Origin: a virus | Reading direction: 5' to 3' (one strand) | IMG/VR virus record: IMGVR_UViG_3300045988_119743 | Length of the DNA: 64,000 nucleotides | Shown here: positions 1-64,000 of the stretch, piece by piece | Position numbering within the stretch: position 1 is the stretch's first letter | Layout: the number at the start of each line of letters is the position of its first letter | Translations under genes and position numbers: made by a program | The notes under the pieces: model-generated | What the model saw: the letters and a program-made list of their open reading frames with translations, nothing else | Databases searched by the model: none | What the model was told of the DNA's origin: nothing

Positions 1-495
1 ATAGGAGTTTGTAGGATTGTGATCTGTAATAATTATCAGACTATATCGATGGCACGTTTCTCTAACTATTCTAATTTGCTTAACATTACCTTCGTAGACC
101 CTACTGTATGAGAATCTAAATCGTTTCTTTCCTTTGTTAATTGTGAGAATATTACCATTTAGGGTAAACCCACCTTGTTTAAATACAAAAGAGTTAAAAC
201 AATCAGCTCTTTTGAATTTAGGAGGTCGTTTTGACAACTTCTTAAAGAAACGATTGTATGCGGAATCTAATCTTTGAAGAATCTCTTGTGTTGTTTGGGA
301 ATGAAGAAGATTTCTTTTAATCCTTTTTGCAAAATGCTTTTGCATCTTGCAAACTGAAATGTATTTTCCAAACAGTTTATAATATCTACGTTGTAGGGAT
401 AAAGCATGATTCCATACAAAACAACATTCTCGAAGCATCTTGTCAAGATACTTCGTTTTCTTGGAATGATAGATGTTGTATTTATATGAAATCAT
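1..495 (-). CDS. tnpB: IS200/IS605-family transposon-associated TnpB (OrfB), N-terminal 165 aa; the 3' part lies beyond the window start
   Basis: Reverse-complement translation of 495..1 is an open frame with no stops: MISYKYNIYHSKKTKYLDKMLRECCFVWNHALSLQRRYYKLFGKY...QEILQRLDSAYNRFFKKLSKRPPKFKRADCFNSFVFKQGGFTLNGNILTINKGKKRFRFSYSRVYEGNVKQIRIVRETCHRYSLIIITDHNPTNSY. This matches the conserved TnpB N-terminal pattern (CRFVyN.aL ... LD.AyknFFk ... PkFKkK ... f....g...n..l.l.k.G) that precedes RuvC-I. It is missing from the ORF track because there is no stop inside the window. Confidence 0.8.
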   Translation of the reverse strand, partial: MISYKYNIYHSKKTKYLDKMLRECCFVWNHALSLQRRYYKLFGKYISVCKMQKHFAKRIKRNLLHSQTTQEILQRLDSAYNRFFKKLSKRPPKFKRADCFNSFVFKQGGFTLNGNILTINKGKKRFRFSYSRVYEGNVKQIRIVRETCHRYSLIIITDHNPTNSY

Positions 496-840
496 TTTAA
501 TTATATTTATAACACAAATATAATGATGATTCTTATATTTGCGATGAAAAATATGGATAAAAGATGGAAAACTAATAAAAGTAGTGTTTACAATATAGGA
601 TACCAGAAATGAATTTGAAACGATAAGAAAAAGACTGCCTTCGCTTTGTACGAGATCGTTTTATGCGGAAACAATAGAACATATATCAGAATCGGTTATT
701 AAAAAAATATATAGATGACCAAAAGAGGCATTGATCCCCTGCTTAAAAGCAGGGGCTTTGCTAAAGATCGTAAAGTGCGAAGAACCCAGGTTCAGGGGAG
801 ACGCGGCCTGTTCTGCGTGGCGTAAGGCTACAGTAGATGA
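496..840. mobile_element. Putative left-end/flank region of the tnpB element: a perfect 7-bp stem hairpin at 736-755 (CCCCTGC ttaaaa GCAGGGG) plus a GC-rich ~70-nt tract at 770-835, in otherwise AT-rich DNA
   Basis: IS200/IS605 ends carry subterminal hairpins, and this one lies upstream of the tnpB start. The local GC spike contrasts with flanking sequence. The element boundary cannot be fixed without the other end. Confidence 0.35.
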
Positions 841-870
841 AATTATTGAACATTTTAAAAACAGATAATT

Positions 871-1284
871 ATGGGATATATATGTACAAGATGTGGTGGA
901 ACAAATGTTGCCTGTGAAGCCATAGTAAATCCGAATACTGGAAAAATAATAGATTATCTTGATGAATCTTTCATGCATGCTATTTGCTCGGATTGTGAAA
1001 ACGAGGTAATAATATATAACGTTGAAGAAGTTAAACATGAAATTGATTTAAGGTTTCATGAATTTGTAGAAAGAACAGGGAAGGAGCCTAAATACGTAGA
1101 ATGTCAGATTGTAAGGAAAGAGACAGGAAATGAACAAAGAAAGACAATAAAACTATCATTGAGCATCAACGATGATGACAATGATGATGTTTTTTGTTAT
1201 TGCAATGGGATAGAATCGTTTAAGCTACTTGCTGAATACGGAGTGGGAGAATTTATCGTAACATTTTGTTGGAGTTTCTTTTAA
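871..1284 (+). CDS. hypothetical CxxC...CxxC zinc-ribbon protein
   Basis: 137-aa ORF with CTRCGG...CSDCEN cysteine pairs and an acidic C-terminal half; first plus-strand gene after the IS end. Confidence 0.5.
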   Translation: MGYICTRCGGTNVACEAIVNPNTGKIIDYLDESFMHAICSDCENEVIIYNVEEVKHEIDLRFHEFVERTGKEPKYVECQIVRKETGNEQRKTIKLSLSINDDDNDDVFCYCNGIESFKLLAEYGVGEFIVTFCWSFF

Positions 1285-1321
1285 GGAACATATATAGTTA
1301 TCATTTTTAATAACATGTCTT

Positions 1322-1714
1322 ATGAAAACACAAGAAGAATATGCCCATGAAATTGACGAAATCGTTCGCCGGGATGTAGAGAGCTGCCAGAGTGACTGGT
1401 TTAAAATCGACAAGGAGATATTTATGCAGCCAGAGAATAAGAACAAGGCATTTATTTTGGGAACAAGAAAGACCGGGTGCGATATGATCGTACTTGGAGG
1501 TACTAATTGCAGTGGATCCAATATGGATTGGCTTTTCGGTTGCCTTGGCAATGAAAACTTCTATGTATGTCAGCCGTTATCTTTCTATAAATCACAACAA
1601 GAAATCCAGAAAGTAAATCCGCTTTATGCTTTCAAGGTGGCCACTGCTTATTTTAGAGAACAAGGGAAGGTTCCGGTATTTGAAGATAGTAACTGTAGAT
1701 TAATAAAACTATGA
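1322..1714 (+). CDS. hypothetical protein
   Basis: 130-aa ORF, co-directional with and close to its neighbours. Confidence 0.45.
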   Translation: MKTQEEYAHEIDEIVRRDVESCQSDWFKIDKEIFMQPENKNKAFILGTRKTGCDMIVLGGTNCSGSNMDWLFGCLGNENFYVCQPLSFYKSQQEIQKVNPLYAFKVATAYFREQGKVPVFEDSNCRLIKL

Positions 1715-1947
1715 GCATAAAAGTAATAAGATACAGGTTGCCCTCTTATTGGGCTTGCCCGTTAATCAATGATGATTACACTGGATTAACGGATGAAGAA
1801 TGTGAGGAAATCCAACGCTTCTTGGAAGCAGCAGAAGGTTATCCGGTAGATGTAGATTTGGAAACACAAGGGTTTTACCGTTGTAATGACGCAGGAACAC
1901 TTCCCGGAGAGTGTGCAGATTTTATTTTTCATAAGTGTAATGATTAA
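1711..1947 (+). CDS. hypothetical small protein
   Basis: 78-aa ORF; ATGA start/stop overlap with the upstream gene suggests translational coupling. Confidence 0.4.
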   Translation: MSIKVIRYRLPSYWACPLINDDYTGLTDEECEEIQRFLEAAEGYPVDVDLETQGFYRCNDAGTLPGECADFIFHKCND

Positions 1948-2198
1948 ACTAAAATAATATGGAAACTACAAACAAACTGTTTTATTCAGGTACAAAATTC
2001 TTTACAGAAAATGAAGAAGATTATAGAATAACAGTTAGAATCTCTTTGGATGATGACTGCAAAAATAACATATGCGACTGGAGCATAACAGCCGACGTTG
2101 ACTGGAAAAACAAGCATGGAAAATATGAGGATTACTAAGGAGGCTGCTGCCACGATGAAGTCGCAAAACATTTTCCGGAATTAGCGAAATTCATATCG

Positions 2199-2855
2199 TT
2201 GCATCTTTGTAACCATTATGGTGCTCCTATGTATCCGGTAGAAAATGGCATATATCACGTTAGAAGAAGCGGTATGTCTGTGGCAATGGAGTATTTGCGT
2301 ATATCAGAGCAAGAATGCGCAGAATTATATAAAGCCTCTGAGGATGAGTTGTATTTCAAGTATATGCTTTTCAATCTGGGGATTGTGAATAGATGGAAAC
2401 GTGAATCAGAAGAGCTTATTGCGGAACTTGAAAAAATGTGTGGAAAAAAGTGGGTTAATCCATATAAGCCGGAAGAAGAAAGATTTGTTTTAACACTAAC
2501 AGACGAGGAACGATCTCTTATTGAAGAGCGTATTAAAGCCGGGTATTACTCCTCAGAAAATATCGAAAAGCATATGGAAGAGGCTCATAAAGCAAAGATG
2601 GCGGCAAAGCGTGCTGAAATTTGTGAGCGATACGATAAGAAAATCAGACAAGCAGAAGCAGAAAAGAAGATAATGCTCTGTGTGTTTGATTATGGGTTGT
2701 CTACCGATAACATCATATATTATCCTCATACGAACACTTTATCTTTCAACTGGAACGATTATGGAAGAAAAATCACACAGGAAGAGTTTGTTGATTTTGT
2801 GAATAACGTAGATCGCTCTCAGTTGCCGGAAGGTATTAAGTTTAAACTTAAATAA
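2199..2855 (+). CDS. hypothetical protein
   Basis: 218-aa ORF with a charged, coiled-coil-like middle region. Confidence 0.5.
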   Translation: MHLCNHYGAPMYPVENGIYHVRRSGMSVAMEYLRISEQECAELYKASEDELYFKYMLFNLGIVNRWKRESEELIAELEKMCGKKWVNPYKPEEERFVLTLTDEERSLIEERIKAGYYSSENIEKHMEEAHKAKMAAKRAEICERYDKKIRQAEAEKKIMLCVFDYGLSTDNIIYYPHTNTLSFNWNDYGRKITQEEFVDFVNNVDRSQLPEGIKFKLK

Positions 2856-2865
2856 AATACAGGAT

Positions 2866-3156
2866 ATGGAAAGATTGAATTTTGAAACATTGTTTCGTAT
2901 CGTAAGATGGGATTACAACCGTTGTTTCAAGGATGAGTCGTTAGACAAGGATTTGTTTATGGGAAAATACGGGAAAGTTATGGGTGAACATTATTATAAC
3001 AAGTTTATCCATGAATTTGACGGGAATATCCTGAAGATGATTGGTTACTTCAGAGGTTCCGAAAAAGAGGGGCAAGTCTTCTGCGATATGATAACCGAAC
3101 GTATTGAAAAATACGAAAAGAGAATGTCATATGATAAAGGTAAGTTAAACAATTAA
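2866..3156 (+). CDS. hypothetical protein
   Basis: 96-aa ORF starting 10 nt after the previous stop. Confidence 0.4.
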   Translation: MERLNFETLFRIVRWDYNRCFKDESLDKDLFMGKYGKVMGEHYYNKFIHEFDGNILKMIGYFRGSEKEGQVFCDMITERIEKYEKRMSYDKGKLNN

Positions 3157-3168
3157 AAAGATACTTAT

Positions 3169-4233
3169 ATGAACAATTCAATGGTCGCTCACTTGTGGGC
3201 AAACGAAAAGCAAGAATCAGCGAATGGTAGTAACTTCTATTTTGAAGGAGAAAGTATTTACTCCTATGGAAGACATTTTGAGGTCGGAAGAATCGTGCGA
3301 AACAAGCGTGGGGAAAAGGCGTATTTGATTAATGACATATATTATTCTTCTTCTACAAGCAAACATCAATGTCGTGTTCGTGAAGCAATACCAACTGGCT
3401 CAAAGGTGTTCTATGTTGAATGTAATATATCATATTGTATCGGTAACATGCTCTTTGTTACCAATATGTTGGAATATATTAAAGATGCTATTGAAAAATA
3501 CAAGAAAGCCAGAACCGAATTGTCTTATCGGGATGTTTGGGGAGCTTTTAAAAATATGATGGATTACATTGAGTTCTTCGATATGGGGACTTCCCAGCGT
3601 CTTCTTAAAAAGAGCGCAAACGAATGGCTTGGAACTAACCATGAATTATCACAGAAATCAGATAAGATTAAACGTGAACATGTCCGTGAGTTGAAACGTA
3701 TTTTCCAGATATTGTTGAATCATAAAGCACTGGAAGTCCTTGGAACCGTTAATGTGATTGTAGATGAAGTTTGTGGTGAAGGAACTTATTTGAAATATCG
3801 GGAAAGAGTTGAAAAATATAGAATAAATATAGAAACAAAACAGGAAAAAAAACGAAGGGCAAGGGAAGAAGAATTAGATAAATTTCGTAAGGATTTTTAT
3901 GAAAGATTAGAAAAATGGAAGTCGGGAGAACTTAATTTCTTGCATTCATATTATTTTATTGATTGTGCTGACGTAAATGCTTGGATGCGTATAAAAGGAG
4001 GAATTATTGAAACGAGCAAACAAATAAAAATCGGGATAGAAGAAGCCAGAAGGATGTGGCAGGTGGTGTCGCTGTTGCACCGGGGAGGCCAGTTCCGGCA
4101 TGGCCTGGTAGAGGACGTGGATGGCAATAAGTGGAGCATAAACCGGTATGAAAACGATATACTGACAGCCGGATGTCATCGTATTGCGTATAGTGAGATG
4201 GAAAGTATTGCAAAGCAACTGGGATGGGCGTAA
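3169..4233 (+). CDS. hypothetical protein
   Basis: 354-aa ORF; contains GC-rich island A (~4048-4132). Confidence 0.55.
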   Translation: MNNSMVAHLWANEKQESANGSNFYFEGESIYSYGRHFEVGRIVRNKRGEKAYLINDIYYSSSTSKHQCRVREAIPTGSKVFYVECNISYCIGNMLFVTNMLEYIKDAIEKYKKARTELSYRDVWGAFKNMMDYIEFFDMGTSQRLLKKSANEWLGTNHELSQKSDKIKREHVRELKRIFQILLNHKALEVLGTVNVIVDEVCGEGTYLKYRERVEKYRINIETKQEKKRRAREEELDKFRKDFYERLEKWKSGELNFLHSYYFIDCADVNAWMRIKGGIIETSKQIKIGIEEARRMWQVVSLLHRGGQFRHGLVEDVDGNKWSINRYENDILTAGCHRIAYSEMESIAKQLGWA

Positions 4234-5015
4234 GTAACCCATCTTATTTTATAACAACTAAAAACAAGAAAAATATGGAAAATGCAATTATTGTTCCGTT
4301 TGATTTAAATACGGCGAGAAAAATTAAAAGCGGAGAAATAGAAGGTTCGGTATTAATTGATAATATTGAAATAGAATTTGTATATGAGTCGAAAGACTGT
4401 GCAGGTCCTTATAATTTGCTTTTTGTAAAAAAAGATGGATATGGGATAAGTGCTATATATGCCAACACGGAAGGTTGTATTATTGGCGGCACCACTCTGG
4501 AATTGAGGGTAGAGGCTGGAGCGTATTTTAAGAAAGGAGATGTATTAACAAGCACTAAAGGATGTCAATTTATATATGATGGACTTATTACCAAAGGGGT
4601 AATGGGAAGTATATGTGGAATGGTAACATCTGGAGATATTGAGTTTGATCATAGCGGATTATGGACTGATGTGTATGATGAAGATAAAAAACGGCATGTA
4701 AGAAAGGCTATAGAAGAAGAGAAGAAATTTTTAGCAGAAAAGATTATAAAAGCCGAAGACAGTAGAAAAATAGATATAATAAAACGATATTTAAGTGAAT
4801 ATGAGTATCTATTAGATGAGATGCCGAAACGTGACTTCAAACCATTTGAACGAGTGCTGGTGAGAAGAACTAACCAAGAGAGGTGGAAATTGCATCTATT
4901 TTCCGGAGAATCAGTAGGAGATAATAAATACGAATGCTTGGGAGGGGTAGGATTTAGTCAGTGTATCCCATACGAAGGGAACGAACATCTTTTAGGAACC
5001 AATAAAAACAAATAA
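4224..5015 (+). CDS. hypothetical protein, tandem paralog 1 of 2
   Basis: 263 aa. The N-terminus (IIVPFDLNTARKIKSGEIEG) and C-terminus (KRDFKPFERVLVRR...ECLGG...IPYEGNEHLLGTNKNK) are shared with the next gene. Confidence 0.55.
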   Translation: MGVSNPSYFITTKNKKNMENAIIVPFDLNTARKIKSGEIEGSVLIDNIEIEFVYESKDCAGPYNLLFVKKDGYGISAIYANTEGCIIGGTTLELRVEAGAYFKKGDVLTSTKGCQFIYDGLITKGVMGSICGMVTSGDIEFDHSGLWTDVYDEDKKRHVRKAIEEEKKFLAEKIIKAEDSRKIDIIKRYLSEYEYLLDEMPKRDFKPFERVLVRRTNQERWKLHLFSGESVGDNKYECLGGVGFSQCIPYEGNEHLLGTNKNK

Positions 5016-5019
5016 GATT

Positions 5020-5757
5020 ATGGAATATAAAATGGTAACAATCCCGTTTGATTTAGAAACGGCGAAAAAAATAAACATAGGGGAAAGAGTAGGTCAGATT
5101 GTGACAGAGAAAGGACGAAATAGAGCAGAAATAGTATATGAAGACAATTCGTCAATTTGTCCGTTATTGGTTGTAATTCATTCTATTTCTGTATCGGCAG
5201 ATTGGTTTTCTGCTACAGGAAAAGCATTTAGCAGCGAAAATCGCCTCCTTCTTGAAGTCCCGGAATATACTACATTTAAAGATGGAGATGTGTTAAGCAA
5301 CAAAGGTGGAAGTTATATTTTTATTTTAAATACGCATGGGAAATATTTAACATCTTTTTATGCGAGTCTTGCAGCGGGAACAAGTCTTAAGATATCGGAT
5401 AATTTGGCTGCACACGAAAACCACATAGAATGTTATAGACTTGCAACAGATTCGGAAAAACAGAAGATGATTAAAGCGTTAAAGAAAAGCGAAAATCCTA
5501 AAGCAAAAGAATATCTGAAACGCTTCTTCGGGACTAAAGAAGAGCCGAAATATGATTTTAAGCCGTTTGACAAAGTGCTGGTAAGAAAAGAAGGAAATAA
5601 AAAATGGAATATCAGTTTGTTTGCAAGGGAAATTGTGGACGATTATAATGGATTGCCTTATAAGTACGAATGTTCCAATGGAACATTATGGGATTATTGT
5701 ATTCATTTTGAGGGTAATGAATGTCTTTTAGGAACTACTGAAAATCCAGAAAAATGA
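5020..5757 (+). CDS. hypothetical protein, tandem paralog 2 of 2
   Basis: 245 aa. MVTIPFDLETAKKINIGERVG...KYDFKPFDKVLVRK...CIHFEGNECLLGTTENPEK is co-linear with the gene at 4224-5015. Confidence 0.55.
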   Translation: MEYKMVTIPFDLETAKKINIGERVGQIVTEKGRNRAEIVYEDNSSICPLLVVIHSISVSADWFSATGKAFSSENRLLLEVPEYTTFKDGDVLSNKGGSYIFILNTHGKYLTSFYASLAAGTSLKISDNLAAHENHIECYRLATDSEKQKMIKALKKSENPKAKEYLKRFFGTKEEPKYDFKPFDKVLVRKEGNKKWNISLFAREIVDDYNGLPYKYECSNGTLWDYCIHFEGNECLLGTTENPEK

Positions 5758-6200
5758 AAATGGTAAAATTATCTGATTTTTATCCTTATGACAGAAACAA
5801 AGGAGGAATACAGGAATTGCATCATAAAATTGAGTCCAAAACACTTCAGTATTGGGGTGAAGATAGTGGTATTCTGATCGGCATCACTCCGATATATAAG
5901 AGACGTTTGTGGAGCGAAGAAGTGAAAGTTGTAAATGATAAAATGACAAATATGAAAACAAGAACATACGAAGGGGTGCAGCACGGAGACTGGGTAAGAT
6001 GTGTCTTATGTGGAGCACAAATGCTTCTTCCATGTGGAGCTGACAAATGCCCAGAATGTAGCAGTAAAGATACTTTAATGTGGGTAGATGAGAATAGGCA
6101 AGAAATGGACGCTAAACATCTGGATTGTCTTGTCCCAATACGCAAATTGGAGTTACAAGAATATCTATCCCCAGAAATTTTGAAAATGGAACATATATGA
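5754..6200 (+). CDS. hypothetical zinc-ribbon protein
   Basis: 148 aa with CVLCGAQMLLPCGADKCPECS; ATGA overlap with its neighbours. Confidence 0.5.
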   Translation: MKMVKLSDFYPYDRNKGGIQELHHKIESKTLQYWGEDSGILIGITPIYKRRLWSEEVKVVNDKMTNMKTRTYEGVQHGDWVRCVLCGAQMLLPCGADKCPECSSKDTLMWVDENRQEMDAKHLDCLVPIRKLELQEYLSPEILKMEHI

Positions 6201-6496
6201 AAATAGAATACATACAAAAATGTAAATGCGGCGCAGTCACTATCAGCTTTGATAATGGTGCTTCGAATAGCATGTTTTGGGAAACATTTGAAAAATTGGA
6301 TTTGGATGCTGGTGATGCCACATGGCTTCACCAGTCCTGCTGCTGCAACCACTGCGTCAACCATTGGGGAATAGACTTATGCGAGTGTGGGTCCGGCGCA
6401 AGAGTTGGTGAATGTGAATGTGGATCCCAAAAGGCACATGATATATTAGGGGTTAAATATGATTCGTTTGGAGTAATATTAAAAAACTTTGGATAA
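6197..6496 (+). CDS. hypothetical Cys-rich small protein
   Basis: The likely start is the internal ATG at 6197 (MKIEYIQKCKCG...), which overlaps the upstream stop as ATGA; the track ORF 6125..6496 would overlap the previous gene by 76 nt. Many Cys residues (CCCNHC...CECGSGARVGECECG). Confidence 0.45.
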   Translation: MKIEYIQKCKCGAVTISFDNGASNSMFWETFEKLDLDAGDATWLHQSCCCNHCVNHWGIDLCECGSGARVGECECGSQKAHDILGVKYDSFGVILKNFG

Positions 6497-6972
6497 TGGA
6501 TATAGTAAGTAAATACACCGCCTTGTTAGGACAACAGAAGCTAAAAGAATCATTTGTGAAAGATTTGGAGCTTGTATTATCAAGAAAAAATCCTAATATA
6601 GAAAAAGGGAAACTTAATTTCATTCGTTATTCAGAAATGAAAAATTGGAGTGTAAGAGAGTTGTTTGGTGAAGACTTGGAACAAGCTGATAGGGCTTTAA
6701 TAAACAAGGTGTATCATATGCTATTTGATATAGGTTCGGATTTTGAATCGGTTATAAGAATGCTATATAGCTTTCGTAACGGACCTAAATCGGGGATAAA
6801 AGTGGCGGATCCAGAGGATAATTACGAATGGACTAACAAGGACGGAAATGAAAAATATTCTACTAAAAATCTCCCAAAAGCGCATTTTAGATGGGATTGG
6901 AGAAGATATACCTTATCAAAAGAATCCGTTGATAAAATAACGGAGTTTGTAGACACCATATTAGAATCATAG
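6496..6972 (+). CDS. hypothetical protein
   Basis: 158-aa ORF. Confidence 0.5.
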   Translation: MDIVSKYTALLGQQKLKESFVKDLELVLSRKNPNIEKGKLNFIRYSEMKNWSVRELFGEDLEQADRALINKVYHMLFDIGSDFESVIRMLYSFRNGPKSGIKVADPEDNYEWTNKDGNEKYSTKNLPKAHFRWDWRRYTLSKESVDKITEFVDTILES

Positions 6973-6979
6973 AGAAATT

Positions 6980-7234
6980 ATGAACGAAGTAATTTTAAGC
7001 AACATGTTAGGATGTCAGACATATTGTATATCAGACAGTCCTTCGAATAGATACTGTCTTATTGGACCTATTGAGTGCAATGAGAAGTTAATAGAAGTGT
7101 TTAAGAAGGGGATAACAGTAAAACTCAAATACGTGGAAAAACGGGTCCTGGATGCATTTACGGACAACGGAATCGACCTGAGTAATTACACTCATTGTAT
7201 TATTGTGAAGCGGAATTTTTATCTCGCTTGGTAA
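6980..7234 (+). CDS. hypothetical small protein
   Basis: 84-aa ORF. Confidence 0.35.
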   Translation: MNEVILSNMLGCQTYCISDSPSNRYCLIGPIECNEKLIEVFKKGITVKLKYVEKRVLDAFTDNGIDLSNYTHCIIVKRNFYLAW

Positions 7235-7252
7235 CGGCAAAACATAAACAAT

Positions 7253-7915
7253 ATGAATAATTTTGTAATAGATACTCCAGATAATTTCTGGCAAATAAGA
7301 TGGCTTGACAAGTATATGGAAGGCCACAAAGGATTCATAGCTGGTGGATGTTTTAAAAATATCCTTTCCGGAGAAAGAGTAAAAGATATTGATATTTTCT
7401 TTGAAAGTGAAAGCGATTTTCAGGAAGCTATTGATTCGTTCAATGATGAAAAACATCAGAAAGAAGGATGGAAATTTAAGTACAGAAATGAGAAGGTATG
7501 TGCGTTCCAGAAAGAGGGAGAAAAGGTATGGATAGAGTTCATAGAGTCAGAGTTTGGAAAGCCGGAAGAGATTCTTAGGAGCTTCGATTTTACTGTGGCA
7601 AAAATGGCTTACTACAAGGAGCCCAAATACGAAGAAAAAGAAGATGATTATTTTCCATTCTCATCTGCAAGTATAGTAGGATACGAGTATAAACTTCTAT
7701 ACCATGAGAAATTCTTCGAACATCTTCATATGAAGAGGCTGGTTATTGACGAGAATATCCCTTTTCCAGTAAGTACATGGGAGCGCTCATATCGGTATAA
7801 AGGATATGGTTACAATATGTGTAGGGAGACAAAGAAAAAACTTCTACAGGCTCTTAAAGGTGTAAACGTAGAGGAGGAAGATGTATCTTTGTACACTACT
7901 GGAGGATGGGATTAA
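7253..7915 (+). CDS. Pol-beta-superfamily nucleotidyltransferase, resembling the head domain of tRNA CCA-adding enzyme / poly(A) polymerase
   Basis: GFIAGGCFKNILSGERVKDIDIFF fits the class-II CCA/PAP motif GG.VRD.L.G.....DiDi. A downstream LRSFDFTVAKMAY matches the RRDFTINAmA motif. The protein is 220 aa, about the size of a head plus partial neck. Confidence 0.5.
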   Translation: MNNFVIDTPDNFWQIRWLDKYMEGHKGFIAGGCFKNILSGERVKDIDIFFESESDFQEAIDSFNDEKHQKEGWKFKYRNEKVCAFQKEGEKVWIEFIESEFGKPEEILRSFDFTVAKMAYYKEPKYEEKEDDYFPFSSASIVGYEYKLLYHEKFFEHLHMKRLVIDENIPFPVSTWERSYRYKGYGYNMCRETKKKLLQALKGVNVEEEDVSLYTTGGWD

Positions 7916-7933
7916 CTTATAAAACATAGATAT

Positions 7934-8592
7934 ATGAATACATCATTTGAGAAATCTAAAAACAGTACAGATGAATGGTACACACCTAAAGAAATTATAG
8001 ACGCTTTAGGGGAATTTGATTTAGATCCATGTGCGCCTATGCGTCCGTTATGGAGGACAGCCAGGGTTATGTATAACAAAGAGCAAGATGGATTAAAACA
8101 AAAATGGGAAGGGTATGGTTAAACCCACCTTATTCAAGACCGACTATAGAGCATTTTATTACTCGTATGGTAGAGCACAATAACGGAATAGCTCTTCTTT
8201 TTAATCGTCTTGACAATAAGATGTTTCAGGATGTTGTATTCCCGAAAGCAAAAGGTATATTGTTCATGAAAGGAAGGATAAAATTCCACAGAGAAGATGG
8301 AACAATAGGTGAAAGTCCAGGATGTGGGTCTATTCTGGTTGCATTCGGCGAAGAGAATGCGGAAATATTAAGATCTTCTAATATTGAAGGAAGATATATA
8401 CAGGTCAATCAAGAACCGTGTAACACCCATGTAGATTGGGAACAACGTAGATACGAGATGGCAAAAACCATGCTTCCGATCACATCCGTATCAGGACGTG
8501 GACCTCACGGTGAATTAATATTGGAAGCGTGTGATAAGGCGGCTGAATTAGCTGTAATATATGCGGATGCTTTAATTAAAGAACTGAAATGA
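7934..8592 (+). CDS. dam: Phage-type DNA N6-adenine methyltransferase (T1/Dam family), split into two frames by a frameshift near 8096-8106
   Basis: ORF1 (7934-8122) carries the N-terminal DEWYTP...DLDPCA motifs. ORF2 (8104-8592, -1 frame) begins ...VWLNPPYS, the catalytic NPPY motif. The junction is at an A-rich run (AAAACAAAAATGGG). Confidence 0.65.
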
Positions 8593-8748
8593 AATCAACA
8601 GTATATGCTCATCTTGAGAATGATTATAGATTTTATAGACTTCCTCTATTTAGAGCTACGGCTGTAAAATACGGATGGAATAATCCTATAGGGGAAGATA
8701 GTGGGAGAGAGAAAAAAAATATAATTCACAGTATTAAGTAGATATATT

Positions 8749-9603
8749 ATGAGCACAAGTAAAGAATACAAGGCAGTAAGGAACTATATATTAAATGAAC
8801 TTCACCTTACCAAAGAAGATATAATCAAAAACATAGAGCCATTATTGGAAAAACTCGTAAAACGGTACATGGTTAATACATATGGAGGTGACAACCAGAT
8901 AGAAAACTGGATCAGATGCATGGTGAATGATGAACTCAAACGAAGAGATCATGATTTTGTAAGAAAAGCGTGCGAGAGCGTCATCAGGAATCATGTATTA
9001 AATGAGTTGAATATAATCGTAAGATCCAAAAGTGAGAAATGTACATGTGAAAACAGAGTACCATCCGAAGAGGATAAGAAAGAGTCAACTGACGGACTGT
9101 ATATAATCTACAAAGACGGACATGCAGAGCCGTTTACCGGCGATAACTCCAAAGATTGTGTACGATACATTGGGTTGAAGCACAGATACATGTCATTTGC
9201 AATCTCACTGACGGAGCATGATATCATACAATTGCTTGACGATGATAGCCGTGAAGAATCCGGAAGTGGGACATATTACGAACGTGAATGTGATGCGCTG
9301 TTTGACATTGACGGATGCGGCAATACGGAACGCCTTGTAGCCAGAAATCCAAAATTGAGAAATCTGCTGGAAGATGGCGAGTATATACCATCTCTTGGTC
9401 AATTAAATTTAATGGCCCATTATATGGACGAACTAAACAAAGCATTCACTTATGTTTCGGCATCTCCCCTCTCCTCGACGTGGTATTGGTCCAGTACTGA
9501 GAGCAGCCAGGCCGTCGCGTGGTACGTGGTCTTCTCCAGTGGCCTCACGGGCACCGGCAACAAGCACATCGGAGACATGGTTCGGGCGGTAATTGATTTT
9601 TAA
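8749..9603 (+). CDS. hypothetical protein
   Basis: 284-aa ORF; the C-terminal ~45 codons lie in GC-rich island B (9462-9590). Confidence 0.5.
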   Translation: MSTSKEYKAVRNYILNELHLTKEDIIKNIEPLLEKLVKRYMVNTYGGDNQIENWIRCMVNDELKRRDHDFVRKACESVIRNHVLNELNIIVRSKSEKCTCENRVPSEEDKKESTDGLYIIYKDGHAEPFTGDNSKDCVRYIGLKHRYMSFAISLTEHDIIQLLDDDSREESGSGTYYERECDALFDIDGCGNTERLVARNPKLRNLLEDGEYIPSLGQLNLMAHYMDELNKAFTYVSASPLSSTWYWSSTESSQAVAWYVVFSSGLTGTGNKHIGDMVRAVIDF

Positions 9604-9944
9604 AAGGATTACAATGATAACATCAAGGTGATTATACACCACTTTACGCAAAAAAGCGTAAAACAATATACATTTGTATGAAACTTCATACTGGGTATCA
9701 CCAATACCCTCTACCGGTTGCTCGAAAGTGAGATCACCGGATTCTTTTACTAAACAAAACGTTTTTGATTTTACTTACCCAACGAATATTTTTTTAGGGT
9801 AAAACCTTATATCAAAGACCTCTTTTACCCAACCGTCTTGTCCAAAACAAGGGACTATATGATTCGATTGAGTAAAACAAAGTTAGAGAAGAAAAATATG
9901 AAATTAAATAACATCCGTATGTTTTATAACATAGCCAGTATAAA
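9604..9944. promoter_or_regulatory. Long structured intergenic region with hairpins at 9643-9662 (TTTACGC a6 GCGTAAA), 9693-9709 (GGGTAT cacca ATACCC) and 9797-9830 (GGGTAAAA...TTTTACCC)
   Basis: At 340 nt this is the longest non-coding gap in the plus-strand module; it contains several stem-loops and lies just upstream of the ABC ATPase gene. Confidence 0.35.
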
Positions 9945-10742
9945 ATGATATATAAAGTAAAAATAAAAGACAATACAAAAACTCCTTTTGAATATGCTTC
10001 TGACATAGAAGCGTTTGAAAATGGCAGAGAATTTATTTTCAAGCCAGGAGTGAATGTAATTATAGGTAAAAACGGTAGTGGAAAATCAACTTTGCTTAAC
10101 ATCATATCAATGTATGCGTTATGTGAGAAATCCATGTGTTCTGAAATACCGATCGAGGCACTGGATTTTCCACCTATATTTGATGATGATGACAAGGTTC
10201 TTGATGGGATTGACATATCATCCGATTATGCAGGGAAAGTATTCCGTTTATTGCCATCGGCGGAGATGAATCGAGATAGTGTATTGAAAAACATCAGCAA
10301 CTTAGATTTGTATGTGAATAATATTAGAAGATCTTATGGAGAGAAAGTGGTGTTATCATTGGAATCACTTTTCAATTTAATGTTCGGTCAAAAGGATTAT
10401 ACGTTTCCAATACAAGATCTTGTAGAATACAAGAAAAAATCAAATGCGTTTTGGATTAAAAGGATTGATAGTCTGTTGAAGTATTATAAAAGAAACCGCA
10501 TAACATTAGCAGAAAGCAGTTTTGAATACACGGTTCTCATGGATGAGCCAGACAGGAATCTTGACATTGACAATATAATGCAAATTTATAATGTATTATC
10601 ATTCCATAAACCACAAACACAAATTATAGCCATAATACACAATCCGGCATTGATTTACAAATTAAGCAAATTAGATTGTGTGAATTTCATAGAGATGACA
10701 GAAGGATATCTTAGTAAAACTTGTATATTTATGTCCAATTAA
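9945..10742 (+). CDS. compact ABC-type (AAA_15/AAA_21-like) ATPase
   Basis: Walker A GKNGSGKST; a signature-like SYGEKVVLSLESL; Walker B VLMDEPDRNLD; an H-loop-like IIAIIHNP. There is no nuclease or transmembrane domain in this 265-aa protein. Confidence 0.65.
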   Translation: MIYKVKIKDNTKTPFEYASDIEAFENGREFIFKPGVNVIIGKNGSGKSTLLNIISMYALCEKSMCSEIPIEALDFPPIFDDDDKVLDGIDISSDYAGKVFRLLPSAEMNRDSVLKNISNLDLYVNNIRRSYGEKVVLSLESLFNLMFGQKDYTFPIQDLVEYKKKSNAFWIKRIDSLLKYYKRNRITLAESSFEYTVLMDEPDRNLDIDNIMQIYNVLSFHKPQTQIIAIIHNPALIYKLSKLDCVNFIEMTEGYLSKTCIFMSN

Positions 10743-10754
10743 ATATTTTCAACA

Positions 10755-11138
10755 ATGAGCTATTTTGTATTAATGGGGAGAAGAATCCCAAAGCAGGCTA
10801 TAACAGGCTTTAAGTTCCAAAATGAAACAGATAATATTTGTCCTTTCCTGTCAATCAGGATAAGAGGGAAGGAGGAAATTATACCTTTCAAAGATAAAAA
10901 GGAGATACAGTCTGTAAAAGCGCATCTGTGTTCTGTCTTCTCCGGATTTGTGAAAATAGGCGACTGGTATCTCAAGATGTCGGAAATCAAGGAATATAAA
11001 CCGGTAACTGCCGAGGATATGAATCCCTACATTTTATTCAAAACATCTAAGTTTGGGAACATAAAAGTTCGTTTCCCAAAAGATGAAGATATGAATGCGG
11101 AATTATTGGTATTGGATCAACTTTTTGATGTGGAATGA
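10755..11138 (+). CDS. hypothetical protein, possible partner of the ATPase
   Basis: 127-aa ORF starting 12 nt after the ATPase stop. Confidence 0.45.
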   Translation: MSYFVLMGRRIPKQAITGFKFQNETDNICPFLSIRIRGKEEIIPFKDKKEIQSVKAHLCSVFSGFVKIGDWYLKMSEIKEYKPVTAEDMNPYILFKTSKFGNIKVRFPKDEDMNAELLVLDQLFDVE

Positions 11139-11167
11139 ATTAGTAATCACCTTTTATAAATCAAGCT

Positions 11168-11419
11168 ATGACCTGGAAAGAATTGAAAGACAAAATATCT
11201 CTTATGACAGAAGAAGAGCAACAGCAAGAAGTTGCAGTTTGGGGAGAATATCTGAATTTGATGAAAGATTGCTCCTTGGAGAAAACAAATGAGAATATGT
11301 ACTACAACTCTGAATGGGATTATACTCGTGAAGAGAGTGAATTGGAACCGGAAGACAAGAATGACCCTGATGTACATAAGGTATATGAAGCAGGAATGCA
11401 TTATATTTATTCAAATTGA
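11168..11419 (+). CDS. hypothetical acidic small protein
   Basis: 83-aa, E/D-rich. Confidence 0.35.
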   Translation: MTWKELKDKISLMTEEEQQQEVAVWGEYLNLMKDCSLEKTNENMYYNSEWDYTREESELEPEDKNDPDVHKVYEAGMHYIYSN

Positions 11420-11437
11420 TTTTAAAAAGATCTGATT

Positions 11438-12184
11438 ATGGCAGCATTAACAACACTAAATATAACGGAAAAGAATGCTAACAACAGTTTATCTGTAACT
11501 GCTAAAGTGAATGTCACCAAAGAAGGGGTGCTTACCACTACTTTATCAAAAGAAGATGTGGATAAGATTCATTCTTATGGGATCAAATTACCTACAAACA
11601 GATTAGGCAATGAAGGATATTTTAATAGTATAGCACTTTCTGATTTGGAAAGTCAAATCAGGGAAGTTTTAAAGAGATGTTTGAGTTATAAAATAGTAGA
11701 AGAAGTGCCTATTATTAAGTATCAACTGGAAACGAATTGCATGTTTTCCTATGACAAAAACGGAAATATTGTCCCTAACCCCTCTAAGGAATGGACAGGA
11801 GGCGATGAAAATGGGAAATGGAGGGATGGAACTTCCCGTTTAGATGCCTTAAACACCCAACCTTTCGGTTTTAGTGTTTATGCAAAACCATTTCTAAAAA
11901 GAGTAATTGAATATGGAAATGGAGAGACAAAAGTAGAATACAGCAGGTTAAATACAGAAAAAGGAACCTATGCGCACTGGCTGAATTGTGTAGCAGGTAT
12001 GTCATACAATCGATATAAGCCGGTAATGGAAGTGGAATGCAACGAATGCACCTCAAAATTATTCGTTGATATGATCAAGTCCATTTGTAATATAAGCGAA
12101 CAAGTCAAGAGTTTTATCAATCCAGAACAAATAAAAGCAATTGCGGAGTCAAATGAACCGATTTTGCTTTTATCTAACAACTGA
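11438..12184 (+). CDS. hypothetical protein
   Basis: 248-aa ORF. Confidence 0.5.
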   Translation: MAALTTLNITEKNANNSLSVTAKVNVTKEGVLTTTLSKEDVDKIHSYGIKLPTNRLGNEGYFNSIALSDLESQIREVLKRCLSYKIVEEVPIIKYQLETNCMFSYDKNGNIVPNPSKEWTGGDENGKWRDGTSRLDALNTQPFGFSVYAKPFLKRVIEYGNGETKVEYSRLNTEKGTYAHWLNCVAGMSYNRYKPVMEVECNECTSKLFVDMIKSICNISEQVKSFINPEQIKAIAESNEPILLLSNN

Positions 12185-12629
12185 AAAATCATGAGGTATG
12201 TATGTGTTTTTATCTGCTTTCTGTTATGGCTTATTTTTACGTTGTTATTATCATTCACTGTCATAGGATTGGTTATAAGCGTGAGTGATGAATGGCAGGA
12301 AATGGGTGACAAAATAATAGATAAACTTTAATAAAATATGAATAAGAATATAATCAACAACGCTCAACTTTTAGAGATTAAAACTAAGATTAGACAACTT
12401 GGAGCAATGATGAATGCATATCAATGCAGGTTTGTGGTTTCTTCGGGTCAATTGTTTTTTTTGTGGATGATGAATATGCTGGAACGGTTAAACTGACTAA
12501 TCTTGATAATGGAGAATCTAACATATCATTCCCTTCATGTGACGATGGATTGATAATCAATCCAGCCGATAAGCATATTAAATAATTTCAAAACTAAAAA
12601 TATTTAAATTAATTAAACAATAATAAGAC

Positions 12630-12881
12630 ATGAAACAAGATATAGAATATGCTGTTCCTCTTTTTAAAGCTGGTGCAGAATGGCGCATTAACAGCGTGTG
12701 GCACGATGCAAGAGAAAAGCCAGACAAAGGGAAGCTGCTCATTGTGGAGGATATTGACGGTGCTTATGATTTGGTCTATTTAACCAAGAGCAAGCCATGG
12801 GAAGAACTTTCAGAAAAGGATCATTATATGCGCTGGGCATACATCGAGGACTTGCTCCCATGCGAAAAAGAAAGGGGGTGA
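12630..12881 (+). CDS. hypothetical small protein
   Basis: 83-aa ORF. Confidence 0.35.
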   Translation: MKQDIEYAVPLFKAGAEWRINSVWHDAREKPDKGKLLIVEDIDGAYDLVYLTKSKPWEELSEKDHYMRWAYIEDLLPCEKERG

Positions 12882-12883
12882 TA

Positions 12884-13132
12884 ATGAATAAAAAATTAAG
12901 AAATGCCATAAAGAAAGCAGAAAACAAACAAAACGAAGCGGACCTTGCACTGCAATCCATTTGGAAACATCTTGCTTTCTCAGGATTTAGAGATAATGAG
13001 CCTAATTTGAGCATGGCTTCAGGAAATGAAATCATACTTGAATGGAACGGTTCAGAAATGAATGCGAATGAGATTATAGACCGTATGGAATCAGTAGGAT
13101 ATATAACTCCCGATGATTTTATTGGAGGTTAG
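12884..13132 (+). CDS. hypothetical small protein
   Basis: Uses the ATG at 12884 (MNKKLRNAIKK...), 2 nt after the upstream stop. The track start at 12797 would overlap the previous gene by 85 nt. Confidence 0.35.
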   Translation: MNKKLRNAIKKAENKQNEADLALQSIWKHLAFSGFRDNEPNLSMASGNEIILEWNGSEMNANEIIDRMESVGYITPDDFIGG

Positions 13133-13252
13133 ATTAAAGTATAAAATTATGAAAAGAGAAGATATTGAAAAAGCAGCAAAGATTTATCAAGAACAAGAAA
13201 AAGATCATGATATCTGGGCAGGTAAAGACTTAAGAAGAAAATATGAAAGGTT

Positions 13253-13456
13253 ATGACCGACAGAGAACTTCTTGAAGAAAACAATAAGATGTTAAAGGAA
13301 ATTCTAAGTTTTGTGAGAAAAGTTGATTCTGCTGAATACAGGGATCATCAAGACTTTATGGAATTTCTTAGAAATGTGGCAGCCGATATATGGGTTGAAT
13401 ATACGGAGCCCGAACAAAGAGGTAGATTGTTTAATTTAATAAATAAAAAGAAATGA
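13253..13456 (+). CDS. hypothetical small protein
   Basis: 67 aa; ATGA overlap with the next gene. Confidence 0.35.
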   Translation: MTDRELLEENNKMLKEILSFVRKVDSAEYRDHQDFMEFLRNVAADIWVEYTEPEQRGRLFNLINKKK

Positions 13457-14121
13457 AAACAGTTTTTGATTTAAGCAGAGATGAGATTGTGTCATTGACA
13501 TGCAAAGAGATATATCTGTATATAGACAAAGAGCTTGCTGGTAAAGGTATTCCAATTGAAGCTAAAAACTGGAATATAAAGAACAAAAAAGAAGTCGTGT
13601 ATCCAAGAACTGGAGTTCCAGTATTTATGTTAAAAGATATCGGCATCGGTTTTAGAACCATAGAAGGTGCAACAGAGGTGGCTAATTTGCTTATTAAATA
13701 TAATGCATTTAAAATGGAATCAAAGTTTCTGATAGGATCGTATGAGCAGTTTTGGATCATAAATGGAAGTGTTTGCCCAGCCATTACAGGAGAAGCGGGA
13801 TATAGCAAGGAAGAGTTTGATAAGGTAAACAAGGAAAACAAAGATCCAGAATTGGAAAGTATAAATTCTTTCAATGATACTGTGAAAAAAGCCAATGAAA
13901 TCAAAGACAGGGTATTGAAATACGTGTACAACATAAAACAAGAACGTTCATACAACAATGACCTGGTTGGTATCTTTGAAAGGTATAAAGATATAGCAGA
14001 CGGTGACATGGAGGTAGCTATGAATTTTATCAAGGAGGCCTATCCATTCAATGAAGAAACAGAGTCGTTTATCAGAAAAAAGTTTGACATGCCTATACCG
14101 GACGAATCAAAAGAGCAGTAA
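13453..14121 (+). CDS. hypothetical protein
   Basis: 222-aa ORF. Confidence 0.5.
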   Translation: MKTVFDLSRDEIVSLTCKEIYLYIDKELAGKGIPIEAKNWNIKNKKEVVYPRTGVPVFMLKDIGIGFRTIEGATEVANLLIKYNAFKMESKFLIGSYEQFWIINGSVCPAITGEAGYSKEEFDKVNKENKDPELESINSFNDTVKKANEIKDRVLKYVYNIKQERSYNNDLVGIFERYKDIADGDMEVAMNFIKEAYPFNEETESFIRKKFDMPIPDESKEQ

Positions 14122-14141
14122 TTAAGCTAAATTAAATCATT

Positions 14142-14450
14142 TTGAATCTTTTTTATTATCAAAAGACATATCTTTGTCCAAAAAAAACAAACAGAATGGA
14201 AGAAAAAGAGATAAAAGAAGCTATGATTGAAGCCCTGACGCACTTAGAGGGGTGTAAGTATTTCGTGGCTACGATAGTAAATGAAGAGGAAAGAAGATTT
14301 GATATGAGCCAAAGAATGTCACAGCATCAATTGGCGTTAGTTATAAAAGGTATCTTATCTAATAATGAGATGATGATGATGGACGTTTTGCAGTGGTGTT
14401 CTGAAAGATTTAAAAATAGTATAGAGAAAGGAAAGAAATCAACTAATTAA
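14142..14450 (+). CDS. hypothetical small protein
   Basis: 102-aa ORF; an internal start at MEEKEIKE is also possible. Confidence 0.4.
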   Translation: MNLFYYQKTYLCPKKTNRMEEKEIKEAMIEALTHLEGCKYFVATIVNEEERRFDMSQRMSQHQLALVIKGILSNNEMMMMDVLQWCSERFKNSIEKGKKSTN

Positions 14451-14461
14451 ATATTAATACA

Positions 14462-14932
14462 ATGAATCGCTGGTTTGAAATTACGGTAAAAGCCGAGATT
14501 GATAATATCGAGAACGGCAAAAAAAAGAAAGTAACTGAAAAGTATTTGGTGGATGCCTTGTCTTATACAGAGGCAGAATCAAGATCGTTGGAGATCTTTA
14601 AGGATTTGTACAATTCTTTCGAGGTTGTAAAAATTAACCCTATTAAAGTGTCAGAAATCTTTTTCAACGGAGAAGCTGAGTACTGGTATAAGTGCAAGGT
14701 GAATTACATTACACTGAATGAAAAGAAAGGTAAAGAAAAGAAAACGCCATGCTATATGTATGTCCAAGCCGGCAATCCTAAAGACGCCGAAGCTGTGTTG
14801 ACTAAAGGTATGCAGGGTACGTTGGGAGACTGGAATTGCGAGTCTATTGCTGAAACAAAGATCATTGAAGTGTTTAAATACGATCTGCAAAAAGGTGTAG
14901 AAAAATTGGGAGAAAAGAAAACTGATGAGTGA
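14462..14932 (+). CDS. hypothetical protein
   Basis: 156-aa ORF. Confidence 0.5.
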   Translation: MNRWFEITVKAEIDNIENGKKKKVTEKYLVDALSYTEAESRSLEIFKDLYNSFEVVKINPIKVSEIFFNGEAEYWYKCKVNYITLNEKKGKEKKTPCYMYVQAGNPKDAEAVLTKGMQGTLGDWNCESIAETKIIEVFKYDLQKGVEKLGEKKTDE

Positions 14933-15155
14933 TGTTGTTTCCCGTGTAGCACTTGCGACGGCAATTGTATTATTGGTAGTAGCAGGTGCTACTTTGTTGA
15001 TAGTGATTAAGACCGAAGAAGTACCGAGATGGTTAATGAACTTACCATATACGTTATCTTTAACGGCAGTATCCTTTTCAATTATATCACTTGTATTGAA
15101 ATATAGAGAGTGGAAAAGAAATTGTACGTCTGCGAAAGATGCGGACGAAAAGTGA
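14925..15155 (+). CDS. small membrane protein
   Basis: 76 aa with two hydrophobic helices (VALATAIVLLVVAGATLLIVI; LTAVSFSIISLVL). Confidence 0.35.
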   Translation: MSDVVSRVALATAIVLLVVAGATLLIVIKTEEVPRWLMNLPYTLSLTAVSFSIISLVLKYREWKRNCTSAKDADEK

Positions 15156-15628
15156 TGATAAGAAGTCATGGCTTATGCCAGGCTTGCAGGAGTAAAGAGT
15201 TAACTCCGAAGAAAAAAGACAGAATTACATCCATTAAAAACAGCAGCAAGAAGAAAAAGTTAGAGAACCCGGATTTATCCGGGTTTTTTCGTCTTATGCT
15301 GGAAGAGTTAAATAATAGTCGGATGTCTATGACCGGTAAGGCTATTCATTTTCCTACAGTATGTAACGTCTGTCACATACTTCCGAAAAGGATATATAAG
15401 TCAGTTGCTACTTGCAGGGATAATATAGTTTTCCTTCATGAATCGGAGCATACGGTATTCGACATGTATCTTGACCGGATGGAATTTGATAAACTTGAAA
15501 CAGAATTTCCTTTTGTGTGGAAGTATGCGGTAAAGAAGGTACTGGATATGGAAAGCAGAGGAATGATCAAGGAAAGAGGTAGGTTGATTATTGAAATAAT
15601 TGATAGGTATGATAGAAGAAAAGATTAA
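15110..15628 (+). CDS. zinc-ribbon protein, possibly an HNH-like nuclease
   Basis: CERCGRK...CQAC at the N-terminus; CNVCHILPK...N...H downstream weakly resembles HNH. Confidence 0.4.
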   Translation: MEKKLYVCERCGRKVMIRSHGLCQACRSKELTPKKKDRITSIKNSSKKKKLENPDLSGFFRLMLEELNNSRMSMTGKAIHFPTVCNVCHILPKRIYKSVATCRDNIVFLHESEHTVFDMYLDRMEFDKLETEFPFVWKYAVKKVLDMESRGMIKERGRLIIEIIDRYDRRKD

Positions 15629-16928
15629 AATATTAATAGATTTAGGGTTTGTACCTATGGTGAAAGGAGAGGGAAATACGTTGTTTAGAATGAACGATGT
15701 TGTGATGTCGGTGTCAGATCCTAACCAAACACCAGAGCAGTTGAAGAAGGAGGTTATGTCTTTAATAAAGAACAGAGACATAGCAGAAAGAGGCGGACAG
15801 GTTCCAGTAGTTAAAGAGCCGGCGCCTGAGCCAGAGCCGGTCCAGAAGGAGGAACCGGAAGCTCAGGCGGAGGAAGCCGCTCCTAACCCTGGAGAAGAAG
15901 ATTCGAATCCGTTTACAGAAAATCAGGAAACATTAGAGCCGTTTTATATCTGTGATGAGTTAAAGAAGATTGAGACCCCCAAATTCGTAAGATTGACATT
16001 AGACGATAATCGTTTTTATGTAAGAAAGATGGATGATGGGACGGCTAAGATATATGCTTCGGTAACAACTTTAATCAAAGATGGGTATGTAGATGATAAG
16101 ACAGCACTTCAGGAATGGAAGCAAGAGATAAAGATGCTTGGTCGCAATCCAGAAGAGGTAGCGCAGTATGAAGCCGATAAGGGAACGATCATGCACTACT
16201 TATACGGATTGTACCTAACAGGTAGAGATATGGTCTTAAATCGAAGCTTTGTGGTTAAGACAGTGCAAGAAGGCAAGCTGAAGATATCTAAGAAAAATCT
16301 TGATCGGTTCTTTAATAGCATAGATGATCTTGACGATATGATTGTCAGGGTCATGAAGTTTGCCAAATTCTGTTCTGATTACAAGGTGAAACCGATGATG
16401 ATAGAAAGAATCCTTTCTTTAGAGGATTACCTTGTAGCAACACCTATTGATGCGATGGTTAAAATGACATTCAAATACAAAGAAGAAGGTTATTTTGGAG
16501 CCGTGTATCAAAGGGCTACCGGACAGTTCAAAAAAGGTGATCCGAAGAAGGAAGTAAGAGAAGTGGAAAAAGAAGAAGTGGTCATTCTTGACTTTAAATC
16601 GGGAGGAATATGGGAATCATATGCATTCCAATTGGAAGCTGAAAGAAGAATGGTTAAAGCATGGTATGGCATTGATGCACGTATTATGAACTTTTCTCCA
16701 AAAAGCACGAGCAGTAAAGGATATACGCTGAAAGAATGGACAGAAGACAGTGTAGCACTTGAAAAGGCGGACTGTGTGTTCCAACAAGGTATGTTGAATC
16801 ACCTTAGAAAAGATAAGAAATTCAAAGTGAGAAAAGGAGTGTTGAATATCAATAAACCATACAATGAAGAGGATCATACGGTTGTATATGATATTGCAGA
16901 GGAAATATCTAAAAGGTTCATGATATAA
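15600..16928 (+). CDS. PD-(D/E)XK (RecB-family) nuclease-domain protein, putative recombination exonuclease
   Basis: C-terminal TPIDAMV...VVILDFKSGG matches the G.ID.../hhDaK(T/S)G motifs. The N-terminal part carries a Pro/Glu-rich linker. Confidence 0.45.
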   Translation: MIGMIEEKIKILIDLGFVPMVKGEGNTLFRMNDVVMSVSDPNQTPEQLKKEVMSLIKNRDIAERGGQVPVVKEPAPEPEPVQKEEPEAQAEEAAPNPGEEDSNPFTENQETLEPFYICDELKKIETPKFVRLTLDDNRFYVRKMDDGTAKIYASVTTLIKDGYVDDKTALQEWKQEIKMLGRNPEEVAQYEADKGTIMHYLYGLYLTGRDMVLNRSFVVKTVQEGKLKISKKNLDRFFNSIDDLDDMIVRVMKFAKFCSDYKVKPMMIERILSLEDYLVATPIDAMVKMTFKYKEEGYFGAVYQRATGQFKKGDPKKEVREVEKEEVVILDFKSGGIWESYAFQLEAERRMVKAWYGIDARIMNFSPKSTSSKGYTLKEWTEDSVALEKADCVFQQGMLNHLRKDKKFKVRKGVLNINKPYNEEDHTVVYDIAEEISKRFMI

Positions 16929-16950
16929 AAAGCAATGAGAGGAGCTAAGG

Positions 16951-17964
16951 ATGCTTGATTTTAGAAAATACGAAAACGTACCTCGGTTTCAACTTGACCG
17001 CAGGCCTGGCAGGAGCCGACTGAAGCTAACCTGCCCGGCTTGCGGGAAAAGCCGGTGCCTTACCCCTTATATTGATGTGGCGACCGGTCAGGTCGTTGGC
17101 AATGAGTTTGGAAGATGCGATCATGAACGAACTTGCGGTTATGATAAACGACCTACCGGCAAGGATGTAGGTGACAAAGATCTTTGGATTTCGGGAAATA
17201 AGTGCATAAGAGCTTATCGTCCTCCTGTAAATCCTGACGTTGTAAATTACATACCTTTTAGCGAGTTTGAGAGGACTGTAGTTCCAGACGATAGAAACAC
17301 CGTATTTAGATTTTTATCGTCTCTATGGGGAAAAGAAAGGGTATCTGACGTATTTAGAAGGTATCATGTTGGAACAATGGACTTATGGGGATGGAAAGGG
17401 TGTTGTATATTCTGGCAGATAGATAAGGACTTTGTATGCAGAACCGGCAAGATTATGGATTTTTATATAAAGACCGACAGCCAGGGGAATGAGATTGATG
17501 TAAAAAGAGTGAAGGAAAAAGACGGTGACAATGAGCGACCTCATGTCATGTTTTATCACTCGTTGCATGCAAGAGACTTCTTGTTTAGACAATGCCTGTT
17601 TGGAGAACATCTTCTAAGCCAGTATCCAGATAAGGTAGTTAATTTGGTGGAGTCAGAAAAGACGGCTATTATATGCGCCGTGAATAAACCAGATGAGTTG
17701 TTTGTAGCTACCGGTGGGTTGCAGAACTTAAGACCGGAAGTGATAGATGTTTTAAAAGATAGAAAGACTGTAGCTTTTCCGGACAAAGGACAAGCATTTG
17801 ACACATGGAGTAAAAAGATAGATGGGATGATGATGAAGTCAAGGATAAAAGTATCGGACTATCTTCAGAGTGTTGAGAATGTAGGGGACGGAGATGATGT
17901 GGCAGATTTGATAATTAATAACAAAGTAAAAGAGAAATATTATGAGCCTGGACGTTTATATTAA
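16951..17964 (+). CDS. DNA primase (zinc finger + Toprim-like)
   Basis: TCPACGKSRC...GRCDHERTCGYD zinc-binding module; a Toprim-like VVNLVESEKTAIICA...TVAFPDKGQAFD. Lies next to the replicative helicase gene. Confidence 0.55.
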   Translation: MLDFRKYENVPRFQLDRRPGRSRLKLTCPACGKSRCLTPYIDVATGQVVGNEFGRCDHERTCGYDKRPTGKDVGDKDLWISGNKCIRAYRPPVNPDVVNYIPFSEFERTVVPDDRNTVFRFLSSLWGKERVSDVFRRYHVGTMDLWGWKGCCIFWQIDKDFVCRTGKIMDFYIKTDSQGNEIDVKRVKEKDGDNERPHVMFYHSLHARDFLFRQCLFGEHLLSQYPDKVVNLVESEKTAIICAVNKPDELFVATGGLQNLRPEVIDVLKDRKTVAFPDKGQAFDTWSKKIDGMMMKSRIKVSDYLQSVENVGDGDDVADLIINNKVKEKYYEPGRLY

Positions 17965-18295
17965 GAGCAAGAAGAAAGAAGAGGATCGTAAATGGGTTGC
18001 AAACATCACCCACAACATGAACAAGATGGCACAAAAAATATTCGTATCAGAAAACAAAGAAACACTATACGATTATGTTTGGAGACCGGAAGAATTGGGC
18101 AGGGAAATAGATACTAAGGAGATGGTGAAGATACTCACAAAAGGTATATATATTATGATCTCCAAGAGAAAGAGTCTTTTGAGATACGAACCAGAAAACG
18201 GATGGGGGTCTTATGATTCATTTCTTAAGTTTCTTATCGAATATAAAGAGGCATGTGAAGATCATCCGGGTTATATAATTGAAGCAAGTAGATAA
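17942..18295 (+). CDS. hypothetical protein
   Basis: 117-aa ORF. Confidence 0.4.
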   Translation: MSLDVYIKSKKKEEDRKWVANITHNMNKMAQKIFVSENKETLYDYVWRPEELGREIDTKEMVKILTKGIYIMISKRKSLLRYEPENGWGSYDSFLKFLIEYKEACEDHPGYIIEASR

Positions 18296-18554
18296 TATGG
18301 AAAATTATAAAAATACTTTAAATGAGGTAGTGGTGATCGAATCGTCACCAGAAACATATTTTGTTTACGCTATTCGTAATGCTATTCGTATCTTTAAATG
18401 TGCGTATCCGACAGCCAAGAAAGTAATTTTCAAAAGAGAGGACGTAGAGGTAGAGATCTCAGAAATGGAAACTGAAAGCAGTTTGTATGAAAAGTTTAAA
18501 GAAAAACAAAAGAATAGGGTATGGAACTTAATGAGCGCCAACAACGGGTTTTAA
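18279..18554 (+). CDS. hypothetical small protein
   Basis: 91-aa ORF. Confidence 0.35.
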   Translation: MKQVDNMENYKNTLNEVVVIESSPETYFVYAIRNAIRIFKCAYPTAKKVIFKREDVEVEISEMETESSLYEKFKEKQKNRVWNLMSANNGF

Positions 18555-19087
18555 GAGGCGAAATTTGTCCTTATTGCGGAAGAGAAACTGAGCTGGTAAA
18601 TGCCGATAAAATATATAGCAGAAAAGGCTTAGGGATGGTTATGATGTGTAAACCATGCAATGCTTATGTCGGTGTTCATGAATCAGGGCCGAATAAGGGA
18701 AAAGCTAAAGGTCGGCTTGCGGGGCCATCACTGAGGTCTCTTAAGATAAGAGTCCATGCCGAACTTGACAGACTATGGTCTACGCCGGAGGAACGGGAAA
18801 GGATGTATAAAGATTTATCTGAATTTCTCTCTATACCGGAAGAGTACACACATATAGGTATGTTCGGAGAGAAGACGATGGGAAAAGTCTTTCAGTTCTG
18901 TCATGTAAACAAAGAACGATCAGGTTCGAGAATAGAATGGCATAAACCTGGAGATAAGTGTCCTAATAAAAACAATCAAATAATATCAGGAAGTAGCGCA
19001 TGTAGAGGATGTCCTGAGTATCTTCATGATGAGAAAGACGGATATGTCTGGTGTGATCCTGATATGAGCTACGGCAGGTTGAAATAG
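18521..19087 (+). CDS. hypothetical zinc-finger protein
   Basis: CPYCGRE...CKPCN motifs; 188 aa. Confidence 0.45.
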   Translation: MELNERQQRVLRGEICPYCGRETELVNADKIYSRKGLGMVMMCKPCNAYVGVHESGPNKGKAKGRLAGPSLRSLKIRVHAELDRLWSTPEERERMYKDLSEFLSIPEEYTHIGMFGEKTMGKVFQFCHVNKERSGSRIEWHKPGDKCPNKNNQIISGSSACRGCPEYLHDEKDGYVWCDPDMSYGRLK

Positions 19088-19088
19088 G

Positions 19089-19415
19089 ATGCGAATTGCC
19101 TATCTTTGTGCTATTATTAATCAAAAATGTAAGAAGATGGGCAGATCAACAGAGTACTACAGGACTCATCCCGAAGCCAGGAAGAAAAAGGCTAAAAAGG
19201 ACAAGGAGATAAATGCCAGACCGGAGCAGAAAGCCAAACGCCGGGAACTTGGTCGTAAGAATTATGAAACAGACAAGAAGAAGGGCAAAGGCTGGAGGAA
19301 AGGCAAGGATTGTTCTCATACCAAGAACGGTCTTAGGTATAAATCAGTAAAAGCTAATAGGGGATCCAAATCGGATACAAAAGGTGACAAAAATGCACGA
19401 GGAGATAGCAAATAG
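19089..19415 (+). CDS. highly basic Lys/Arg-rich small protein (possible nucleic-acid-binding/histone-like)
   Basis: KKAKKDKEINARPEQKAKRRELGRKNYETDKKKGKGWRKGKD...; a likely alternative start is MGRST at ~19137. Overlaps the helicase start by 32 nt. Confidence 0.4.
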   Translation: MRIAYLCAIINQKCKKMGRSTEYYRTHPEARKKKAKKDKEINARPEQKAKRRELGRKNYETDKKKGKGWRKGKDCSHTKNGLRYKSVKANRGSKSDTKGDKNARGDSK

Positions 19416-20517
19416 GATAGATATTAGAAGGATATTCAAAACCTCTAAACAGGTTATGGAAGAGGCGTATGAGAATATCTTGAAATACAGGCGGGGAGAG
19501 CTTATCCCCGCTAAAACCGGATACGATTATATTGATGAGGCTTTGCTTGGAGGTATTTTCCCTCAGCACGCTATTGCCATAGGAGCCCGGCCATCTGTAG
19601 GTAAATCGTATGTGGCCCAAAAGATATTGGAAAATGTGATGAATCCGATGATCAACCCGCAGGCAGAAGATTATTTTCTTGTTAATTGCGAGTTCGAAAT
19701 GAATCCTCAGGATCTTCTTCTTCGCAGAATGAGCCAGGATATGAAAAAGCGGGCTCCTGAAATATTAAGAAGGCAAGATTCTAATACAGTAGAAGAGATG
19801 AGGATGTTTGAAATCCTTCAAGGTGAAATCAGAAATAATATAATATACATAGATGCTCCATGTACGGTAAAAGAGTTTGAGGCGGCTGTGTATCATATAG
19901 CTACCAAGCACAAAGACAAACGTCTTATAATATTTAAAGTCGATCATATTGCTTTAATAAAAAGAATGGGATTAGATCCCAAGTCGGCTATAGATGATTT
20001 GGTGGCGGTTATGAATGAGGCTAAATTAGTATATAAAAACATATTTTTCCTCATTATATCCCAATTCAACAGAGAGATAGAAGGAAGGATAAAAAGCCCA
20101 CAAGAGCAGCCGCCTCGTCTTTCTGATTTTTACCAGTCTGATACACTGGGTCAATTATGTACGTTGATGATAGGTTTGCATAATCCTCGTCGGTACGGGC
20201 TGGATAAGTATATGATATTTGGAAAAGACTGGTATCAGACTCTTGATAGGTTTAAAACTGAAAACAAAACGTCATTCAGGACAGCCGGACTGGTGTTTCA
20301 TCATATACTGAAGGTAAGGCAAGTTAGTATGGAAGAGCTTACTAACACAATCCACCCAGAGATTCTGCCGGGGCATGGATGGATGTACGGGGAGGGAGGG
20401 ACGAAGTTCGTGAACCCCAACCAGCCGCCGACGCCGCCCAAGCTCTATACCGTGGAAGACGTTACGGACAATCAGGAACAAGAACAAGAGACAAAAGAAG
20501 AACAGTCATTGTATTAA
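19384..20517 (+). CDS. DnaB-like replicative DNA helicase (RecA-fold C-terminal domain)
   Basis: TGYDYIDEALLGGIFPQHAIAIGARPSVGKS (Walker A) and IISQFNREIEGR (the DnaB SQLNR-type motif). Confidence 0.65.
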   Translation: MTKMHEEIANRIDIRRIFKTSKQVMEEAYENILKYRRGELIPAKTGYDYIDEALLGGIFPQHAIAIGARPSVGKSYVAQKILENVMNPMINPQAEDYFLVNCEFEMNPQDLLLRRMSQDMKKRAPEILRRQDSNTVEEMRMFEILQGEIRNNIIYIDAPCTVKEFEAAVYHIATKHKDKRLIIFKVDHIALIKRMGLDPKSAIDDLVAVMNEAKLVYKNIFFLIISQFNREIEGRIKSPQEQPPRLSDFYQSDTLGQLCTLMIGLHNPRRYGLDKYMIFGKDWYQTLDRFKTENKTSFRTAGLVFHHILKVRQVSMEELTNTIHPEILPGHGWMYGEGGTKFVNPNQPPTPPKLYTVEDVTDNQEQEQETKEEQSLY

Positions 20518-20532
20518 AAAAAAATAAGAACC

Positions 20533-21135
20533 ATGAGACTGACAGTAGAAGAAAACGAATACCTGATAAGTAAGTTCCTTTTGGTTCTTACTGAATTTGC
20601 AGGGGATGAAAGAGAGATGTTTTTAATCAACTCCATACATGATAAGGCGGTGGCGGATATGAATTATCGTCTTCCGTCTTTAATAAGCAGAGAACGTAAA
20701 AGACGAGTTATTGAGCTCCTTAAAGAAGGAACCAGAATAATCAAGGACTTTTCCGGCTATGCAGGTGATATGGGTATGATTAACGAATACGATCGCCTAA
20801 AGAAAGAAATAGGTACCGTCCAAGACCAGCTTGGTGACGTAGAAGGTCAACTTCGGGCAGCAGGAGAAGTTATTAAAAAAGAACTTGATATGATTGCTGA
20901 TAGAATCAAAGAAGACCTCCTCGACCGGGAGCTGGCTAAAAGTAATGCCGAGGCTGAAAGAAAAGCCAAAGTAGATCCGAGATACGAAGTAGCTTTAGGT
21001 GATTACAAGGAGATGCTGGAAGTGATTTTTACAACCAGAAACAAGTATTCTACGGTAGATTCTGTACATGACGATCTTCGACAGTCGGTATCTACCGGTA
21101 GAAATTCGATTATTAAAGAAGGGTACAACAGTTAA
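20533..21135 (+). CDS. hypothetical coiled-coil protein
   Basis: 200-aa ORF, charged and helical. Confidence 0.45.
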   Translation: MRLTVEENEYLISKFLLVLTEFAGDEREMFLINSIHDKAVADMNYRLPSLISRERKRRVIELLKEGTRIIKDFSGYAGDMGMINEYDRLKKEIGTVQDQLGDVEGQLRAAGEVIKKELDMIADRIKEDLLDRELAKSNAEAERKAKVDPRYEVALGDYKEMLEVIFTTRNKYSTVDSVHDDLRQSVSTGRNSIIKEGYNS

Positions 21136-21150
21136 AAACAAGGAGGGAAT

Positions 21151-21348
21151 ATGGAAAAGAAGGAATTTAAAGTAGGAGAAGTATTTACTGCCGGACTTGT
21201 AAGATTAAAATGTGTGGAAGGTGATACATGCGATAGGTGTATATTCGAAGATTACGATTCTTGTTCATGTACAGACATAATTATTGGTCCATGTGGACAT
21301 GTTGATAGACGAGATAACAAGAATGTTATTTTTATTAAAGCTGATTAA
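21151..21348 (+). CDS. hypothetical small Cys-rich protein
   Basis: 65 aa with CxxC...C...C. Confidence 0.3.
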   Translation: MEKKEFKVGEVFTAGLVRLKCVEGDTCDRCIFEDYDSCSCTDIIIGPCGHVDRRDNKNVIFIKAD

Positions 21349-21350
21349 GA

Positions 21351-22064
21351 ATGTACATCAATTTCAGACAACTTGCAGCATCAGACATGACTCCTAATGA
21401 TCTTGCCAATCTTCTTGCCATAAGACAGAAGGATTCGGTTATGATCGAAGCTATGCCGGAAGAAGATGCTGGGAGGTATATAGAGCTTGGCCTGGTTGAG
21501 AAATTAAAATCAGGCGTGATGAGATTGACCAACAAGGGAACGTCTTTTGTGAATTATATAGAGACACCGGAAATGACAGACGAGGTTCTGGAAACGTTGA
21601 AGATTATGATAGGAATGTACGAATCATATTCAAAAGACATAGGTGTCAGCAGAAAAGAAGCAGAATCCAGATTGTGTTGGTTTATGGGTAACACCTCATT
21701 CAAGAAAGAGGTCATACTTCAGGTAACGGAATCTTATATAGCAGAGTCAGGAGATTATACAATGAGCTTATGTAACTTCATATGGAAACCGCCTTCTCAA
21801 GCTTTTTCAGTTCATATGAACCTTAAAAATTCAAAGCTCTTTGAATTAATAGCTGAAAAATTTAAGATCGCTACCGAGCCTTATTTGGAGTCTAAGAAGA
21901 ATAAGGAAATGGATTGGTTGTTTGCCGTATCTAAATTGCCTACGCCTCCGGCTAAAGGCAATCCGGATTATTTGTTTACCGGAAGTTCTGAAACAGACAA
22001 AGAGCGATTGAAAAACATAAAAACGTATTTATTTAACAAAATTAGAAAGCAATGGAAAAAGTAA
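21351..22064 (+). CDS. hypothetical protein, first gene of the ACP/NfeD/flotillin cluster
   Basis: 237 aa; overlaps the ACP gene start by 13 nt, so they are probably co-transcribed. Confidence 0.5.
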   Translation: MYINFRQLAASDMTPNDLANLLAIRQKDSVMIEAMPEEDAGRYIELGLVEKLKSGVMRLTNKGTSFVNYIETPEMTDEVLETLKIMIGMYESYSKDIGVSRKEAESRLCWFMGNTSFKKEVILQVTESYIAESGDYTMSLCNFIWKPPSQAFSVHMNLKNSKLFELIAEKFKIATEPYLESKKNKEMDWLFAVSKLPTPPAKGNPDYLFTGSSETDKERLKNIKTYLFNKIRKQWKK

Positions 22065-22303
22065 GAATCAGAAAGATAATAGAGGATATAATTATTACTC
22101 AGTTTCTTAATTCGGAAATAGATATAATTCATGAAGAAGATGTGACGTTTAAAGAACTTGGATTAGATTCTGTTGATCAAATTGAACTGGAAGTGATGGT
22201 GGAACAAAAATTCAATATTGTTATTATTGATTATGATATGGAGACCATCAAAGATATGACTGATCTTGTTTACAAAATAATAACAGAAGGGTATGGGAAG
22301 TGA
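22052..22303 (+). CDS. acyl carrier protein-like (phosphopantetheine attachment site)
   Basis: 83 aa; LGLDSVDQIELEVMVEQKFNIVI matches the ACP L-G-x-D-S-L-D...E-L consensus around the phosphopantetheinylated Ser; acidic overall. Confidence 0.65.
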   Translation: MEKVRIRKIIEDIIITQFLNSEIDIIHEEDVTFKELGLDSVDQIELEVMVEQKFNIVIIDYDMETIKDMTDLVYKIITEGYGK

Positions 22304-22787
22304 CATAATTTTATGCATGGCTTTAATAGCGTCATTTGCTTTTGTTATACAGTTTTTGTTGTCGATATTAGGATCTGATCTGGATACGGATATTGACATT
22401 GACAGTGCTTCTGATTTAAGCATGTCTTTGTCGGATATCATATCATTCAAGGGCATAACACATTTTATTCTTGGATATAGCTGGACTACCTACTTTTCGG
22501 GTTCCCATTTAGTAGGGGTTGTGATAGGGTCGTTTTTCTTTATCGTTTTGTTTTACGTATATAAGTTACTTCTTAAGTTAAAGCAAGAAATGGTGTACGA
22601 ATGTCCGGAAGATTTAAATGGAAGAGAAGTGGAGATAGTGTTTAGATCAGGGAAGAATCATTATATGGTAAATATTTCAAAAAATGGAAGACAGGAGCAA
22701 ATGAGAGTAAGATGCTTGTCTGGAAAAACCTACAAAAACGGTGACAAGGTGAATATAAAATATGAAGAAGGAGAATTAAGTATCTAA
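22293..22787 (+). CDS. NfeD/YqiJ-like membrane protein (short NfeD, C-terminal OB-fold)
   Basis: Three N-terminal hydrophobic helices, then a beta-rich GREVEIVFRSGKNHYMVNISKNGRQEQMRVRCLSGKTYKNGDKVNIKYEEG tail. Its position immediately upstream of a flotillin gene mirrors bacterial yqiJ-yqiK / nfeD-floT operons. Confidence 0.5.
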   Translation: MGSDIILCMALIASFAFVIQFLLSILGSDLDTDIDIDSASDLSMSLSDIISFKGITHFILGYSWTTYFSGSHLVGVVIGSFFFIVLFYVYKLLLKLKQEMVYECPEDLNGREVEIVFRSGKNHYMVNISKNGRQEQMRVRCLSGKTYKNGDKVNIKYEEGELSI

Positions 22788-22818
22788 TTTTTTTATCAAC
22801 AATTAAATTTTAAAAGTT

Positions 22819-24519
22819 ATGACAACAATCATGTACGTGTCAGCTATCTTAGCTGTAGTGATTATTTTGACAATCATCGGAGTCTTATCAAGGTATCGTA
22901 GATGTAAGCCTAATCAGGTCTTGGTCGTTTATGGTAAGACAGGTGGGGAAAAGAAATCGGCGAAATTATATCATGGTGGAGCGGCATTTGTCTTGCCTAT
23001 TATTCAAAGCTATGATGTTTTGTCAATGGAGCCTATGCAAATAGATTGCAAGCTTACCGGTGCTTTATCATCTCAGAATATTAGAGTAGATGTACCTACG
23101 ACCATTACAGTAGCTATCAGTACAAATCCCGAAATCATGCAAAATGCGGCAGAAAGACTTTTGGGGATGGATACCGAATCTACTGAAAATCTTATTACGG
23201 ACATTGTTTACGGTCAGATGCGTTTGATTATTGCTGAAATGACAATCGAAAAACTTAATTCTGACAGGGATGAGTTTTTGGATAAGGCAAGAAAGAACAT
23301 TGACAACGAGCTTAACAAGTTAGGTCTTTACCTCCTGAACATCAACATCAGTGACATCAGAGACGAAGCTGGTTATATTATGAACCTTGGTAAGGAGGCT
23401 GAAAGTAGGGCTCTGAACGAGGCACAGGCTAATATCGAAGAACAGGAGAAGCTGGGTGCTATTAAGATTGCTGTACAGCAGAAGGAGAAAGAAACGGCTG
23501 TGGCTAATACCAAAAAAGAGCAAGAGATTCAAATTGCTTGTACTGAAAAAGAAAAGGAAACGATAGTAGCTGAAACGAAGAAAGAAAAAGAAATAGCCTT
23601 GGCTTTAACCGATAAAGAAAAACAGATCGGCGTAGCTCAAGCAGATAGAGACAGGGCTGCGGTTATCGCAAAAACTTTAACCGACAAGGAATCGGCGATT
23701 GTAAGATCTAAGGCAGAACTTGAAGTAAATAAAGCCGAGGCTGAAAGGATGGAAGAAGTCGGAAAGAATAAGGCTGAAGCTGACAAGGAAGCAGCTATAG
23801 CAATACAAGACTCTGAAGCTCAGATTAAGAAGGCTGAGGCTGAGAAAAATGCGTCTATAGGATACAACAATGCCCAGAAGGAGGTTGCTGTGTCAGTATC
23901 AGAACTACAGATCATCAAAGCTCAATCAGAGAAGAAGGCCGGAGAAGAAAAAGTTAAATCGGAAGCGGCTGTAAAAACAGCAAAAGAGCTTGCCGACAAA
24001 GAAGTGGAAGAAGCTAAGGCTAAGAAAGTTCAGGCTGCGCTTAAGGCTGAAAAGATTGTGCCGGCTGAAACCCAGAAGGAAGAGGCTATATTACAAGCTG
24101 ATGCTGAGGCAGAGAAGATCAAACGCCGGGCTGAGGCAGAGGCAGCAGCACATTTGGCAAAAGCTGAGGCGGAGGCAAAAGCTATTCAGATGAAGCTGGA
24201 GGCAGAAGCCGAAGGTAAGAAAAAGTCGTTGATGGCAGAAGCCGACGGATTTAAGGCTATGGTGGAAGCAGCAGAATCCAATCCTCAGATAGCCATCCAG
24301 TACAAGATGGTTAATCAGTGGAAAGAAATTGCTGGAGAACAGGTTAAGGCGTTCGAGCACATTAACCTCGGAAATATCACGGTATTTGACGGCGGTCAGA
24401 ACAGTACCGGTAATTTCCTTAACAATGTTGTTAAGACCGTTGCTCCGGCATTGGGAGTCATTGATCAGCTTCCGATTGCAGATACTTTAAAGAAGTTAAA
24501 AGGAGATGACAAAAAATAA
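22819..24519 (+). CDS. flotillin-like SPFH/Band-7 protein (YqiK/FloT family)
   Basis: N-terminal TM; an SPFH domain (PNQVLVVYGK...GGAAFVLPIIQ...NIRVDV...NAAERLLGMD...IAEMTIEKLNSDRDEF...GLYLLNINISDIRDEAGYIMNLG); then ~250 aa of EA/K-rich coiled coil with repeated KEKE motifs and the typical C-terminal region. Confidence 0.8.
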   Translation: MTTIMYVSAILAVVIILTIIGVLSRYRRCKPNQVLVVYGKTGGEKKSAKLYHGGAAFVLPIIQSYDVLSMEPMQIDCKLTGALSSQNIRVDVPTTITVAISTNPEIMQNAAERLLGMDTESTENLITDIVYGQMRLIIAEMTIEKLNSDRDEFLDKARKNIDNELNKLGLYLLNINISDIRDEAGYIMNLGKEAESRALNEAQANIEEQEKLGAIKIAVQQKEKETAVANTKKEQEIQIACTEKEKETIVAETKKEKEIALALTDKEKQIGVAQADRDRAAVIAKTLTDKESAIVRSKAELEVNKAEAERMEEVGKNKAEADKEAAIAIQDSEAQIKKAEAEKNASIGYNNAQKEVAVSVSELQIIKAQSEKKAGEEKVKSEAAVKTAKELADKEVEEAKAKKVQAALKAEKIVPAETQKEEAILQADAEAEKIKRRAEAEAAAHLAKAEAEAKAIQMKLEAEAEGKKKSLMAEADGFKAMVEAAESNPQIAIQYKMVNQWKEIAGEQVKAFEHINLGNITVFDGGQNSTGNFLNNVVKTVAPALGVIDQLPIADTLKKLKGDDKK

Positions 24520-24619
24520 ATACAATGGCCCAAGGTTACACTTGGGCCTAATTGAAGAAGCAAAAGCAGCATTTATAGATTTCATGCCAGCAGGAATAGT
24601 GATTTTTAGTGCTTTATTG

Positions 24620-24660
24620 ATTAATATATTTTTAATATGTATTAATATATTTTTAATATG
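24620..24660. repeat. tandem direct repeat, 2 x 20 nt (ATTAATATATTTTTAATATG) separated by a single T
   Basis: Exact copies at 24620-24639 and 24641-24660, in the intergenic gap after the flotillin gene. Confidence 0.6.
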
Positions 24661-24703
24661 GATTTTGGACAAGATTTAGAACCAGAAGAACTGACCGGAC
24701 ATT

Positions 24704-25063
24704 ATGATCAGTGTTATGGAATTGATTTTGAAACAGAAGAAGAGGAGGATGAAGAATATGACGGATGAGGAATTTGTATTGGATAATAAGAAAAAGGTTG
24801 TTGTAAGAAAAAGAATATCTTATTTAAACAAAGGGGATAAAGTGTGGATCGTGTCTTCCGACGGGTATCTGCTACACACGGACGTGGTTAGAGCCGAACG
24901 CGGACGGTCTTATGTGGATATAGACGGTATCCTGTATTGGAAACGAGGATTGGATGGCAAGCATCGTAATCGTAATAACTACATGCAGTTCGCCATGACG
25001 CCGGAGGACGGTAAGAAGTATGTCGTATATTACCCGGAAGGATTTAAAGACAATGACTTATGA
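24704..25063 (+). CDS. hypothetical protein
   Basis: 119 aa; the probable true start is the ATG at ~24758 (MTDEEF). Confidence 0.4.
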   Translation: MISVMELILKQKKRRMKNMTDEEFVLDNKKKVVVRKRISYLNKGDKVWIVSSDGYLLHTDVVRAERGRSYVDIDGILYWKRGLDGKHRNRNNYMQFAMTPEDGKKYVVYYPEGFKDNDL

Positions 25064-26079
25064 TGGTCCCGGAAACGCATTTGCTATATAAGGAGTTTAA
25101 TGGCGTGAAACGTCTTGCCATATCTTATTCCCAGATAGACACGTTTCTTACTTGTCCAATGAAATGGTATAAGACTTACGTAGAGGGCAAAAGGTCTACG
25201 GAAAAACAAGAAGCTACGTCTTATGGTACGGTTATCCATAAGACACTGGAATACTTCTTTAAGAACGGAAGACAGCCTTCTGGAAAAGACCTGGGGGAAG
25301 CTATAAGTTACTATGCTTACCAAGAAGACATACCTTGGCAATCACCGGAAAATATGATGATAGCCATGAAGCAATCCGGGGAGCTTCTTGCTTGGATTGT
25401 GGATCTGTTCAAAAAAGACGGCAATAGGTTTATGATAGCTGATAGTGATCTTAATCCCTGCGAGAAGCTTATCAGACACAGCGCTATAGTTGGAGTCGAA
25501 GAAGATTTTGTGCTGCCGTACCGTCTTCCTAAGCCTGTTAACATAAATGGAGTAATTCATACTCATGTGTACATAGTAGGATCGGTAGACCTTCATCTGG
25601 CTATAAAAAGCAAGAACGTAGTTCACCATTATGTCATAGATTGGAAATCAGGTAATAAGGTTTTTGATTCTAAGAAGTTGGAAACAAATTTACAGCATCC
25701 TATATATTCATTTTACATCTATAGAAGATATGGTGGGGTTCTACCAGATATGAACATCTATTTCTTTACCAGGACCAGGCAGTACCAAAAGGTTAAGGTA
25801 GATGAGGAACGTAAAACAAAATCTATAGAGATGCTAAATGACACTTTGTCTAAAATGTATGATTTTGAAGATAATAGTGTAAAATCATTTCAAGCGTACA
25901 TCCAGGGAGCAGAAGGAGCCAGGTATAGCAAGCGGCGTGCCACCCTAAGCCAGCCTGTTTCGCAAAACAAACTACCCTGCCCGTCGGCGCTGTGTTATTA
26001 TTGTGACTTTGGATTACATAACAAAAACGAATGCCCTTTCTCTTCAGATTGGGATCCGTCTAAAAAGATAAAACGATGA
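25060..26079 (+). CDS. Cas4/RecB-like PD-(D/E)XK nuclease with a putative Fe-S cysteine cluster
   Basis: N-terminal YSQIDTFLTCPMKWY; core GSVDLHL...VIDWKSGNK; C-terminal CPSALCYYCDFGLHNKNEC (C-x4-C-x2-C-x8-C). Confidence 0.6.
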   Translation: MMVPETHLLYKEFNGVKRLAISYSQIDTFLTCPMKWYKTYVEGKRSTEKQEATSYGTVIHKTLEYFFKNGRQPSGKDLGEAISYYAYQEDIPWQSPENMMIAMKQSGELLAWIVDLFKKDGNRFMIADSDLNPCEKLIRHSAIVGVEEDFVLPYRLPKPVNINGVIHTHVYIVGSVDLHLAIKSKNVVHHYVIDWKSGNKVFDSKKLETNLQHPIYSFYIYRRYGGVLPDMNIYFFTRTRQYQKVKVDEERKTKSIEMLNDTLSKMYDFEDNSVKSFQAYIQGAEGARYSKRRATLSQPVSQNKLPCPSALCYYCDFGLHNKNECPFSSDWDPSKKIKR

Positions 26080-26218
26080 AATACGAGGATGTTCAAAAGT
26101 TAAGAACGAAATACCGGCAAGATCCGGAAGTTATAAACGTAGAATACATGAGAGACGTTGCTGTAAGATGCGGGAATTTCAAGAAAGCGTTTGAGCTTCA
26201 GGAGAAGCTGGAGGATAT

Positions 26219-26569
26219 ATGGTTCAACTATTTAAAAGGAGTGTAATGAAAGAAGATCTAATATGTGGAGTAGCGATCCTTTTGTATTTAGTTTTATTAT
26301 ACTTACTCACGACAGCTTTCATAAAAACAGGTAGAGCAGTAGAGCGTTATAAGATGAAGAAGAAAACTGACAAAATCAAAGTAGGTCAAAGATACGAACA
26401 TAAGAGCTACTTTGAGGATCCATTTGAAAGAGGCAAGCATGTGATTAAGATATTAGACATAAAAGAAGGGTACGCTCTATATGAGTACGAAGAAAAACTA
26501 TATATACGTTCCTCTGTGAGTCTTGAAGATATTGCTAAAATATATGTTTTAATTACTGATATAAAATAA
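26219..26569 (+). CDS. small membrane protein
   Basis: 116 aa with an N-terminal hydrophobic helix. Confidence 0.35.
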   Translation: MVQLFKRSVMKEDLICGVAILLYLVLLYLLTTAFIKTGRAVERYKMKKKTDKIKVGQRYEHKSYFEDPFERGKHVIKILDIKEGYALYEYEEKLYIRSSVSLEDIAKIYVLITDIK

Positions 26570-26575
26570 GGGATT

Positions 26576-26962
26576 ATGGAAAAGAAAGTCACAATCAAAG
26601 AAGGAATGGATATTTTTTACAAAAATGCAGGGAAAGATATATGGGTCTATATTGGACTTTTTGGAAATAAAGTGCTATCCATTTTAAAAAACAAAGGTGT
26701 TATTGCATGCGAAAACGATGCTGAATATTGCGTGTTGATGGATGGAGAAGATCATTTTATAAGTATAGCAAAAGACATGAGTCACGACTATTGTTGTGAG
26801 TACGTTGTAGAAAGAGCAGAAGCCTACAGAGACTACCCCTCCAAAGGTGCTACATGCAGTGTATGCCTGTTTGAAGATAATGAGAATAAAGCAAGGGAGA
26901 TGTTGAAAGAGGCGATAATAGAACTTTCAAAAAATAATATAATAGATTGCGATGGGCTTTGA
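26576..26962 (+). CDS. hypothetical protein
   Basis: 128-aa ORF. Confidence 0.4.
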   Translation: MEKKVTIKEGMDIFYKNAGKDIWVYIGLFGNKVLSILKNKGVIACENDAEYCVLMDGEDHFISIAKDMSHDYCCEYVVERAEAYRDYPSKGATCSVCLFEDNENKAREMLKEAIIELSKNNIIDCDGL

Positions 26963-28373
26963 ACTTAGACCTTACCAAAAAGAAGCAGTAGATGCCGGGC
27001 TTAAGTTTCTTACAGGAAGATCTAAGAAGCCTGGCATAATCGTAGCCCCATGCGGATGTGGAAAGAGCCTTCTGATATCCAAGATAGCACATGAAATAAA
27101 TAGACCGACATTAGTATTACAGCCCTCAAAAGAGATTCTGGAGCAGAATTATGCAAAGGCCGTATCATTCGGTTCTAAACCTACTATATATTCTGCTTCA
27201 TGTGGTATAAAGGAGCTGTCGGCTATGACTTATGCAACATTAAAGAGCATAAAGAAAGATGTAGCGAGGTTGAAGGATATAGGGATAGATACCTTATTGA
27301 TAGACGAATGTCATTCAGGATATTCTCCTGAAGAAGGTTCTGAATTTATGGAGTTTATGAACGGGTTCCCAGAGGCGAAGGTGCTGGGCTTCACCGCCAC
27401 TCCCTGCCGCCTCCGAACCTACAGTTCCATGCTGGAAGGAAACTATAGCAAACTCAATATGCTGACGAAAGACGAGCATAACTTCTTCAAGAAAATAGTT
27501 CATGTGACTCAAATACAAGAACTAACTTCTCAAGGGTTTTGGTGTCCACTTAAGTACGAACGATGGTCGTTTGATGAATCAGCTCTGATGTTAAACAGCA
27601 CCGGGGCTGAATACACCAACGAATCTATTAAAGAAAGTATTGTACGAAACGGCTTAAACAACTCTATCTACAAGCGCCTTCTTCAACTTATGAACGAACG
27701 TAAAGCCATTTTGGTTTGCATGGATTCTATCGAATCATGTAATAGAATATCAGAGTTCATGAATGCCAAGATGGGAGCTATAACCGGTGTCGTGACATCG
27801 CTAACAACCAAAAAGAAAAGAGAACAAATCATATCCGATTTCAAAGAAGGTAAGTTGAAGGTGGTTTTTAATTATTCAACGCTTGCTACCGGATTTGATT
27901 TTCCTGAACTTGATTGTGTGATGTTTGGACGTCCAACTTTCTCATATTCAGTATATTACCAAGTGCTCGGTCGATGTGTCCGCATCCATCCTGACAAGAA
28001 AGAGGCGCTGATAGTTGATTGCTGCGACAACATGAGACGCTTTGGTCGGATAGAAGACCTGACAATCGAACAATTCCCTTCTAAGGGCTGGTGTATGTTT
28101 GCCGGCGATCAACTTCTGTCCAATATAAGGATGGGTGATATTATTACCAAAGACGAGATCCTTCGCCGGGCAGCCTCGCTTAAATCTGTGAATGGAGATG
28201 GTAGGAGAGAAGACGATCTTGACAGCATAATAATGTGGTTTGGAAAATATGAAGGAATTAGATTCAAGGACATACCGGTGTCTTATTTTAGGTTCTTGGC
28301 TGAGAATATGGCAGTAAAACCAGGAGATAGAAAAGAAAAGATTATCGAATATTATAATAGAATAAAAGCATGA
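26952..28373 (+). CDS. SF2 DEAH-box DNA helicase
   Basis: Motif I APCGCGKS; II LIDECHSG; III GFTATP; VI QVLGRCVR. Confidence 0.75.
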   Translation: MGFELRPYQKEAVDAGLKFLTGRSKKPGIIVAPCGCGKSLLISKIAHEINRPTLVLQPSKEILEQNYAKAVSFGSKPTIYSASCGIKELSAMTYATLKSIKKDVARLKDIGIDTLLIDECHSGYSPEEGSEFMEFMNGFPEAKVLGFTATPCRLRTYSSMLEGNYSKLNMLTKDEHNFFKKIVHVTQIQELTSQGFWCPLKYERWSFDESALMLNSTGAEYTNESIKESIVRNGLNNSIYKRLLQLMNERKAILVCMDSIESCNRISEFMNAKMGAITGVVTSLTTKKKREQIISDFKEGKLKVVFNYSTLATGFDFPELDCVMFGRPTFSYSVYYQVLGRCVRIHPDKKEALIVDCCDNMRRFGRIEDLTIEQFPSKGWCMFAGDQLLSNIRMGDIITKDEILRRAASLKSVNGDGRREDDLDSIIMWFGKYEGIRFKDIPVSYFRFLAENMAVKPGDRKEKIIEYYNRIKA

Positions 28374-28726
28374 ACGACAAGAGAAGAAAAAAAATATTGG
28401 GTGTTATTAAAAACGTAGATAAGTATAAAACAGATTTTGAATACATCAAATCAAAGTTATCGGAGTTGAAGTATAACATAAATTCAGCCAAAGATGATGT
28501 TGATATGATTTTAGACGAAGAGACTGAGGCGAGAGATAATATACCGGAATCGTTACAAGACTCAGAAAAATATTGGGAATCAGATCAGGCTGTAGCTGAT
28601 ATGGAAGAGGTGGTTGATGACATGGAAGGCATTATAAACGATTTAGATGATGTGATTTCAACCATAGATGGGAGCATTAAAACTATAAATGGTTCTATTA
28701 AAGTAAATTTGGAAGGAATAATATAA
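28370..28726 (+). CDS. hypothetical acidic protein
   Basis: 118 aa, D/E-rich. Confidence 0.4.
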   Translation: MNDKRRKKILGVIKNVDKYKTDFEYIKSKLSELKYNINSAKDDVDMILDEETEARDNIPESLQDSEKYWESDQAVADMEEVVDDMEGIINDLDDVISTIDGSIKTINGSIKVNLEGII

Positions 28727-29032
28727 ATGGAAACAAGTGAATTAAGGGAAATACTTAAATTGTATGGTCTTCAACATGATGTTGTTATCAACAAAAGTTC
28801 AAGAAGGTATTCTATTATCTTAGATAATAACATAATAGGAACCGATCACGCTGAAGAGAGGGTGGTTGTGTTCCGTCCTATACCGGAAGGGAAAAACACA
28901 TTCTGCATGGAGCGAGATAGGTTCTACACGGAGTTTGAAGAAGCTTTTGATGACGATAAAGCCATAGAAGCCGTAAGACAATATTTTGAAAACAATAAAA
29001 CAGAAAGTCATGAACGAAAACGAAATATTTAG
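28727..29032 (+). CDS. hypothetical small protein
   Basis: 101-aa ORF. Confidence 0.35.
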   Translation: METSELREILKLYGLQHDVVINKSSRRYSIILDNNIIGTDHAEERVVVFRPIPEGKNTFCMERDRFYTEFEEAFDDDKAIEAVRQYFENNKTESHERKRNI

Positions 29033-29357
29033 GTTGAAGGGCAGAATAGCCATATCTAACCTATCACGTGAGGATAAGAACATGATAAATAGCATCCTTG
29101 ATGGTGTCAACAAAAAGGATGAAGAGGAAAAAGGATATGTCTATACCGTGAGAGTAAAACTAAACAACGGAAAGGTTGTACATGCTACTTTATTTTTTAA
29201 AAGCAAGACAGGTTCCACATTTGAAGAATTAAAGAAGGAGATTGATGATATGGGAGTTAAAGATGATGATTATAGCAATAACGGCATAATTATCATTAAC
29301 CGCATTGTTATGAGCGGAGAAGAATTTGATCGCTTTATAGGCGAAGAAGAAAAATAA
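28986..29357 (+). CDS. hypothetical small protein
   Basis: 123-aa ORF; the true start is probably the internal MNENEIF, near the upstream stop. Confidence 0.35.
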   Translation: MKTIKQKVMNENEIFRLKGRIAISNLSREDKNMINSILDGVNKKDEEEKGYVYTVRVKLNNGKVVHATLFFKSKTGSTFEELKKEIDDMGVKDDDYSNNGIIIINRIVMSGEEFDRFIGEEEK

Positions 29358-29401
29358 TGGACTATATCATTATACTAATTGATTAAAACAACGATAAAAC
29401 G

Positions 29402-29968
29402 ATGGAAAAAATGGACAATAATACTAAAAACATCCTTTATCCAAAAGGATCTATTTTTCAAACACTGAAAGATGATAAGATAGATAAAAACACTATAATA
29501 TACAAAGGATCTTTAGTGACTTCAGCAACAAACATAAAAGAAAATGACAAGTTTGCTGAAGTTTATTACAATGGAGACGCAATTATTATAGAAACAGACA
29601 TTATGGAACTTATTCGTGTAGGAGATCCAGAAAAAAGTACTTCAATAAAATCAGTGAAAAATGACATCATTGACGACAAACTACGATGGGATTTGCTTCC
29701 GATGGAAGAAATTGAGGACATTGTAAAAGTCTATCATGCCGGAGCCAAAAAATATGGGTCTAATAATTGGCAGAATCTTGACAACGGATTTGAGCGGTAT
29801 CGAGCTGCAATGTTTCGACACCTGATGGAATACATGAAAGGAGAAAGAGTGGATTCCGATACAGGATGTTTTCATCTTGCACAATGTGCATGGAACTGCA
29901 TAGCTATGCTGTGGTATGACAAACATGGAAAAGGGTTGATACCATTAAATAAGGAGGAAAAGAAATGA
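29402..29968 (+). CDS. hypothetical protein, possibly a nucleotide pyrophosphohydrolase-like domain
   Basis: 188 aa; WDLLPMEEIEDIVKVYHAGAKKYGSNNW...RHLMEY...SDTGCFHLAQCAWNCIAMLW loosely resembles phage dATP/dGTP pyrophosphohydrolase-type domains (unverified). Confidence 0.4.
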   Translation: MEKMDNNTKNILYPKGSIFQTLKDDKIDKNTIIYKGSLVTSATNIKENDKFAEVYYNGDAIIIETDIMELIRVGDPEKSTSIKSVKNDIIDDKLRWDLLPMEEIEDIVKVYHAGAKKYGSNNWQNLDNGFERYRAAMFRHLMEYMKGERVDSDTGCFHLAQCAWNCIAMLWYDKHGKGLIPLNKEEKK

Positions 29969-30273
29969 CAATAGAACAACTAAATTATTTATTAAGAAAA
30001 GAGCTTTATGCTATAAAAAAACATAAAGACAATATTGATAGAATCAAAAAAGAATATTTTGATTCCAATTATGGGTTAAAAGAAGGAGATAAGATCCGTA
30101 TTTTACACGAAACAGGAGATGAAATGATAGGCTTCTTGAAAAAAGTTGAAGTATGTGAAGACGGAGATCTGTACTTGACAATCCAAAAACAAAACGAAAA
30201 AGGTGACAAAGGCAGAGGAACATGGAATATGTATCTATCATCAAAATCAATTAAAATTGAAAAATGTGTATAA
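29965..30273 (+). CDS. hypothetical small protein
   Basis: 102-aa ORF. Confidence 0.4.
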   Translation: MTIEQLNYLLRKELYAIKKHKDNIDRIKKEYFDSNYGLKEGDKIRILHETGDEMIGFLKKVEVCEDGDLYLTIQKQNEKGDKGRGTWNMYLSSKSIKIEKCV

Positions 30274-30277
30274 TGCC

Positions 30278-31459
30278 ATGAGAGTGTTAAGTTTATTTGA
30301 CGGAATGTCATGTGGTCAAATAGCGTTAAAAAAAATAGGGATCACACCTGAAGTATATTATGCATCAGGAATAGATAAGTTTGCTATTAAACAAACGCAA
30401 TTAAATTTCCCTAATACTATACAAGTAGGAGATGTAAGGGATTTGAATGTAGAAGATCTTGGACACATAGATCTTATTTTAGCCGGCAGCCCATGTACGG
30501 ATATGTCCTTTTCTGGAAAAAGAAAAGGGTTGTCTACCGTAGAAGGAATAGAAATCAAATCACTTAATGAGTATCTTGAATTAAAAAAAAAACAAGGATT
30601 TGAATTTGCCGGTCAGTCTTACTTATTCTGGGAGTTTATTCGTATTTTGAATGATGTAAGAAAAACTAATCCTGATGTATTATTTCTTCTTGAGAACGTT
30701 AAGATGGGAAAGAAATGGGAGCCGGTATTTGATGATGCTATAGGGTGTAAAGGCAATCATATTAATTCAGCACTTGTTTTCGCTCAAACCAGGAAACGTA
30801 TTTATTGGACTAATATTCAAGGCGGCATTATCCCTCAACCTAAAGACGAAGGTTTGACTATAAGTGATATAGCGGAATATGAAGTAGATGAAAAATATTA
30901 CTTATCTGAAAAAGTTTTAAACAATTTAGCTTTTCACTTAAAAAGAAATCACGACAAGGGGAATTATTATGGAGCTAATATTAAAACAAAAGATGAAAAA
31001 TCCAATACTGTTACCGTAAAGGGTAAATACATGTACGATCTTATTTGTGTAGCAATGAGAGGTAGGAATCCAGAAAAACCTACATGTAGAGAATCTGGTC
31101 TTAAAACAGTTCAGATGATTGAATTTAAAAACGATGGAAAATCCAATTGTCTCACAACAGTTCAGAAAGATAATCTTATTTTCCAAATACCAAGAGGATT
31201 TAACAAAGGTGGATTTCATGAAGATAAGGCTCCAACATTATCTTGTAATTCATATGATAGAAACAATTTTATCATACAGAGAGCATTACATGGCGATTTC
31301 AGAATAAGAAGATTAACCCCTACAGAGTGCTCCAGGTTACAGACTGTACCAGATTGGTATAAATGGGAATGCAGCGAAACCCAACAGTACAAGATGTTGG
31401 GAAACGGGTGGACTATTAAAGTTATTGAACATATACTTAAAAGAATAAAAGAATCATGA
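30278..31459 (+). CDS. dcm: DNA (cytosine-5)-methyltransferase
   Basis: Motif I VLSLFDGMSCGQ; motif IV GSPCTDMSFSG; motif VI LLENV. The start is assigned to the ATG at 30278 (MRVLSLFDG), directly after the upstream stop. Confidence 0.8.
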   Translation: MRVLSLFDGMSCGQIALKKIGITPEVYYASGIDKFAIKQTQLNFPNTIQVGDVRDLNVEDLGHIDLILAGSPCTDMSFSGKRKGLSTVEGIEIKSLNEYLELKKKQGFEFAGQSYLFWEFIRILNDVRKTNPDVLFLLENVKMGKKWEPVFDDAIGCKGNHINSALVFAQTRKRIYWTNIQGGIIPQPKDEGLTISDIAEYEVDEKYYLSEKVLNNLAFHLKRNHDKGNYYGANIKTKDEKSNTVTVKGKYMYDLICVAMRGRNPEKPTCRESGLKTVQMIEFKNDGKSNCLTTVQKDNLIFQIPRGFNKGGFHEDKAPTLSCNSYDRNNFIIQRALHGDFRIRRLTPTECSRLQTVPDWYKWECSETQQYKMLGNGWTIKVIEHILKRIKES

Positions 31460-31986
31460 TTAGAGCAAGATTTTACATTAAAAAATCCGACTGCGGTAAC
31501 GACCACCGTCCAGTCAAATGGCCTATAAAATATCCATATTGGTGTAGCGCAGAATCCAGTAATTCATTTGTATTGGTGGCGTATGCTGAAGACGAAGACA
31601 GTATAAAAGAACTGTGGCCGGAGGCGTATGATATTAATGTCTTAGAGAAAGATACCGAAATTAGATTCACATTAAGATTCCCTAAGCCGAAATGGTATGA
31701 ATTGTACGAAAGGGAATTAGAAGAATGTGATAGATTTATATGGGTTACGGATGCGTGCCTGAGAGACGGTATAATAAGAAAAGTAAAAGCTAAAATAGAA
31801 GAGTATGGTGGTCTTTTGTTAGCCGACATCCCTGATAGGTTCACTCCTTATGAAATAGGAATGGATGCTTTTGAGAGCAAAGAAGAAGCTTTAAAACATG
31901 CAGAGGAACGGAGAGCGCACCTGATCGAATCTATTAAGAAACAATTGAATGAGCTTGAAAATCTAAAATTTGAATGCGATGATTAA
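31456..31986 (+). CDS. hypothetical protein
   Basis: 176-aa ORF. Confidence 0.45.
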   Translation: MIRARFYIKKSDCGNDHRPVKWPIKYPYWCSAESSNSFVLVAYAEDEDSIKELWPEAYDINVLEKDTEIRFTLRFPKPKWYELYERELEECDRFIWVTDACLRDGIIRKVKAKIEEYGGLLLADIPDRFTPYEIGMDAFESKEEALKHAEERRAHLIESIKKQLNELENLKFECDD

Positions 31987-32692
31987 TTACGCAGCAAAAG
32001 CCAGAAAAGCTTATTTGATAAATAATTTCGATAAGATTCTTAACAGTCTTAACACGCTTCATTCAACGGTTGAGACCATGACGTTGTTCGTAAACGACCA
32101 GGCTTATAATTACATTCTTAAGCTGAAGGGAGTGGTTAAAGGCGGTCCTATGTATAAGCACAATATCAAGCGTCTTTTAAATGACATGGACAAAGAGATA
32201 AAGAGGTACAATGCTTCTATCTACTACATAAATAAAGAGCGTAGTGAGGTTATAGCTGATATAACACAAGCGATGGAAGATTGCCTCATGCCATACATAA
32301 ACGACCTGGCCGGCGCTATAAGGGCAGCCGTGTGGTCGAGGGGTGTGTCCGAGGAGCGGACGGAAGCGGCGGTACTGTCCCTAATCGTATCCTCCTTGGC
32401 TACGACATCAGGCAGACTTATCTCAGGTGGATATCAGATCATGAAAGAAATGGGTGGAGGTCAAGGTGGTAATCCATTTACGTTTATGAGCATTGATAAG
32501 ATAAGACACTTATCTACATCATTATCTGATGCTATTACCGGTGGAGAAATAGCTCTTGAAGAAAAAGAAGCCAATGACATAACTAAGGCAATGGATGTTT
32601 TTATTGAGAAAATGTCTGATTCGGATATTGTTGATAAGGTAATTAGCATACTCGAAGAGGCAGAATCTAAAAACAAGGAGGAGCGATCGTGA
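31970..32692 (+). CDS. hypothetical protein
   Basis: 240-aa ORF containing GC-rich island G. Confidence 0.45.
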   Translation: MNAMINYAAKARKAYLINNFDKILNSLNTLHSTVETMTLFVNDQAYNYILKLKGVVKGGPMYKHNIKRLLNDMDKEIKRYNASIYYINKERSEVIADITQAMEDCLMPYINDLAGAIRAAVWSRGVSEERTEAAVLSLIVSSLATTSGRLISGGYQIMKEMGGGQGGNPFTFMSIDKIRHLSTSLSDAITGGEIALEEKEANDITKAMDVFIEKMSDSDIVDKVISILEEAESKNKEERS

Positions 32693-32880
32693 ATTATTTG
32701 GATGGGTATGTAGAAGAAGTTCTTTCCGAGCCGTACTATGATGATTACGGCTCTGGGATTTTTAGGTGGTGGGTAAAAGTATCTTACGTTTGTGAAGGCA
32801 TAGGAGCTGTCACTACCTTAATGTTTGATACAAGAGAAGAAGCGGAAGCAATAAAAACAGGTTATAAATTTTTATGTTGA
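32689..32880 (+). CDS. hypothetical small protein
   Basis: 63-aa ORF. Confidence 0.3.
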   Translation: MNYLDGYVEEVLSEPYYDDYGSGIFRWWVKVSYVCEGIGAVTTLMFDTREEAEAIKTGYKFLC

Positions 32881-32886
32881 AAAAAT

Positions 32887-33123
32887 ATGAGGTATTTTAT
32901 TTTATTGATGGCACTTGTGTTATCATCATGTTCGCATGATGATAGTCAGGTTAATAACGGATGGGTTATATATGATCTACGTCCTTTAGAAGATGGATGT
33001 ATAATGTATTATGGTGAAGACGAAAGAATTTCAATATTTTATAATAATAGGCTTATAAAATTCGTTGGACACCAAGGGGAATACAATATCGGAGATTCTG
33101 TTAAGATCGTAAAAGTGAAATAA
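32887..33123 (+). CDS. small lipoprotein (signal peptide + lipobox)
   Basis: MRYFILLMALVLSSC: hydrophobic h-region followed by an L-S-S-C lipobox; 78 aa. Confidence 0.5.
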   Translation: MRYFILLMALVLSSCSHDDSQVNNGWVIYDLRPLEDGCIMYYGEDERISIFYNNRLIKFVGHQGEYNIGDSVKIVKVK

Positions 33124-33124
33124 T

Positions 33125-33613
33125 ATGGAAAAGAATTTAAAACTTGTATGTCCAAAATGTGGCACCCCTCACCAGCCTCATTCTCCGCACACGATGGATG
33201 CAGATGGATTTGAAAGGTGTGAGATAAGAACTGTCATGGAAGACAGGGGATGGTGCTACGAATGCTCTTTTTGGCAAAATATGTACGACAAGCACAAAGA
33301 CGATCCTGGATGGGTTAGGATAGACGGTGAAAGCTGGGTGCTTAAGCCTATGGTGGAAAACGTACCGAGTGGATGGAACAGCCTTGGATGTGGTGGAAGA
33401 AAAATGTATATCAATATCGAAGGGAAAGGCATTGTTACATCAAATAACTGCTGGTGTCAAGGTGATGTTTCGGACGCATTCAAGGATCTTATGCCTGATA
33501 ATGCTACTTGGGCTACGAAGGAGGAATTTGACAAAGCTCCTGTAGTAGGATACGTTATAGAAGGTGTTGGTTTGGTTTTCACAGATAGGGGAGGTCATGA
33601 AGTTAATGCTTAG
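33125..33613 (+). CDS. hypothetical Cys-rich protein
   Basis: 162 aa with CPKCG...C...CYEC...CWCQG. Confidence 0.45.
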   Translation: MEKNLKLVCPKCGTPHQPHSPHTMDADGFERCEIRTVMEDRGWCYECSFWQNMYDKHKDDPGWVRIDGESWVLKPMVENVPSGWNSLGCGGRKMYINIEGKGIVTSNNCWCQGDVSDAFKDLMPDNATWATKEEFDKAPVVGYVIEGVGLVFTDRGGHEVNA

Positions 33614-33655
33614 AAACTTAGGTAATTATATACCTTTTTTTTCATAACAAAAGAA

Positions 33656-33689
33656 ACCGGTTCTCTATCATCTCTGACTGAGAACCGGT
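33656..33689. terminator. bidirectional terminator-like hairpin at the convergent junction of the plus- and minus-strand modules
   Basis: Perfect 10-bp stem ACCGGTTCTC / GAGAACCGGT with a 14-nt loop; a T8 run lies 5' of it on the plus strand, which gives a U-tract for minus-strand transcripts. Confidence 0.5.
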
Positions 33690-33825
33690 AAGAAAACAAT
33701 TTCAGAAAAAATTTAACCTACATAATCTTTCAAGTAAGAACAAAAAACGTACAATCTACTCTTTGACGATGCTAATATAACATATTGGAATCATACAAAA
33801 ACAATTCAAGTCCGATATTCTTCGT

Positions 33826-36800
33826 CTATTTGTAACTAACATCATCGTCTCCTTCCGAATCAGGAGTGGCGCCAATGAAGAACATCATTGACTTGTTGTT
33901 CGTCTGCTGCCACCAATTATAGGCGCGCGCCACGTCTTCCGGTGTCTTGATGTTATACCATTGTTTGATAAACGTCTGTTTGGCGAGCTGCCTAAATAAC
34001 TTAGACTCTCCTTCGTATGTACCGGATGTCACTTTATCAAGTGAGTAGTTCCTAAGATCGGTAAGATCCTTAAGTTTCCTTCCCATAACAAACGGGTCGT
34101 TAATGATATCTACCACATTAAGCTCCATAATAAACGGCATCTGTGAAGCTATTTCGTTTATGGTTCTGAATCCTACGTAGGATCCGAATTGAGTAAGCCA
34201 ACTTTCCTCGTTTTCATCATCATCACGCCACCCGGCAAGAAGCATAGATACGGCTTGCATGATAAGGAACGTACCAGCATAGACACTGAGGCGTTTGAGA
34301 TTGGTTTTTTCTACTTCACTCATATTGTCTTTATTTTCGTTCCAGGCATCTATGATGTTTTTCATACCAGACTCGGAAGCTAAGCTAAATGTTTTGGCTA
34401 TCATATTCTTTAACGTAATTGACAACCCTTCCTCTTCTTGCATTGTTTGGAAATTGAAGCCACGACTCTTCCATAGACGTTGAGCAGCCAGCACCAACCA
34501 TCCTCGGTGGGCGGTCATGAACCTCGCTATCCAGTTGCGTGATGCGGCAGTCCGATTTTCTTCATTCAAAGATCCGTTACATATCTGCGACAAGCTACGA
34601 ACTTGATTTCTGGTTATAGCCATCTGGGTTTCAACTTCCTCAACAGTAACACCCGATCCGGGCTTTACAACCACCTTCCCATCCACGACATCTACCATAC
34701 TCCATAAAGTACGATCTTTTAATGCATTCCATTCTCTTTTTATGGTACTCTGTTCTTTACCACGTTCTTTTTCCATCTTGAAATCCTGGAACGTGTAGAA
34801 CCGGCCTTTATAGTATCGCACGTTATCCATAGTGGCAATCATAACCTGCGGGTCAAGAGGGTAGTTCAGGATTTCCATAAAAGCATACATAGGTGAACGC
34901 ATTAAGGTCCTGGCCACTCTATTGTATCCGGCACCATACATACGATTTCGGATATTGAATATCCCCATTCTCTCACCTATGACATATAATTTGCTTTTCC
35001 TATCTATGTCTCCGGTTTCTGCTATACAAGATGGCGCAAGACGTGAAAACTCAGCCGATGCGTATTTAAGGGAATCTTTGCTTATATACTGTCCTACGGC
35101 AGATTCCATGATGAGGTTAATATGACCTGTTAAGGCGCCAGTAGCTGCCACAAACGGGGACAGCGCCAGGTTCATGACCGACATAAATCTTTCAACGGCC
35201 ATCATTATCCTGGTAAGGTCTACTGTGTATCCACCGATGTTTACCGTCAGTTTTTTGGTGTTCATCCTAATGCCATAATAATGATCGTTAAAGAAGTCTC
35301 TAAACATCTGATATGCTTGAGTCGCTTCAGCTTTCTTACCGCCTTCAAATTGCTTATTCAGCAACATCTGCTCCAGTCCTTGGGCAAGCTCTATAGATTT
35401 CTGCTTTTCGTTGTATAACGATGACTGCATCATAAGCATCGAATAAGAGTAGCCAAAATCGTGAGATACATCATCTTGGTTCTCCAACTCATATATGTAG
35501 TATTTAGGTATAGACCTAAGTCTGTCTTCCGGATCATATACTTCCCCTTGCCTGGTCTTACCATATAGAGAATCGTCTACTCTGTCCAGGCACAGATCTG
35601 ATACAAAATTACGAACCGTATTTTTGAAGTTAATACCCAATCCTTCCATACGTTCTATGTCTTGTTTTGATATCTGTGGAATAGCATACAAATTGGGACT
35701 CTGCTCTTTGTATAGATCAAGGGATTGTCTTTTTATTTCCTTGAGTTTTTGAATCATATTCCACTGCTCTACGTTTTTAGTAGCAACTTCATTACCGTCA
35801 GCATCATACTTGATACCAAAGTCATTGAAATACGATTCATCACGATACAGGCTTTTCTTAGGCATTCGATGACCATACCCATGATCTTTTACATAATCAG
35901 GATTACGGCCGCTATTTTCGGCTTCAGATTCAGCCACCCATGCCCTTGCAGGATCGAAAGACAGGTACGATATGTCCATGCCATAATCTTGGGTGGATGT
36001 ACCATTTTGTACGTCCTTAACCATCTGCGCCACATCTATCTCACCTCGACCAATTTTGTCGATCATAGCCGCATATCCGGTAGGCGCCATGCGTTTATAG
36101 TACGAAAAGACCTGGCTCCTGGCAAATTCATTAACAATAGCATTGGCCTCTTCTATGCCCTCCTCTCTTGTATTATTTAAAAATAAGCTGGCCATCTTAG
36201 CATTAACAGCATTCCTAAAATCTCTACCGTCTAATTCTTTGCTTATACCAAGCTTTTCTGACAGGTAATTGGTTTCAGATACGGTAAACAGATATCGGTT
36301 ATCAGCAGCCTTAAACAGCTTATCCCTTAAAGCCTGAATCCTTTTTGCTTTCTTCGCCGTAGTATGACGTTGTACGAACTTCCATTCCACTTCCTTGGAG
36401 TCAGCAAGAGCATTTAAATAAGACTGATTTACTTCGTTTTCAGCCTTACTGCTTTTAGTAAGGTACTTATCAATATCTTCAAGACCCACCATCTTAGCAT
36501 AATCTATCAAAATAGCGTAATCGGCTTCAATAGCTTCAGATGCGGCCCTAAAAGCATCTCTTTCGGATGAGGTAAATGTCGCTTCGTTAATTTCTCCGAT
36601 ATCAGCCACATCGCGATTGTTTCCGATTATTTCCTTGATAATGGCCTTATTTTTTTCTATATCTTTTACAATCGAGTCCACGTCAGTCGCATCTCTATCA
36701 CTTGTCGTAGAACTAATGATATCATGCGCCATTTTGAGATACGAAGCCTTGTTATTTGATTCGGTACGTGCCGACTGTTCCGATTCTACATCATTCCAAA

Positions 36801-39800
36801 ACCGATCATTAAATGACAGGTGACCTCCCAACATAAGTGTCTTCAGCGCAGCTTCTCCTCCCGACTCGTTCTGAATCGTTCTCAATTTTTGCAAAAACGA
36901 TTCTGATACGGCATTAGTAACATTATTTGATTCCTTTCTCCAAACTTCATTTATAGCTTGTATTTCTTTGGCCATCTTAAGTTGGTCGCCGGTTTTTTCC
37001 ACTCTCCTGGTTCCTACATATATGTATTCTGAAGCTGCTTCTTTACGTTGTTTACGAAGCAGTCCTTCTTCTTCGTAATTGCTGCTTTTAAAATAGGCAA
37101 CTTCATCAAAATTACCACCGCTATCAATAAAAGGCTGCCTCAATATCCGTTTTTGCCGGGATAGGGCATTAAGGTATTCTTTAGTTGTTTGAGAAACCGG
37201 ATGCCCTAATTCTTCTTCAGCCTTTTTGTATATGGATTCCATTCTTGTGGCATAACTTTCGCTAAATTCCAGTTCCGAATTTTCAGCATCCCACTTTTCC
37301 ATCTGCTCTGTATAGATCTTTTCCTGCTCGATGGTAAAAATATCGGTATTAACTCTATCAGACGATGGTTTGAATTTAGCGTTTTCAGTAACCGTATTTC
37401 CATCCTTGTCAACTACTTCTCTTTTAAATACGTAATTACGGTTATTGTCAACCACATCACCAATTTCTTCTTCTGATATCTCTATGTTCATGGCAGTCGC
37501 AAACGCTCGCATCTGTGCCAGCTTCTTATTACGATCGTATTTAGCCATATCAAGAGCACTGCGAAGGTAATTAGAAGTTTTGCCATCTACTTTCTGAAGC
37601 AGTTTTTCAAATTCAGATTTGTTAAAACCATGCTTTTTAGCATATGCCAGGAAGTCGGATATGGCGGGCTGGGCATTCACCATCGCATTGTAATTGTCTT
37701 TGGCAATCATAGCTCCAAGAGCGTTATTGAACGGACTGGAAGAATGCTCTAATATACCAAACCACCTACTTATCCAAGAAACATCGTGTTGAACCTTGTC
37801 AAAAAATTCTTTTACTCTCTTTACCTTATCTGCCGGCACATGAAGTTCGTTCATTAACTTATCAAGCAACGTACTTTCATCAAGGTCTTGTACTGATTTA
37901 ATATCAGACTGAATACCATTGATGTCGGCAATGACGGTATTGATCCTATTTGTATAATCCTGCTTTTCACGTTCATCAAATTCGGTACTTCTGTTACGGA
38001 TATATCCTCGAAGATCGTTCATGATCGGAAGAACCTGATTGTTGATAATATCTACGTTCTTTCGATCATTGGTATTGAAGTGAAGCTTACCGTCTTTGGT
38101 ATCACCATGAAGGATGGTGTTCACCACATTACTTAAGTATCTGACCTGAGCTTCGGCTGTAGAGATCATGCTATTCATGGCAGCCGCCATCTCATTCTTG
38201 TCTATTTCGGTCTCTACCTTATTTATCTTATCTTCTATGGTCTTAAGCTGCGCAAGGGTCATAGACGTGGTTACAGCCCTATCAGAGCTTATCTGACGTA
38301 AGTCTCTTAATGTTTTTCTTAGCGATCTGATCTTAGACTCAAGAAACTTGTTCTTGTTCATAGAAGAAAGGGAGTATAATGTAAAGTCATTATCCTTTAA
38401 CAGAGAAGTGTCAAATCCTTTATCTATGTCGGTAATAGCAAGATCACGAATATTTTTAATAACGTTATTCAAATCCTGTCTTTGGGTTGATAAAGCTGAT
38501 TTAAGCCAGTTTACAATTCCAGAGAGAAGCTGCCGGACGCGCCCCAGGAAGGAGGTGGGCTCTACCGGCGCCTGTGCTGTGCCGGTCTGCATCTCCCTGG
38601 CGAGGATCTTTCCAAGAATTTCTCTCCTAACAGCATTATCAAGCTCAGCTCCTTCATATACCTTACCGTATGTATTATAATACTGACCTGCATACTGGTT
38701 CCACTCTTCCGTACCTTCTACATCTTGCAGAACAGCCTCAACAGCATTCTGATCTCTGTATGCCTCTACAAGGAAGTGGGCTGTTTCTTCTACTAAATCA
38801 GATAAAGTAGCATCTTCACCAACTGCTATTACGTTATTGGCAATATCCGCCAATGCCTTAGCAGAAGGTTCGTGCCCGTATTTGGTTTGATACTTCTCTA
38901 TATAGTCGGTCATACCTATGACACTAACTCCCAGCGTTTTCAGTATCTCGACAATAGAATTTCGTTGGTCACGTTCCTGCCTGCTATAATCTGATACGAT
39001 CTTAGCTTTAGTATCAGCATAAAGATCGTTGTCTTCTAATATGAATGAAACTACAAGCGCATCAAAATGATCGTACTTAGCATCCAATTCATTGTATCTT
39101 CCTGACTTAAGATCGTTCTTTATCTGCTCTTTGCTAACCCTTTCCGTTCCTCCGGTGGCGAGTCTCATAGTCACCTTACTATTATCCAACGAGCTTATGG
39201 TTATCATACCCTGGTCGTTCATGGAAACATCGGAACCAAAATGATTACGGAGCTCGGTGTAGGATAATGCCGAATTGAAAAGTCTAATTTGTCCTGTATG
39301 TCCTTCTCCTGCAAGATAATAGCTCCTTGTTTCAGGATCGAATATCTTGGATCCTGACAAAAGACCTTTCTTTATAAGGTAGTTAATTATACCACCTTTT
39401 GTTGATAAAGAAGTAGAAGCAGAAGCGGTCATGACCGGTATAAAAGATTTGGGATTATTAAGAACATACTTTCCAGCCTTGTAAGTAATGTCTGCCACGC
39501 CATCCACGGTAGATTCTTGAACGGTGCCTGATAAGAATCCTATTCTAATATCATTTCCGCCAGAGCGAAGAGCTTCTCCGTAATCTTCAAATAATTGACT
39601 ACGATCGTTCATGAAAAACAAACGAGGCTCTCCGGTCTGATACGTTACACCCACAGGATTAGAATCTGTCTGTGGTAACTCTTCTGGGCTAAATATCTTA
39701 AGACCGTCTTTTATAACCATATAATTAACACCCTTATCCTGTACCATAGATACGGGAGTAAAGTCCGAAGATATAGCATCTTGTAGATACTGCCCGGCGT

Positions 39801-40248
39801 CTATTCCAGGTCCTTCCGGTACGGAAATGCTTGACGTAACCATAGCATCCACCAACATAATATTATCACCCAGATTTTGGCTGTAGAATCCAAAGCCCGA
39901 TTCTTGGATTTCATAAGGTGCATCTGATTTTGACACAAGAACAGGGTTACTCATCTTAGAAGCCTTATCCAGCACCCTTTCTCTATAGGCTTCTGGGATA
40001 AGGTCGATGTTAGATTTTACCTTATTATAAGCCTGTTTATTAACAGGTACATTCCTTCTCCAGTCACCAAAAGCCTTTAAGAACTTATTAGAAAATACGG
40101 TTTTAAAAACAGTAGTAGCCCGTTCCCTATTCTCCATAAGAGGAATAGATGCTATTTTATCAAACAACATAGACCTGTCCCCTGATCTGGTAGAGACAGA
40201 AACAACTTTCTTTTTATTATCTCTTTTAATAATACACGTTGATGTCAT
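33826..40248 (-). CDS. giant virion-associated protein (2140 aa)
   Basis: Uninterrupted 6.4-kb ORF and last gene of the minus-strand module. Its size class matches crAss-like tail/cargo/virion-RNAP-type giant proteins. No catalytic motif was recognised. Confidence 0.8.
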   Translation of the reverse strand: MTSTCIIKRDNKKKVVSVSTRSGDRSMLFDKIASIPLMENRERATTVFKTVFSNKFLKAFGDWRRNVPVNKQAYNKVKSNIDLIPEAYRERVLDKASKMSNPVLVSKSDAPYEIQESGFGFYSQNLGDNIMLVDAMVTSSISVPEGPGIDAGQYLQDAISSDFTPVSMVQDKGVNYMVIKDGLKIFSPEELPQTDSNPVGVTYQTGEPRLFFMNDRSQLFEDYGEALRSGGNDIRIGFLSGTVQESTVDGVADITYKAGKYVLNNPKSFIPVMTASASTSLSTKGGIINYLIKKGLLSGSKIFDPETRSYYLAGEGHTGQIRLFNSALSYTELRNHFGSDVSMNDQGMITISSLDNSKVTMRLATGGTERVSKEQIKNDLKSGRYNELDAKYDHFDALVVSFILEDNDLYADTKAKIVSDYSRQERDQRNSIVEILKTLGVSVIGMTDYIEKYQTKYGHEPSAKALADIANNVIAVGEDATLSDLVEETAHFLVEAYRDQNAVEAVLQDVEGTEEWNQYAGQYYNTYGKVYEGAELDNAVRREILGKILAREMQTGTAQAPVEPTSFLGRVRQLLSGIVNWLKSALSTQRQDLNNVIKNIRDLAITDIDKGFDTSLLKDNDFTLYSLSSMNKNKFLESKIRSLRKTLRDLRQISSDRAVTTSMTLAQLKTIEDKINKVETEIDKNEMAAAMNSMISTAEAQVRYLSNVVNTILHGDTKDGKLHFNTNDRKNVDIINNQVLPIMNDLRGYIRNRSTEFDEREKQDYTNRINTVIADINGIQSDIKSVQDLDESTLLDKLMNELHVPADKVKRVKEFFDKVQHDVSWISRWFGILEHSSSPFNNALGAMIAKDNYNAMVNAQPAISDFLAYAKKHGFNKSEFEKLLQKVDGKTSNYLRSALDMAKYDRNKKLAQMRAFATAMNIEISEEEIGDVVDNNRNYVFKREVVDKDGNTVTENAKFKPSSDRVNTDIFTIEQEKIYTEQMEKWDAENSELEFSESYATRMESIYKKAEEELGHPVSQTTKEYLNALSRQKRILRQPFIDSGGNFDEVAYFKSSNYEEEGLLRKQRKEAASEYIYVGTRRVEKTGDQLKMAKEIQAINEVWRKESNNVTNAVSESFLQKLRTIQNESGGEAALKTLMLGGHLSFNDRFWNDVESEQSARTESNNKASYLKMAHDIISSTTSDRDATDVDSIVKDIEKNKAIIKEIIGNNRDVADIGEINEATFTSSERDAFRAASEAIEADYAILIDYAKMVGLEDIDKYLTKSSKAENEVNQSYLNALADSKEVEWKFVQRHTTAKKAKRIQALRDKLFKAADNRYLFTVSETNYLSEKLGISKELDGRDFRNAVNAKMASLFLNNTREEGIEEANAIVNEFARSQVFSYYKRMAPTGYAAMIDKIGRGEIDVAQMVKDVQNGTSTQDYGMDISYLSFDPARAWVAESEAENSGRNPDYVKDHGYGHRMPKKSLYRDESYFNDFGIKYDADGNEVATKNVEQWNMIQKLKEIKRQSLDLYKEQSPNLYAIPQISKQDIERMEGLGINFKNTVRNFVSDLCLDRVDDSLYGKTRQGEVYDPEDRLRSIPKYYIYELENQDDVSHDFGYSYSMLMMQSSLYNEKQKSIELAQGLEQMLLNKQFEGGKKAEATQAYQMFRDFFNDHYYGIRMNTKKLTVNIGGYTVDLTRIMMAVERFMSVMNLALSPFVAATGALTGHINLIMESAVGQYISKDSLKYASAEFSRLAPSCIAETGDIDRKSKLYVIGERMGIFNIRNRMYGAGYNRVARTLMRSPMYAFMEILNYPLDPQVMIATMDNVRYYKGRFYTFQDFKMEKERGKEQSTIKREWNALKDRTLWSMVDVVDGKVVVKPGSGVTVEEVETQMAITRNQVRSLSQICNGSLNEENRTAASRNWIARFMTAHRGWLVLAAQRLWKSRGFNFQTMQEEEGLSITLKNMIAKTFSLASESGMKNIIDAWNENKDNMSEVEKTNLKRLSVYAGTFLIMQAVSMLLAGWRDDDENEESWLTQFGSYVGFRTINEIASQMPFIMELNVVDIINDPFVMGRKLKDLTDLRNYSLDKVTSGTYEGESKLFRQLAKQTFIKQWYNIKTPEDVARAYNWWQQTNNKSMMFFIGATPDSEGDDDVSYK

Positions 40249-40308
40249 AGTAAAACATTTTTGTTATGAGACAAAGGTAGTTAAAAATCAAGCATATCAT
40301 AGAAAATA

Positions 40309-40338
40309 AAGCCATCTAACTTCTCAGTCTGATGGCTT
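40309..40338 (-). terminator. hairpin AAGCCATC...GATGGCTT upstream of the giant gene, followed by a T-rich tract on the minus strand
   Basis: 8-bp stem with a 14-nt loop between the 130-aa gene and the giant gene start. Confidence 0.35.
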
Positions 40339-40390
40339 AAAAATAATATGAAAAAAAATTATAATCTGACGAAAAATCGTCAAGTTCAGC

Positions 40391-40783
40391 TTATATGCAA
40401 TGCATGTACCCATCTCGGTGTATAAACCTTCCCGATTCAAAGCGCTCAATATCTTCAGGGCAAATAGGGCCCGAATCCTCTCTCCTGGCTTCAAACCAAA
40501 GCCCCGGCTTACGAAGTCGGCAAGTTATGATATAATTGAAGCAATTGTGCGTAAAATGGAAAACAGATCCTACAGGGAAATACCTATCAGCTTGAAATAC
40601 GATTCTTTTTCGTTTAGTATCAAACGTGATATCTCCTACTATCTTAGCCACGTAATAGCTTCTGCCATTTAACGTTTCATCTGTTTGTGGTATCCAATAA
40701 TAACCTCTTGCCATGCCACAAATATATAAAAAAAGTCGGACAAGACACATGTCCGACTTTATATTACTTTGATTCATTTTCAA
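40391..40783 (-). CDS. hypothetical protein
   Basis: 130-aa ORF; the start is uncertain (possibly MARGYYW). Confidence 0.35.
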   Translation of the reverse strand: MKMNQSNIKSDMCLVRLFLYICGMARGYYWIPQTDETLNGRSYYVAKIVGDITFDTKRKRIVFQADRYFPVGSVFHFTHNCFNYIITCRLRKPGLWFEARREDSGPICPEDIERFESGRFIHRDGYMHCI

Positions 40784-40923
40784 ACCGCTTTATAAGAGAA
40801 GCAATATCATCACCACAAACAAACATCATTCGACGTTCTTCTTTTGGTTTATGAGACACTGGGATGGTTTTGTTTATCTTAATCTGATTCGCCAGACCTC
40901 TGCCTAAACGAATATCAACTTTT

Positions 40924-41241
40924 TTACCTTTCATGAATTATTTGTTTAAACAGACCAATTCCATCTATTATAATATGACCGCTTTGCATACGACCATTAT
41001 TAGGATTATGTAGAAAATTGAAACCACTTTCTTTTTCCTGTCTTTCAAAAGAACTGATATCCTTTCCTCTACGGGCTCTTTCAAAAGCTTTCTTGAACAA
41101 CTTGCCTCTAAAGGTCTTGACGAGGATCTTGGTAGCGTTATTGCCGGCTTTTACCATTGCTTTCCTTGCCTGGTCCTCCGAGACAAAACTGCTTCGGAAA
41201 ATATACGATGCTGCTGCTTGTATGTCCTGCTTGGTAATCAT
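40924..41241 (-). CDS. hypothetical basic protein
   Basis: 105-aa ORF. Confidence 0.4.
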   Translation of the reverse strand: MITKQDIQAAASYIFRSSFVSEDQARKAMVKAGNNATKILVKTFRGKLFKKAFERARRGKDISSFERQEKESGFNFLHNPNNGRMQSGHIIIDGIGLFKQIIHER

Positions 41242-41588
41242 ATGATAAACATTTCTTTCAGAATACTGATCTTTATTCCGTATATCAATTTCATCTCATC
41301 TCTATCATATACGTCAAAAAAGGATTCACTGGGGTCCTTTGGATTTACGTTCAATTGAATTATGCAATTACCGGTATAAACCTTAATTCCGTAATTATCA
41401 GAGTATATATCCTGCATAGTCTCAAATGTCTCAATTAAATTTTCAACAAGTACTCTGTTAAATGAAAAAGATTCTTTACCATCACCTTTAAATGTGATAT
41501 GATCTAAATCCCTGTTGTCAAATTCATACTTTAATTGATTGCCGTCCATCATATCATAAGATATTGACTTTCTGATTATAAATCCCAT
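41238..41588 (-). CDS. hypothetical protein
   Basis: 116-aa ORF; ATGA overlap with the upstream gene. Confidence 0.4.
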   Translation of the reverse strand: MGFIIRKSISYDMMDGNQLKYEFDNRDLDHITFKGDGKESFSFNRVLVENLIETFETMQDIYSDNYGIKVYTGNCIIQLNVNPKDPSESFFDVYDRDEMKLIYGIKISILKEMFII

Positions 41589-41605
41589 ATTGTTTTATTT
41601 TTTAG

Positions 41606-41911
41606 TTAATACAAATCTTCTGAATACAACTGTTCTCTAATGGCACTCCTATCTACTACCATTTCCTGATTATTGTTTCTAACAAGTTCAGACGCTTCCT
41701 CTCTTGTTAAAAATCGGTTCTTGCTTGTCAAAAATCCTTGAACACTGCGGTTTTTATGGGCTATACCGTATGCCGCAAGTTGAGATAGTATAGAGGGGTG
41801 TCTCAATCCACAGAACACGGTGCCGGATGGTATATTGGTGGGCTGATAGGGACGCTTCTTGCCGTCCTGCACCCAGATGGCAGCGCATATCACGATTTCT
41901 TTATTGCACAT
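41606..41911 (-). CDS. hypothetical protein
   Basis: 101-aa ORF. Confidence 0.4.
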   Translation of the reverse strand: MCNKEIVICAAIWVQDGKKRPYQPTNIPSGTVFCGLRHPSILSQLAAYGIAHKNRSVQGFLTSKNRFLTREEASELVRNNNQEMVVDRSAIREQLYSEDLY

Positions 41912-41913
41912 GA

Positions 41914-42189
41914 CTATAAATTTAATATTCCGTTTTTACCAATATGTTTCTTTTCTTCTTCAGTAGGCCATTCTTTCTTGAACTTACCATGCCACGTTCC
42001 AGGAACTACCACCACTTCGCCTCCCTTACTATATTCAATAGCGGCACATTCAGAACAAAGAGGCTTGCCTTCATATCCCTTTAGCGACTTATCGTAAATA
42101 CGATTCTTACAAGGTCTTATAAGAGCCCAGTAATATGATGTGGCTGTATTATCTATACAGCCACATTTTGAACATACAAACAAGCTCAT
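41914..42189 (-). CDS. zinc-ribbon protein
   Basis: CSKCGC...CSEC; 91 aa. Confidence 0.45.
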   Translation of the reverse strand: MSLFVCSKCGCIDNTATSYYWALIRPCKNRIYDKSLKGYEGKPLCSECAAIEYSKGGEVVVVPGTWHGKFKKEWPTEEEKKHIGKNGILNL

Positions 42190-43016
42190 TCCGCAATCTC
42201 CCAGTCATTAGACATAATATCATGTTCGGTTGGATTCCAATTTGATGCTACTTTTTGACCTGTATCTATCATCAATATATTTACGTCAAACATACAGATA
42301 TACTTTTTACCCCAATCGATTCTTTTTATCTTACGACCTAATTTAAGCCGTTCTAAAGCCTGTTCGAATGTCATGTCACGACGAGGCAGTTTGAGATACT
42401 TTTTAAGTCTGTCGGCGGCTTCATCTGGTGTATGTCCATCGTATTCGAAAGCGGTTTCTCTTTCAGGAACATCAAACAAATCCCAGTATTTGCTTTCATA
42501 GTGATTAGATACCTGACCGGTAGGTAGAATCGCCATCACAATAAACCAATCATCAGAACCGAAGCATTTTTCTCCGTCGCTGTGTCTCCTTGATTTGCAA
42601 ACTTCAACCTGTCCGTTTCTGGCTAATAGATTAAAGAAGGCAGCGTTATACAACATGCAGTACCGATACAATTCATTGAAAGTATGGTATCCATCAGAGA
42701 CTTCTCCCACGTCTACAGGCTTCTTGTTTTGAATACTACCCAAAATCTTCTCTACATAGAGCTGTATTTTATACAGACCCATTTCGGTGTGGCCGTATTT
42801 GTTCAAGATCTTATTGACATCGTATTGTATATTAAAATCTTTTTCAAATTCTACTTCAGGATGATTAGGATAGCAGTAGTCCACTGATGCTTCTAACACA
42901 GACTTTATGTGTTCTATTATCCTCGCAACATCATCATGTTTAAAAAAATGCTTAAATCTTTCAACGAATTTAATATCTTCGTTGATTGCTGATTCGAACT
43001 CTTCTTTTGTCATCAC
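42186..43016 (-). CDS. hypothetical protein
   Basis: 276-aa ORF. Confidence 0.5.
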   Translation of the reverse strand: MMTKEEFESAINEDIKFVERFKHFFKHDDVARIIEHIKSVLEASVDYCYPNHPEVEFEKDFNIQYDVNKILNKYGHTEMGLYKIQLYVEKILGSIQNKKPVDVGEVSDGYHTFNELYRYCMLYNAAFFNLLARNGQVEVCKSRRHSDGEKCFGSDDWFIVMAILPTGQVSNHYESKYWDLFDVPERETAFEYDGHTPDEAADRLKKYLKLPRRDMTFEQALERLKLGRKIKRIDWGKKYICMFDVNILMIDTGQKVASNWNPTEHDIMSNDWEIAE

Positions 43017-43076
43017 TCTAATTACATCTTTTTTTTAAATCGTCTAATCCCATGATTTATTTTAAATTAGTTGTTA

Positions 43077-43709
43077 TTATACTTTTTTTATCCTACAATA
43101 CAAATCCAATAAGAACTCAGCAGAAAAACCATCCCATGCATTATTCTGCCAAATATCTACTTTGTTAATAAACCAAGACCATGTGGGACCATCATATGAA
43201 GAATCAGATGATGATCCCAATCCGATTTTCTCCATTTCATTCGCCACATCAGAATAAGGATCTAAATCGACTCCCCTAATCATGTTAATGATATCACCCT
43301 TGTCTAATGTAAATTGAAACCGCTCCTTGTTAGTAAGCGAATCTTGATTCAATTTACCAGTCGCAAGCCATTCTCCATCATGATACAATTCGGCAAGTTT
43401 CTTTACCTTATTTTTAAGAAAAGAATACTCTTGTGTGACTTCTATAAAATCAGCTTCGTTAGCTTCACCCTCTATGAAGATAACGGTTTTGCTTCCAGGT
43501 CTATGATCGTCTAAGCTTGCCGGGATTCCCAATATCGTCCATCCTTTAAACTCAGCTATCTTAAAACGCATGACATCAAACACCTTATAGAAATCATCAC
43601 AATCTACAGATTCTATTACCTTAATATCCTCTTCTGTGAATTTACCTCGTATTGGAATAACGTGATGACCGGGGCAGCCATCGGTTCCGAAATATGCGAT
43701 TCTAACCAC
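43077..43709 (-). CDS. hypothetical protein
   Basis: 210-aa ORF. Confidence 0.5.
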   Translation of the reverse strand: MVRIAYFGTDGCPGHHVIPIRGKFTEEDIKVIESVDCDDFYKVFDVMRFKIAEFKGWTILGIPASLDDHRPGSKTVIFIEGEANEADFIEVTQEYSFLKNKVKKLAELYHDGEWLATGKLNQDSLTNKERFQFTLDKGDIINMIRGVDLDPYSDVANEMEKIGLGSSSDSSYDGPTWSWFINKVDIWQNNAWDGFSAEFLLDLYCRIKKV

Positions 43710-43729
43710 GATATTTACAATATTTTAAT

Positions 43730-43945
43730 TTATTTTGCTAAAACATTCATATAACATGGCACATCTACCACATCTCTTCTACGAAGTCCCTTATCAAAAT
43801 AGGAAACCATATAAGTATTTTTACCTTCGTGATCAGGTCTGGGATCAAAACATTCAAAAACGAATCTTGTTATACCTTCCAAATGACCAAGCATGAAAAC
43901 AAATTCGCCACTGTATCTTTTATTAGCCAATTCTTCTACAGTCAT
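43730..43945 (-). CDS. hypothetical small protein
   Basis: 71-aa ORF. Confidence 0.35.
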   Translation of the reverse strand: MTVEELANKRYSGEFVFMLGHLEGITRFVFECFDPRPDHEGKNTYMVSYFDKGLRRRDVVDVPCYMNVLAK

Positions 43946-44169
43946 AATCTGTCCCCTCCTAATCCTGAATTGATGCTAACGTACTTAACACGGACATCAT
44001 TTCCACGTCCAAGCTGACCCCAGCCGGGCGATGGCGTTCCCTTGGCCGGAGCAGGGACAGCCCTAAGCCGAGACCAGTCCTGCTTTTGCCTCATGGCTTC
44101 AGCCTCTTTGTAATACCGGTTACACAGTTCTTGATCTTCGTAACCAACGTAATCTTCCTTATTTTCCAT
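43942..44169 (-). CDS. hypothetical small protein
   Basis: 75-aa ORF; contains GC-rich island I. Confidence 0.35.
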   Translation of the reverse strand: MENKEDYVGYEDQELCNRYYKEAEAMRQKQDWSRLRAVPAPAKGTPSPGWGQLGRGNDVRVKYVSINSGLGGDRL

Positions 44170-44249
44170 ATAGAATACTTTTTCAACAAAAGTACGACAT
44201 TCATGAATTAATTAGATTTAAAATAAAACAATATGAATTAAAATAAAAA

Positions 44250-44274
44250 CCCGATACGTTAAAATCGCATCGGG
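44250..44274 (-). terminator. intrinsic terminator-like hairpin (CCCGATACG ttaaaat CGCATCGGG) followed on the minus strand by a T-rich tract
   Basis: 9-bp stem with 1 mismatch; the minus-strand downstream sequence is TTTTTATTTTAATTCATATTGTTTTATTT. Confidence 0.4.
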
Positions 44275-44560
44275 CCTGGTATTGAAAAAAAATAGGTTCA
44301 GATCTTGGGTAAAGATTCGAGCCAATTTTTAACATCTTTATATTTAGGGTCTTTGTCTATTCTATCTTTCAGTTCATGCAATGCTGAGTCCATAACCGTA
44401 TTCGGTACGCCAATCAACTCTCCTATTAAATACAATGGGGTTTTATTCGATTTAGATTCGTGTGCTATATTCATGTCAAAAAAAAGTTATGTGAAACAAA
44501 CCGGCCACGGGTATTCTATTGCCCGCCGACCGGTATAATATTTTTATTCCTTTTTTTCCA

Positions 44561-44586
44561 AACGGGAAAAACGGGAATGCGGGAAT
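44561..44586. promoter_or_regulatory. three tandem (A)ACGGGAA-like motifs (aacgggaa aaacgggaa tgcgggaat) in a 470-nt intergenic hub
   Basis: A short direct-repeat array in a non-coding gap of the minus-strand module; an inverted repeat GGATCTG/CAGATCC lies nearby at 44627-44650. Confidence 0.3.
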
Positions 44587-44637
44587 CATATTTTTTACTA
44601 TGGCTCCCGCACCACCGGAAGGACCTGGATCTGGATC

Positions 44638-44931
44638 TCAGGTCAGATCCTTCCAGTTTATTTTTTCGCCGAGGTAATCTTGCACGGCAAGCCATCTTAT
44701 AAAGGCTACTCCTTCGGGAGCATCCGGATCATCCAAATACATTAACGTAGCTTTCACCAACTCGTTCTCACATTTGAAGACCTTCGGAAAACCATCCGAA
44801 TAGTACATTGCAAAGACATATTGGACATCGCCCCATGTCGCTTTATCCGGCTTCTTCGCTCCGCACTTTTCAAAAATATCTTTTATTTCCGGCTGCTTCC
44901 AGATCCTCTTGGATCCATCGACGTTGACCAT
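44638..44931 (-). CDS. hypothetical protein
   Basis: 97-aa ORF. Confidence 0.4.
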   Translation of the reverse strand: MVNVDGSKRIWKQPEIKDIFEKCGAKKPDKATWGDVQYVFAMYYSDGFPKVFKCENELVKATLMYLDDPDAPEGVAFIRWLAVQDYLGEKINWKDLT

Positions 44932-45024
44932 CTTCTTTACCGCCTCATCAGCGAGAGCATTAGAAAAATGGTAGCCGTAAGTATCTACATATTTCTGATA
45001 AGCTGGATCCTCTGCGTCTGCTCC

Positions 45025-45402
45025 TCAATAAGAACGACCTCTGCCACGTCCGCGACCTCTACGCATCTGAGGTCCGTCACCGTAGTATCTGTCGTCTCCA
45101 TAGTAATCGGTCGGGTAGGATTCGTAACCCATCCTCCGGTATTCCCGGTCCTCCATTTCATGACGACGTTCGCGCTCTTCGAGCCTTCTTTCCCTTTCTT
45201 CCAGCTCGTTTTCGCGTTCTTCCATTTCCTTCATCTTCTCATGCATACCGTAATGATCATAAGGAGGAAGGAACCCATGTCCGTACTCCATGTACGTCCC
45301 ATCAGAACGACGGCTTCTGCCTCTGCCTCCACCTCGTCTGTCTTCTATCTCGTCATATCCAGGATATTCTCTGTGTCCTGAATTTAAATCATATACTATC
45401 AT
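45025..45402 (-). CDS. RG/RGG- and RE-repeat low-complexity protein
   Basis: RRGGGRGRSRRSDG ... EERENELEERERRLEERERRHEMEDREYRR ... RRGRGRGRGRSY. The orientation matches the surrounding minus-strand genes. Confidence 0.45.
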   Translation of the reverse strand: MIVYDLNSGHREYPGYDEIEDRRGGGRGRSRRSDGTYMEYGHGFLPPYDHYGMHEKMKEMEERENELEERERRLEERERRHEMEDREYRRMGYESYPTDYYGDDRYYGDGPQMRRGRGRGRGRSY

Positions 45403-45409
45403 ATTATAC

Positions 45410-45904
45410 TTATTTCAAACGTTCTACAATTAACTTCTTTAAATCTTCGAATGAATCAGTAAGGTCATTCACCTTATTTTCTATACCAGCTATTTTACGA
45501 TCCTGCTCTCTCGTTTGCTTGAATGCCGGATTGATATCTTCTAATATAGATTCACAAGCCTCTATCTTGGCACGATGGGCATCTACGCTGTCTATTATTT
45601 CCTGACTGGTGCTTTTTATGGCATTCAGCTCGTTCATAATCGGATCTATGCTGGTAGATAATGTTATGCCCATAGCCTTAGCCACATTCTGGGATTCCGG
45701 GACCGTATAGGTCTTGGTTTCGCCAGTGAGCTCTACCGTCAGATCCACCACGCGGGTCTGCATCGCCTGATACTGACCTGGCTGAGGAGGAAGATACCTG
45801 GGTTCGGATACGGCTACTACCTTTCCCAATTCGTATTTAGGTACTGTATTAGTATCAAGGGTATGTACCTGAAACCCTTTCTTCAAATCTGAAAACATGA
45901 TCAA
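45410..45904 (-). CDS. hypothetical protein
   Basis: 164-aa ORF. Confidence 0.45.
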   Translation of the reverse strand: MIMFSDLKKGFQVHTLDTNTVPKYELGKVVAVSEPRYLPPQPGQYQAMQTRVVDLTVELTGETKTYTVPESQNVAKAMGITLSTSIDPIMNELNAIKSTSQEIIDSVDAHRAKIEACESILEDINPAFKQTREQDRKIAGIENKVNDLTDSFEDLKKLIVERLK

Positions 45905-45954
45905 AATATTAGTTAGGTGAAAATAGGGTGATGATCTTCATCACCCTACTGAAA

Positions 45955-46368
45955 TCATTTACCTGCTTTAACTTCAGACGCCTGGGCTGTTGTTGTCGGA
46001 ACACAACAATCCATTAATCTTAACACGCCACGAACTTTATTGAAGTACAGAAGGCGTTCTGTGCCATTTACCATAGCAGCACCCGTGACAGCTACGTTAA
46101 TAGGGTTCACGACATTCACTCCCGTAACCGGGCAACAGGTGTCGGCTCCTACTGTTGAAACTGTACTGTTTGCCGGGACCGCAATCTGTACCGGTAGAGC
46201 ACTTCCGGCTGTGGGGACTACTTGCCTTATCTTAAGAAGGATAAGACCCTCACACGGAAGGGCAATCCAAGCCCGTGGGTTAATACCGAAGACTGTATTT
46301 GTCGTACTGACAATAACATTCTTCGTAACCATCTCATACAACGATCCTATTTTAGAAACACAAGCCAT
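45955..46368 (-). CDS. hypothetical protein
   Basis: 137-aa ORF. Confidence 0.4.
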   Translation of the reverse strand: MACVSKIGSLYEMVTKNVIVSTTNTVFGINPRAWIALPCEGLILLKIRQVVPTAGSALPVQIAVPANSTVSTVGADTCCPVTGVNVVNPINVAVTGAAMVNGTERLLYFNKVRGVLRLMDCCVPTTTAQASEVKAGK

Positions 46369-46391
46369 ATTAGCCTCCTTTCTTAATAAAA

Positions 46392-47456
46392 TCAGACAGC
46401 AGCGTTGTTATTGCAACATCCGTTGTTACATCCGCATCCGTTATTACAGCAACCTCCTCCGAATACCTGTCCCCAAGTATAAGCCTGGTAAGGAGAACAA
46501 GAGGGGTAGGCCGGGACGGCCGTCGGGCGTAATTGACCAACGATATTCTGGGTTTGTTGCTGAGATAATGCCGAAGCTGTCAAAGCCGCTTTTTCTTCAC
46601 GAAGTTGAGCAATAGTGTTCTGCATCTCCCTCATTTCCAACTGACAGAATTTGTCGTTGATCATAACGGTTTGGGCGTCAAGTTTCGCAGACAAGATATT
46701 GAATTGGCTTGTAGCTTGCTCACGATTGTTAGCCAGACCTTGGTTGAGACCGTTCTGCAAGATATTGGTTTGTTCCAACGTGCGAAGCTGGTTATCAAAA
46801 CCTTGCTGAGTAATCATTCCCTGAGTCTGGCAAGTGCTTTGATTGATCAACGAACTCAGATTGCAGCAGCAAGAGCTGATTTGATTTCCTATTTCACAAC
46901 CTTGTTGTTGAACTGCGTTGATAACAGCCTGAGAAGTCATACCTACCTGACCAGCTACTTTATCAATAGCACCCTGTACGTTGCAGATAGCGTTCTGAAG
47001 TTGAGTAGTAGAACAGTTCAAAGCAGAAGCAATCTGATCTATGGCGCTACGATTACCTTGAATTGCCTGCATCAAAAGTTCACGACCGTAATCGTTATTC
47101 AACTGAGCCGGCAAACCATTGGCACAACAATCACCGCCATTTCCAAAACCGTTACCGAAGCCGCGTCCACCCCACAGCCAGAACAAAACAATTATCCAGA
47201 GCCACCAACCGTTAGCCCCACCGAAACCGTCCTGGTTGTTACGACCGTTCATCAAAGCCGCCACCAGATTCGGATCCATTTTATTACCACCTATCAAATT
47301 AGCAAACATGCCGGGAATCATTGAAAGAAGACCGTTAGTGGCTGCACCACCACCGTTAGCCCCGGCTCCATCTAAAAGGACGATTTTATCACCACCCATA
47401 ATTTTATAGTATTTAATTGTTAAACATACGTGCATGAAGCACGTAACAAAGTTCAT
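46392..47456 (-). CDS. Gly/Asn-rich membrane protein with a Q/N-rich coiled coil and a Cys/Asn/Gly C-terminal tail
   Basis: Probable start MGGDKIV at ~47400. TM segment WWLWIIVLFWLWGG; a long Q/N-rich region with scattered Cys; ends ...GGGCCNNGCGCNNGCCNNNAAV. Confidence 0.5.
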   Translation of the reverse strand: MNFVTCFMHVCLTIKYYKIMGGDKIVLLDGAGANGGGAATNGLLSMIPGMFANLIGGNKMDPNLVAALMNGRNNQDGFGGANGWWLWIIVLFWLWGGRGFGNGFGNGGDCCANGLPAQLNNDYGRELLMQAIQGNRSAIDQIASALNCSTTQLQNAICNVQGAIDKVAGQVGMTSQAVINAVQQQGCEIGNQISSCCCNLSSLINQSTCQTQGMITQQGFDNQLRTLEQTNILQNGLNQGLANNREQATSQFNILSAKLDAQTVMINDKFCQLEMREMQNTIAQLREEKAALTASALSQQQTQNIVGQLRPTAVPAYPSCSPYQAYTWGQVFGGGCCNNGCGCNNGCCNNNAAV

Positions 47457-47576
47457 GATTGTAAGGTGGAATATAGGTGTGTTTATTTCTTATAGAAGAG
47501 AAATATTTTCAGCAAAAACAGAAACAAAAAAAAGGTAGTGTTTTTTATTCTTTCAAAACACCACCTGTAAATAAAC

Positions 47577-48461
47577 TTAAGCAAACTTGCCATATTTTAG
47601 AAACACATTTTTGAGTTTTCCTTTTATACCATTTAAGGTCACTTCATATCCGGAGCCTGTCATGTATATGGTTTGTTGATTGATTCTATCACCAGAATAC
47701 TTATCTATGAAATAAGACCTATACACTCCATACCCTTTAACTACAACATTGCTATATAGCTCCCATTTGCCAAGACCGTTCCTAAACATGAATTTAGCTT
47801 CTTCAAGGAATGAGCGAAGATTCTTTTCAGCAATAATAACACCATTTTGCTCTAACTTCTTTGCAATATCACGAATCAGCCACATATTGTTATGGTCTAC
47901 TTTCCTAAAAGACTCGGCAAATTCTACATCGGGCTTGTGTTCTTCTATTGTTTTCAAGGCTTGTTGCTTCTCTGCCTCTGCCTGCGACTTTTCGGCTATA
48001 GCTTTTTGAGCAGCTTCATATTGATCAGCCCAGGCTCTTGCTGCATCTGCCGGATTAGAAAAGTCAGGGACCAAAATTCCCTTTCCACCGGAACTTGTTT
48101 TATATTCTCCTGTTTTACGAATAGAAGGAAGAACCTCAGATGTTACCCATTTCTTAAATCTCTTAGCAGACTCTAATTTTGAAGATAATATAAGAGAATA
48201 TAAACCAGATTCATTAATTATTCTTATACTATCTATATATCTGGTTTTCAATATAGATCGTTTTACGCCCCATTGATTATCAGATACTTGCAAAAGCATA
48301 GAATCATCATCATCTACATGTCTTTTTACCGCATCTTTAGCATTTATATATCCAAGAGACTTAGCCACATCTGACGCCACAAACCAAACATCTCCTTTTG
48401 GATCTACAATAATTCTAAGCTCTCCAAAATCCGAACTTTCAAAAACAGAAACTTTATCCAT
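47577..48461 (-). CDS. Bro-N / ANT (KilAC) antirepressor-like protein
   Basis: The N-terminus MDKVSVFESSDFGELRIIVDPKGDVWFVASDVAKSLGY fits the Bro-N consensus; the C-terminal half resembles the phage ANT domain. Confidence 0.65.
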   Translation of the reverse strand: MDKVSVFESSDFGELRIIVDPKGDVWFVASDVAKSLGYINAKDAVKRHVDDDDSMLLQVSDNQWGVKRSILKTRYIDSIRIINESGLYSLILSSKLESAKRFKKWVTSEVLPSIRKTGEYKTSSGGKGILVPDFSNPADAARAWADQYEAAQKAIAEKSQAEAEKQQALKTIEEHKPDVEFAESFRKVDHNNMWLIRDIAKKLEQNGVIIAEKNLRSFLEEAKFMFRNGLGKWELYSNVVVKGYGVYRSYFIDKYSGDRINQQTIYMTGSGYEVTLNGIKGKLKNVFLKYGKFA

Positions 48462-48640
48462 GATAAAAAAAATAGGCCCAAAAGAGAATGTCAGATCCCA
48501 CTATGACAAACCCTAATGAGCCAAAAATATCTTTCAACATCAAACAACCAGAGGTGGGATCTCGTTGTTCATTGTTTCTGGAGCAAAGATAGGAACAGGA
48601 TTTTAAATAGCAAATATTTTAATACTTTTTAAATCAAACC

Positions 48641-48664
48641 AGGGCCCGCATCACTGCGAGCCCT
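48641..48664 (-). terminator. strong hairpin AGGGCCCGCA tcac TGCGAGCCCT with an A/T-rich tract downstream on the minus strand
   Basis: 9/10-bp stem with a 4-nt loop, in the gap downstream of the 65-aa minus ORF. Confidence 0.4.
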
Positions 48665-48748
48665 GATCTACACTAATCTAAACTAATACCATGAAAAACT
48701 TAAATCTAAAAACTAAAGAACACACAAATGTATGAAAATGTATGCTTT

Positions 48749-48946
48749 TCACAAAGAATCTGTATCCTGTTCTTTTGTATGGTTAAGTACATGGGATATA
48801 GTTCTGATACTTAATCCGGTTTGATTTTGTATCAGATTATAAATATAGGATTTTGAAACTACAGTTCTTAATTGACCTAAATCATTCATAATGTTTTTAT
48901 ACATAAGATGAATGCTGTTGTTACGTTTGATGGTACTGATTCTCAT
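48749..48946 (-). CDS. hypothetical small protein (weak)
   Basis: 65-aa ORF isolated within a 700-nt gap. Confidence 0.25.
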   Translation of the reverse strand: MRISTIKRNNSIHLMYKNIMNDLGQLRTVVSKSYIYNLIQNQTGLSIRTISHVLNHTKEQDTDSL

Positions 48947-49170
48947 TTCCTACTGTTATTAGTTACGTTCGGTTCTTACTTTTTCCTTATTTCCATAATC
49001 CCTTCCTGAAACTAATATTGCAAACTTAATAAAAATAATTCATAAACAATGAAAATCTAACTTTTCTTGTATGTTATTGATATACGTACATATATAAGAA
49101 AAGTGAGACTTTCACAAGCCTCACTTCCCAAATTATAACTATGAAAAAACTATATATATGTACACAAAAA

Positions 49171-51426
49171 TTACCTGCATTCCAATTTATTAAGATCATC
49201 CAATTCAGGCTTGCTTACGGTCATGTCTTGCGTCAAGCCAGATCTGTTTTGGTATGGAGCGTAATCGGTTTCTACCGTCTTAGCCTTCTGAGTAGAATCG
49301 TATTTCACCTCTGATTCGGTTCCTGTCAGATTTTGATAGATAGAGCCGGAACTGCTCTCGCCAACTTTAGTGAACACCGTGTTCCCTATTCTGATAAAAT
49401 TATTATACAACCCTTCTACGATAACATTACCATCCTGCTTAGTTATGTTATGATCCCGAACCTCATTTAAGAGATTAGGATGTTTTGTAAAAAGATCGTG
49501 ATAGAAATCAGAACCGGCATATAACATATCATAATAATCCAAATAGAACAGATCTGTAAAAGAAGGATCGGTGCTGCTCATGCTATACTCAAATAGCTGT
49601 TCACGATCATTACCTGCCAAAGATAGTTCAATTTGTTTTAACGTATCCGGATCTGAAATGGTAAGACCCAGTAAATGATCTGGTTTAAAGTCAAGATACT
49701 TGTATGCCCCTTCATACACTTCCGTATTATGAAGCTTATTTTCAAGATAAGATTGGTATAAATCGAATAAGAGTAAAGGATTCTCTTTGTCCTGCTTTCT
49801 GTTTATGTATCGGCTAAACTCCCGTTCTTCATTAACATACGGACTTTCAGGAATAACAAGATGACCAAACGCCAATCTGGTAGCATTCATCTCTTCCGTA
49901 TTCTGAGAATCGGTATAAGACAGGACGTATTTTTTAATAGAATCAGCAAGGGCCTTACTATCTACGTTTTTCACGCGGAGCTTATCTAAAACACCATCTT
50001 TAAAACAATATTCAGGATAGATACCAGGTGGGAAATAAGTTAGGCTCTGCTTGGCAAGCTCGGCAGCCATATCGTACAAATCACCTAAATTATCTCTTTC
50101 TACCTTATGATATAGGTTTCCACCAAGATAAAGCAGAGAATGATTTTCAAATGCCGATACTGGATCTATGTCAGATTCCATATAAACGATATTCATATTA
50201 TCCATATACTCTGGCAAAAACATAACACGGCGATCCCTGCTATCTCCAAGAACGTCATCAATAGCAGAAGCTAAAGTAGGAGCATAAGTATCATCGTTGC
50301 GCCTTGCTACATAAATATCAAGATCCAACATCAAGCTATCAATTTTATTCAGCGATTCTTCTGTTCCGTCATATGCCTTAGACACGCCTACGATATCTAT
50401 ACCAAGACCCACACAAGCCTCTTCTACGTCCCATATCATACTTCTAAGGTCTTCTTCTGTATCAGCATTAACCCTATTTAGAAAGGCTGATATACGAGCT
50501 CGTAATGACTCAGATCCAATAGGGCTGTAATAAGCATAATCTTGCAACTTTGATAATGACCGTCTCTTCCCTTCTACGATATTATTATCTTCTAAAGCCA
50601 CAACCGGAACGATGTTCATATTCGAAAATTCGTTGAACATCGACAAGGCAAAACTCTTATCCGACTGATATCTTTCAACTAACTCCGGATATGAATCAGA
50701 TAAAGATCCGAAAGCAGCATCAAACTCTGAAGCAACACTAATACCTCCTACTGTATTTTTTATAGCCTCATAAACTTCAGCCGGATTGTATGATGCTCTC
50801 TTTCCTAATTTATTGAAGACGCCTTTTTTATACACAACAGGACCGTATGGTTTTTCTACGGTTGTGAAGTAAAACTCTTTCCCAAGATCGTGTTCGTTAT
50901 TAGAATAGTCTAATAATAGCCTCATAAAAGAGCTGACCTCATTGAATACAGAAGGATTATCTAATATCCTACTTATTTCCGTCTCATTATACAAGCCGGA
51001 TCTTCTTAGATTTTCTTCATTTAGGATAAGATTGCCATCCACATAAAAAGAGCTTCTAACTCTATTAATAAGAGATCGTATGCTATATATGGAATTGGAT
51101 ATCATAACATCTCTTACATCCTTAACATCCTGAGCCGTTAAGGGATCGGAAAAATAAGCCTGACGCTTCATATACGACAGCACATCTTCTAAAAGAGGTT
51201 CGCCATTAGGATCGGTATTAAACATCTCCCCTGGAGCCGGGTTATTCCAATGACCGTAATACGACAAAAAACCAGGAGTGTAAGCCTTAGCCCATACCTG
51301 AAGAGCCCGCTCGCTGTTTCCTAATACTTTTAAAGCACTTTCGTAAAGAACGGAAGGCTCCCCGTTAGGAGCCTTAACCCGTTTTATTTCATTTTCCTTT
51401 TTTTCTATCTGACATTTGACACCCAT
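49171..51426 (-). CDS. large virion-module protein (~751 aa from the ATG at 51426)
   Basis: Long minus-strand ORF. The first ATG (MGVKCQIEKK) is at 51426; the track start at 51447 is a TTG. Function unassigned; portal or other structural roles are possible. Confidence 0.6.
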   Translation of the reverse strand: MGVKCQIEKKENEIKRVKAPNGEPSVLYESALKVLGNSERALQVWAKAYTPGFLSYYGHWNNPAPGEMFNTDPNGEPLLEDVLSYMKRQAYFSDPLTAQDVKDVRDVMISNSIYSIRSLINRVRSSFYVDGNLILNEENLRRSGLYNETEISRILDNPSVFNEVSSFMRLLLDYSNNEHDLGKEFYFTTVEKPYGPVVYKKGVFNKLGKRASYNPAEVYEAIKNTVGGISVASEFDAAFGSLSDSYPELVERYQSDKSFALSMFNEFSNMNIVPVVALEDNNIVEGKRRSLSKLQDYAYYSPIGSESLRARISAFLNRVNADTEEDLRSMIWDVEEACVGLGIDIVGVSKAYDGTEESLNKIDSLMLDLDIYVARRNDDTYAPTLASAIDDVLGDSRDRRVMFLPEYMDNMNIVYMESDIDPVSAFENHSLLYLGGNLYHKVERDNLGDLYDMAAELAKQSLTYFPPGIYPEYCFKDGVLDKLRVKNVDSKALADSIKKYVLSYTDSQNTEEMNATRLAFGHLVIPESPYVNEEREFSRYINRKQDKENPLLLFDLYQSYLENKLHNTEVYEGAYKYLDFKPDHLLGLTISDPDTLKQIELSLAGNDREQLFEYSMSSTDPSFTDLFYLDYYDMLYAGSDFYHDLFTKHPNLLNEVRDHNITKQDGNVIVEGLYNNFIRIGNTVFTKVGESSSGSIYQNLTGTESEVKYDSTQKAKTVETDYAPYQNRSGLTQDMTVSKPELDDLNKLECR

Positions 51427-51467
51427 AGTGATAAATATTTTAGACAAAGATAGTATAAAAATAGAAA

Positions 51468-52055
51468 TTATGAAACTTCTATTTCATAATGCGAAGCCTT
51501 TGTCTCAACTATCAATCTTCCCTCTCCTTCGAACTCAACGCTATCATTTCCTGGACCAGTAACAAAAGGGAAATCAGATACGGATGTTACATAATCTCCA
51601 GAACCACCGGAGAAAGACTGACTTTTACTTTGTTTGTAATTGATAGTCAATTGTGTTTTACCTATCTGAAGAGTTCCAGATAAATTTTTAGTATAAGTAG
51701 TGGTAGTTGTAATATCCCCATTTTTATAACAATACATTATAAAGGTGGTAACCGGACTCTTTTTTATATTACTATCCGGACCTGCATGATAAGATTCATT
51801 TCCTCCAAATATGCTATAAATGTGACAATAAGGACCGACTCTTTTACTTGAAGTTTTAGCCTTATCCTCGACTCCTTTCAAAGATATAGTAACCTTACTC
51901 TTGTATTCAATATCCTTCCAATTACAGACTCCTTCACTTACGTTTCCAACAAACCTGTCATCAACATAAACCTCTATATCCCCCTGCTGATTGGTCTTCA
52001 ACTGATACTGAACAAGATTTGAAACATCTTCGTATCTCCTTCTCATACTCAACAC
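51468..52055 (-). CDS. beta-rich S/T/G/Y/N-rich protein (cassette gene 2), possible adhesin/receptor-binding module
   Basis: 195 aa. The probable start is the ATG giving MRRRYEDV, which lies inside repeat module A. Composition: TTTTTYTKNLSGTLQIGKTQLTINYKQSKSQSFSGGSGDYV. Confidence 0.45.
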   Translation of the reverse strand: MLSMRRRYEDVSNLVQYQLKTNQQGDIEVYVDDRFVGNVSEGVCNWKDIEYKSKVTISLKGVEDKAKTSSKRVGPYCHIYSIFGGNESYHAGPDSNIKKSPVTTFIMYCYKNGDITTTTTYTKNLSGTLQIGKTQLTINYKQSKSQSFSGGSGDYVTSVSDFPFVTGPGNDSVEFEGEGRLIVETKASHYEIEVS

Positions 52056-52134
52056 TCCTTATTTAACTCATTTATCGAATTTTTCTATCTGACATTTGAC
52101 ACCCATAATAATTAACTTTTTTTTTCAAAATTAA

Positions 52135-52629
52135 CTATAAAATCGACTTATACAATGACGGATCCCAAACTCCTTCTATATAAATCTCTGGGAAACTCAA
52201 ACTGCCATCACGAAGAGTGGTAACTTTCAAACTGGGAATGTTAAAAACAGTGCTAACATCACTAAACTCACCATTCAACTTAATAGCATTTCCACTATTA
52301 TCAGCTTCATAATAATAATAACAATAATTTTCATTAAGACTCGGATCATATTCGTACCAATATGTTAGATCTTGCATATGGTCTTCTATATTACCAATTT
52401 TATTTCCACCTAATATAAAAATACCATTATTGCTATGATGATAAACCGTAGATTCATAATTACCATAATTCCAGTCACTATTAAACACTATATCACTGAC
52501 ATCGGAATCATGATCTTTTAATACAGGTCCTATATGTATATGAATTTTATTAAACTGACATACATAAGGTCTTTTTCCTCCAAGCCTTTTTATCTCTTCA
52601 TTAGATAACTTATTATAACATCCTCCCAC
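52135..52629 (-). CDS. beta-rich N/Y/G-rich protein (cassette gene 1)
   Basis: 164 aa; GTG start in the track. NSDWNYGNYESTVYHHSNNGIFILGGNKIGN...YCYYYYEADNSGN. Confidence 0.4.
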   Translation of the reverse strand: MGGCYNKLSNEEIKRLGGKRPYVCQFNKIHIHIGPVLKDHDSDVSDIVFNSDWNYGNYESTVYHHSNNGIFILGGNKIGNIEDHMQDLTYWYEYDPSLNENYCYYYYEADNSGNAIKLNGEFSDVSTVFNIPSLKVTTLRDGSLSFPEIYIEGVWDPSLYKSIL

Positions 52630-52668
52630 AAAATTATCCGCAGCATTAAAAAAATCTCCTTCTCATAC

Positions 52669-55600
52669 TCAACACTCTTTATTTAACTCATTTATCGAAT
52701 CCGAATTATCAGAACCTTCTACGAGATTCTTATTTCTATCTATCTCTTCCTGGCTCATATTACTCATCATATTTTGTATTTTTCTACCAGATTGAGATAA
52801 AGAGCGGATGAATGCACTGGAACTTATCTTAACTCCAAGATCCGGTTTTACCCTAAACGCTTCACCGGTACTGATATTATACAAATCATACACACCTGAG
52901 TTCATATAGAATTTATATATCCAGTTTCCACCAGCTTTTTTGTACCCTAATTTGGTTAACTCGACTACACTCATACCAAATTTAATGCCATTACGACCCA
53001 TTATCTTCTCCGGTATAGGTTCTACCTTAGCCGGAACAGATGTATATGCTTCATCACCGCCGTACAGGAAATAAGGGGTTGTTACCCTTGATATGTGAGT
53101 AAGCGGTTCTTCGGATATACGAGGTTCGTCTTTCTCGGCCTTAGATTCTTTCCTTGGATTGGATATTCTAATAAAAGGATCGTATGTTAAAAAGGTTAAG
53201 CCGTATTCTACTTTATAACCTGATACGCCGTTAAGATCCCTTATAGCCTTAGTCGTATGCGAGTGGTTGATGGTGTCTATCCCGTACCTTGATTCCATAT
53301 CGGTCATAATGCTATTAACTTCATCCCCCTCTACATAAACCTCTTCTCCTTCCGGGATAGAGGTTATGCCGGCAGCCCTTCTAAGTAACCATAAAGTAAC
53401 TTCGGCAATATCAGAGAACTTATCTCCGTTCTTCTTATAGTTATCTACTCTTCCTTCTTCAGATCCAGGTAAATAGACATCTCCCTCAGCTTTGCCATCA
53501 TCTCTGGGTTGTCCTTCTCTTTTTCCATCTCCCTTTTTATCGCCATCTTCCTCAGCGCGTACTGCACCGCCTTCTGCACTTCCTTCTTTTCCATCATTTA
53601 AAATATTATCTGATTCTGACTCTATAGACTCCACGACAGCATCATACTCTGGAATGCCGCTAAGGAAATCTGCTACGTTATTCAAAAACTCTATTTTTTC
53701 CTCGTTTGTCATATCAAGGCTTTCCATAGGTCTCCATATGGCAGGCAGGTTATTTAATTCTATTGCAGTAGAAACATCTTCTACAGTTTGATTATCTACC
53801 GTAGGCAAAACTTCAGAAACCAAACTATTGATGTCAGATTCCATTTTTTCTACTTCCTCTTTTGTGCCATATTCTTTTAGGGTATCCATGCCATTGACTC
53901 TAAGAGAATAATTCAAAGCCTTGCTTGGAACAAAATTAATATATTTCAAAAAGTTTTTCAACTCTGATATAATTTGTTCGTCAGATCTTGGCCCAACATA
54001 ATCAACCACCACCTGATCTGTTTGAGAACGAAGCCAAGAAACGTATTCTTCTAAGGTCTTACCACCTTTACTGGAAGGAGTGGATATTTTATCACCTACT
54101 GTTCCTTTAGGTTCTAATCCCATTTCTTCCTTAAGGCTTTTAGGATTACCTCTCTCACGAAGAAACCTCAAATCACCTCCTACAATCTTCCTTGCTATAA
54201 AATCAAAAATATTAGCATAAGGCGGCAATCCCTCTTTTTCTATATGAGATTCTATTTCGTTTAACATAAGAGAGAAGTTTTTCCTGGAGGTACGCTTCTT
54301 GCCAGGTAAAGACCGCGCAGCTTGTGCCGCAGGAGTCGGCTGAGCTAATGGCGCCGGCTGAGTCTCCCGGACAGCCCCTTCCTCTGGCATTTCCTCTTCA
54401 TAAACATCCACGTCTTCTTTAGAAGTAACGGTCTTACCCTCATCAGAGAAAGGAAGATCATCCTCTATAAGTGATTTAGGTCTAGAAGATGATTTACCAA
54501 ACTGAATCCTGATCTTAGGAGCGACAAACATCTCACCTTCGAAATCTATTCCAGATTCTACTTCAGACATCACAATGTCTTTCACATTCCTGCTTTCATC
54601 TTCTACCCATTTAACAACATCAGGAACCGTAGATAATTTTTCTATAGCCTCACGAGCTTTTCTAAGCCCTGAAATAGGATTCAAATACGATACTTGATAC
54701 GAAGCCGGATCAAGGCCTAACTTGGTTAGATACGCATTAAGATCTTGTATATCATCTTGACCCATCTGTAACAATTCAGAGTCACCTGATTCAAGCAGCA
54801 TATCTATAAAAGAAATCCATTTCTTTCCTTCCTCTGATTCCACAGAACGTAGACTAACCGGGAAAAGATAATTAAGACCGTTTTTGCCTTTGATGACAAC
54901 TACCGGAACTCTTACATTTTTGTAATTATTCCCCTTGTCATTTAATATAGAATAAGCAAATGGGAAGCCTGTGTATTTAGATCCGTTCTTAAGCACGACT
55001 TTGCCATTTAATACATATCCGACATCAGATACTTTTTCAGCTCCTTTTTCGGTAATAGGGAGATTTTCTACCTGACCATATCCTTGACCGTTTACTCTCA
55101 TGTTAAACACCGGTCTTCCAGGAAGGGTCTGGGCAACAACATGCGTGCCGACGTTGATGGTGGCCGACCGGCCGGCGTCCTTCTTCCACTTGTTAAAAGC
55201 CGTTCTTCTTATCTTACTTATACCATCTATGCCTCCTGTGTCAGCTTTTACAACAGAAACGAATCTGTTTCCACTCATGACCTTGATAACCATATTGGAT
55301 ACCAGCTTATTTTCAGCAGATTCTATTCTTTTTTTATCACCGGACTGAACAGCATCATTGTATTCGGCAAAAAGAGACTGATTATAGGTATCATTTGCAT
55401 CTATCTCAAGATTAACCTTATCTCCTTTCTTCAAAGAAGATAATGCTTCCTGATCTATTTTATCTACTTCATTCTCTCCGAATCCAACACCTGTTCTGTA
55501 CGGAACCAATTCGTCTGAATCAAGACGCTTATAAACCAAAGAATATGAATTACCCACGTCCTGAATAGACACATCTGTGTAACGGTTAAGAACACGAGCC

Positions 55601-58600
55601 GATTCTTTGTCTATAGACCATCTCGCATGATAAGGCAGTTCAATTATAGTAGCCGTTTCTCCACCTATGTTAAGAGAATACCTTTTAGTACCATTAGCGT
55701 TCGTTTCAGAGCTTATTTGAATAGGAACCAATGATTTTATAGAAGATATAAATTTATCGGCTCTAAGACCTGCAATTTCATACCTTTCATTGCCGTCATT
55801 GGAGATTCTTCTTACCATCAACGTCTCTGGATTCTGGGCGCTATCTATATTGGCTCCCGGCGTATTATCAGATTCGTCTAATTCATTTACAAGAGAATCT
55901 ATATTAGCATCATCCTCCCCAAAATTACTTAACGTAGATTCGGAAATACGACCTTTATCAATAATCCTGTTTTGTTCGATATAAGGAAGGAGATCCGTGA
56001 TGTTTCCAACCTGGCCAAGATCTTCTATGGTAAATACCGAATCGGCAAGCTTATCTTCGTCAACTTTCTCCCCTTTGTCCCGTCTGTTCATTATATCAAC
56101 ATACGAAGAAATAGCATCATCAAGTTCCTTCCTTTGATCTGGTTCCAAATTGGATTTAGCCATATCAATAATAGCTTTATTATCCTCATACACAGATCTC
56201 GGACTTGTAAGCCTATCAGCCTTTTCAGATAATGATTTTATGAGATTAACGGGACTGTCACCCAAAGACGATACATAATCATCAAAATCTTGTTTGTATT
56301 TATCATACACATCTTTTTCTCTCTCAGTAAGAAGATCGGCATTACCTGTATATAGTTTATCAATTATAGACTGCCTTACGGCCGGAACCATAATAGGATT
56401 ATCCATAGCAGCCTCATAATCTTCATCCGATACAGACTCCGTAAGCGGTGACTCTTTTATATCATCTTCTGCTTCCTTCATCCTATCTTCCCTTACTTTA
56501 TCAAGAGCATGCATAAAAGCCTTGATAGTCCAAGCTTCGTCTTCCGAAATCTTACCTTCTGACACAGCTTGATCTACTACCTCATCAGTGTCATATTCAC
56601 CAACTTTATTAGACTCTGCAAAATCAGGAACCTTGTCATCCCCTTTATAAGGAGTAGACCATAGAGAAGACAGCGCTTTTGAAAACCCCCTGTTTTCCTC
56701 AGCTAAGAATCTTTTATCAAGCATCTTAGACAAGAAGTTATTCATATTCCTATAGTCCATCAAACTTCTTCGGTATTCATTTACCAAGGATCTCATGGCT
56801 TTGTCTTTGGCTGTAAACTTCTTTTCCTGTCTTGATTTTACATTAAAATAATCATCAAAAGCCACAAGCGTATCATAGGCTTCTATCACATCTTGTGAAC
56901 TTATGGGAGAAAGAGGAGATGATAAAACAGATTCGGTTTTACTTACCAGCTCTTCTATCGAAAACTCTTTTCCTATTAACGTTGATAACTCAGACAACGA
57001 ATTGTTGTAATTGGTTCTAAGGCTTTCCAATTCTTTGGTTTTTCGTTGTATGGATTCAGCTTGTGGATCTTTCCCTTCTACGTTGCGAGGGCGGGTAGCA
57101 AGATCTTCTATTTCGGATTCAAGTTCTTCTATTCTTGACCGTATGCCACGGATAGCCATCGCCCGCTCCCTTGCCCTGTCCGACAGCCGGGAGAACGTAC
57201 TTAGAGCATCCGCCACGCGAGGCTGCCCCGAAAGCGTTTCTATGACAGAAGCTATGTCTTTCATTCTTGATTCCGATTGAAGACCAAGAAAAGCATTACG
57301 AGCCACGTATTTCCTAAACTCAATCTTAGAATCATCACCTATAAGATCTTCGGCAAAACTCTGGGCAGATCTGAAATCCGAAAGACGATTATTATAATTA
57401 TCAATAATAGAGTCCTTGTATTTCTTTGCCTCTTCCAAAGACATTCCATTAGCTTCGGCTATTTCCGAAATAGGCATCATATCAATCATCTGCCGGAAAT
57501 TTTCAGCCGAATCCTCTAAGGTTCCCATTTGGTTGTCAATAGACATCTTTTCAAACATAGCATCATCAAGCTCCTTACCAGTCATAGACTGGGCATCGGA
57601 ACGAACTTGAGGCCCTAAACTCATTGATTTTTTCAACGTATTCAAAGCCGCCGTGTTAAGATTAGAAGATGCTTTGTTATATTCATTCACTTGCCTTTCC
57701 AGCAAGATCTGACTATTACTATACTCTTTCACCCCAAAGAAGCCTTCTCTCATACCAAACAAAGAACCGATAATAGCACCGATTCCTATTTCAGTCCATC
57801 CTTCTTTAGACGTATATTGCTTTTTAAATCCTTCAGAAATAGCATCAAGAACATCAACGGCTCCGTTCATGGCGACATTATCATATCTTGACTTAACATA
57901 TTCCTCAGCCGTATTCTGAACAGCACCTTGAGATCCTTCTTCCCATAAGCCTTCAGATACCGGTCTTTTCATGATATTGAAAACATTGCCTGCTATCTTC
58001 TGTCCTATATTGGGATTGGTTATTTTAATAGCCATCTCTCCCGGCTTCGCAACTTCCGTCCCTAATCCAAATAAATGCTTGTTGAGCCTCTTTTCCAACC
58101 CTGGTATAGCCTTGCCTCCTAACCCTATATACTTACCAAAAAGAAGCCAGTTAGATAATCCTACGATACCCATATTGGCGGCAAATATAGCACTACCTAC
58201 ATCAGCATTAGAATTACGAAAAACAGCCATTTCCTCTGCATTGGGATCACGACCATAAATCTTACGATAATAATCCTTGAAATCAGACTCAGATTGCTTC
58301 ATAAAAGAATTTGCTTCAACCGATGACTCGAATCCGGCACTGGTAGCCAACAACGTCATGGTCTTAGCCGCCTCCCCTACATTTCTTCCGGTAGCAACTC
58401 CTTTTCTTACATAGTCGTTAAACACGCTTTTAAGGCTTCCTATGCCCCTATTGGCAGCTTGCCTTGCTGCTAACTTAGCTCCGATTCTTCCACCTAATTT
58501 AGCGCCTATATTACCCAATGATCCAACTCCAAGTCCTCCGGTCATGTACGCTGATATCATGGCTCCTACGGTAAAAGACATACCATTACCAAGGACGTCA

Positions 58601-59310
58601 TTCCACAAGAAATTACCGGTATCCTTAAAAAGCTTCTGACCAAAATTATAATCTTCTACCTCTTTCTTGTAATAATGGGGAAGAAGCATGTCTATTTGCT
58701 GGTCAAGATCACCTACAAACTTATCCATGTTAGTGTTTAACGCAGCTTTGTAACTTCCCTCAGATGCCATATTGATAAGTTTGTCAGGCAATGACACAAC
58801 TCCTTGTGCACCGTACAATGCGGATTTTAAAGCGAATTTGCCTACACCATTCCAAAACTTACTCCATCCGCTCTGTCTCCTGGCATAATAATCTTCATTG
58901 TTTATACCCGGAATATAGTTAGAATATTTTGTACGCCATACCCCATCATTACCCATCTGATGACTTTCACGGATACTTACCTTCGGTCCATAGGGATTAA
59001 GAGGCGGCGGGGCAGGTGTAGCCCCCCTGTAGCTGTTACGAGCCAGTGCCTCTGAGTAGCTGTTGCTTATCTCCTTGGCTATATACGGTTCTTCGTATTC
59101 GGCAGCAGCTATCCTTGATGCGTAATCCGGAAATTTAGGTTGGGCATACACACCTTCACCAGGCATATAATTAGGAACCAGAGGCGTTGTCGTCTCTGGT
59201 AATGTAGCCGGAGTGTAATTCTCTTCTTCGGCTAATTTCCTTTGCCTTGCCACATCTTCGTAAGTGGTTTTAGCAGCAGGATTATATCTATCTATATTAT
59301 TGTCAGCCAT
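52669..59310 (-). CDS. giant virion-associated protein (2213 aa)
   Basis: Uninterrupted 6.6-kb ORF with an internal acidic/Gly low-complexity linker (AEEDGDKKGDGKREGQPRDDGKAEGD). Overlaps the upstream 1019-aa gene by 8 nt. Confidence 0.8.
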   Translation of the reverse strand: MADNNIDRYNPAAKTTYEDVARQRKLAEEENYTPATLPETTTPLVPNYMPGEGVYAQPKFPDYASRIAAAEYEEPYIAKEISNSYSEALARNSYRGATPAPPPLNPYGPKVSIRESHQMGNDGVWRTKYSNYIPGINNEDYYARRQSGWSKFWNGVGKFALKSALYGAQGVVSLPDKLINMASEGSYKAALNTNMDKFVGDLDQQIDMLLPHYYKKEVEDYNFGQKLFKDTGNFLWNDVLGNGMSFTVGAMISAYMTGGLGVGSLGNIGAKLGGRIGAKLAARQAANRGIGSLKSVFNDYVRKGVATGRNVGEAAKTMTLLATSAGFESSVEANSFMKQSESDFKDYYRKIYGRDPNAEEMAVFRNSNADVGSAIFAANMGIVGLSNWLLFGKYIGLGGKAIPGLEKRLNKHLFGLGTEVAKPGEMAIKITNPNIGQKIAGNVFNIMKRPVSEGLWEEGSQGAVQNTAEEYVKSRYDNVAMNGAVDVLDAISEGFKKQYTSKEGWTEIGIGAIIGSLFGMREGFFGVKEYSNSQILLERQVNEYNKASSNLNTAALNTLKKSMSLGPQVRSDAQSMTGKELDDAMFEKMSIDNQMGTLEDSAENFRQMIDMMPISEIAEANGMSLEEAKKYKDSIIDNYNNRLSDFRSAQSFAEDLIGDDSKIEFRKYVARNAFLGLQSESRMKDIASVIETLSGQPRVADALSTFSRLSDRARERAMAIRGIRSRIEELESEIEDLATRPRNVEGKDPQAESIQRKTKELESLRTNYNNSLSELSTLIGKEFSIEELVSKTESVLSSPLSPISSQDVIEAYDTLVAFDDYFNVKSRQEKKFTAKDKAMRSLVNEYRRSLMDYRNMNNFLSKMLDKRFLAEENRGFSKALSSLWSTPYKGDDKVPDFAESNKVGEYDTDEVVDQAVSEGKISEDEAWTIKAFMHALDKVREDRMKEAEDDIKESPLTESVSDEDYEAAMDNPIMVPAVRQSIIDKLYTGNADLLTEREKDVYDKYKQDFDDYVSSLGDSPVNLIKSLSEKADRLTSPRSVYEDNKAIIDMAKSNLEPDQRKELDDAISSYVDIMNRRDKGEKVDEDKLADSVFTIEDLGQVGNITDLLPYIEQNRIIDKGRISESTLSNFGEDDANIDSLVNELDESDNTPGANIDSAQNPETLMVRRISNDGNERYEIAGLRADKFISSIKSLVPIQISSETNANGTKRYSLNIGGETATIIELPYHARWSIDKESARVLNRYTDVSIQDVGNSYSLVYKRLDSDELVPYRTGVGFGENEVDKIDQEALSSLKKGDKVNLEIDANDTYNQSLFAEYNDAVQSGDKKRIESAENKLVSNMVIKVMSGNRFVSVVKADTGGIDGISKIRRTAFNKWKKDAGRSATINVGTHVVAQTLPGRPVFNMRVNGQGYGQVENLPITEKGAEKVSDVGYVLNGKVVLKNGSKYTGFPFAYSILNDKGNNYKNVRVPVVVIKGKNGLNYLFPVSLRSVESEEGKKWISFIDMLLESGDSELLQMGQDDIQDLNAYLTKLGLDPASYQVSYLNPISGLRKAREAIEKLSTVPDVVKWVEDESRNVKDIVMSEVESGIDFEGEMFVAPKIRIQFGKSSSRPKSLIEDDLPFSDEGKTVTSKEDVDVYEEEMPEEGAVRETQPAPLAQPTPAAQAARSLPGKKRTSRKNFSLMLNEIESHIEKEGLPPYANIFDFIARKIVGGDLRFLRERGNPKSLKEEMGLEPKGTVGDKISTPSSKGGKTLEEYVSWLRSQTDQVVVDYVGPRSDEQIISELKNFLKYINFVPSKALNYSLRVNGMDTLKEYGTKEEVEKMESDINSLVSEVLPTVDNQTVEDVSTAIELNNLPAIWRPMESLDMTNEEKIEFLNNVADFLSGIPEYDAVVESIESESDNILNDGKEGSAEGGAVRAEEDGDKKGDGKREGQPRDDGKAEGDVYLPGSEEGRVDNYKKNGDKFSDIAEVTLWLLRRAAGITSIPEGEEVYVEGDEVNSIMTDMESRYGIDTINHSHTTKAIRDLNGVSGYKVEYGLTFLTYDPFIRISNPRKESKAEKDEPRISEEPLTHISRVTTPYFLYGGDEAYTSVPAKVEPIPEKIMGRNGIKFGMSVVELTKLGYKKAGGNWIYKFYMNSGVYDLYNISTGEAFRVKPDLGVKISSSAFIRSLSQSGRKIQNMMSNMSQEEIDRNKNLVEGSDNSDSINELNKEC

Positions 59311-62300
59311 AAATTTTCTGCAAAAAATCGTTCAACTTACTAAACTTGTCATTCATATTGGGCGTGATATTTATTCCTCTCATATACGGATCCCTCATCT
59401 GATCAAGACGTTCTTGAACAGCCTCCTTCACGTATTTTACAAAGAAGTACTGAGGACACTTCTGGTGAATGCTATTCCAGTAATCCGCATACTCATCATT
59501 ACCTGGATCCAAAGGAACAAAATCCGAGAACAACAATGCAGGATTTTTAGAATTTTTAGTCCTTTTGTCATAGAAATTGACCGCTACCTCTCTTGAACCC
59601 CTGTCATCCATTCCCTCCAACTGAACTGATATGTTATCAGACATGTCAATAAAATTATCAACAAGGGTTTTAACAACATTCATTTCTTCTGGCTTAAGGT
59701 AAGAACCATGAACCTTTACTATATCATAAAGATCATTCTTAACATCAGCCTTAGAAGCCAAACGGGGAAGACCATTACGTATAAGATACTTATCATAAGA
59801 ATAACCTTCCTTCTTTCCGGTATCTACAAAATCACAGGTTCCAAAACTTGATTTGTAACCATCCACCGGATAATTACGCTCCTCGACCGAAGGATCTATA
59901 CCCGCCTTAAGAAGCTCGTCATTCGTAATCTCAACCCTTTCTGTAACATAAGAATTTTTACCGGAACCTACTTGAGCAGTCAAGAATCTTCTAACAGTGC
60001 CATTATCTATCTCGGCATCCATATTAATGGCATTAATAGCAGTAGGATCCAGATTATTTACCTTTCCTGCCATGTAACCAGACAATCTTCTAAACTGAGC
60101 CTTCTGCAAAGACTTTTCCGGTGAATCGGCATTCCAATTGTATCTTTTGTAAGAATCAAGGTAATGATACTGAGATAACTTATCAGAAATCTGATCAGGA
60201 GATACAGACATTTTTATCTCATCCTGCATCTGACCTGCTATCATATCAGACACTCTACTGTTTTTCTCAGCATATCTTAGCTGGGTAATAGTTAATGGTT
60301 CACCTTCCTGATAATCTTTTAAATCTATATCACCATCCTTATCTATGGTCATATAATCTGATATATTAAAATCAGGATCGCCGTTGAGTTTCTTCATTCC
60401 ATTAATAAGAGCCAATGTACCAGTAGAAGAACCATTATTCTCGCTTGTAATAGCATCAGATATGTTTTTCCCCAACTTGCCGGCACTCGCCTTAGCTCCT
60501 AATGACGGAGATATAGCACTAAGAATATCTATTCCTCTTGAAGGGTCCATCATGTATTCTCTGAACCCTACGGCATCAGATACACCAGTTGTTATGGCTG
60601 TGGCGAGCAGGAAGGCTCCAGCCTTATCATCTGTATCGGTAAGATTTATAAAAGAATTTCCTTTCATAAACTTAGCATTACGAACTTTACTGATAATATC
60701 CTTATTTTTTTTAGTAACTATATTATCTATTTGATAATCAGTTATGTTATTTATAGCCTTTGTAGCTCCATTTGCCTTAGAATCAGAAAGAAGTAAAGCA
60801 TCATAAGCTTCAGACAATCTGTTATTTCCTTGTCCAAAATATCCGTTTTTCTGACCTCCATTATTTTTTAAATAAGAATATATCCGTTCTTCAGGAGTCA
60901 TATTAGCATACAATCCTGGGTCAGTTTTTTCTTCTTCGTATGATGCTGCAACGATATTACTTCTGTCTGTAGGAGATAATGAATTATATAATTTCAATAA
61001 ATTTGCTCTACGCTCTGTGGAAGAAGATGTGAGTTGTTCATAAGGGATATTAGCCAAATTAACAGATCCTATCTTACCCGTTCCAGAATTGATAGCCGTA
61101 GGCCCGTCCATAGGAGCCATCGGCACTCCTACACCGCCTGCTCCTCTTGTGCCTCCGGATGAGCTTTCAGTGCCCATCTTGGAACCGTAAGTACGCATGT
61201 ATTCGGTTTCAATCTCAGCCTGTGCAAGTTGCTCTTTTGCCAACGATATTTCAACCATAGACTTAGCATTATCAGTCAAAAACTTTTGCTGAGCCCTATC
61301 CTCTGCCAACCTTGCAAAATAAAGATCATCTTTCTTCCTTTCAAAACTTGTATTGTCGTATCTCCATGCATCAGTCATCTTATCGAAAAGATTATTGGTA
61401 ACAACAAAATTAGCAGCCGCTACCGGATCTGATGAAGCTATTATCATATCTGCCTCCCTCTTGGCTTCTGCTTTCTGATTTTTAGCTTCCTGTATCTGAC
61501 TGTCAATACGATCAATAATATCCTTATTATCCCCTACTGATTTCTTTTTTGCTTCCAATGCTCCTATGTGCCTATCGTATCTTTCGACATAAGACCCAAT
61601 GTATTGACTAACCAAATCCGGATTACTGAACACCGGATTGGTAGCTGCCATGTATGATGCTTCTATTCTCATCTGATTCCTCATGTTTTCAGATAAGTTA
61701 GCAGACACAAAATTCCTTATCTGGGAATCAGTAAGCTCATCTACGTTGACTTCTATGATTCCACCAGTAGGATTACCTTTAACATCATATTCTGTTGTCT
61801 GAATCTTCTTGCCTTCGTTGTTTTTCCTAAAATCACTGACCAGCTTATTTATCTCCTTAGTATAATCGACATAAGGAGAATAATGAAGACCTCCCAACCT
61901 TGATCCTGCTTTACCATCTGACCTCCATTTGTAATAAGGGTCCAAAGCATGCCATTCATTAATAGGAGAATAAAGTTCAGGATGATTCTGTTTTATAGAT
62001 TCTATTTCCTTCATAACCCTCTTGCCTTCTTTTGTGCCGGCAATCGCGTTAATGACCGTATCATCTAACACCGAACTTATCTCTCCTTGTATGGCTCTCG
62101 TAACACCATCAGAAGAAAGATCCACGCCTTTGAATTTTTGATTGATGTTAGCAATCACACCTGACATCTTATCTTCCATATAAGCGCGGGCTTCAGGCTT
62201 ATCTATCTCTTGACCCATAAGATAATCTACCTGGGTATAGATCTTTTCACGAGCAGCATCAACCTTCTGCTGTTTGTACATCATGACGTCCTTAACAAGA

Positions 62301-62362
62301 TCTATGTTGTAAGGACTAACATACGGGGCATATTGCCTTAAAATACTATACTGTGAAGCCAC
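59303..62362 (-). CDS. large virion-module protein (1019 aa)
   Basis: Uninterrupted 3-kb ORF; ATGA-type overlap with the upstream gene at 62362. Confidence 0.75.
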   Translation of the reverse strand: MASQYSILRQYAPYVSPYNIDLVKDVMMYKQQKVDAAREKIYTQVDYLMGQEIDKPEARAYMEDKMSGVIANINQKFKGVDLSSDGVTRAIQGEISSVLDDTVINAIAGTKEGKRVMKEIESIKQNHPELYSPINEWHALDPYYKWRSDGKAGSRLGGLHYSPYVDYTKEINKLVSDFRKNNEGKKIQTTEYDVKGNPTGGIIEVNVDELTDSQIRNFVSANLSENMRNQMRIEASYMAATNPVFSNPDLVSQYIGSYVERYDRHIGALEAKKKSVGDNKDIIDRIDSQIQEAKNQKAEAKREADMIIASSDPVAAANFVVTNNLFDKMTDAWRYDNTSFERKKDDLYFARLAEDRAQQKFLTDNAKSMVEISLAKEQLAQAEIETEYMRTYGSKMGTESSSGGTRGAGGVGVPMAPMDGPTAINSGTGKIGSVNLANIPYEQLTSSSTERRANLLKLYNSLSPTDRSNIVAASYEEEKTDPGLYANMTPEERIYSYLKNNGGQKNGYFGQGNNRLSEAYDALLLSDSKANGATKAINNITDYQIDNIVTKKNKDIISKVRNAKFMKGNSFINLTDTDDKAGAFLLATAITTGVSDAVGFREYMMDPSRGIDILSAISPSLGAKASAGKLGKNISDAITSENNGSSTGTLALINGMKKLNGDPDFNISDYMTIDKDGDIDLKDYQEGEPLTITQLRYAEKNSRVSDMIAGQMQDEIKMSVSPDQISDKLSQYHYLDSYKRYNWNADSPEKSLQKAQFRRLSGYMAGKVNNLDPTAINAINMDAEIDNGTVRRFLTAQVGSGKNSYVTERVEITNDELLKAGIDPSVEERNYPVDGYKSSFGTCDFVDTGKKEGYSYDKYLIRNGLPRLASKADVKNDLYDIVKVHGSYLKPEEMNVVKTLVDNFIDMSDNISVQLEGMDDRGSREVAVNFYDKRTKNSKNPALLFSDFVPLDPGNDEYADYWNSIHQKCPQYFFVKYVKEAVQERLDQMRDPYMRGINITPNMNDKFSKLNDFLQKIYG

Positions 62363-64000
62363 TATTTGGTCCTCCTTCTTCTTTTAATTTCATCATCTTC
62401 TTCATTTAAACTTCTCAAGTAAGGTGTGGAATAATCACCCATATTCATCACATCCTGATTACCTTGAACGTAAATAATTTGACCACTTGGAAGCATTCTC
62501 ATATTTGGAGCTATGGAAGCTATGGTATTCAACGATGTACGAACATTGAACTTATTCTGTATCTCGCTGTTTATACTATCATAATAACGAGCAAGATTTT
62601 CATCCCTTATAGCCATAGCCTTCAATAATCCAGATTCATAACGTTGCCTTTCCGCTATGTTCTTATCGTCTGTCTGAACATAAGCCATTTCATTGAATCT
62701 ATCAGCTTCGTTTATTTGCCTTGCGTTATTGAAATTTACTTCGTTAATGTACTTGGCTATATTGCTTCCGGCTATGGCGTTCATATTAGCCAGAATAGCG
62801 GAGCGCTGGGAGTCGGGCACGTCACCTACTGCGTCCAACTGAGCCGATGTCGCGCGGTTGAGCTCGTTGATATACTGATCAGCAGATTGCAGAACAGGAT
62901 CTATTCTCGGAGCCTGATGCCTTTCCAATCCCTCTATCTCTAATCCGGTATCAAGCATCCTCAACATCTCAGGGAATATAGGACCTGATAAAGCAGGATT
63001 GACACCTTTTCTTCCTTTTGTATCATCTTCTTCCTCAGCTTCCGTTTCTACAGTAGTATTAATAACAGGATTTTCTTTCTTCACTTCTATCCTGCCTGGA
63101 GAACCTGGGTTGGGAGATTTAGCGCCGGTTCCTACAGGTTCAGCTTCTATAGGTTTTGATGCCGGATTTACGGCTTCTAAAACAAAGTCTGTTTCTAACA
63201 TCAAACCGCTATCTTTTAAAGCAGCAAACTTATTATAATCGGCACCCAGAATCTTCTTAGCTGCATCAGATTTATCACCAAATAAGTCAACATAATTCTT
63301 TATCCCTTTTTCGTTCAACAATCTCTTTTGTTCAGGAGTAACTACATCCAATCCATAAAATGATCTGGTTGCCGTAGTTTGCCCAAATTTGTCATCTACG
63401 GCAAATGAGTTATATGCCGATTTACTTCCTTGGTCGTACTTACCAGCATCTTCTCCCCAAAATCCGTATTCGTCTCTAAATTTCTTGGCTTTTTCGGCAT
63501 TGGCTATAGCACCTGATTCTGCCAAAGCCCATAGGTTGTTTAGTTGGCTATTGTATCCAGTCTGGAATCCTTCTGTATTAAAATCTCCATCCGTATTGTA
63601 TTTATTAGCCCAACGGTTAATATCAAGCAAATTAGAAATAGCTTTGTTGTTTACCCTACCATAACCGGAACTGCTTCTGTGTTGCAGATTTTGATTAGAA
63701 TTTACACCAGAATCAGGATTAAGGATCTGCTCTCTGTCTGCAACATCTACTATAGACATATTAAGAGCACGTCCAAACTGCTTCATTAAAAGCTGCTGTA
63801 CTTTCTTACCCCACTCTATTTGCTCTTTGGTAGGGCCGCCTTCAGCCATTTTCCTAACTCTCTTTACATACTCATCGTATATCCAATTTTTAGCATCAGA
63901 TTCAGATACGTTAAGAGCCTTAGCCTGCTTTCTTACGGCATTTAAATCAACCTTTCCGCCATCTCTAAAGAAAGCATCTATCTTTTCTTGGCGCTTGGAT
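62362..64000 (-). CDS. virion-module protein, probably 5'-truncated by the window end
   Basis: The track gives 62362..63849 (495 aa, MAEGG...). However, the same frame stays open with no stop from 63850 to 64000 (..SKRQEKIDAFFRDGGKVDLNAVRKQAKALNVSESDAKNWIYDEYVKRVRKMAEGG), so the real start may lie beyond the window. Confidence 0.55.
   Translation of the reverse strand, partial: SKRQEKIDAFFRDGGKVDLNAVRKQAKALNVSESDAKNWIYDEYVKRVRKMAEGGPTKEQIEWGKKVQQLLMKQFGRALNMSIVDVADREQILNPDSGVNSNQNLQHRSSSGYGRVNNKAISNLLDINRWANKYNTDGDFNTEGFQTGYNSQLNNLWALAESGAIANAEKAKKFRDEYGFWGEDAGKYDQGSKSAYNSFAVDDKFGQTTATRSFYGLDVVTPEQKRLLNEKGIKNYVDLFGDKSDAAKKILGADYNKFAALKDSGLMLETDFVLEAVNPASKPIEAEPVGTGAKSPNPGSPGRIEVKKENPVINTTVETEAEEEDDTKGRKGVNPALSGPIFPEMLRMLDTGLEIEGLERHQAPRIDPVLQSADQYINELNRATSAQLDAVGDVPDSQRSAILANMNAIAGSNIAKYINEVNFNNARQINEADRFNEMAYVQTDDKNIAERQRYESGLLKAMAIRDENLARYYDSINSEIQNKFNVRTSLNTIASIAPNMRMLPSGQIIYVQGNQDVMNMGDYSTPYLRSLNEEDDEIKRRRRTK

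Follow-up and report, generated by a model that had tools for sequence, protein, structure and literature searches.

The 64-kb stretch of DNA analysed here, referred to as the window, belongs to the ~150-kb genome of a phage that is common in the human gut, and it shows ~94.5% identity to phage csAssE-Sib. The GC content of the window averages 0.381 (SD 0.073), above the background of ~35% given in a preliminary description, which was nevertheless correct in placing GC-rich islands against a lower background. All 14 tracts listed in that description were recovered at the coordinates given there, with a maximal GC content of 0.61-0.71 per 80 nt, and they do lie in unrelated genes on both strands without a common sequence; the list was incomplete, and the present scan in units of 80 nt adds six more (Table 1). 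The islands are uniform in length, ~80-130 nt, with sharp, near box-shaped edges. Their places follow no consistent pattern relative to gene starts or ends, and no regularity was found in their spacing (CV 0.70, P=0.11). The GC scan also displays a broad block with raised GC at the capsid genes (~45.0-47.3 kb).

Table 1. GC-rich features of the window. Max GC is per 80 nt; "added" marks islands absent from the preliminary description.
Feature	Position	Strand	Location	Max GC	GC3	Remarks
GC-rich terminal hairpin region of IS200/IS605-type element	736..839	.				different class from in-frame islands
GC island	4020..4159	+	near 3' end of ORF 3169-4233 (hypothetical protein)	0.65	0.78 (0.35 expected)	4045-4135 at 3' edge of mosaic block 3786-4140, divergent from csAssE-Sib
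Weaker GC island, partly polymorphic	6304..6416	+		0.575		added; 6360-6400 AT-rich in csAssE-Sib
GC island	9438..9601	+	C-terminus of ORF 8749-9603 (DUF3988 / Lcl_C-like)	0.66	0.93 (0.38 expected, z 6.4)	ORF has weak Lcl_C match, aa 242-281
GC island	15766..15919	+	P/E/A-rich linker of ORF 15600-16928 (replication factor)	0.675	0.49	added; RNA fold z -2.4; amino-acid content is main driver
GC island	16963..17115	+	N-terminus (zinc ribbon) of primase ORF 16951-17964	0.64	0.62-0.67	RNA fold z -3.1
GC island	20327..20495	+	C-terminus of DnaB-like helicase ORF 19384-20517	0.675	0.89	strain-specific TnpB insertion at 20480
GC island	24058..24215	+	A/E-rich coiled coil of flotillin-family ORF 22819-24519	0.60		added; ORF missing in at least 11 strains
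GC island	25883..26012	+	near C-terminus of PD-(D/E)XK exonuclease ORF 25060-26079	0.61
GC island	27330..27462	+	helicase motif III (aa ~129-163) of SF2 helicase ORF 26952-28373	0.64	0.81-0.83
GC island	32262..32435	+	ORF 31970-32692	0.70	0.78
GC island	34447..34568	-	giant structural ORF 33826-40248, aa ~1898-1925	0.61		added
GC island	38489..38644	-	giant structural ORF 33826-40248, aa ~548-574	0.71	0.89
Polymorphic GC island	41788..41901	-	N-terminus of ORF 41606-41911 (T4_Y16D family)	0.60		added
GC island	43967..44127	-	small ORF 43942-44169	0.69
GC island	54265..54419	-	giant structural ORF 52669-59310, aa ~1641-1670	0.675		kept in 76/76 strains
GC island	55086..55213	-	ORF 52669-59310, aa ~1374-1401	0.65	0.78	17 consecutive third positions all G/C
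GC island	57110..57263	-	ORF 52669-59310, aa ~691-722	0.675	0.70
GC island	58947..59089	-	ORF 52669-59310, aa ~86-107	0.61
GC island	61061..61207	-	G-rich segment of ORF 59303-62362	0.64		added
GC island	62752..62895	-	ORF 62362-63849	0.64	0.74

The first entry stands apart. An IS200/IS605-type element at the window edge comprises tnpB (1-~490, - strand) and a tnpA remnant (~540-735); translation of the element gives pieces of TnpA as well as the N-terminal part of TnpB, and the tnpB fragment has a match to HTH_OrfB_IS605 (E=1.3e-4). The tract at 770-835, previously counted as a weaker in-frame island, is non-coding and is the terminal hairpin region of this element, which includes the hairpin CCCCTGCTTAAAAGCAGGGG at 736-755. 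The element region does not align to csAssE-Sib. As in IS200/IS605 ends and omega-RNA scaffolds, a GC-rich hairpin region adjoins tnpA/tnpB, but the likeness is limited to this non-coding region; in-frame islands lie near element ends no more often than by chance. The tnpB at the window edge belongs to an IS element that accounts for the non-coding island only.

The number of islands greatly exceeds chance expectation, a point that the preliminary description had left to a windowed GC scan. At a cut-off of at least 0.60 GC, 22 islands were observed, against a mean of 6.6 and a maximum of 12 in 200 shuffles of synonymous codons within genes; at a cut-off of at least 0.65 there were 10, against a mean of 1.2 and a maximum of 4. 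About one third of the islands are still present after such shuffling. A comparable excess is absent from two control phages, T4 and Cellulophaga phage phi17:2. In windows of 27 codons, island GC3 reaches 0.67-0.93, whereas the amino acids encoded there would predict 0.35-0.40 (z up to 6.4) and the value outside islands is ~0.37. The fraction of CGG is 0.33 in islands and 0.06 outside, that of GGC 0.40 and 0.13, and that of GAC 0.82 and 0.26; these codons and GCG are other than those favoured by the capsid genes. TTC and AAC, which are C-ending and capsid-preferred, are enriched in islands too, so that the islands are better described by GC content than by codon rarity. The sense strand carries G and C in about equal amounts, making the effect strand-symmetric. 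The peptides encoded by islands also favour amino acids whose codons are GC-rich (expected GC 0.43-0.53). Thus, the earlier view of a signal at the nucleotide rather than the amino-acid level holds for the strong synonymous bias, but amino-acid content is shifted as well.

Alignment to related phages, which had been suggested in the preliminary description, reveals both persistence and turnover. In a sister lineage, with ~67% protein identity and nearly saturated third positions, islands occur at all five homologous places tested: the four islands of L163 and the helicase island of L228 all fall at sites homologous to window islands, with a third-position identity of 0.41-0.45, and the GC3 landscapes correlate (r=0.41, p=2e-6). 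The SF2 helicase of L228 (66% amino-acid identity) has a GC3 of 0.74 at the motif III site, where third-position identity is 0.41. In L163, the codons of the aa ~1898-1925 island have a GC3 of 0.72-0.76 with many third-position differences; the counterpart of the aa ~548-574 island (12735-12869, GC 0.60) lies where local amino-acid identity is only ~0.35; another island (10073-10190) lies near the place of the polymorphic one; and the homologue of ORF 43942-44169 carries an island at 3175-3344 (GC 0.65). In other relatives, which stand at similar or greater distance than the sister lineage, islands are absent: those of the primase N-terminus and the DnaB-like helicase C-terminus from L393, L394, L229 and L230, that of the exonuclease from the homologous site in four relatives, and that of SF2 helicase motif III from L393, L394 and L229. 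Islands thus persist in the sister lineage and undergo gain and loss elsewhere.

Variation among strains was followed in ~320 contigs (four sets of 80), with 19 islands in the third-position polymorphism test and with the minor allele taken as derived, that is, polarised without an outgroup. Rare third-position variants in these islands comprise 84 S>W and 26 W>S, and rare variants imply an equilibrium GC3 of 0.38 both inside and outside islands: new mutations are equally AT-biased inside islands and across the genome. From rare to common variants, the W>S share in islands rises from 0.24 through 0.30 to 0.38 (Fisher P=0.03), whereas outside islands it stays level or declines (0.52 to 0.49). 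Counted per GC site, islands have an excess of rare S>W variants (odds ratio 1.5, P=0.0025) and a deficit of common ones (0.19 versus 0.32). In islands, GC-to-AT variants therefore stay rare, and the AT-to-GC share climbs with allele frequency. Synonymous diversity is normal (0.100 in islands versus 0.113 outside). At the polymorphic island, an AT-rich allele is found in 26 of 66 strains and in csAssE-Sib; of the first 43 codons of the csAssE-Sib allele, 28 differ from the window, and 11 of these differences change the amino acid, with R/G/P/T in the GC allele and K/H/N/V/F in the AT allele. The stretch 41807-41890 behaves as a block allele, GC-rich or AT-rich, with recombinants among strains. 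This island has thus been lost in part of the population through replacement of the GC-rich by the AT-rich allele. The force acts on composition, not sequence; it is felt at every codon position and extends to the choice of amino acids.

What holds the islands GC-rich? Conserved mRNA structures had been proposed, as had sites recognised by a protein or an RNA guide, the latter considered here for TnpB and IscB; elements of both kinds are indeed frequent in the phage population, and two islands fold better than their shuffles (z -2.4 and -3.1). However, these are the only two of 17 below -2, the mean fold z-score being about -0.2. Rfam and tRNA searches of the islands gave no match, motif and repeat searches found no island-specific motif, repeat or palindrome, and the enrichment of GCCGG is genome-wide. 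Given these results and the normal synonymous diversity, neither proposal is supported; with third positions unrelated between lineages as well, sequence-specific elements are largely refuted and retain hardly any probability. Just as improbable is a local mutational regime, in which GC nuclei forced by the protein would shield neighbouring cytosines from deamination, and third positions would drift to GC because of less DNA breathing. Windows with GC12 of at least 0.6 are ten times likelier to show GC3 of at least 0.6, but most high-GC12 windows have normal GC3 (overall r=0.11), the mutational equilibrium is the same inside and outside islands, and islands show more rare S>W variants, not fewer. 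Import of short conversion tracts from the gene homologues in a related phage of high GC content, also proposed earlier, seems unlikely. The codon usage of islands resembles that of a high-GC genome, their edges are sharp, 41807-41890 segregates as a block with amino-acid differences and recombinants, and island 4045-4135 closes a divergent mosaic block. On the other hand, no GC-rich relative was seen in phage records, IMG/VR or protein collections, by searches that were not donor-directed, and more than 20 independent imports of ~100 nt, none longer, are implausible. Sister islands stand at matching positions although their third-position bases are unrelated, so a tract imported only once would have decayed, and rare-variant input would pull GC3 down to 0.38, yet islands persist. 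Homologous sister islands and GC-favouring spectra together point to a local process that persists, rather than to imports that happened once.

The islands are probably maintained actively, by a fixation bias that favours GC. As to its engine, GC-biased gene conversion is the leading but tentative choice, to which we give somewhat less than even weight, and a close but rather doubtful rival is selection on composition itself, with any GC-rich stretch of ~100 nt serving as a functional block. Its value might, again with some doubt, lie in local duplex stability of DNA or mRNA, or in the slowing of ribosomes by consecutive non-preferred codons; such a block could, for instance, impede exonucleases, DNA melting or branch migration. 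Such selection predicts the same frequency spectra, and the W>S shift would equally arise from it; the sister lineage keeps positions without keeping sequence; and box-like edges with uniform length are no less expected of a functional element than of gene conversion. CGG, GGC, GGG, TCC and TCG are non-preferred relative to capsid genes, and the absolute folding energies of the islands, -20 to -55 kcal/mol, probably lie far below what the AU-rich flanks would give. Against it, folding is no better than that of same-composition shuffles, the enrichment of TTC and AAC speaks against codon rarity, placing at gene ends is not fixed and spacing is irregular, and single islands are dispensable, as the AT allele and the island-free relatives at similar distance indicate. 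Direct evidence for recombination hot spots at islands, from breakpoints and linkage disequilibrium, is weak. Recombination breakpoints are very dense (~11 clusters/kb), and inteins and TnpB/IscB insertions are polymorphic among strains. Compared with same-gene controls, four-gamete pairs across islands are more frequent (0.855 versus 0.770, P~0.03) and r2 is lower (0.137 versus 0.184, P~0.1), a marginal signal that could stem from gene-level differences. Neither HMM breakpoints (27 versus 23.5, P=0.2) nor structural-variant boundaries are enriched at islands, and the helicase Walker-A intein site, a frequent homing site, has no island.

Several known systems resemble the islands in part. Variable regions of diversity-generating retroelements are of similar size (~100-130 nt), and the island of the Lcl_C-like ORF lies, as they do, at the C-terminus of a C-type-lectin-like domain; however, no second copy as a template repeat was found in the window or csAssE-Sib, between which this island is 100% identical. 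Like the islands, Rickettsia palindromic elements and yeast mitochondrial GC clusters form short GC-rich patches in genes of an AT-rich genome. Those, however, are insertions of a repeated, palindromic kind and bring in extra residues, whereas the islands have no common sequence or palindrome and encode native segments such as helicase motif III. Rare-codon clusters with conserved positions have reportedly been found in coding sequences; as in the islands, ~25-40 non-preferred codons lie at places, not codons, that are partly conserved among homologues. Islands differ in being unified by G/C rather than rarity, in their shifted amino acids and in their absence from similar-distance relatives. 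GC3 spikes occur at recombination hot spots of yeast, birds and mammals through GC-biased gene conversion, a process also said to have been proposed for bacteria; we know of no demonstration of it in phages. Such hot spots share with the islands a local GC rise at all codon positions without sequence conservation, AT-biased mutation countered by fixation in favour of GC, a degree of amino-acid change and turnover among lineages, but they extend over kilobases, whereas the islands are of ~100 nt, in a virus, with near-box edges and a marginal link to recombination rate. The islands would be ordinary coding stretches of ~80-130 nt held GC-rich by a persistent, position-specific bias in the alleles that reach high frequency. 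The most likely, though tentative, source of this bias is GC-favouring gene conversion or heteroduplex repair at sites where recombination recurs, in a phage population with heavy recombination and many DNA-breaking mobile elements (inteins, TnpB and IscB), and the islands may then be a phage counterpart of the GC3 spikes at eukaryotic recombination hot spots.

A sliding 80-nt scan recovers every GC-rich tract listed in the preliminary description, with peak GC of 0.61–0.71, and adds several further islands to that list. Are such islands more than a chance product of the proteins and codons of this phage? When synonymous codons were permuted inside each gene, so that proteins and codon usage were preserved, tracts of ≥0.60 GC numbered 6.6 on average and 12 at most as against 22 observed, and tracts of ≥0.65 GC numbered 1.2 (maximum 4) as against 10 observed; the number of islands thus exceeds chance. 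In the same test, two control phages, T4 and phi17:2, each scanned over 50 kb, yielded roughly one tract apiece, no more than their shuffles, whereas the window has 25 tracts versus 10.7 in shuffles at a threshold of mean+0.20 and 14 versus 2.0 at mean+0.25. The islands are genuine and, in comparison with these two controls, out of the ordinary for a phage; composition alone marks them.

The third codon position carries much of the signal. In 27-codon windows, GC at this position (GC3) reaches 0.67–0.93 in islands, whereas 0.35–0.40 is predicted by the encoded amino acids, and third-position maps show box-like runs of ~25–35 codons, including 17 G/C-ending codons in succession in the island at 55.15 kb. 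The codons used are CGG, GGC, GCG, CTG, GTG, TCC, GAC, AAG and GAG. They differ from those preferred in the capsid genes (CGT, GGT, GCT and TCT); there, the island codons CGG, GGC, TCC and TCG are not among the favored ones. Islands have roughly as much G as C on the sense strand, whereas G exceeds C over genes as a whole. The signal had been placed at the nucleotide rather than the amino-acid level: the synonymous bias bears out the first half of this statement, but the amino acids of the islands are also skewed to those with GC-rich codons (expected GC 0.43–0.53), and therefore the signal is present at both levels. Coupling between GC3 and GC at positions 1 and 2 is weak (r = 0.11); high GC at positions 1 and 2 raises the chance of an island tenfold, yet is not sufficient. 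Island spacing is irregular (CV 0.70; P = 0.11, regularity not significant). Separately, a broad, non-punctate block of raised GC spans capsid-region genes at 44990–47280; its codons (CGT, GGT, GCT, TCT and CCG) are unlike those of the islands, and its codon usage is consistent with expression-linked preference.

The window (64 kb, 38.1% GC) shares ~94.5% identity with 'phage csAssE-Sib' (OR575929.1, 151 kb, human gut) and is co-linear with it except for a few replaced blocks, and hundreds of IMG/VR contigs with 89–97% nucleotide identity belong to the same species. The closest cultured relatives are the Cellulophaga phages phi17:2 and phi4:1, with a helicase identity of ~34%. Replication and accessory genes lie on the + strand up to ~33.7 kb; beyond that point the − strand carries the structural genes, among them ORFs of 2140, 2213 and 1019 aa. 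A literature search on GC-rich islands, biased conversion in phages and the csAssE-Sib phage returned no relevant account.

Almost every island is found in every strain of the species. The exception is 41807–41890, where the allele is AT-rich in csAssE-Sib and in 26 of 66 strains; between the csAssE-Sib and window alleles, 28 of the first 43 codons differ, 11 of them by an amino-acid change. Amino-acid differences run GC-ward in the GC allele of this polymorphic island, and recombinant haplotypes occur. Parts of 6360–6400 and the block 3786–4140 also differ between the window and csAssE-Sib. For a deeper comparison, DNA of a sister lineage (contigs L163/L164 and L228) was taken from Logan and ENA contigs; an IMG/VR search with a 66%-identical helicase (P0237) matched only distant phages. 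This lineage has ~67% protein identity to the window, a GC content of 34.6% and a third-position identity to the window of 0.38–0.45, which is near saturation. All four islands of L163 are homologous in place to window islands (44000, 41807, 38528 and 34475), and the helicase of L228 has a GC3 of 0.74 in the same motif-III segment as the window island. The shared islands are as divergent as elsewhere at third positions (identity 0.41), and their amino acids frequently differ as well. When 126 aligned windows of 25 codons are compared, GC3 in one lineage correlates with GC3 in the other (r = 0.41, p = 2e-6), also after correction for amino acids (r = 0.25, p = 0.004). Among other relatives, L393 has 59–70% identity to the window and 31% GC; the islands that the window has in primase, DnaB, exonuclease and helicase are absent from L393, L394, L229 and L230, which have a few islands of their own at other places. 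Under a rare-codon-cluster (translational-pause) reading, codons rare relative to highly expressed genes would be expected at positions conserved among homologues; the positions here are common to the sister lineage and not to these four. Alignment to related phages thus portrays the islands as long-lived yet turning over, since they are kept in the sister lineage and absent in other relatives.

How are islands kept in place while their bases diverge? Third positions of 19 islands were examined for polymorphism in four sets of 80 strain contigs, the derived state being taken from the minor allele and variants in ≤2 copies being counted as rare. Rare variants in islands comprise 84 GC-to-AT and 26 AT-to-GC changes, implying an equilibrium GC3 of 0.38, the same value as outside; common variants comprise 73 and 44, respectively, implying 0.54. 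From rare to common, the AT-to-GC share rises in islands from 0.24 through 0.30 to 0.38 (Fisher rare versus common, P = 0.03), whereas outside it runs 0.52, 0.50 and 0.49. Outside islands the two directions are balanced in all frequency classes, as compositional equilibrium would predict. Counted per GC site, rare GC-to-AT variants are in excess in islands (odds ratio 1.5, P = 0.0025) and common ones are depleted (0.19 versus 0.32). Rare variants represent the mutational input, and since islands do not differ in it from the remainder, local mutation bias is excluded as the cause. The spectra bear the signature of a fixation bias towards G/C, which actively maintains the islands at semi-stable positions, the key tests having P values of 0.03–0.1.

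Several other origins were considered and set aside. Conserved mRNA structures had been put forward, and in general the folds do not bear this out: the mRNA folds of 17 islands average a z of about −0.2 relative to dinucleotide shuffles, only 15790–15910 (z −2.4) and 16975–17110 (z −3.1) falling below −2; Rfam at gathering threshold gave no match, and a tRNA scan found none. Nor is synonymous diversity reduced: third-position diversity is 0.100 inside islands and 0.113 outside in the four strain sets, and 4-fold diversity is 0.132 and 0.135, so that nothing constrains the actual bases of the islands. The two better-folding islands flank the replication-factor/primase gene junction, where 9 strains have a ~550-nt insertion at 16926–16930. 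Binding sites for a protein or an RNA guide had also been suggested, and TnpB/IscB guide targets were considered among them. In agreement with the earlier remark that the islands share no obvious common sequence, a search for direct and inverted repeats found no family that covers or joins them, and k-mer searches found no common sequence. The motif GCCGG/CCGGC occurs in 14 of 20 islands, but GCCGG is enriched ~3-fold across the whole window (107 versus 34 expected, 0 of 100 shuffles reaching 107) and therefore is no mark of islands; binding sites are not supported as a general explanation. CTAG occurs once in the window versus ~110 expected, and GGCC 52 times versus ~125. These biases, strong like that of GCCGG, suggest restriction avoidance and possibly a footprint left by methylation of the CCGG type or by very-short-patch repair. 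The island at the C-terminus of an Lcl_C-like protein was considered as the variable region of a DGR and rejected: no template repeat was found in the window, and 9440–9603 maps to a single place in csAssE-Sib. In-frame mobile GC-rich inserts were rejected as well, because RPE-like inserts are repeated palindromic insertions relative to homologues, whereas no common or palindromic unit is found among the islands here; the helicase island aligns residue for residue to motif III in four homologues.

A 'weaker' island listed at 770–835 is GC-rich as described, but it lies in the hairpin-bearing end (736–839) of an IS200/IS605 element and does not belong to the class of coding islands. The tnpB fragment matches HTH_OrfB_IS605, and region 1–839 is absent from csAssE-Sib.

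Mobile-element features and repeats in the window
Feature	Position	Strand	Remark
IS200/IS605-type element	1–839	−	strand is that of tnpB, which has its N-terminus at ~490 and runs off the window edge
Decayed tnpA	~540–735	+	part of the IS200/IS605 element
Terminal hairpin, CCCCTGCTTAAAAGCAGGGG	736–755		subterminal, adjoining tnpA/tnpB
Direct-repeat pair	51400–51441/52080–52121		88% identical
Direct-repeat pair	52034–52080/52654–52700		98% identical

RNA-guided-nuclease transposons abound in the phage population. An intact IS200/IS605 copy (tnpA and tnpB, 1650 nt) lies at 18904 in one strain (L043), and sequenced strain-specific inserts of ~1.2–1.9 kb at 18904, 19400, 20480, 26553 and 31984 code for TnpB, alone or accompanied by a Y1 or serine TnpA, or for IscB-like HNH/RuvC proteins; inserts at 40247, 41607–41619, 44170–44425 and 48705–48732 are TnpB-like by size (~1.2–1.35 kb) and low GC (~0.30) alone. 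In many strains the helicase gene (26952–28373) has a 344-aa Hint/homing-endonuclease intein in Walker A (after aa 36), and in other strains another intein sits at the DExH motif, after E119; the allele of the window is intein-free. More distant homologues (proteins P0013 and P0070) have inteins at both of these sites, and the boundaries of their matches point to further insertion sites. Accessory genes include a flotillin-family gene (22790–24700; absent in at least 11 strains) and a C-5 cytosine methyltransferase gene (30265–31456; absent in 29 of 80). At 51400–52700, two direct-repeat pairs flank a 573–620-nt cassette; the cassette at 52081–52653 holds an ORF (52135–52629) and is missing in csAssE-Sib and 19–36 strains. 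The arrangement looks like a tandem duplication or a cassette bounded by repeated intergenic sequence. A hypervariable cassette region at 41913–43900, bracketed by islands 41807–41890 and 44000–44085, is replaced or deleted in many strains, ~1.98 kb being swapped for ~1.55 kb in 16 of them. The neighboring paralogous ORFs at 4224–5015 and 5020–5757 have common repeat segments (families D5 and D8).

What drives the fixation bias? Because selection on composition predicts the same frequency spectra as biased conversion, a link to recombination was sought. The population is extremely mosaic: measured against the window, distinct clusters of breakpoints occur at ~11 per kb, and inteins, TnpB, IscB and IS607-like insertions and replaceable cassettes are polymorphic in it. 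Breakpoints called by HMM are not enriched at islands (27 versus 23.5 expected, P = 0.2) and are too dense (~11 per kb) to localize. Structural-variant boundaries within 30 nt of islands number 3 versus 3.3 expected; three islands abut insertion sites, a count expected by chance, and a link to inteins, TnpB or other variant boundaries was rejected. Linkage disequilibrium is somewhat lower for SNP pairs bracketing islands than for those bracketing same-gene control intervals: r2 is 0.137 versus 0.184 (P ~ 0.1), and four-gamete pairs make up a fraction of 0.855 across islands versus 0.770 across controls (P ~ 0.03). As GC-biased conversion predicts, fixation favors AT-to-GC changes despite AT-biased mutation (P = 0.03), and the bias affects all sites, is strand-symmetric and leaves no sequence conserved. 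From these patterns we tentatively infer that the bias is driven by GC-biased conversion or repair where recombination recurs at the same sites, in which G/C:A/T mismatches in heteroduplex DNA would be repaired with a bias.

A close rival, which we regard as somewhat unlikely, is selection that favors stable local duplexes or slower translation, to which the frequency spectra are equally suited. In another form, slightly less likely, the islands would be functional 'GC blocks' of ~100 nt embedded in core genes, with duplex stability as the sole target of selection; such blocks might hinder nucleases, melting or branch migration, or might be places where ribosome or polymerase pauses. Short-patch conversion from a GC-richer relative, the remaining proposal of the preliminary description, is not supported as a general explanation: searches of phage records, IMG/VR and protein collections, which were not donor-directed, yielded no GC-rich donor, and neutral relics of a single import are ruled out by the GC-favoring fixation together with persistence over saturated divergence.

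If biased conversion is the cause, the islands would show clearly that GC-biased conversion can act in a punctate manner in a virus, here an abundant gut phage, of which thousands of natural strains would allow the conversion bias to be measured. If selection is the cause, they would represent a novel kind of element that only its composition defines and that lies concealed within genes. The question bears on the long debate about whether the base composition of prokaryotes and their viruses results from biased conversion or selection. On either reading, the islands distort analyses of codon usage, horizontal transfer and host prediction, and annotators should know of them.

Follow-up and report, generated by a model that had tools for sequence, protein, structure and literature searches.

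A flotillin and NfeD-like gene pair of Bacteroidales origin in the replication module of a human-gut phage

Genes of the locus

The locus lies within a stretch of viral DNA of 64,000 nucleotides (IMG/VR record IMGVR_UViG_3300045988_119743), here denoted the window. The window is 97.6% identical to the GenBank phage csAssE-Sib (151 kb, human gut), whose record, OR575929.1, already carries ACP and flotillin labels in its annotation. The phage is a common human-gut phage. The ORFs of the locus are listed in Table 1. The 237-aa ORF overlaps the ACP-like ORF by 13 nt, which in turn overlaps the NfeD-like ORF by 11 nt, and 31 nt separate the NfeD-like ORF from the flotillin ORF. The four ORFs, their coordinates and both overlaps are as given in a first-pass annotation made from the letters of the sequence, and the replication-module setting proposed there was borne out by the genes around the locus, which encode DnaB, a PD-(D/E)XK exonuclease and an SF2 helicase. 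A scan of the plus strand from 19000 to 26500 found no terminator-like site, and a sigma-70 promoter scan was uninformative; neither scan is tailored to Bacteroidales or phage promoters.

Table 1. Features of the locus, with positions in the window.
Feature	Position	Strand	Basis
237-aa ORF	21351-22064	+	ORF list
ACP-like ORF, 83 aa	22052-22303	+	Pfam PP-binding, PHROG 5934, PDB ACP matches
NfeD-like ORF, 164 aa	22293-22787	+	Predicted structure, gene context
Flotillin ORF, 566 aa	22819-24519	+	Pfam Band_7 and Flot, PDB flotillin matches
Small ORF, 57 aa, one hydrophobic helix	24506-24679	+	ORF list; overlaps the end of the flotillin gene

The flotillin matched Pfam Band_7 (PF01145; the SPFH domain) over residues 30-211 (E 7.6e-26, 91.7 bits, cut-off 23.6) and Pfam Flot (PF15975) over residues 450-559 (E 2.1e-9, 38 bits, cut-off 27), and its top PDB sequence matches were the cryo-EM chains of human flotillin-2 and flotillin-1 (E 7e-23 to 8e-19). 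Reading the sequence by eye, we noticed an N-terminal hydrophobic anchor at residues ~4-24 (IMYVSAILAVVIILTIIGVLS), followed by RYRR. Between the SPFH/Band_7 domain and the C-terminal Flot domain lies a long E/A/K-rich helical region. Both Pfam matches above cut-off, the anchor and the helical region uphold the earlier flotillin call. The NCBIfam FloT equivalog model NF058507 gave 144.5 bits, below its cut-off of 700; as judged from sequence, the window protein is a member of the flotillin family and not a FloT equivalog.

The partner gene was harder to place. The 164-aa protein had no match at E<=1 in Pfam, NCBIfam or PHROG, PF01957 (NfeD) was matched by only two of the 67 members of its family (best E 6e-5), the family profile reached YuaF (2k14) at a marginal E of 0.74, and no YqiJ-family model was recovered. 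The predicted structure has three hydrophobic helices, taken as TM helices, at residues 2-25, 52-69 and 72-101; an OB-type beta domain follows at the C-terminus (residues ~112-163). The best PDB structural matches of this domain are NfeD domains; it superposes on YuaF and other NfeD domains, and the model contains the five-stranded OB-type beta barrel of solved NfeD domains. The order along the protein is TM1, a conserved acidic D-x-D-x-D-x-D loop, TM2, TM3 and the OB domain; to our knowledge, such a loop is not known from classical NfeD proteins. The gene lies beside and in the same orientation as the SPFH gene in all 80 bacterial loci (Bacteroides, Phocaeicola, Parabacteroides, Prevotella and Paludibacteraceae), in all 82 loci of this phage and, directly upstream of the flotillin gene, in 52 of 53 loci of a second phage group. 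The first-pass NfeD call thus stands on predicted fold, TM helices and gene adjacency, and fails as an HMM assignment, PF01957 missing the window protein. The 164-aa protein is predicted to be a short NfeD-like flotillin partner without a protease domain. Its family is the usual flotillin partner in Bacteroidales and is largely missed by current HMM libraries.

At the 3' end of the pair, the 57-aa ORF has a positional match in a diverged phage (L082): a 52-aa ORF there is placed likewise, and its C-terminal half is hydrophobic. Downstream of the bacterial flotillin genes we found no counterpart. Whether the ORF belongs to the cassette is uncertain; it may be an accessory.

The 237-aa and ACP-like genes beside the pair

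The 237-aa protein had no informative match in HMM searches of Pfam, NCBIfam, PHROGs and PADLOC. It is a DNA-binding protein with a MarR-like winged helix, followed by a helical domain at the C-terminus. In every relative examined its gene accompanies that of the exonuclease, regardless of which cargo separates the two, and it has a pN/pS of 0.051. It is a conserved replication-module gene, with a replication or regulatory function, outside the flotillin cassette. An IMG/VR scan with distant homologues of the 237-aa protein returned almost only the same phage species, and the diversity described here comes from single-protein look-ups.

The interval between the winged-helix and exonuclease genes is a variable cargo slot. 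Two relatives (L257/L258) have nothing in it, three others (L256, L092 and L094) have one or two small ORFs, and a sister clade (L090/L091) has an ACP gene with a DNA methylase gene and two radical-SAM genes after it. In the window and in L082 it holds the ACP-like, NfeD-like and flotillin genes.

The ACP-like protein matched Pfam PP-binding (PF00550) at 27 bits (cut-off 20.8) and PHROG 5934 'acyl carrier protein' at E 1.7e-8, and every one of its 65 PDB matches is an ACP. Its motif reads LGLDS(40)VDQIELE, with Ser40 retained in 80 of 80 phage genomes. The ACP call, first made on this phosphopantetheine site, is confirmed by these matches and by the serine in LGLDSV. The protein has the DS(V/L) motif of the phage ACPs in PHROG 5934, a family of the moron / auxiliary metabolic gene category, and likewise matches type II ACPs in the PDB. 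Several features nevertheless set it apart from typical ACPs. It falls below all NCBIfam ACP cut-offs (best scores 17-30 bits, cut-offs 66-146) and does not qualify as an AcpP-type equivalog. Selection on the gene is relaxed, with a pN/pS of 0.375 in related phage genomes, and about 7 of the 80 genomes are natural knock-outs, in which the gene is broken by stops at codons 22, 43 or 52 or by frameshift or truncation while the flotillin pair is intact. In the orthologue of the sister clade, which has no flotillin, Asp replaces Ser. No PPTase, acyl-ACP synthetase, FAS/PKS or lipid enzyme is annotated in ~143 of the 151 kb of csAssE-Sib. The ACP-like gene is optional cargo, now evolving under relaxed constraint; it adjoins the flotillin cassette and is not part of it.

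These data bear on the proposal, made in the first-pass annotation, that the four genes form one integrated system coupling an acyl carrier to microdomain scaffolding. Such a system would agree with the co-directional arrangement, the overlapping or close gene ends with no terminator-like site between them, the presence of all four genes together in the diverged L082 and the invariant Ser40. However, overlap and co-direction of genes in a phage cargo slot do not amount to a functional system, and the genes do not co-occur as a unit across relatives; what is conserved in synteny is the NfeD-flotillin pair. The ACP occurs without flotillin in the sister clade, where its serine is lost, and the pair occurs without the ACP in 80 of 80 host loci and 52 of 53 loci of the second phage group. 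The 237-aa gene encodes a DNA-binding fold and is present even where the slot is empty. Together with the relaxed constraint on the ACP-like gene, its disruption in genomes with an intact pair and the absence of annotated lipid enzymes, these observations make a four-gene system highly improbable.

Origin of the pair and selection acting on it

Bacteroidales chromosomes carry the same pair of genes. In the operon of B. finegoldii JCM 13345 (L119, 4001-6166), for example, the gene order, the short gap and the domain layout are those of the phage, and the protein lengths across the bacterial loci (163-177 aa and 541-566 aa) are the same. The agreement in gene order noted in the first-pass annotation therefore reflects true homology, not mere resemblance. 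Neither an ACP nor a homologue of the 237-aa protein was found near the host pair in the 80 bacterial loci. For the host genome scan we used a subset of 12 sequences, the full alignment of 67 sequences having no block conserved enough. The phage pair differs from the Bacteroidales operon in several respects: the phage flotillin forms its own branch inside Bacteroidales, the pair sits inside a replication module whereas the bacterial operon is found in varying chromosomal contexts, and an extra small TM ORF lies at its 3' end. The phage flotillin is a median of 65% identical to host flotillins over its full length (range 64-70%) and the partner a median of 37% (range 37-47%), whereas host flotillins are 87-99% identical among themselves. 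The pair was acquired long ago from a Bacteroidales chromosome by an ancestor of the phage lineage.

A second group of large gut phages carries the pair independently. It comprises 53 IMG/VR loci, many of them on contigs of 165-193 kb, and flotillin identity among its members is 58-100%. In these phages we found no ACP out to 6 kb from the pair. We also considered MT836799 ('Bacteriophage sp.') as a third phage with the pair; over the N-terminal 39 residues its protein does not differ from the chromosomal copy of B. finegoldii, and the record is therefore probably host DNA.

Among 79-80 related phage genomes, pN/pS was 0.047 for the NfeD-like gene and 0.035 for the flotillin gene. These values, together with that of the 237-aa gene, indicate that the three ORFs are real genes and not chance ORFs. 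The NfeD-like gene is intact in all 82 phage loci and the flotillin gene in 77, the remainder being three with stop codons and two flagged without stops. In the comparison of the window with L082, synonymous divergence has reached saturation (pS 0.73-0.92), yet flotillin dN is just 0.12. On these sequence comparisons, the pair is under strong purifying selection.

The stop codons in flotillin are CAG-to-TAG changes at codons 405 and 490, found in 3 of 80 phage genomes. The C-terminal part of the protein may be dispensable in some strains, or those three assemblies may be faulty. We considered recoding of the stop codon and rejected it. The four-gene tRNA cluster of csAssE-Sib, to which the check was confined with two other annotated tRNAs left out, contains no suppressor tRNA, and the stops in the ACP-like gene are TAA or TGA. 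The TAG codons are therefore more likely ordinary mutations or assembly errors.

Neutral passenger DNA captured from a host, with no role in the phage, would share with the pair its host origin and its location in a slot whose contents vary among related phages. However, the two pN/pS values are as low as those of neighbouring replication genes, the genes are intact in nearly all loci, and the pair has been kept past synonymous saturation, at just 65% and 37% identity to the host copies. The chance that the pair is such a passenger is negligible. The same divergence and retention distinguish the pair from a recent, unconserved host capture, which in the first-pass annotation would have spoken against a dedicated phage function. 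The strong purifying selection in a common gut phage, along with retention by the second group, amounts to a natural experiment and suggests that the pair would be of benefit during infection of Bacteroidales.

Possible roles of the phage pair

The best explanation overall, and a probable one, is that the region consists of two unrelated units side by side in the phage replication module. The first would be a two-gene membrane-scaffold operon of the NfeD-like and flotillin genes (22293-24519, perhaps to 24679) that landed in the variable cargo slot between the winged-helix and exonuclease genes. The second would comprise the 237-aa winged-helix protein and the ACP-like protein, neither of them needed for or specifically linked to the pair. 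We are highly confident of the anatomy and evolutionary history in this explanation, namely two units with a host-derived pair under selection. The pair is a host-derived auxiliary membrane-scaffold cassette.

Flotillin-NfeD operons occur widely among bacteria, where their physiological role remains a matter of debate. The precedents for a mechanism are the QmcA-YbbJ cages, FloA-NfeD and FloT-YuaF. By analogy with such SPFH-NfeD complexes (background in PMC13086221), the pair would be transcribed along with the replication genes, the N-terminal helix of flotillin would anchor in the cytoplasmic membrane, and its SPFH and coiled-coil regions would assemble into cage-like oligomers. The NfeD-like OB domain would bind these assemblies and promote or stabilise them. 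The phage would thereby gain its own scaffold for organising the membrane and buffering membrane stress in the infected cell, so that the host inner membrane would stay fluid and energised, with working protein complexes, during phage replication. We give this specific membrane-supporting role about an even chance of being correct.

The resemblance to known operons is one of layout. As in B. subtilis yuaF-floT (NfeD2-FloT) and E. coli yqiJ-yqiK and ybbJ-qmcA, a gene for a small OB-domain membrane protein lies just upstream of the SPFH gene, and the SPFH scaffold has an N-terminal anchor and a coiled coil. In contrast to yuaF-floT, the match of the partner's family profile to YuaF is marginal and the FloT equivalog score is 144 against 700 bits; in contrast to classical NfeD operons, the phage partner gives neither a Pfam NfeD match nor a YqiJ-family model. 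The likely hosts have a pair of their own, a counterpoint to a role of extra supply.

Instead of supporting the membrane, the phage flotillin and NfeD-like protein might co-assemble with or displace host flotillin complexes, re-targeting or poisoning microdomains so as to block superinfection, blunt membrane-acting abortive-infection effectors or provide a platform for replication or assembly. The wide divergence of the phage copies from the host copies, compared with that among host copies, would fit a changed function; a plain duplicate of a pair that the hosts encode seems redundant; two separate groups of large phages have kept the pair; and its position suggests co-expression with replication genes. 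However, every domain that defines the family is still present and under strong constraint, a pattern just as much to be expected if the function had not changed. The PADLOC defence models gave no match to any of the four proteins, a result that says little either way, as that library covers bacterial defence and not phage counter-defence. We consider such interference unlikely. It is likewise doubtful that large gut phages, in the ~150-kb lineage and the separate 165-193-kb group, keep a diverged flotillin-NfeD cage to seize host membrane organisation; if they do, this takeover would be a class of phage-host interaction not described for SPFH proteins.

The pair might also modulate a host membrane protease, protecting phage proteins or altering host protein turnover. 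SPFH proteins regulate or scaffold FtsH (HflK/C, B. subtilis flotillins), and long NfeD forms carry a protease (PMC13086221). The precedent is at the level of the family, and the architecture at the locus, a flotillin with a short NfeD protein that has no protease domain, is compatible with it. Against it, the 164-aa protein lacks a protease domain, nothing at the locus points to FtsH, and the SPFH protein is of the flotillin and not the HflK/C type. Protease control is accordingly improbable. The phage pair offers a compact two-gene system for probing what flotillin cages do.

A literature search found nothing joining flotillin with crAss-like phages, and the term 'csAssE' returned irrelevant papers only. 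Why a phage genome should contain an SPFH gene has been described as unclear (PMC13239085). Other phage-borne members of the SPFH family are the 'flotillin family protein' of Vibrio phage KIT04 and the SPFH lipoproteins of PHROG 200. The KIT04 protein is 29% identical to the window flotillin over half the length, and its gene is preceded by an 82-aa ORF, not by a 164-aa NfeD-like gene. PHROG 200 matched the window flotillin weakly (E 6.8e-5). Flotillin-like matches were present in 11 of 50,697 phage records.

Genes of the locus and the phage that carries it

The first-pass annotation proposed four genes as one phage system, encoding a 237-aa protein, an ACP, an NfeD-like protein and a flotillin. 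All four ORFs were confirmed, with their coordinates, strand and overlaps: the 237-aa gene overlaps the ACP gene by 13 nt, the ACP gene overlaps the NfeD-like gene by 11 nt, and a 31-nt gap lies 5' of the flotillin gene. The region shares 97.6% identity with GenBank OR575929.1, 'phage csAssE-Sib', a 151-kb Caudoviricetes genome from the human gut, annotated with crAss-type structural names (ring and muzzle proteins). This record already carries the labels 'acyl carrier protein', 'transmembrane protein' and 'flotillin family protein'; what is new is the genomic setting of the NfeD-flotillin pair. Phages of the csAssE-Sib type are common, with at least 164 flotillin-bearing contigs in IMG/VR, the best 80 at 96-100% identity. 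The replication module around the locus encodes a DnaB-like helicase, a primase/helicase, a PD-(D/E)XK exonuclease and an SF2 helicase, and a terminator scan found no terminator-like site on the + strand of the co-directional block holding the pair. Directly 5' of the 237-aa gene, a 65-aa Cys-rich ORF is poorly conserved (at least 90% length match in only 47 of 80 related genomes; pN/pS 0.88).

Features of the window locus. Pooled pN/pS compares the window with 79-80 IMG/VR genomes that share ancestry, so that the values are relative measures only.
Feature	Coordinates	Strand	Basis of call	Pooled pN/pS
Upstream 200-aa gene				0.003
65-aa Cys-rich ORF	21151-21348			
237-aa ORF (wHTH)	21351-22064	+	Winged-helix DNA-binding fold	0.051
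83-aa ORF, ACP	22052-22303	+	Pfam PP-binding, PHROG 5934, PDB ACPs	0.375
164-aa ORF, NfeD-like	22293-22787	+	Fold and gene context	0.047
566-aa ORF, flotillin	22819-24519	+	Pfam Band_7 and flotillin C-terminal domain	0.035
PD-(D/E)XK exonuclease gene				0.054
Slot between 237-aa and exonuclease genes	22064-25060			

The flotillin call was borne out by two Pfam matches that exceed their curated cut-offs, Band_7 (E 7.6e-26) and the C-terminal flotillin domain (E 2.1e-9), and by human flotillin-2 and flotillin-1 as the top solved structures. Full-length homologues in the phage population (proteins P0098-P0202) measure ~555-595 aa, a spread of lengths consistent with in-frame indels in the E/A/K-rich helical region. 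The ACP call held as well: the 83-aa protein scores 27 bits against PP-binding (cut-off 20.8), matches PHROG 5934 'acyl carrier protein' and 65 PDB chains, every one an ACP, and places the candidate phosphopantetheine Ser at position 40, in the motif LGLDSVDQIELE.

The 164-aa protein had no match in Pfam, NCBIfam, PHROGs or PADLOC, and the NfeD call was therefore tested by other routes. An AlphaFold model from a small input alignment (mean pLDDT 72.6) contains three hydrophobic helices, then a beta domain at residues ~112-163 (pLDDT 81-88). When 1.84 billion representative proteins were searched by profile, a family of 415 members emerged, mostly 160-180 aa. Pfam NfeD is matched by 2 of the 67 members tested (best E 6e-5), and the family profile matches the YuaF soluble domain weakly (E 0.74), in the correct region. 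A viral homologue in BFVD, 34% identical, is named 'NfeD-like C-terminal domain-containing protein'. Family motifs are Q-F-x-L-S in TM1, an acidic loop D-x-D-x-D-x-D and S-F-K-G-x-x-H-F in TM2. Because the model, profile, homologue and motif evidence combine, we regard the protein as a divergent short NfeD-type partner; fold and gene context place it in the family, but the Pfam NfeD sequence model does not match the window protein. The acidic loop (residues ~31-37 of the window protein, between TM1 and TM2) and S-F-K-G-x-x-H-F are near-invariant family-wide, which suggests a putative metal- or ion-binding site; we know of no such acidic-loop site among classical NfeD proteins.

A variable cargo slot and selection on its genes

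Homologues of the 237-aa protein (35-98% identity, all ~235 aa) occur on many related-phage contigs of up to ~157 kb, and in every relative examined the gene lies between DnaB-side genes and the exonuclease gene. The slot that follows it, in the window and in relatives L082, L090-L094 and L256-L258, ranges from zero genes to ~3-3.3 kb. It is empty in L257 and L258, holds a single 101-aa ORF in L256 and two small ORFs in L092 and L094, and in the window and the diverged relative L082 contains the ACP, NfeD-like and flotillin genes with small ORFs. In the sister clade L090/L091 (L090 6675-9946), an ACP orthologue precedes a DNA methylase gene, a pair of small ORFs and two radical-SAM genes, which may together be a cassette that modifies DNA or nucleotides and includes a carrier-like protein; the L090 orthologue has Asp at the phosphopantetheine Ser site (LGFDDLD). 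Because contents differ among the relatives examined, the slot is a hot spot for cargo genes in these phages. The ACP is a cargo item common to two clades and the flotillin pair another, in one of those clades only. The four genes thus do not form one unit: cargo varies, the ACP occurs without the pair in L090/L091, and the 237-aa gene occurs beside an empty slot. What stands of the first-pass interpretation is the flotillin-NfeD pair, of which the ACP and 237-aa genes are not part. The relatives' replication modules also carry TnpB/IS605-type elements at differing sites (L091 1592-2812, L092 1-687, L094 10792-11937, L256 7044-8628) and intein or homing-endonuclease signatures in helicase genes (L091, L092, L093).

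The contrast in pN/pS between adjoining genes is large despite the shared ancestry of the genomes. ACP protein identity across related genomes is 87-98%, versus 97-100% for its neighbours. The ACP gene carries independent lesions, together with other variation (L002, L013, L016, L039, L040, L046, L047): two genomes have a stop at codon 22, one at codon 43 and two at codon 52, one has a frameshift and one a truncated match; the neighbours are intact in all lesioned genomes, and Ser40 is retained in every genome examined. The ACP therefore looks to be under relaxed or changing selection. Synonymous divergence has reached saturation between the window and L082 (pS 0.73-0.92), with dN values of 0.12 (flotillin), 0.16 (237-aa gene), 0.27 (NfeD-like gene) and 0.58 (ACP).

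All 82 phage loci have an intact NfeD-like gene, and 77 of the 82 an intact flotillin gene. L082 and L083 were flagged merely since the alignment stops four residues before the C-terminus, with no stop codon. CAG-to-TAG changes at codon 405 (L048) and codon 490 (L077, L078) would cut the C-terminal domain short. They are probably either true nonsense mutations or errors of assembly; stop-codon recoding is disfavoured because the four-gene tRNA cluster of csAssE-Sib contains no suppressor tRNA.

Host origin and possible role of the pair

A scan of bacteria for the 164-aa family, one genome per species, gave 80 loci in Bacteroides, Phocaeicola, Parabacteroides, Prevotella and Paludibacteraceae, with a few mis-binned contigs. 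A flotillin gene lies 32-327 nt 3' of the NfeD-like gene in all 80, in agreement with the proposed likeness to the bacterial operon order, and none of the 80 has homologues of the ACP or 237-aa protein. Surveyed flotillins align full-length with the phage flotillin (39-76% identity, median 65%), and the partners share 32-41% (median 37%) with the 164-aa protein. The chromosomal flanks vary by genus, and the bacterial pair is therefore a self-contained two-gene operon. Among Bacteroides, Parabacteroides and Prevotella, flotillins share 87-99% identity, whereas the phage flotillin shares 64-70% with all of them and forms a separate branch within Bacteroidales. These identities and the tree position argue that the phage pair is host-derived and its capture not recent; the recent, unconserved host capture considered in the first-pass annotation does not fit such a branch.

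The phage thus carries a host-derived, intact and selected two-gene SPFH-NfeD module. We take the pair to be genuine and functional, an operon of known type that was captured from a host and is atypical of phages. SPFH-NfeD complexes are known for coupling in operons, for cage-like assemblies (QmcA-YbbJ, flotillin) and for a stress function of FloA-NfeD (PMC13086221). By analogy, the phage flotillin would be anchored in the inner membrane and oligomerise, and the OB domain of its partner would bind and stabilise the assembly; the phage might thus control membrane organisation or membrane-stress buffering during replication. The pair could merely supplement the host system or could interfere with it, through mixed oligomers, superinfection exclusion or protection against membrane-acting defence. 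We give interference some weight, as phage copies are strongly diverged from host copies and the hosts already encode the pair. The pair would gain interest if such a viral takeover role of the flotillin cage were true. Why a phage should carry an SPFH gene has been called unclear (PMC13239085), and our literature search found no paper on flotillin in crAss-like phages.

The pair in other phages

Two 'bacterial' survey loci, L155 and L160, come from contigs of 153 kb and 140 kb that were assigned to Clostridium and Gastranaerophilales bins. These contigs look like phage genomes: their genes are packed as in phages, and they match PHROGs, among them an HNH endonuclease (E 3.7e-51). Their 657-aa flotillin led to 53 IMG/VR loci (L337-L389), many on 165-193-kb contigs, with flotillins 58-100% identical to each other and an NfeD-like gene directly 5' in 52 of the 53. 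Within 6 kb, these loci have no homologue of the ACP, the 237-aa protein or the exonuclease. Identity to the window is 38-41% for flotillin and 28-42% for the partner. The module of this group is a separate phage copy of the two genes, maintained over a long time.

Among 50,697 GenBank phage records only 11 gave flotillin-like matches, several of them short unverified fragments. L086 (MT836799.1, 'Bacteriophage sp.', unverified) is probably Bacteroides DNA because the N-terminus of its NfeD-like protein is identical to the B. finegoldii chromosomal copy. An IMG/VR scan with a Bacteroides flotillin gave, besides phages of the csAssE-Sib type, one host-like contig at 96% identity. The T5-like Vibrio phage KIT04 (L175 3680-5350) has a flotillin-family protein of 473 aa with 29% identity across half the length, and the gene before it is an 82-aa ORF, not NfeD-sized.

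What the first reader, a model, noticed from the sequence alone, without database searches (positions are those of the whole stretch)
51401..52700. Tandem [A-gene-B][A-gene-B] cassette architecture with duplicated junction modules and truncated start-codon stubs
Module A is 47 nt, at 52654-52700 and 52034-52080 with 1 mismatch. It comprises the last 8 codons plus stop of the 2213-aa gene, followed by ATG AGA AGG AGA. Module B is 27 nt, exact, at 52081-52107 and 51401-51427. It is the reverse complement of ATG GGT GTC AAA TGT CAG ATA GAA AA, the first 9 codons (MGVKCQIEK) of the 758-aa gene. On the minus strand the order is A2 - gene164 - B2·A1 - gene195 - B1. In A1 the MRRR start runs into the 195-aa gene. 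In A2 it gives a 6-codon stub (MRRRFF*). B1 starts the 758-aa gene, while B2 gives a 12-codon stub (MGVKCQIEKFDK*). This is the footprint of tandem duplication or modular recombination at conserved junctions, with the internal gene swapped. Both cassette proteins are beta-rich and N/Y/G/S/T-rich, like adhesin/receptor-binding modules. The locus may be a host-range or surface-recognition diversification cassette between virion genes, and the stubs could act as regulatory uORFs.
Basis: seen in the sequence. Interest (0 to 1): 0.62.

Follow-up and report, generated by a model that had tools for sequence, protein, structure and literature searches.

The report
Two alternative phage genes stacked together
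In this gut (epsilon crAss-like) phage, two unrelated small genes that normally replace each other at one slot between virion genes have been joined head-to-tail, and the scar lies close to where a transposon's RNA-guided nuclease (TnpB), present at this site in sister phages, is expected to cut.

Summary
The repeats are real and are the only long direct repeats in the 64-kb window. Module A is 47 nt with 1 mismatch. Module B is 28 nt exact.

About 130 related loci explain them. One slot lies between a 2213-aa virion protein gene and a 752-aa gene. It holds either a 176-aa ORFan ("gene164", 58 loci) or an unrelated 192-aa ORFan ("gene195", 44 loci, as in reference phage crAssE-Sib). Sixteen loci carry both, in either order. 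The two orders have different right breakpoints and the same left breakpoint, 25 nt past a TAT motif at the start of the 752-aa gene.

The window is a 164>195 stack formed by illegitimate joining of two allelic genomes. Five ENA/Logan assemblies carry the same junction, so it is not an assembly artefact.

The "MRRRFF* stub" is the true start of gene164, put out of frame by a T7 run (T6 in 85 of 96 relatives). It is not a uORF. The other stub is a junction by-product.

About 9-10% of relatives carry a TnpB (IS605-family) element at that TAT. Its guide would then be module B and its cut would fall near the shared breakpoint. A TnpB-induced break as the cause is inferred, not shown.

Nothing supports an adhesin or receptor-binding role: no homologues, and both AlphaFold models failed.

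The parts
52669..59310 (-). 2213-aa virion 'structural protein' gene. Its last 8 codons plus the TGA stop lie in module A2.
   Evidence: ORF. PHROG 32390. The orthologue WOZ57301.1 is annotated 'structural protein' in crAssE-Sib.
52654..52700 (-). Module A2, the native copy: end of the 2213-aa gene, a 2-nt spacer, then ATG AGA AGG AGA T, which is the start of the cassette gene.
   Evidence: The haplotype with AAAGAG also occurs in native A copies of relatives.
52648..52654 (-). T7 homopolymer. It puts the A2 ATG (52664-52666) out of frame with gene164.
   Evidence: Run length in relatives: T6 in 85 of 96, T7 in 6, T5 in 4, T9 in 1. All five ENA/Logan tandem assemblies have T6.
52135..52666 (-). 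Gene164: a 176-aa ORFan in relatives (MRRRFFNAADNF...). In the window it is frameshifted after codon 6. The open frame runs 52135-52647, with a possible GTG restart at 52629.
   Evidence: GC is 30.6% against 38-40% in the neighbouring genes.
52108..52134 (-). Intergenic region of the 164 type, carried along with gene164. It contains a TAATTTTG box (52126-52133), a variable A-run (52117-52125, A9 here) and the TAM-like TTAT (52105-52108, where the last AT is also the first two bases of the ATG).
52080..52107 (-). Module B2: a duplicated fragment of the 752-aa gene start (TATGGGTGTCAAATGTCAGATAGAAAAA). It ends 25 nt after the TAT. It equals the guide-matching flank of the TnpB-1 element found at this site in relatives.
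52068..52106 (-). Junction stub ORF MGVKCQIEKFDK*, a by-product of the B2|A1 join.
   Evidence: Sequence. The other tandem class has MGVKCQIEK* instead.
52079..52080 (-). Novel joint J27 (..CAGATAGAAAAA|TTCGATAAATGAG..), with 1 nt (A) of microhomology.
   Evidence: The identical joint occurs in 8 unique IMG/VR loci and in 5 ENA/Logan assemblies.
52034..52080 (-). Module A1: a duplicated fragment holding the 3' end of the 2213-aa gene plus the start of gene195.
   Evidence: It is identical to the native A of crAssE-Sib.
51468..52046 (-). Gene195: a 192-aa ORFan (MRRRYEDVSNLV...). It is the only occupant of the slot in crAssE-Sib (WOZ57302.1).
51428..51467 (-). Intergenic region of the 195 type, with a TATCTTTG box (51445-51452) and CTAT immediately before the target.
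51400..51427 (-). Module B1, the native copy: the start of the 752-aa gene. In the window it is an empty TnpB-1 target site.
49171..51426 (-). 752-aa gene (ATG at 51424-51426). The first ~270-300 nt are conserved, after which two allele groups differ at 74% nt identity.
   Evidence: The orthologue is WOZ57303.1.

Best explanation
The window comes from an epsilon crAss-like gut phage. One accessory-gene slot lies between the 2213-aa virion protein gene and the 752-aa gene. In the population this slot holds one of two unrelated, lineage-restricted, dispensable ORFans. They are exchanged by homologous recombination in the conserved flanks (shown).

In the window's lineage the two alleles were stacked by one illegitimate join. 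The left piece is a genome of the 164 type, ending 25 nt into the 752-aa gene. It was joined, through 1 nt of microhomology, to a genome of the 195 type at a point 24 nt before the stop codon of its 2213-aa gene. The join leaves B2.A1 as a scar (shown by comparison with relatives).

The reverse stack (195>164) arose independently. It has the same left breakpoint, and its right breakpoint lies 33 nt further upstream (shown).

Proposed cause of the shared left breakpoint (inferred). Sister genomes carry an IS605-family TnpB element inserted exactly at TAT|GGGTGTC. Its omega-RNA guide would then read GGGTGTCAAATGTCAG... It would direct a TAM-distal double-strand break in empty copies of the site during co-infection or replication. 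Occasionally the TAM-proximal end was not repaired by homologous 'cut-and-copy'. It primed or joined by microhomology upstream of the cassette in another genome copy.

The stack can resolve back to either single allele through the 47-nt or the 28-nt repeat (prediction).

In the window itself gene164 is additionally knocked out of frame at its real start by a T6>T7 change.
For: Identity of the phage:
- 82% nt identity to crAssE-Sib OR575929, which has the single A-gene195-B arrangement.
- The published description is PMC11054128.

Census of 131 unique related loci:
- 164 only: 58
- 195 only: 44
- 164>195: 8
- 195>164: 8
- 164 or 195 plus TnpB: 11
- 195 plus another insert: 2

The stack is real:
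- The junction sequences are identical within each tandem class.
- A census anchored on B, blind to the cassette genes, found only native contexts plus these two joints.
- Five ENA/Logan assemblies from different samples and assemblers carry J27.

The flanks:
- They are conserved over hundreds of nt and are mosaic with respect to cassette type.

The two events are independent:
- The cassette allele lineages differ.
- The internal A haplotypes differ.
- The 33-nt difference cannot be produced by homologous exchange.

The TnpB link:
- The 410-aa ORF matches OrfB_IS605 (E 1.7e-20) and Cas12f1-like TNB (E 2.4e-12).
- Element ends and an HTAT TAM were defined from about 15-18 distinct insertion sites, listed as 20 flank-context classes.
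- The B site is the commonest of these, with 16 of the 52 copies whose ends were found.
- The right-end region folds with z = -4.9.
- ISDra2 TnpB cuts at 15 nt and 20-21 nt from its TAM, and TnpB breaks in empty sites drive recombination (PMC8612924; bioRxiv 10.1101/2023.03.14.532601).
- The contig with the closest 164 allele carries a TnpB-1-family copy elsewhere (L285).

The cassette genes are dispensable:
- T-run frameshifts.
- Many deletion variants.
- A 164/195 chimera, P0037.
- Replacement of most of gene164 by another TnpB element.
Against: - No TnpB gene is present in the 64-kb window. Whether the rest of this genome has one is unknown.
- The breakpoint is at TAM+25 (range 22-25 once microhomology is allowed for). 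That is 1-4 nt beyond the 20-21 nt cut measured for ISDra2 TnpB. The cut position of this particular TnpB is unknown.
- The breakpoint lies in an A7 run, which could be a hot spot for template switching without any nuclease.
- A second frequent TnpB-1 target site showed no rearrangement joints in 88 loci.
- No Rfam family matched the putative omega-RNA.
- The function of both cassette proteins is entirely unknown.
Confidence: 0.8

Rival explanations
1. The same stacking of two alleles happened, but the shared left breakpoint reflects the A7 homopolymer in codons 8-10 of the 752-aa gene. On this view the run acts as a replication-stalling or template-switch hot spot (FoSTeS/MMBIR), and TnpB plays no part.
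For: Both joints fall inside the A-run. A-run and T-run lengths vary in this locus, so polymerase slippage does occur here. Microhomology at the joints is only 1-3 nt. Site X, another TnpB-1 target, shows no rearrangements.
Against: Homopolymer slippage normally gives +/-1-nt changes, not 600-nt duplications. Both joints keep exactly five A's, as expected from one defined end. The coincidence with the most heavily used TnpB-1 target site would be left unexplained.
Confidence: 0.3
2. A single origin: one tandem joint arose once, and the other order and joint derive from it by later homologous exchanges plus a 33-nt deletion. The shared left breakpoint would then be inherited and would not mark a hot spot.
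For: Recombination in this region is rampant, and the flanks are mosaic. J27 equals J60 minus 33 nt, with 2 nt (AT) of microhomology at the deletion ends.
Against: The route needs at least three events, including crossovers in 27-47-nt homologies. The internal A of J60 carries private changes (AAATAAG, AAAC) that are absent from J27. The 164 and 195 alleles of the two classes belong to different sublineages.
Confidence: 0.12
3. Assembly artefact: two co-existing allelic strains were chained together by the assembler at shared flank k-mers.
For: Both alleles co-circulate in gut samples and share identical flanks.
Against: The B|A joint is a novel sequence with only 1 nt of overlap, and a de Bruijn graph cannot create it from the two parental paths. 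The identical joint recurs in MEGAHIT, SPAdes and Logan assemblies of different samples and in 8 unique IMG/VR contigs.
Confidence: 0.02
4. A dedicated cassette system, integron-like or a programmed host-range switch: A and B act as recombination sites for a site-specific recombinase, and the two short ORFs act as regulatory uORFs.
For: The repeated junction modules and an array-like look. Both cassette genes start with MRRR.
Against: No integrase or recombinase lies next to the locus. A and B contain no inverted-repeat site. They are arbitrary pieces of much longer conserved flanks. The two tandem classes use different right breakpoints. No array has more than two cassettes. The A2 'uORF' is a frameshifted gene start.
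Confidence: 0.03

Closest known systems
Mosaic or modular exchange in tailed-phage genomes, including 'morons' and hyperplastic regions (Botstein's modular theory; Hendrix/Juhala HK97-HK022 comparisons). Recalled from general knowledge; no paper was read here.
   Same: Unrelated genes occupy one position between conserved neighbours. Exchange goes through homologous flanks, with occasional illegitimate joints kept by selection. The extra gene has lower GC than its neighbours.
   Different: Here the illegitimate joint is still visible at nucleotide resolution, as duplicated fragments of both neighbouring genes. Both parental single-allele states and both stacking orders are sampled in the same population.
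TnpB (IS200/IS605) RNA-guided 'cut-and-copy' homing (Karvelis 2021, PMC8612924; Meers 2023, bioRxiv 10.1101/2023.03.14.532601)
   Same: An element with a TnpB ORF sits immediately 3' of a short TAM. The guide region is the right flank. The predicted break in empty sites is TAM-distal and stimulates recombination between genome copies.
   Different: The outcome proposed here is not re-installation of the IS. It is an illegitimate join that duplicates flanks and stacks two host (phage) genes. No tnpA is seen in the element, and cleavage has not been tested.
Recombination next to the cut sites of free-standing or intron-encoded homing endonucleases in T-even phages, which drives co-conversion of flanking markers. 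Recalled from general knowledge.
   Same: A nuclease carried by one co-infecting phage genome cuts the sister genome at a conserved gene start, and recombination concentrates around the cut.
   Different: The nuclease here would be RNA-guided. The product is a duplication joint and not a gene conversion.
Integron gene-cassette arrays
   Same: Small promoterless ORFs lie in series, separated by a repeated junction.
   Different: There is no integrase, no attC or attI and no conserved recombination point. At most two cassettes are seen, and the junction repeats are fragments of the neighbouring genes.
prfB-type +1 frameshift site (UUU UAA after an AGGAG)
   Same: In the window the T7 variant reads AGG AGA UUU UUU UAA. 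A +1 slip of tRNA-Phe would restore the gene164 frame.
   Different: Relatives are overwhelmingly T6 (in frame). T5 variants, which would need the opposite shift, also occur. This is mutational homopolymer variation and not a conserved recoding signal.

Membership tests
Tandem duplication or stacking joint from illegitimate recombination | A novel joint that places the 3' breakpoint sequence directly before the 5' breakpoint sequence, with the flanks duplicated in direct orientation. | tested here: met
   B2 is directly followed by A1. A and B are present twice in direct orientation.
Tandem duplication or stacking joint from illegitimate recombination | Parental, unduplicated arrangements exist in relatives. 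| tested here: met
   58 loci with 164 only and 44 with 195 only, including crAssE-Sib.
Tandem duplication or stacking joint from illegitimate recombination | The two repeated units are copies of one another (a true duplication). | tested here: not met
   Gene164 and gene195 share no similarity at the protein, profile or six-frame level. This is stacking of two alleles, not duplication of one.
IS200/IS605-family TnpB element (in relatives, at the B site) | TnpB protein with a RuvC-like OrfB_IS605 domain and a zinc-ribbon/TNB domain. | tested here: met
   PF01385 at E 1.7e-20 and PF07282 at E 2.4e-12.
IS200/IS605-family TnpB element (in relatives, at the B site) | Insertion 3' of a conserved short motif (TAM) without target-site duplication, and conserved element ends. 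| tested here: met
   About 15-18 distinct sites (20 flank-context classes) all have ..HTAT| on the left. The left end starts RRTGCAAAATAA and the right end finishes ..CATAACAT.
IS200/IS605-family TnpB element (in relatives, at the B site) | A structured omega-RNA at the right end whose guide is the flanking sequence. | tested here: inconclusive
   The right-end region folds with z = -4.9, but there is no Rfam match. Guide use is inferred from the family's known architecture.
IS200/IS605-family TnpB element (in relatives, at the B site) | RNA-guided cleavage of the empty site at the TAM-distal end of the target. | not testable with these tools
   This needs biochemistry. The only evidence here is that both joints end at TAM+22-25, against 15 and 20-21 nt for ISDra2.
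TnpB element present in the window itself | A tnpB ORF or element ends in the 64-kb window. | tested here: not met
   tblastn found no hit. Both B sites and six other target sites are empty.
Integron-like cassette array | A tyrosine-recombinase integrase next to the array, and attC sites (imperfect inverted repeats) at every cassette end. | tested here: not met
   No integrase in the neighbourhood. No inverted repeat in A or B. The breakpoints differ between the two classes.
DGR target or receptor-binding diversification cassette | A template repeat matching a variable region, an RT nearby, and a C-type-lectin or Ig-like fold. | tested here: not met
   No second copy of any cassette segment exists in the window. 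The models are unusable. The crAssE-Sib paper describes the DGR with a separate RBP target gene, whose position relative to this locus was not checked.
Programmed +1 ribosomal frameshift (prfB-like) | The shift site is conserved among relatives, with the two frames always separated. | tested here: not met
   85 of 96 relatives are in frame with T6. T5, T7 and T9 are minor variants.

The most novel reading that the evidence does not exclude
RNA-guided TnpB nucleases carried by IS elements in crAss-like phages do more than preserve their own transposon. By repeatedly breaking a conserved gene start in sister genomes, they create hot spots where accessory genes are swapped, stacked (as in this window), fused (the 164/195 chimera P0037) or deleted. 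The stacked form would be a reversible intermediate able to segregate either allele through its 47-nt and 28-nt repeats.
Probability: 0.3. Interest if true: 0.65.

Novelty: new member of a known kind. Interest (0 to 1): 0.42.

Why it matters
This is a clean natural example of how phage mosaicism is made. Both parental alleles, both stacking orders and the exact joints are preserved in one abundant group of human-gut phages.

If the TnpB link holds, RNA-guided transposon nucleases would shape gene content in phage genomes. They would act through collateral, non-homologous repair products, and not only through their own 'cut-and-copy' spread. The idea is directly testable with a defined 25-nt target.

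Practical point: the annotation of this locus should give gene164 its start at the ATG in module A, and the window copy should be flagged as frameshifted.

Tried and rejected
Function of the cassette proteins:
- Pfam, PHROGs and PADLOC gave nothing.
- Profile searches against PDB sequences gave nothing below E = 0.4.
- Word-indexed homology searches found only close relatives in the same phage lineage.
- An exhaustive HMMER search of 1.84 billion representatives with the gene164 profile found one full-length cluster, fragments, and one weak repetitive hit, P0074.
- AlphaFold2 gave pLDDT 30.1 and 37.7, so no fold search was run.

Relationship between the two genes:
- BLASTP, hhalign and a six-frame comparison showed only the shared MRRR.

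DGR idea:
- It was prompted by variable N/Y-rich positions in gene164.
- No template-like repeat exists in the window.

Test of the TnpB idea at another target site (site X):
- 88 loci, no rearrangement joints. This is uninformative or mildly negative.

Other checks:
- Rfam gave no match for an omega-RNA.
- The sigma-70 promoter and terminator scan showed nothing above shuffles.
- The Bacteroidetes TAnnTTTG box is not enriched in the window overall. It does occur 18-19 nt upstream of both B ATGs.
- A literature search for 'csAssE' found nothing. The paper was found under the spelling 'crAssE-Sib'.

Full report
**1. The observation**

Reading the minus strand of 51200-52900 and running the repeat finder confirm both repeat families.
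- A is 47 nt, at 52654-52700 and 52034-52080, with 1 mismatch.
- B is 28 nt exact, at 51400-51427 and 52080-52107. It continues at 88% identity over 42 nt.

They are the only direct repeats of at least 24 nt in the 64-kb window. Markov simulations of the 4-kb region never gave an exact repeat longer than 17 nt.

The minus-strand order is: end of the 2213-aa gene with A2, gene164, B2 abutting A1, gene195, then B1 at the start of the 752-aa gene.

**2. What the genome is**

The region is 82% identical to phage crAssE-Sib (OR575929, deposited as 'csAssE-Sib'). This is a 151-kb epsilon crAss-like phage from the human gut, described in PMC11054128.

The locus sits in the block of very large virion proteins.

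In crAssE-Sib a single 192-aa gene, the orthologue of gene195, lies between the 2208-aa structural protein and the 752-aa protein. It has one copy of A and one of B. Relative to that reference the window has 620 extra bases: gene164 plus the B2.A1 joint.

**3. The population picture**

Searches of IMG/VR with both cassette proteins returned 147 related loci, which collapse to 131 unique ones.

| Arrangement | Unique loci |
|---|---|
| gene164 only | 58 |
| gene195 only | 44 |
| 164>195 (as in the window) | 8 |
| 195>164 | 8 |
| 164 + TnpB element | 10 |
| 195 + TnpB element | 1 |
| 195 + another insert | 2 |

Further points:
- The two genes share nothing except their first four codons, MRRR, which lie inside A.
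- The flanks are 97-99% conserved for about 450 nt left of A and about 270 nt right of B. They are mosaic with respect to cassette type.
- A and B are therefore not special elements. They are the pieces of long conserved flanks that fell inside the breakpoints of a stacking event.
- Five ENA/Logan assemblies from different samples and assemblers carry exactly the window's joint. The joint has only 1 nt of overlap between its two sides, so an assembly artefact is excluded.

**4. The 'stubs'**

Upstream of gene164 the run of T after ATGAGAAGGAGA has these lengths in relatives:
- T6 in 85 of 96
- T7 in 6 (including the window)
- T5 in 4
- T9 in 1

With T6 the ATG in module A opens a 176-aa protein, MRRRFFNAADNF..., which is how gene callers report it. 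The window's MRRRFF* is therefore the real gene164 start, put out of frame by one extra T (52648-52654).

A GTG at 52629, or a low-level +1 slip at UUU UAA, might still give some product. The mixture of T5, T7 and T9 variants argues for mutational noise and against recoding.

The B2 stub (52068-52106) is a by-product of the join. In the other tandem class it is MGVKCQIEK*.

**5. Two independent joints with one shared end**

The two joints are:
- 164>195 arrays: ..CAGATAGAAAAA|TTCGATAAATGAG.. (J27)
- 195>164 arrays: ..CAGATAGAAAAA|TAAGAATCTCG.., which carries 33 more bases of the 2213-aa gene before A (J60)

The left end is the same to the nucleotide, with five A's in both. The right ends differ.

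The evidence favours two separate events:
- The internal A of J60 carries private substitutions.
- The cassette alleles of the two classes come from different sublineages.
- The 33-nt difference cannot be produced by homologous exchange.

A census anchored on B, blind to cassette genes, found only native continuations plus these two joints.

**6. Why that end? The TnpB lead**

About a dozen of the loci retrieved with the cassette proteins, and 11 of about 124 B copies in the B-anchored sample, carry a 1.4-kb element inserted exactly at the start codon of the 752-aa gene. Its 410-aa ORF is a TnpB, matching OrfB_IS605 and the Cas12f1-like TNB domain.

I compared about 15-18 distinct insertion sites of this element family in related phages, listed as 20 flank-context classes. 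This gives:
- a TAM of HTAT
- a left end starting RRTGCAAAATAA
- a right end finishing ..CATAACAT

The B site is the most used, with 16 of the 52 copies whose ends could be found.

In IS200/IS605 elements the guide of the omega-RNA is the sequence flanking the right end. TnpB cuts empty sites TAM-distally: 15 nt and 20-21 nt for ISDra2 (PMC8612924). This provokes recombination between genome copies (bioRxiv 10.1101/2023.03.14.532601).

Here the guide-matching flank is module B. Both joints end at TAM+25, or 22-25 once microhomology is allowed for. The right-end region folds well (z = -4.9).

I therefore propose that a TnpB break in an empty B site left a TAM-proximal end. That end was then joined or primed by 1-3 nt of microhomology upstream of the cassette in another genome copy.

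This step is inferred. The cautions are:
- The window has no TnpB.
- The breakpoint is 1-4 nt beyond the ISDra2 cut position.
- The breakpoint lies in an A7 run, which could itself be a template-switch hot spot.
- Another TnpB-1 target site showed no joints in 88 loci.
- No Rfam model matched.

**7. What the cassette genes do**

Their function is unknown. Both are ORFans confined to this phage lineage. Neither has a family, defence-system or structure match, and neither gave a usable model. Their GC content is lower than that of the neighbouring genes.

They appear dispensable:
- frameshifts at the T-run
- many internal deletions
- an in-frame 164/195 chimera, P0037
- replacement of most of gene164 by a third TnpB element

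The adhesin or receptor-binding idea has no support. According to the crAssE-Sib paper, the DGR-diversified receptor-binding protein is a separate RBP target gene; its position relative to this locus was not checked.

**8. Verdict**

The feature is a new, well-documented member of a known kind, namely an illegitimate-recombination joint in a phage accessory-gene slot. It carries a plausible and testable link to RNA-guided TnpB cleavage, and that link makes it moderately interesting.

Noticed in passing
window 32967-33127 (also 8748 and 28720): The window contains empty copies of six other TnpB-1 target sites (TAM TAT plus a flank identical or with 1 mismatch to sites occupied in relatives). 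Four lie within 160 bp at 32967, 32974, 33090 and 33127, so this looks like a second IS hot spot at the junction of the plus- and minus-strand gene blocks.
   Followed up: partly
related loci L265-L341 (e.g. L005 4,6xx-5,98x): The TnpB-1 element ends in ..CATAACAT and inserts after TAT. When the target is TAT|G, the downstream gene's ATG start codon is rebuilt from element plus flank. Seven of the listed sites are of this kind. This looks like a way of inserting at gene starts without killing the gene.
   Followed up: partly
L108/L165, L203, L137 and L202, L247: Two further, different TnpB elements occupy the same slot in other genomes. A 379-aa TnpB on the opposite strand sits at the 3' end of, or inside, gene195. 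A 407-aa TnpB replaces gene164 after about codon 38.
   Followed up: partly
protein P0037 (115 aa; from a 21.9-kb Logan contig): An in-frame chimera of gene164 residues 1-63 and gene195 residues 141-192. This is presumably a deletion inside a 164>195 array that fuses two unrelated ORFs.
   Followed up: no
window 49171-51150 (752-aa gene beyond ~270-300 nt from its ATG): The 752-aa gene exists as two allele groups only 74% identical at the nucleotide level. The window belongs to the minority group (29 of 130 loci). The switch point is sharp, which marks another mosaic boundary.
   Followed up: partly
window 52117-52125 and 52648-52654: Both homopolymers at the locus are longer in the window (A9, T7) than in the five ENA/Logan tandem assemblies (A7, T6). 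This is either real slippage or homopolymer error in the source assembly. The very long ORFs nearby are intact.
   Followed up: partly
window 51445-51452 and 52126-52133 (minus strand): A TAnnTTTG box (the Bacteroidetes -7 promoter motif, from general knowledge) lies 18-19 nt upstream of both copies of the 752-aa gene ATG. In the stack, gene195 would then sit behind a duplicated promoter-like element plus the stub. The motif is not enriched in the window overall.
   Followed up: partly
window 51354-51375 (minus strand): A 9-bp GC-rich hairpin, AAGGCTCC-TAAC-GGGGAGCCTT, followed by a T-rich tract lies inside codons 17-24 of the 752-aa gene, 25 nt beyond module B1. It was flagged by the terminator scan.
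   Followed up: no
alignments A1/A3 (gene164 residues 58-80 and 135-137): Amino-acid variation in gene164 is concentrated in an N/Y/G-rich stretch (SDIVFNSDWNYGNYESTVYHH). Many relatives carry in-frame deletions there. No DGR template was found in the window.
   Followed up: partly
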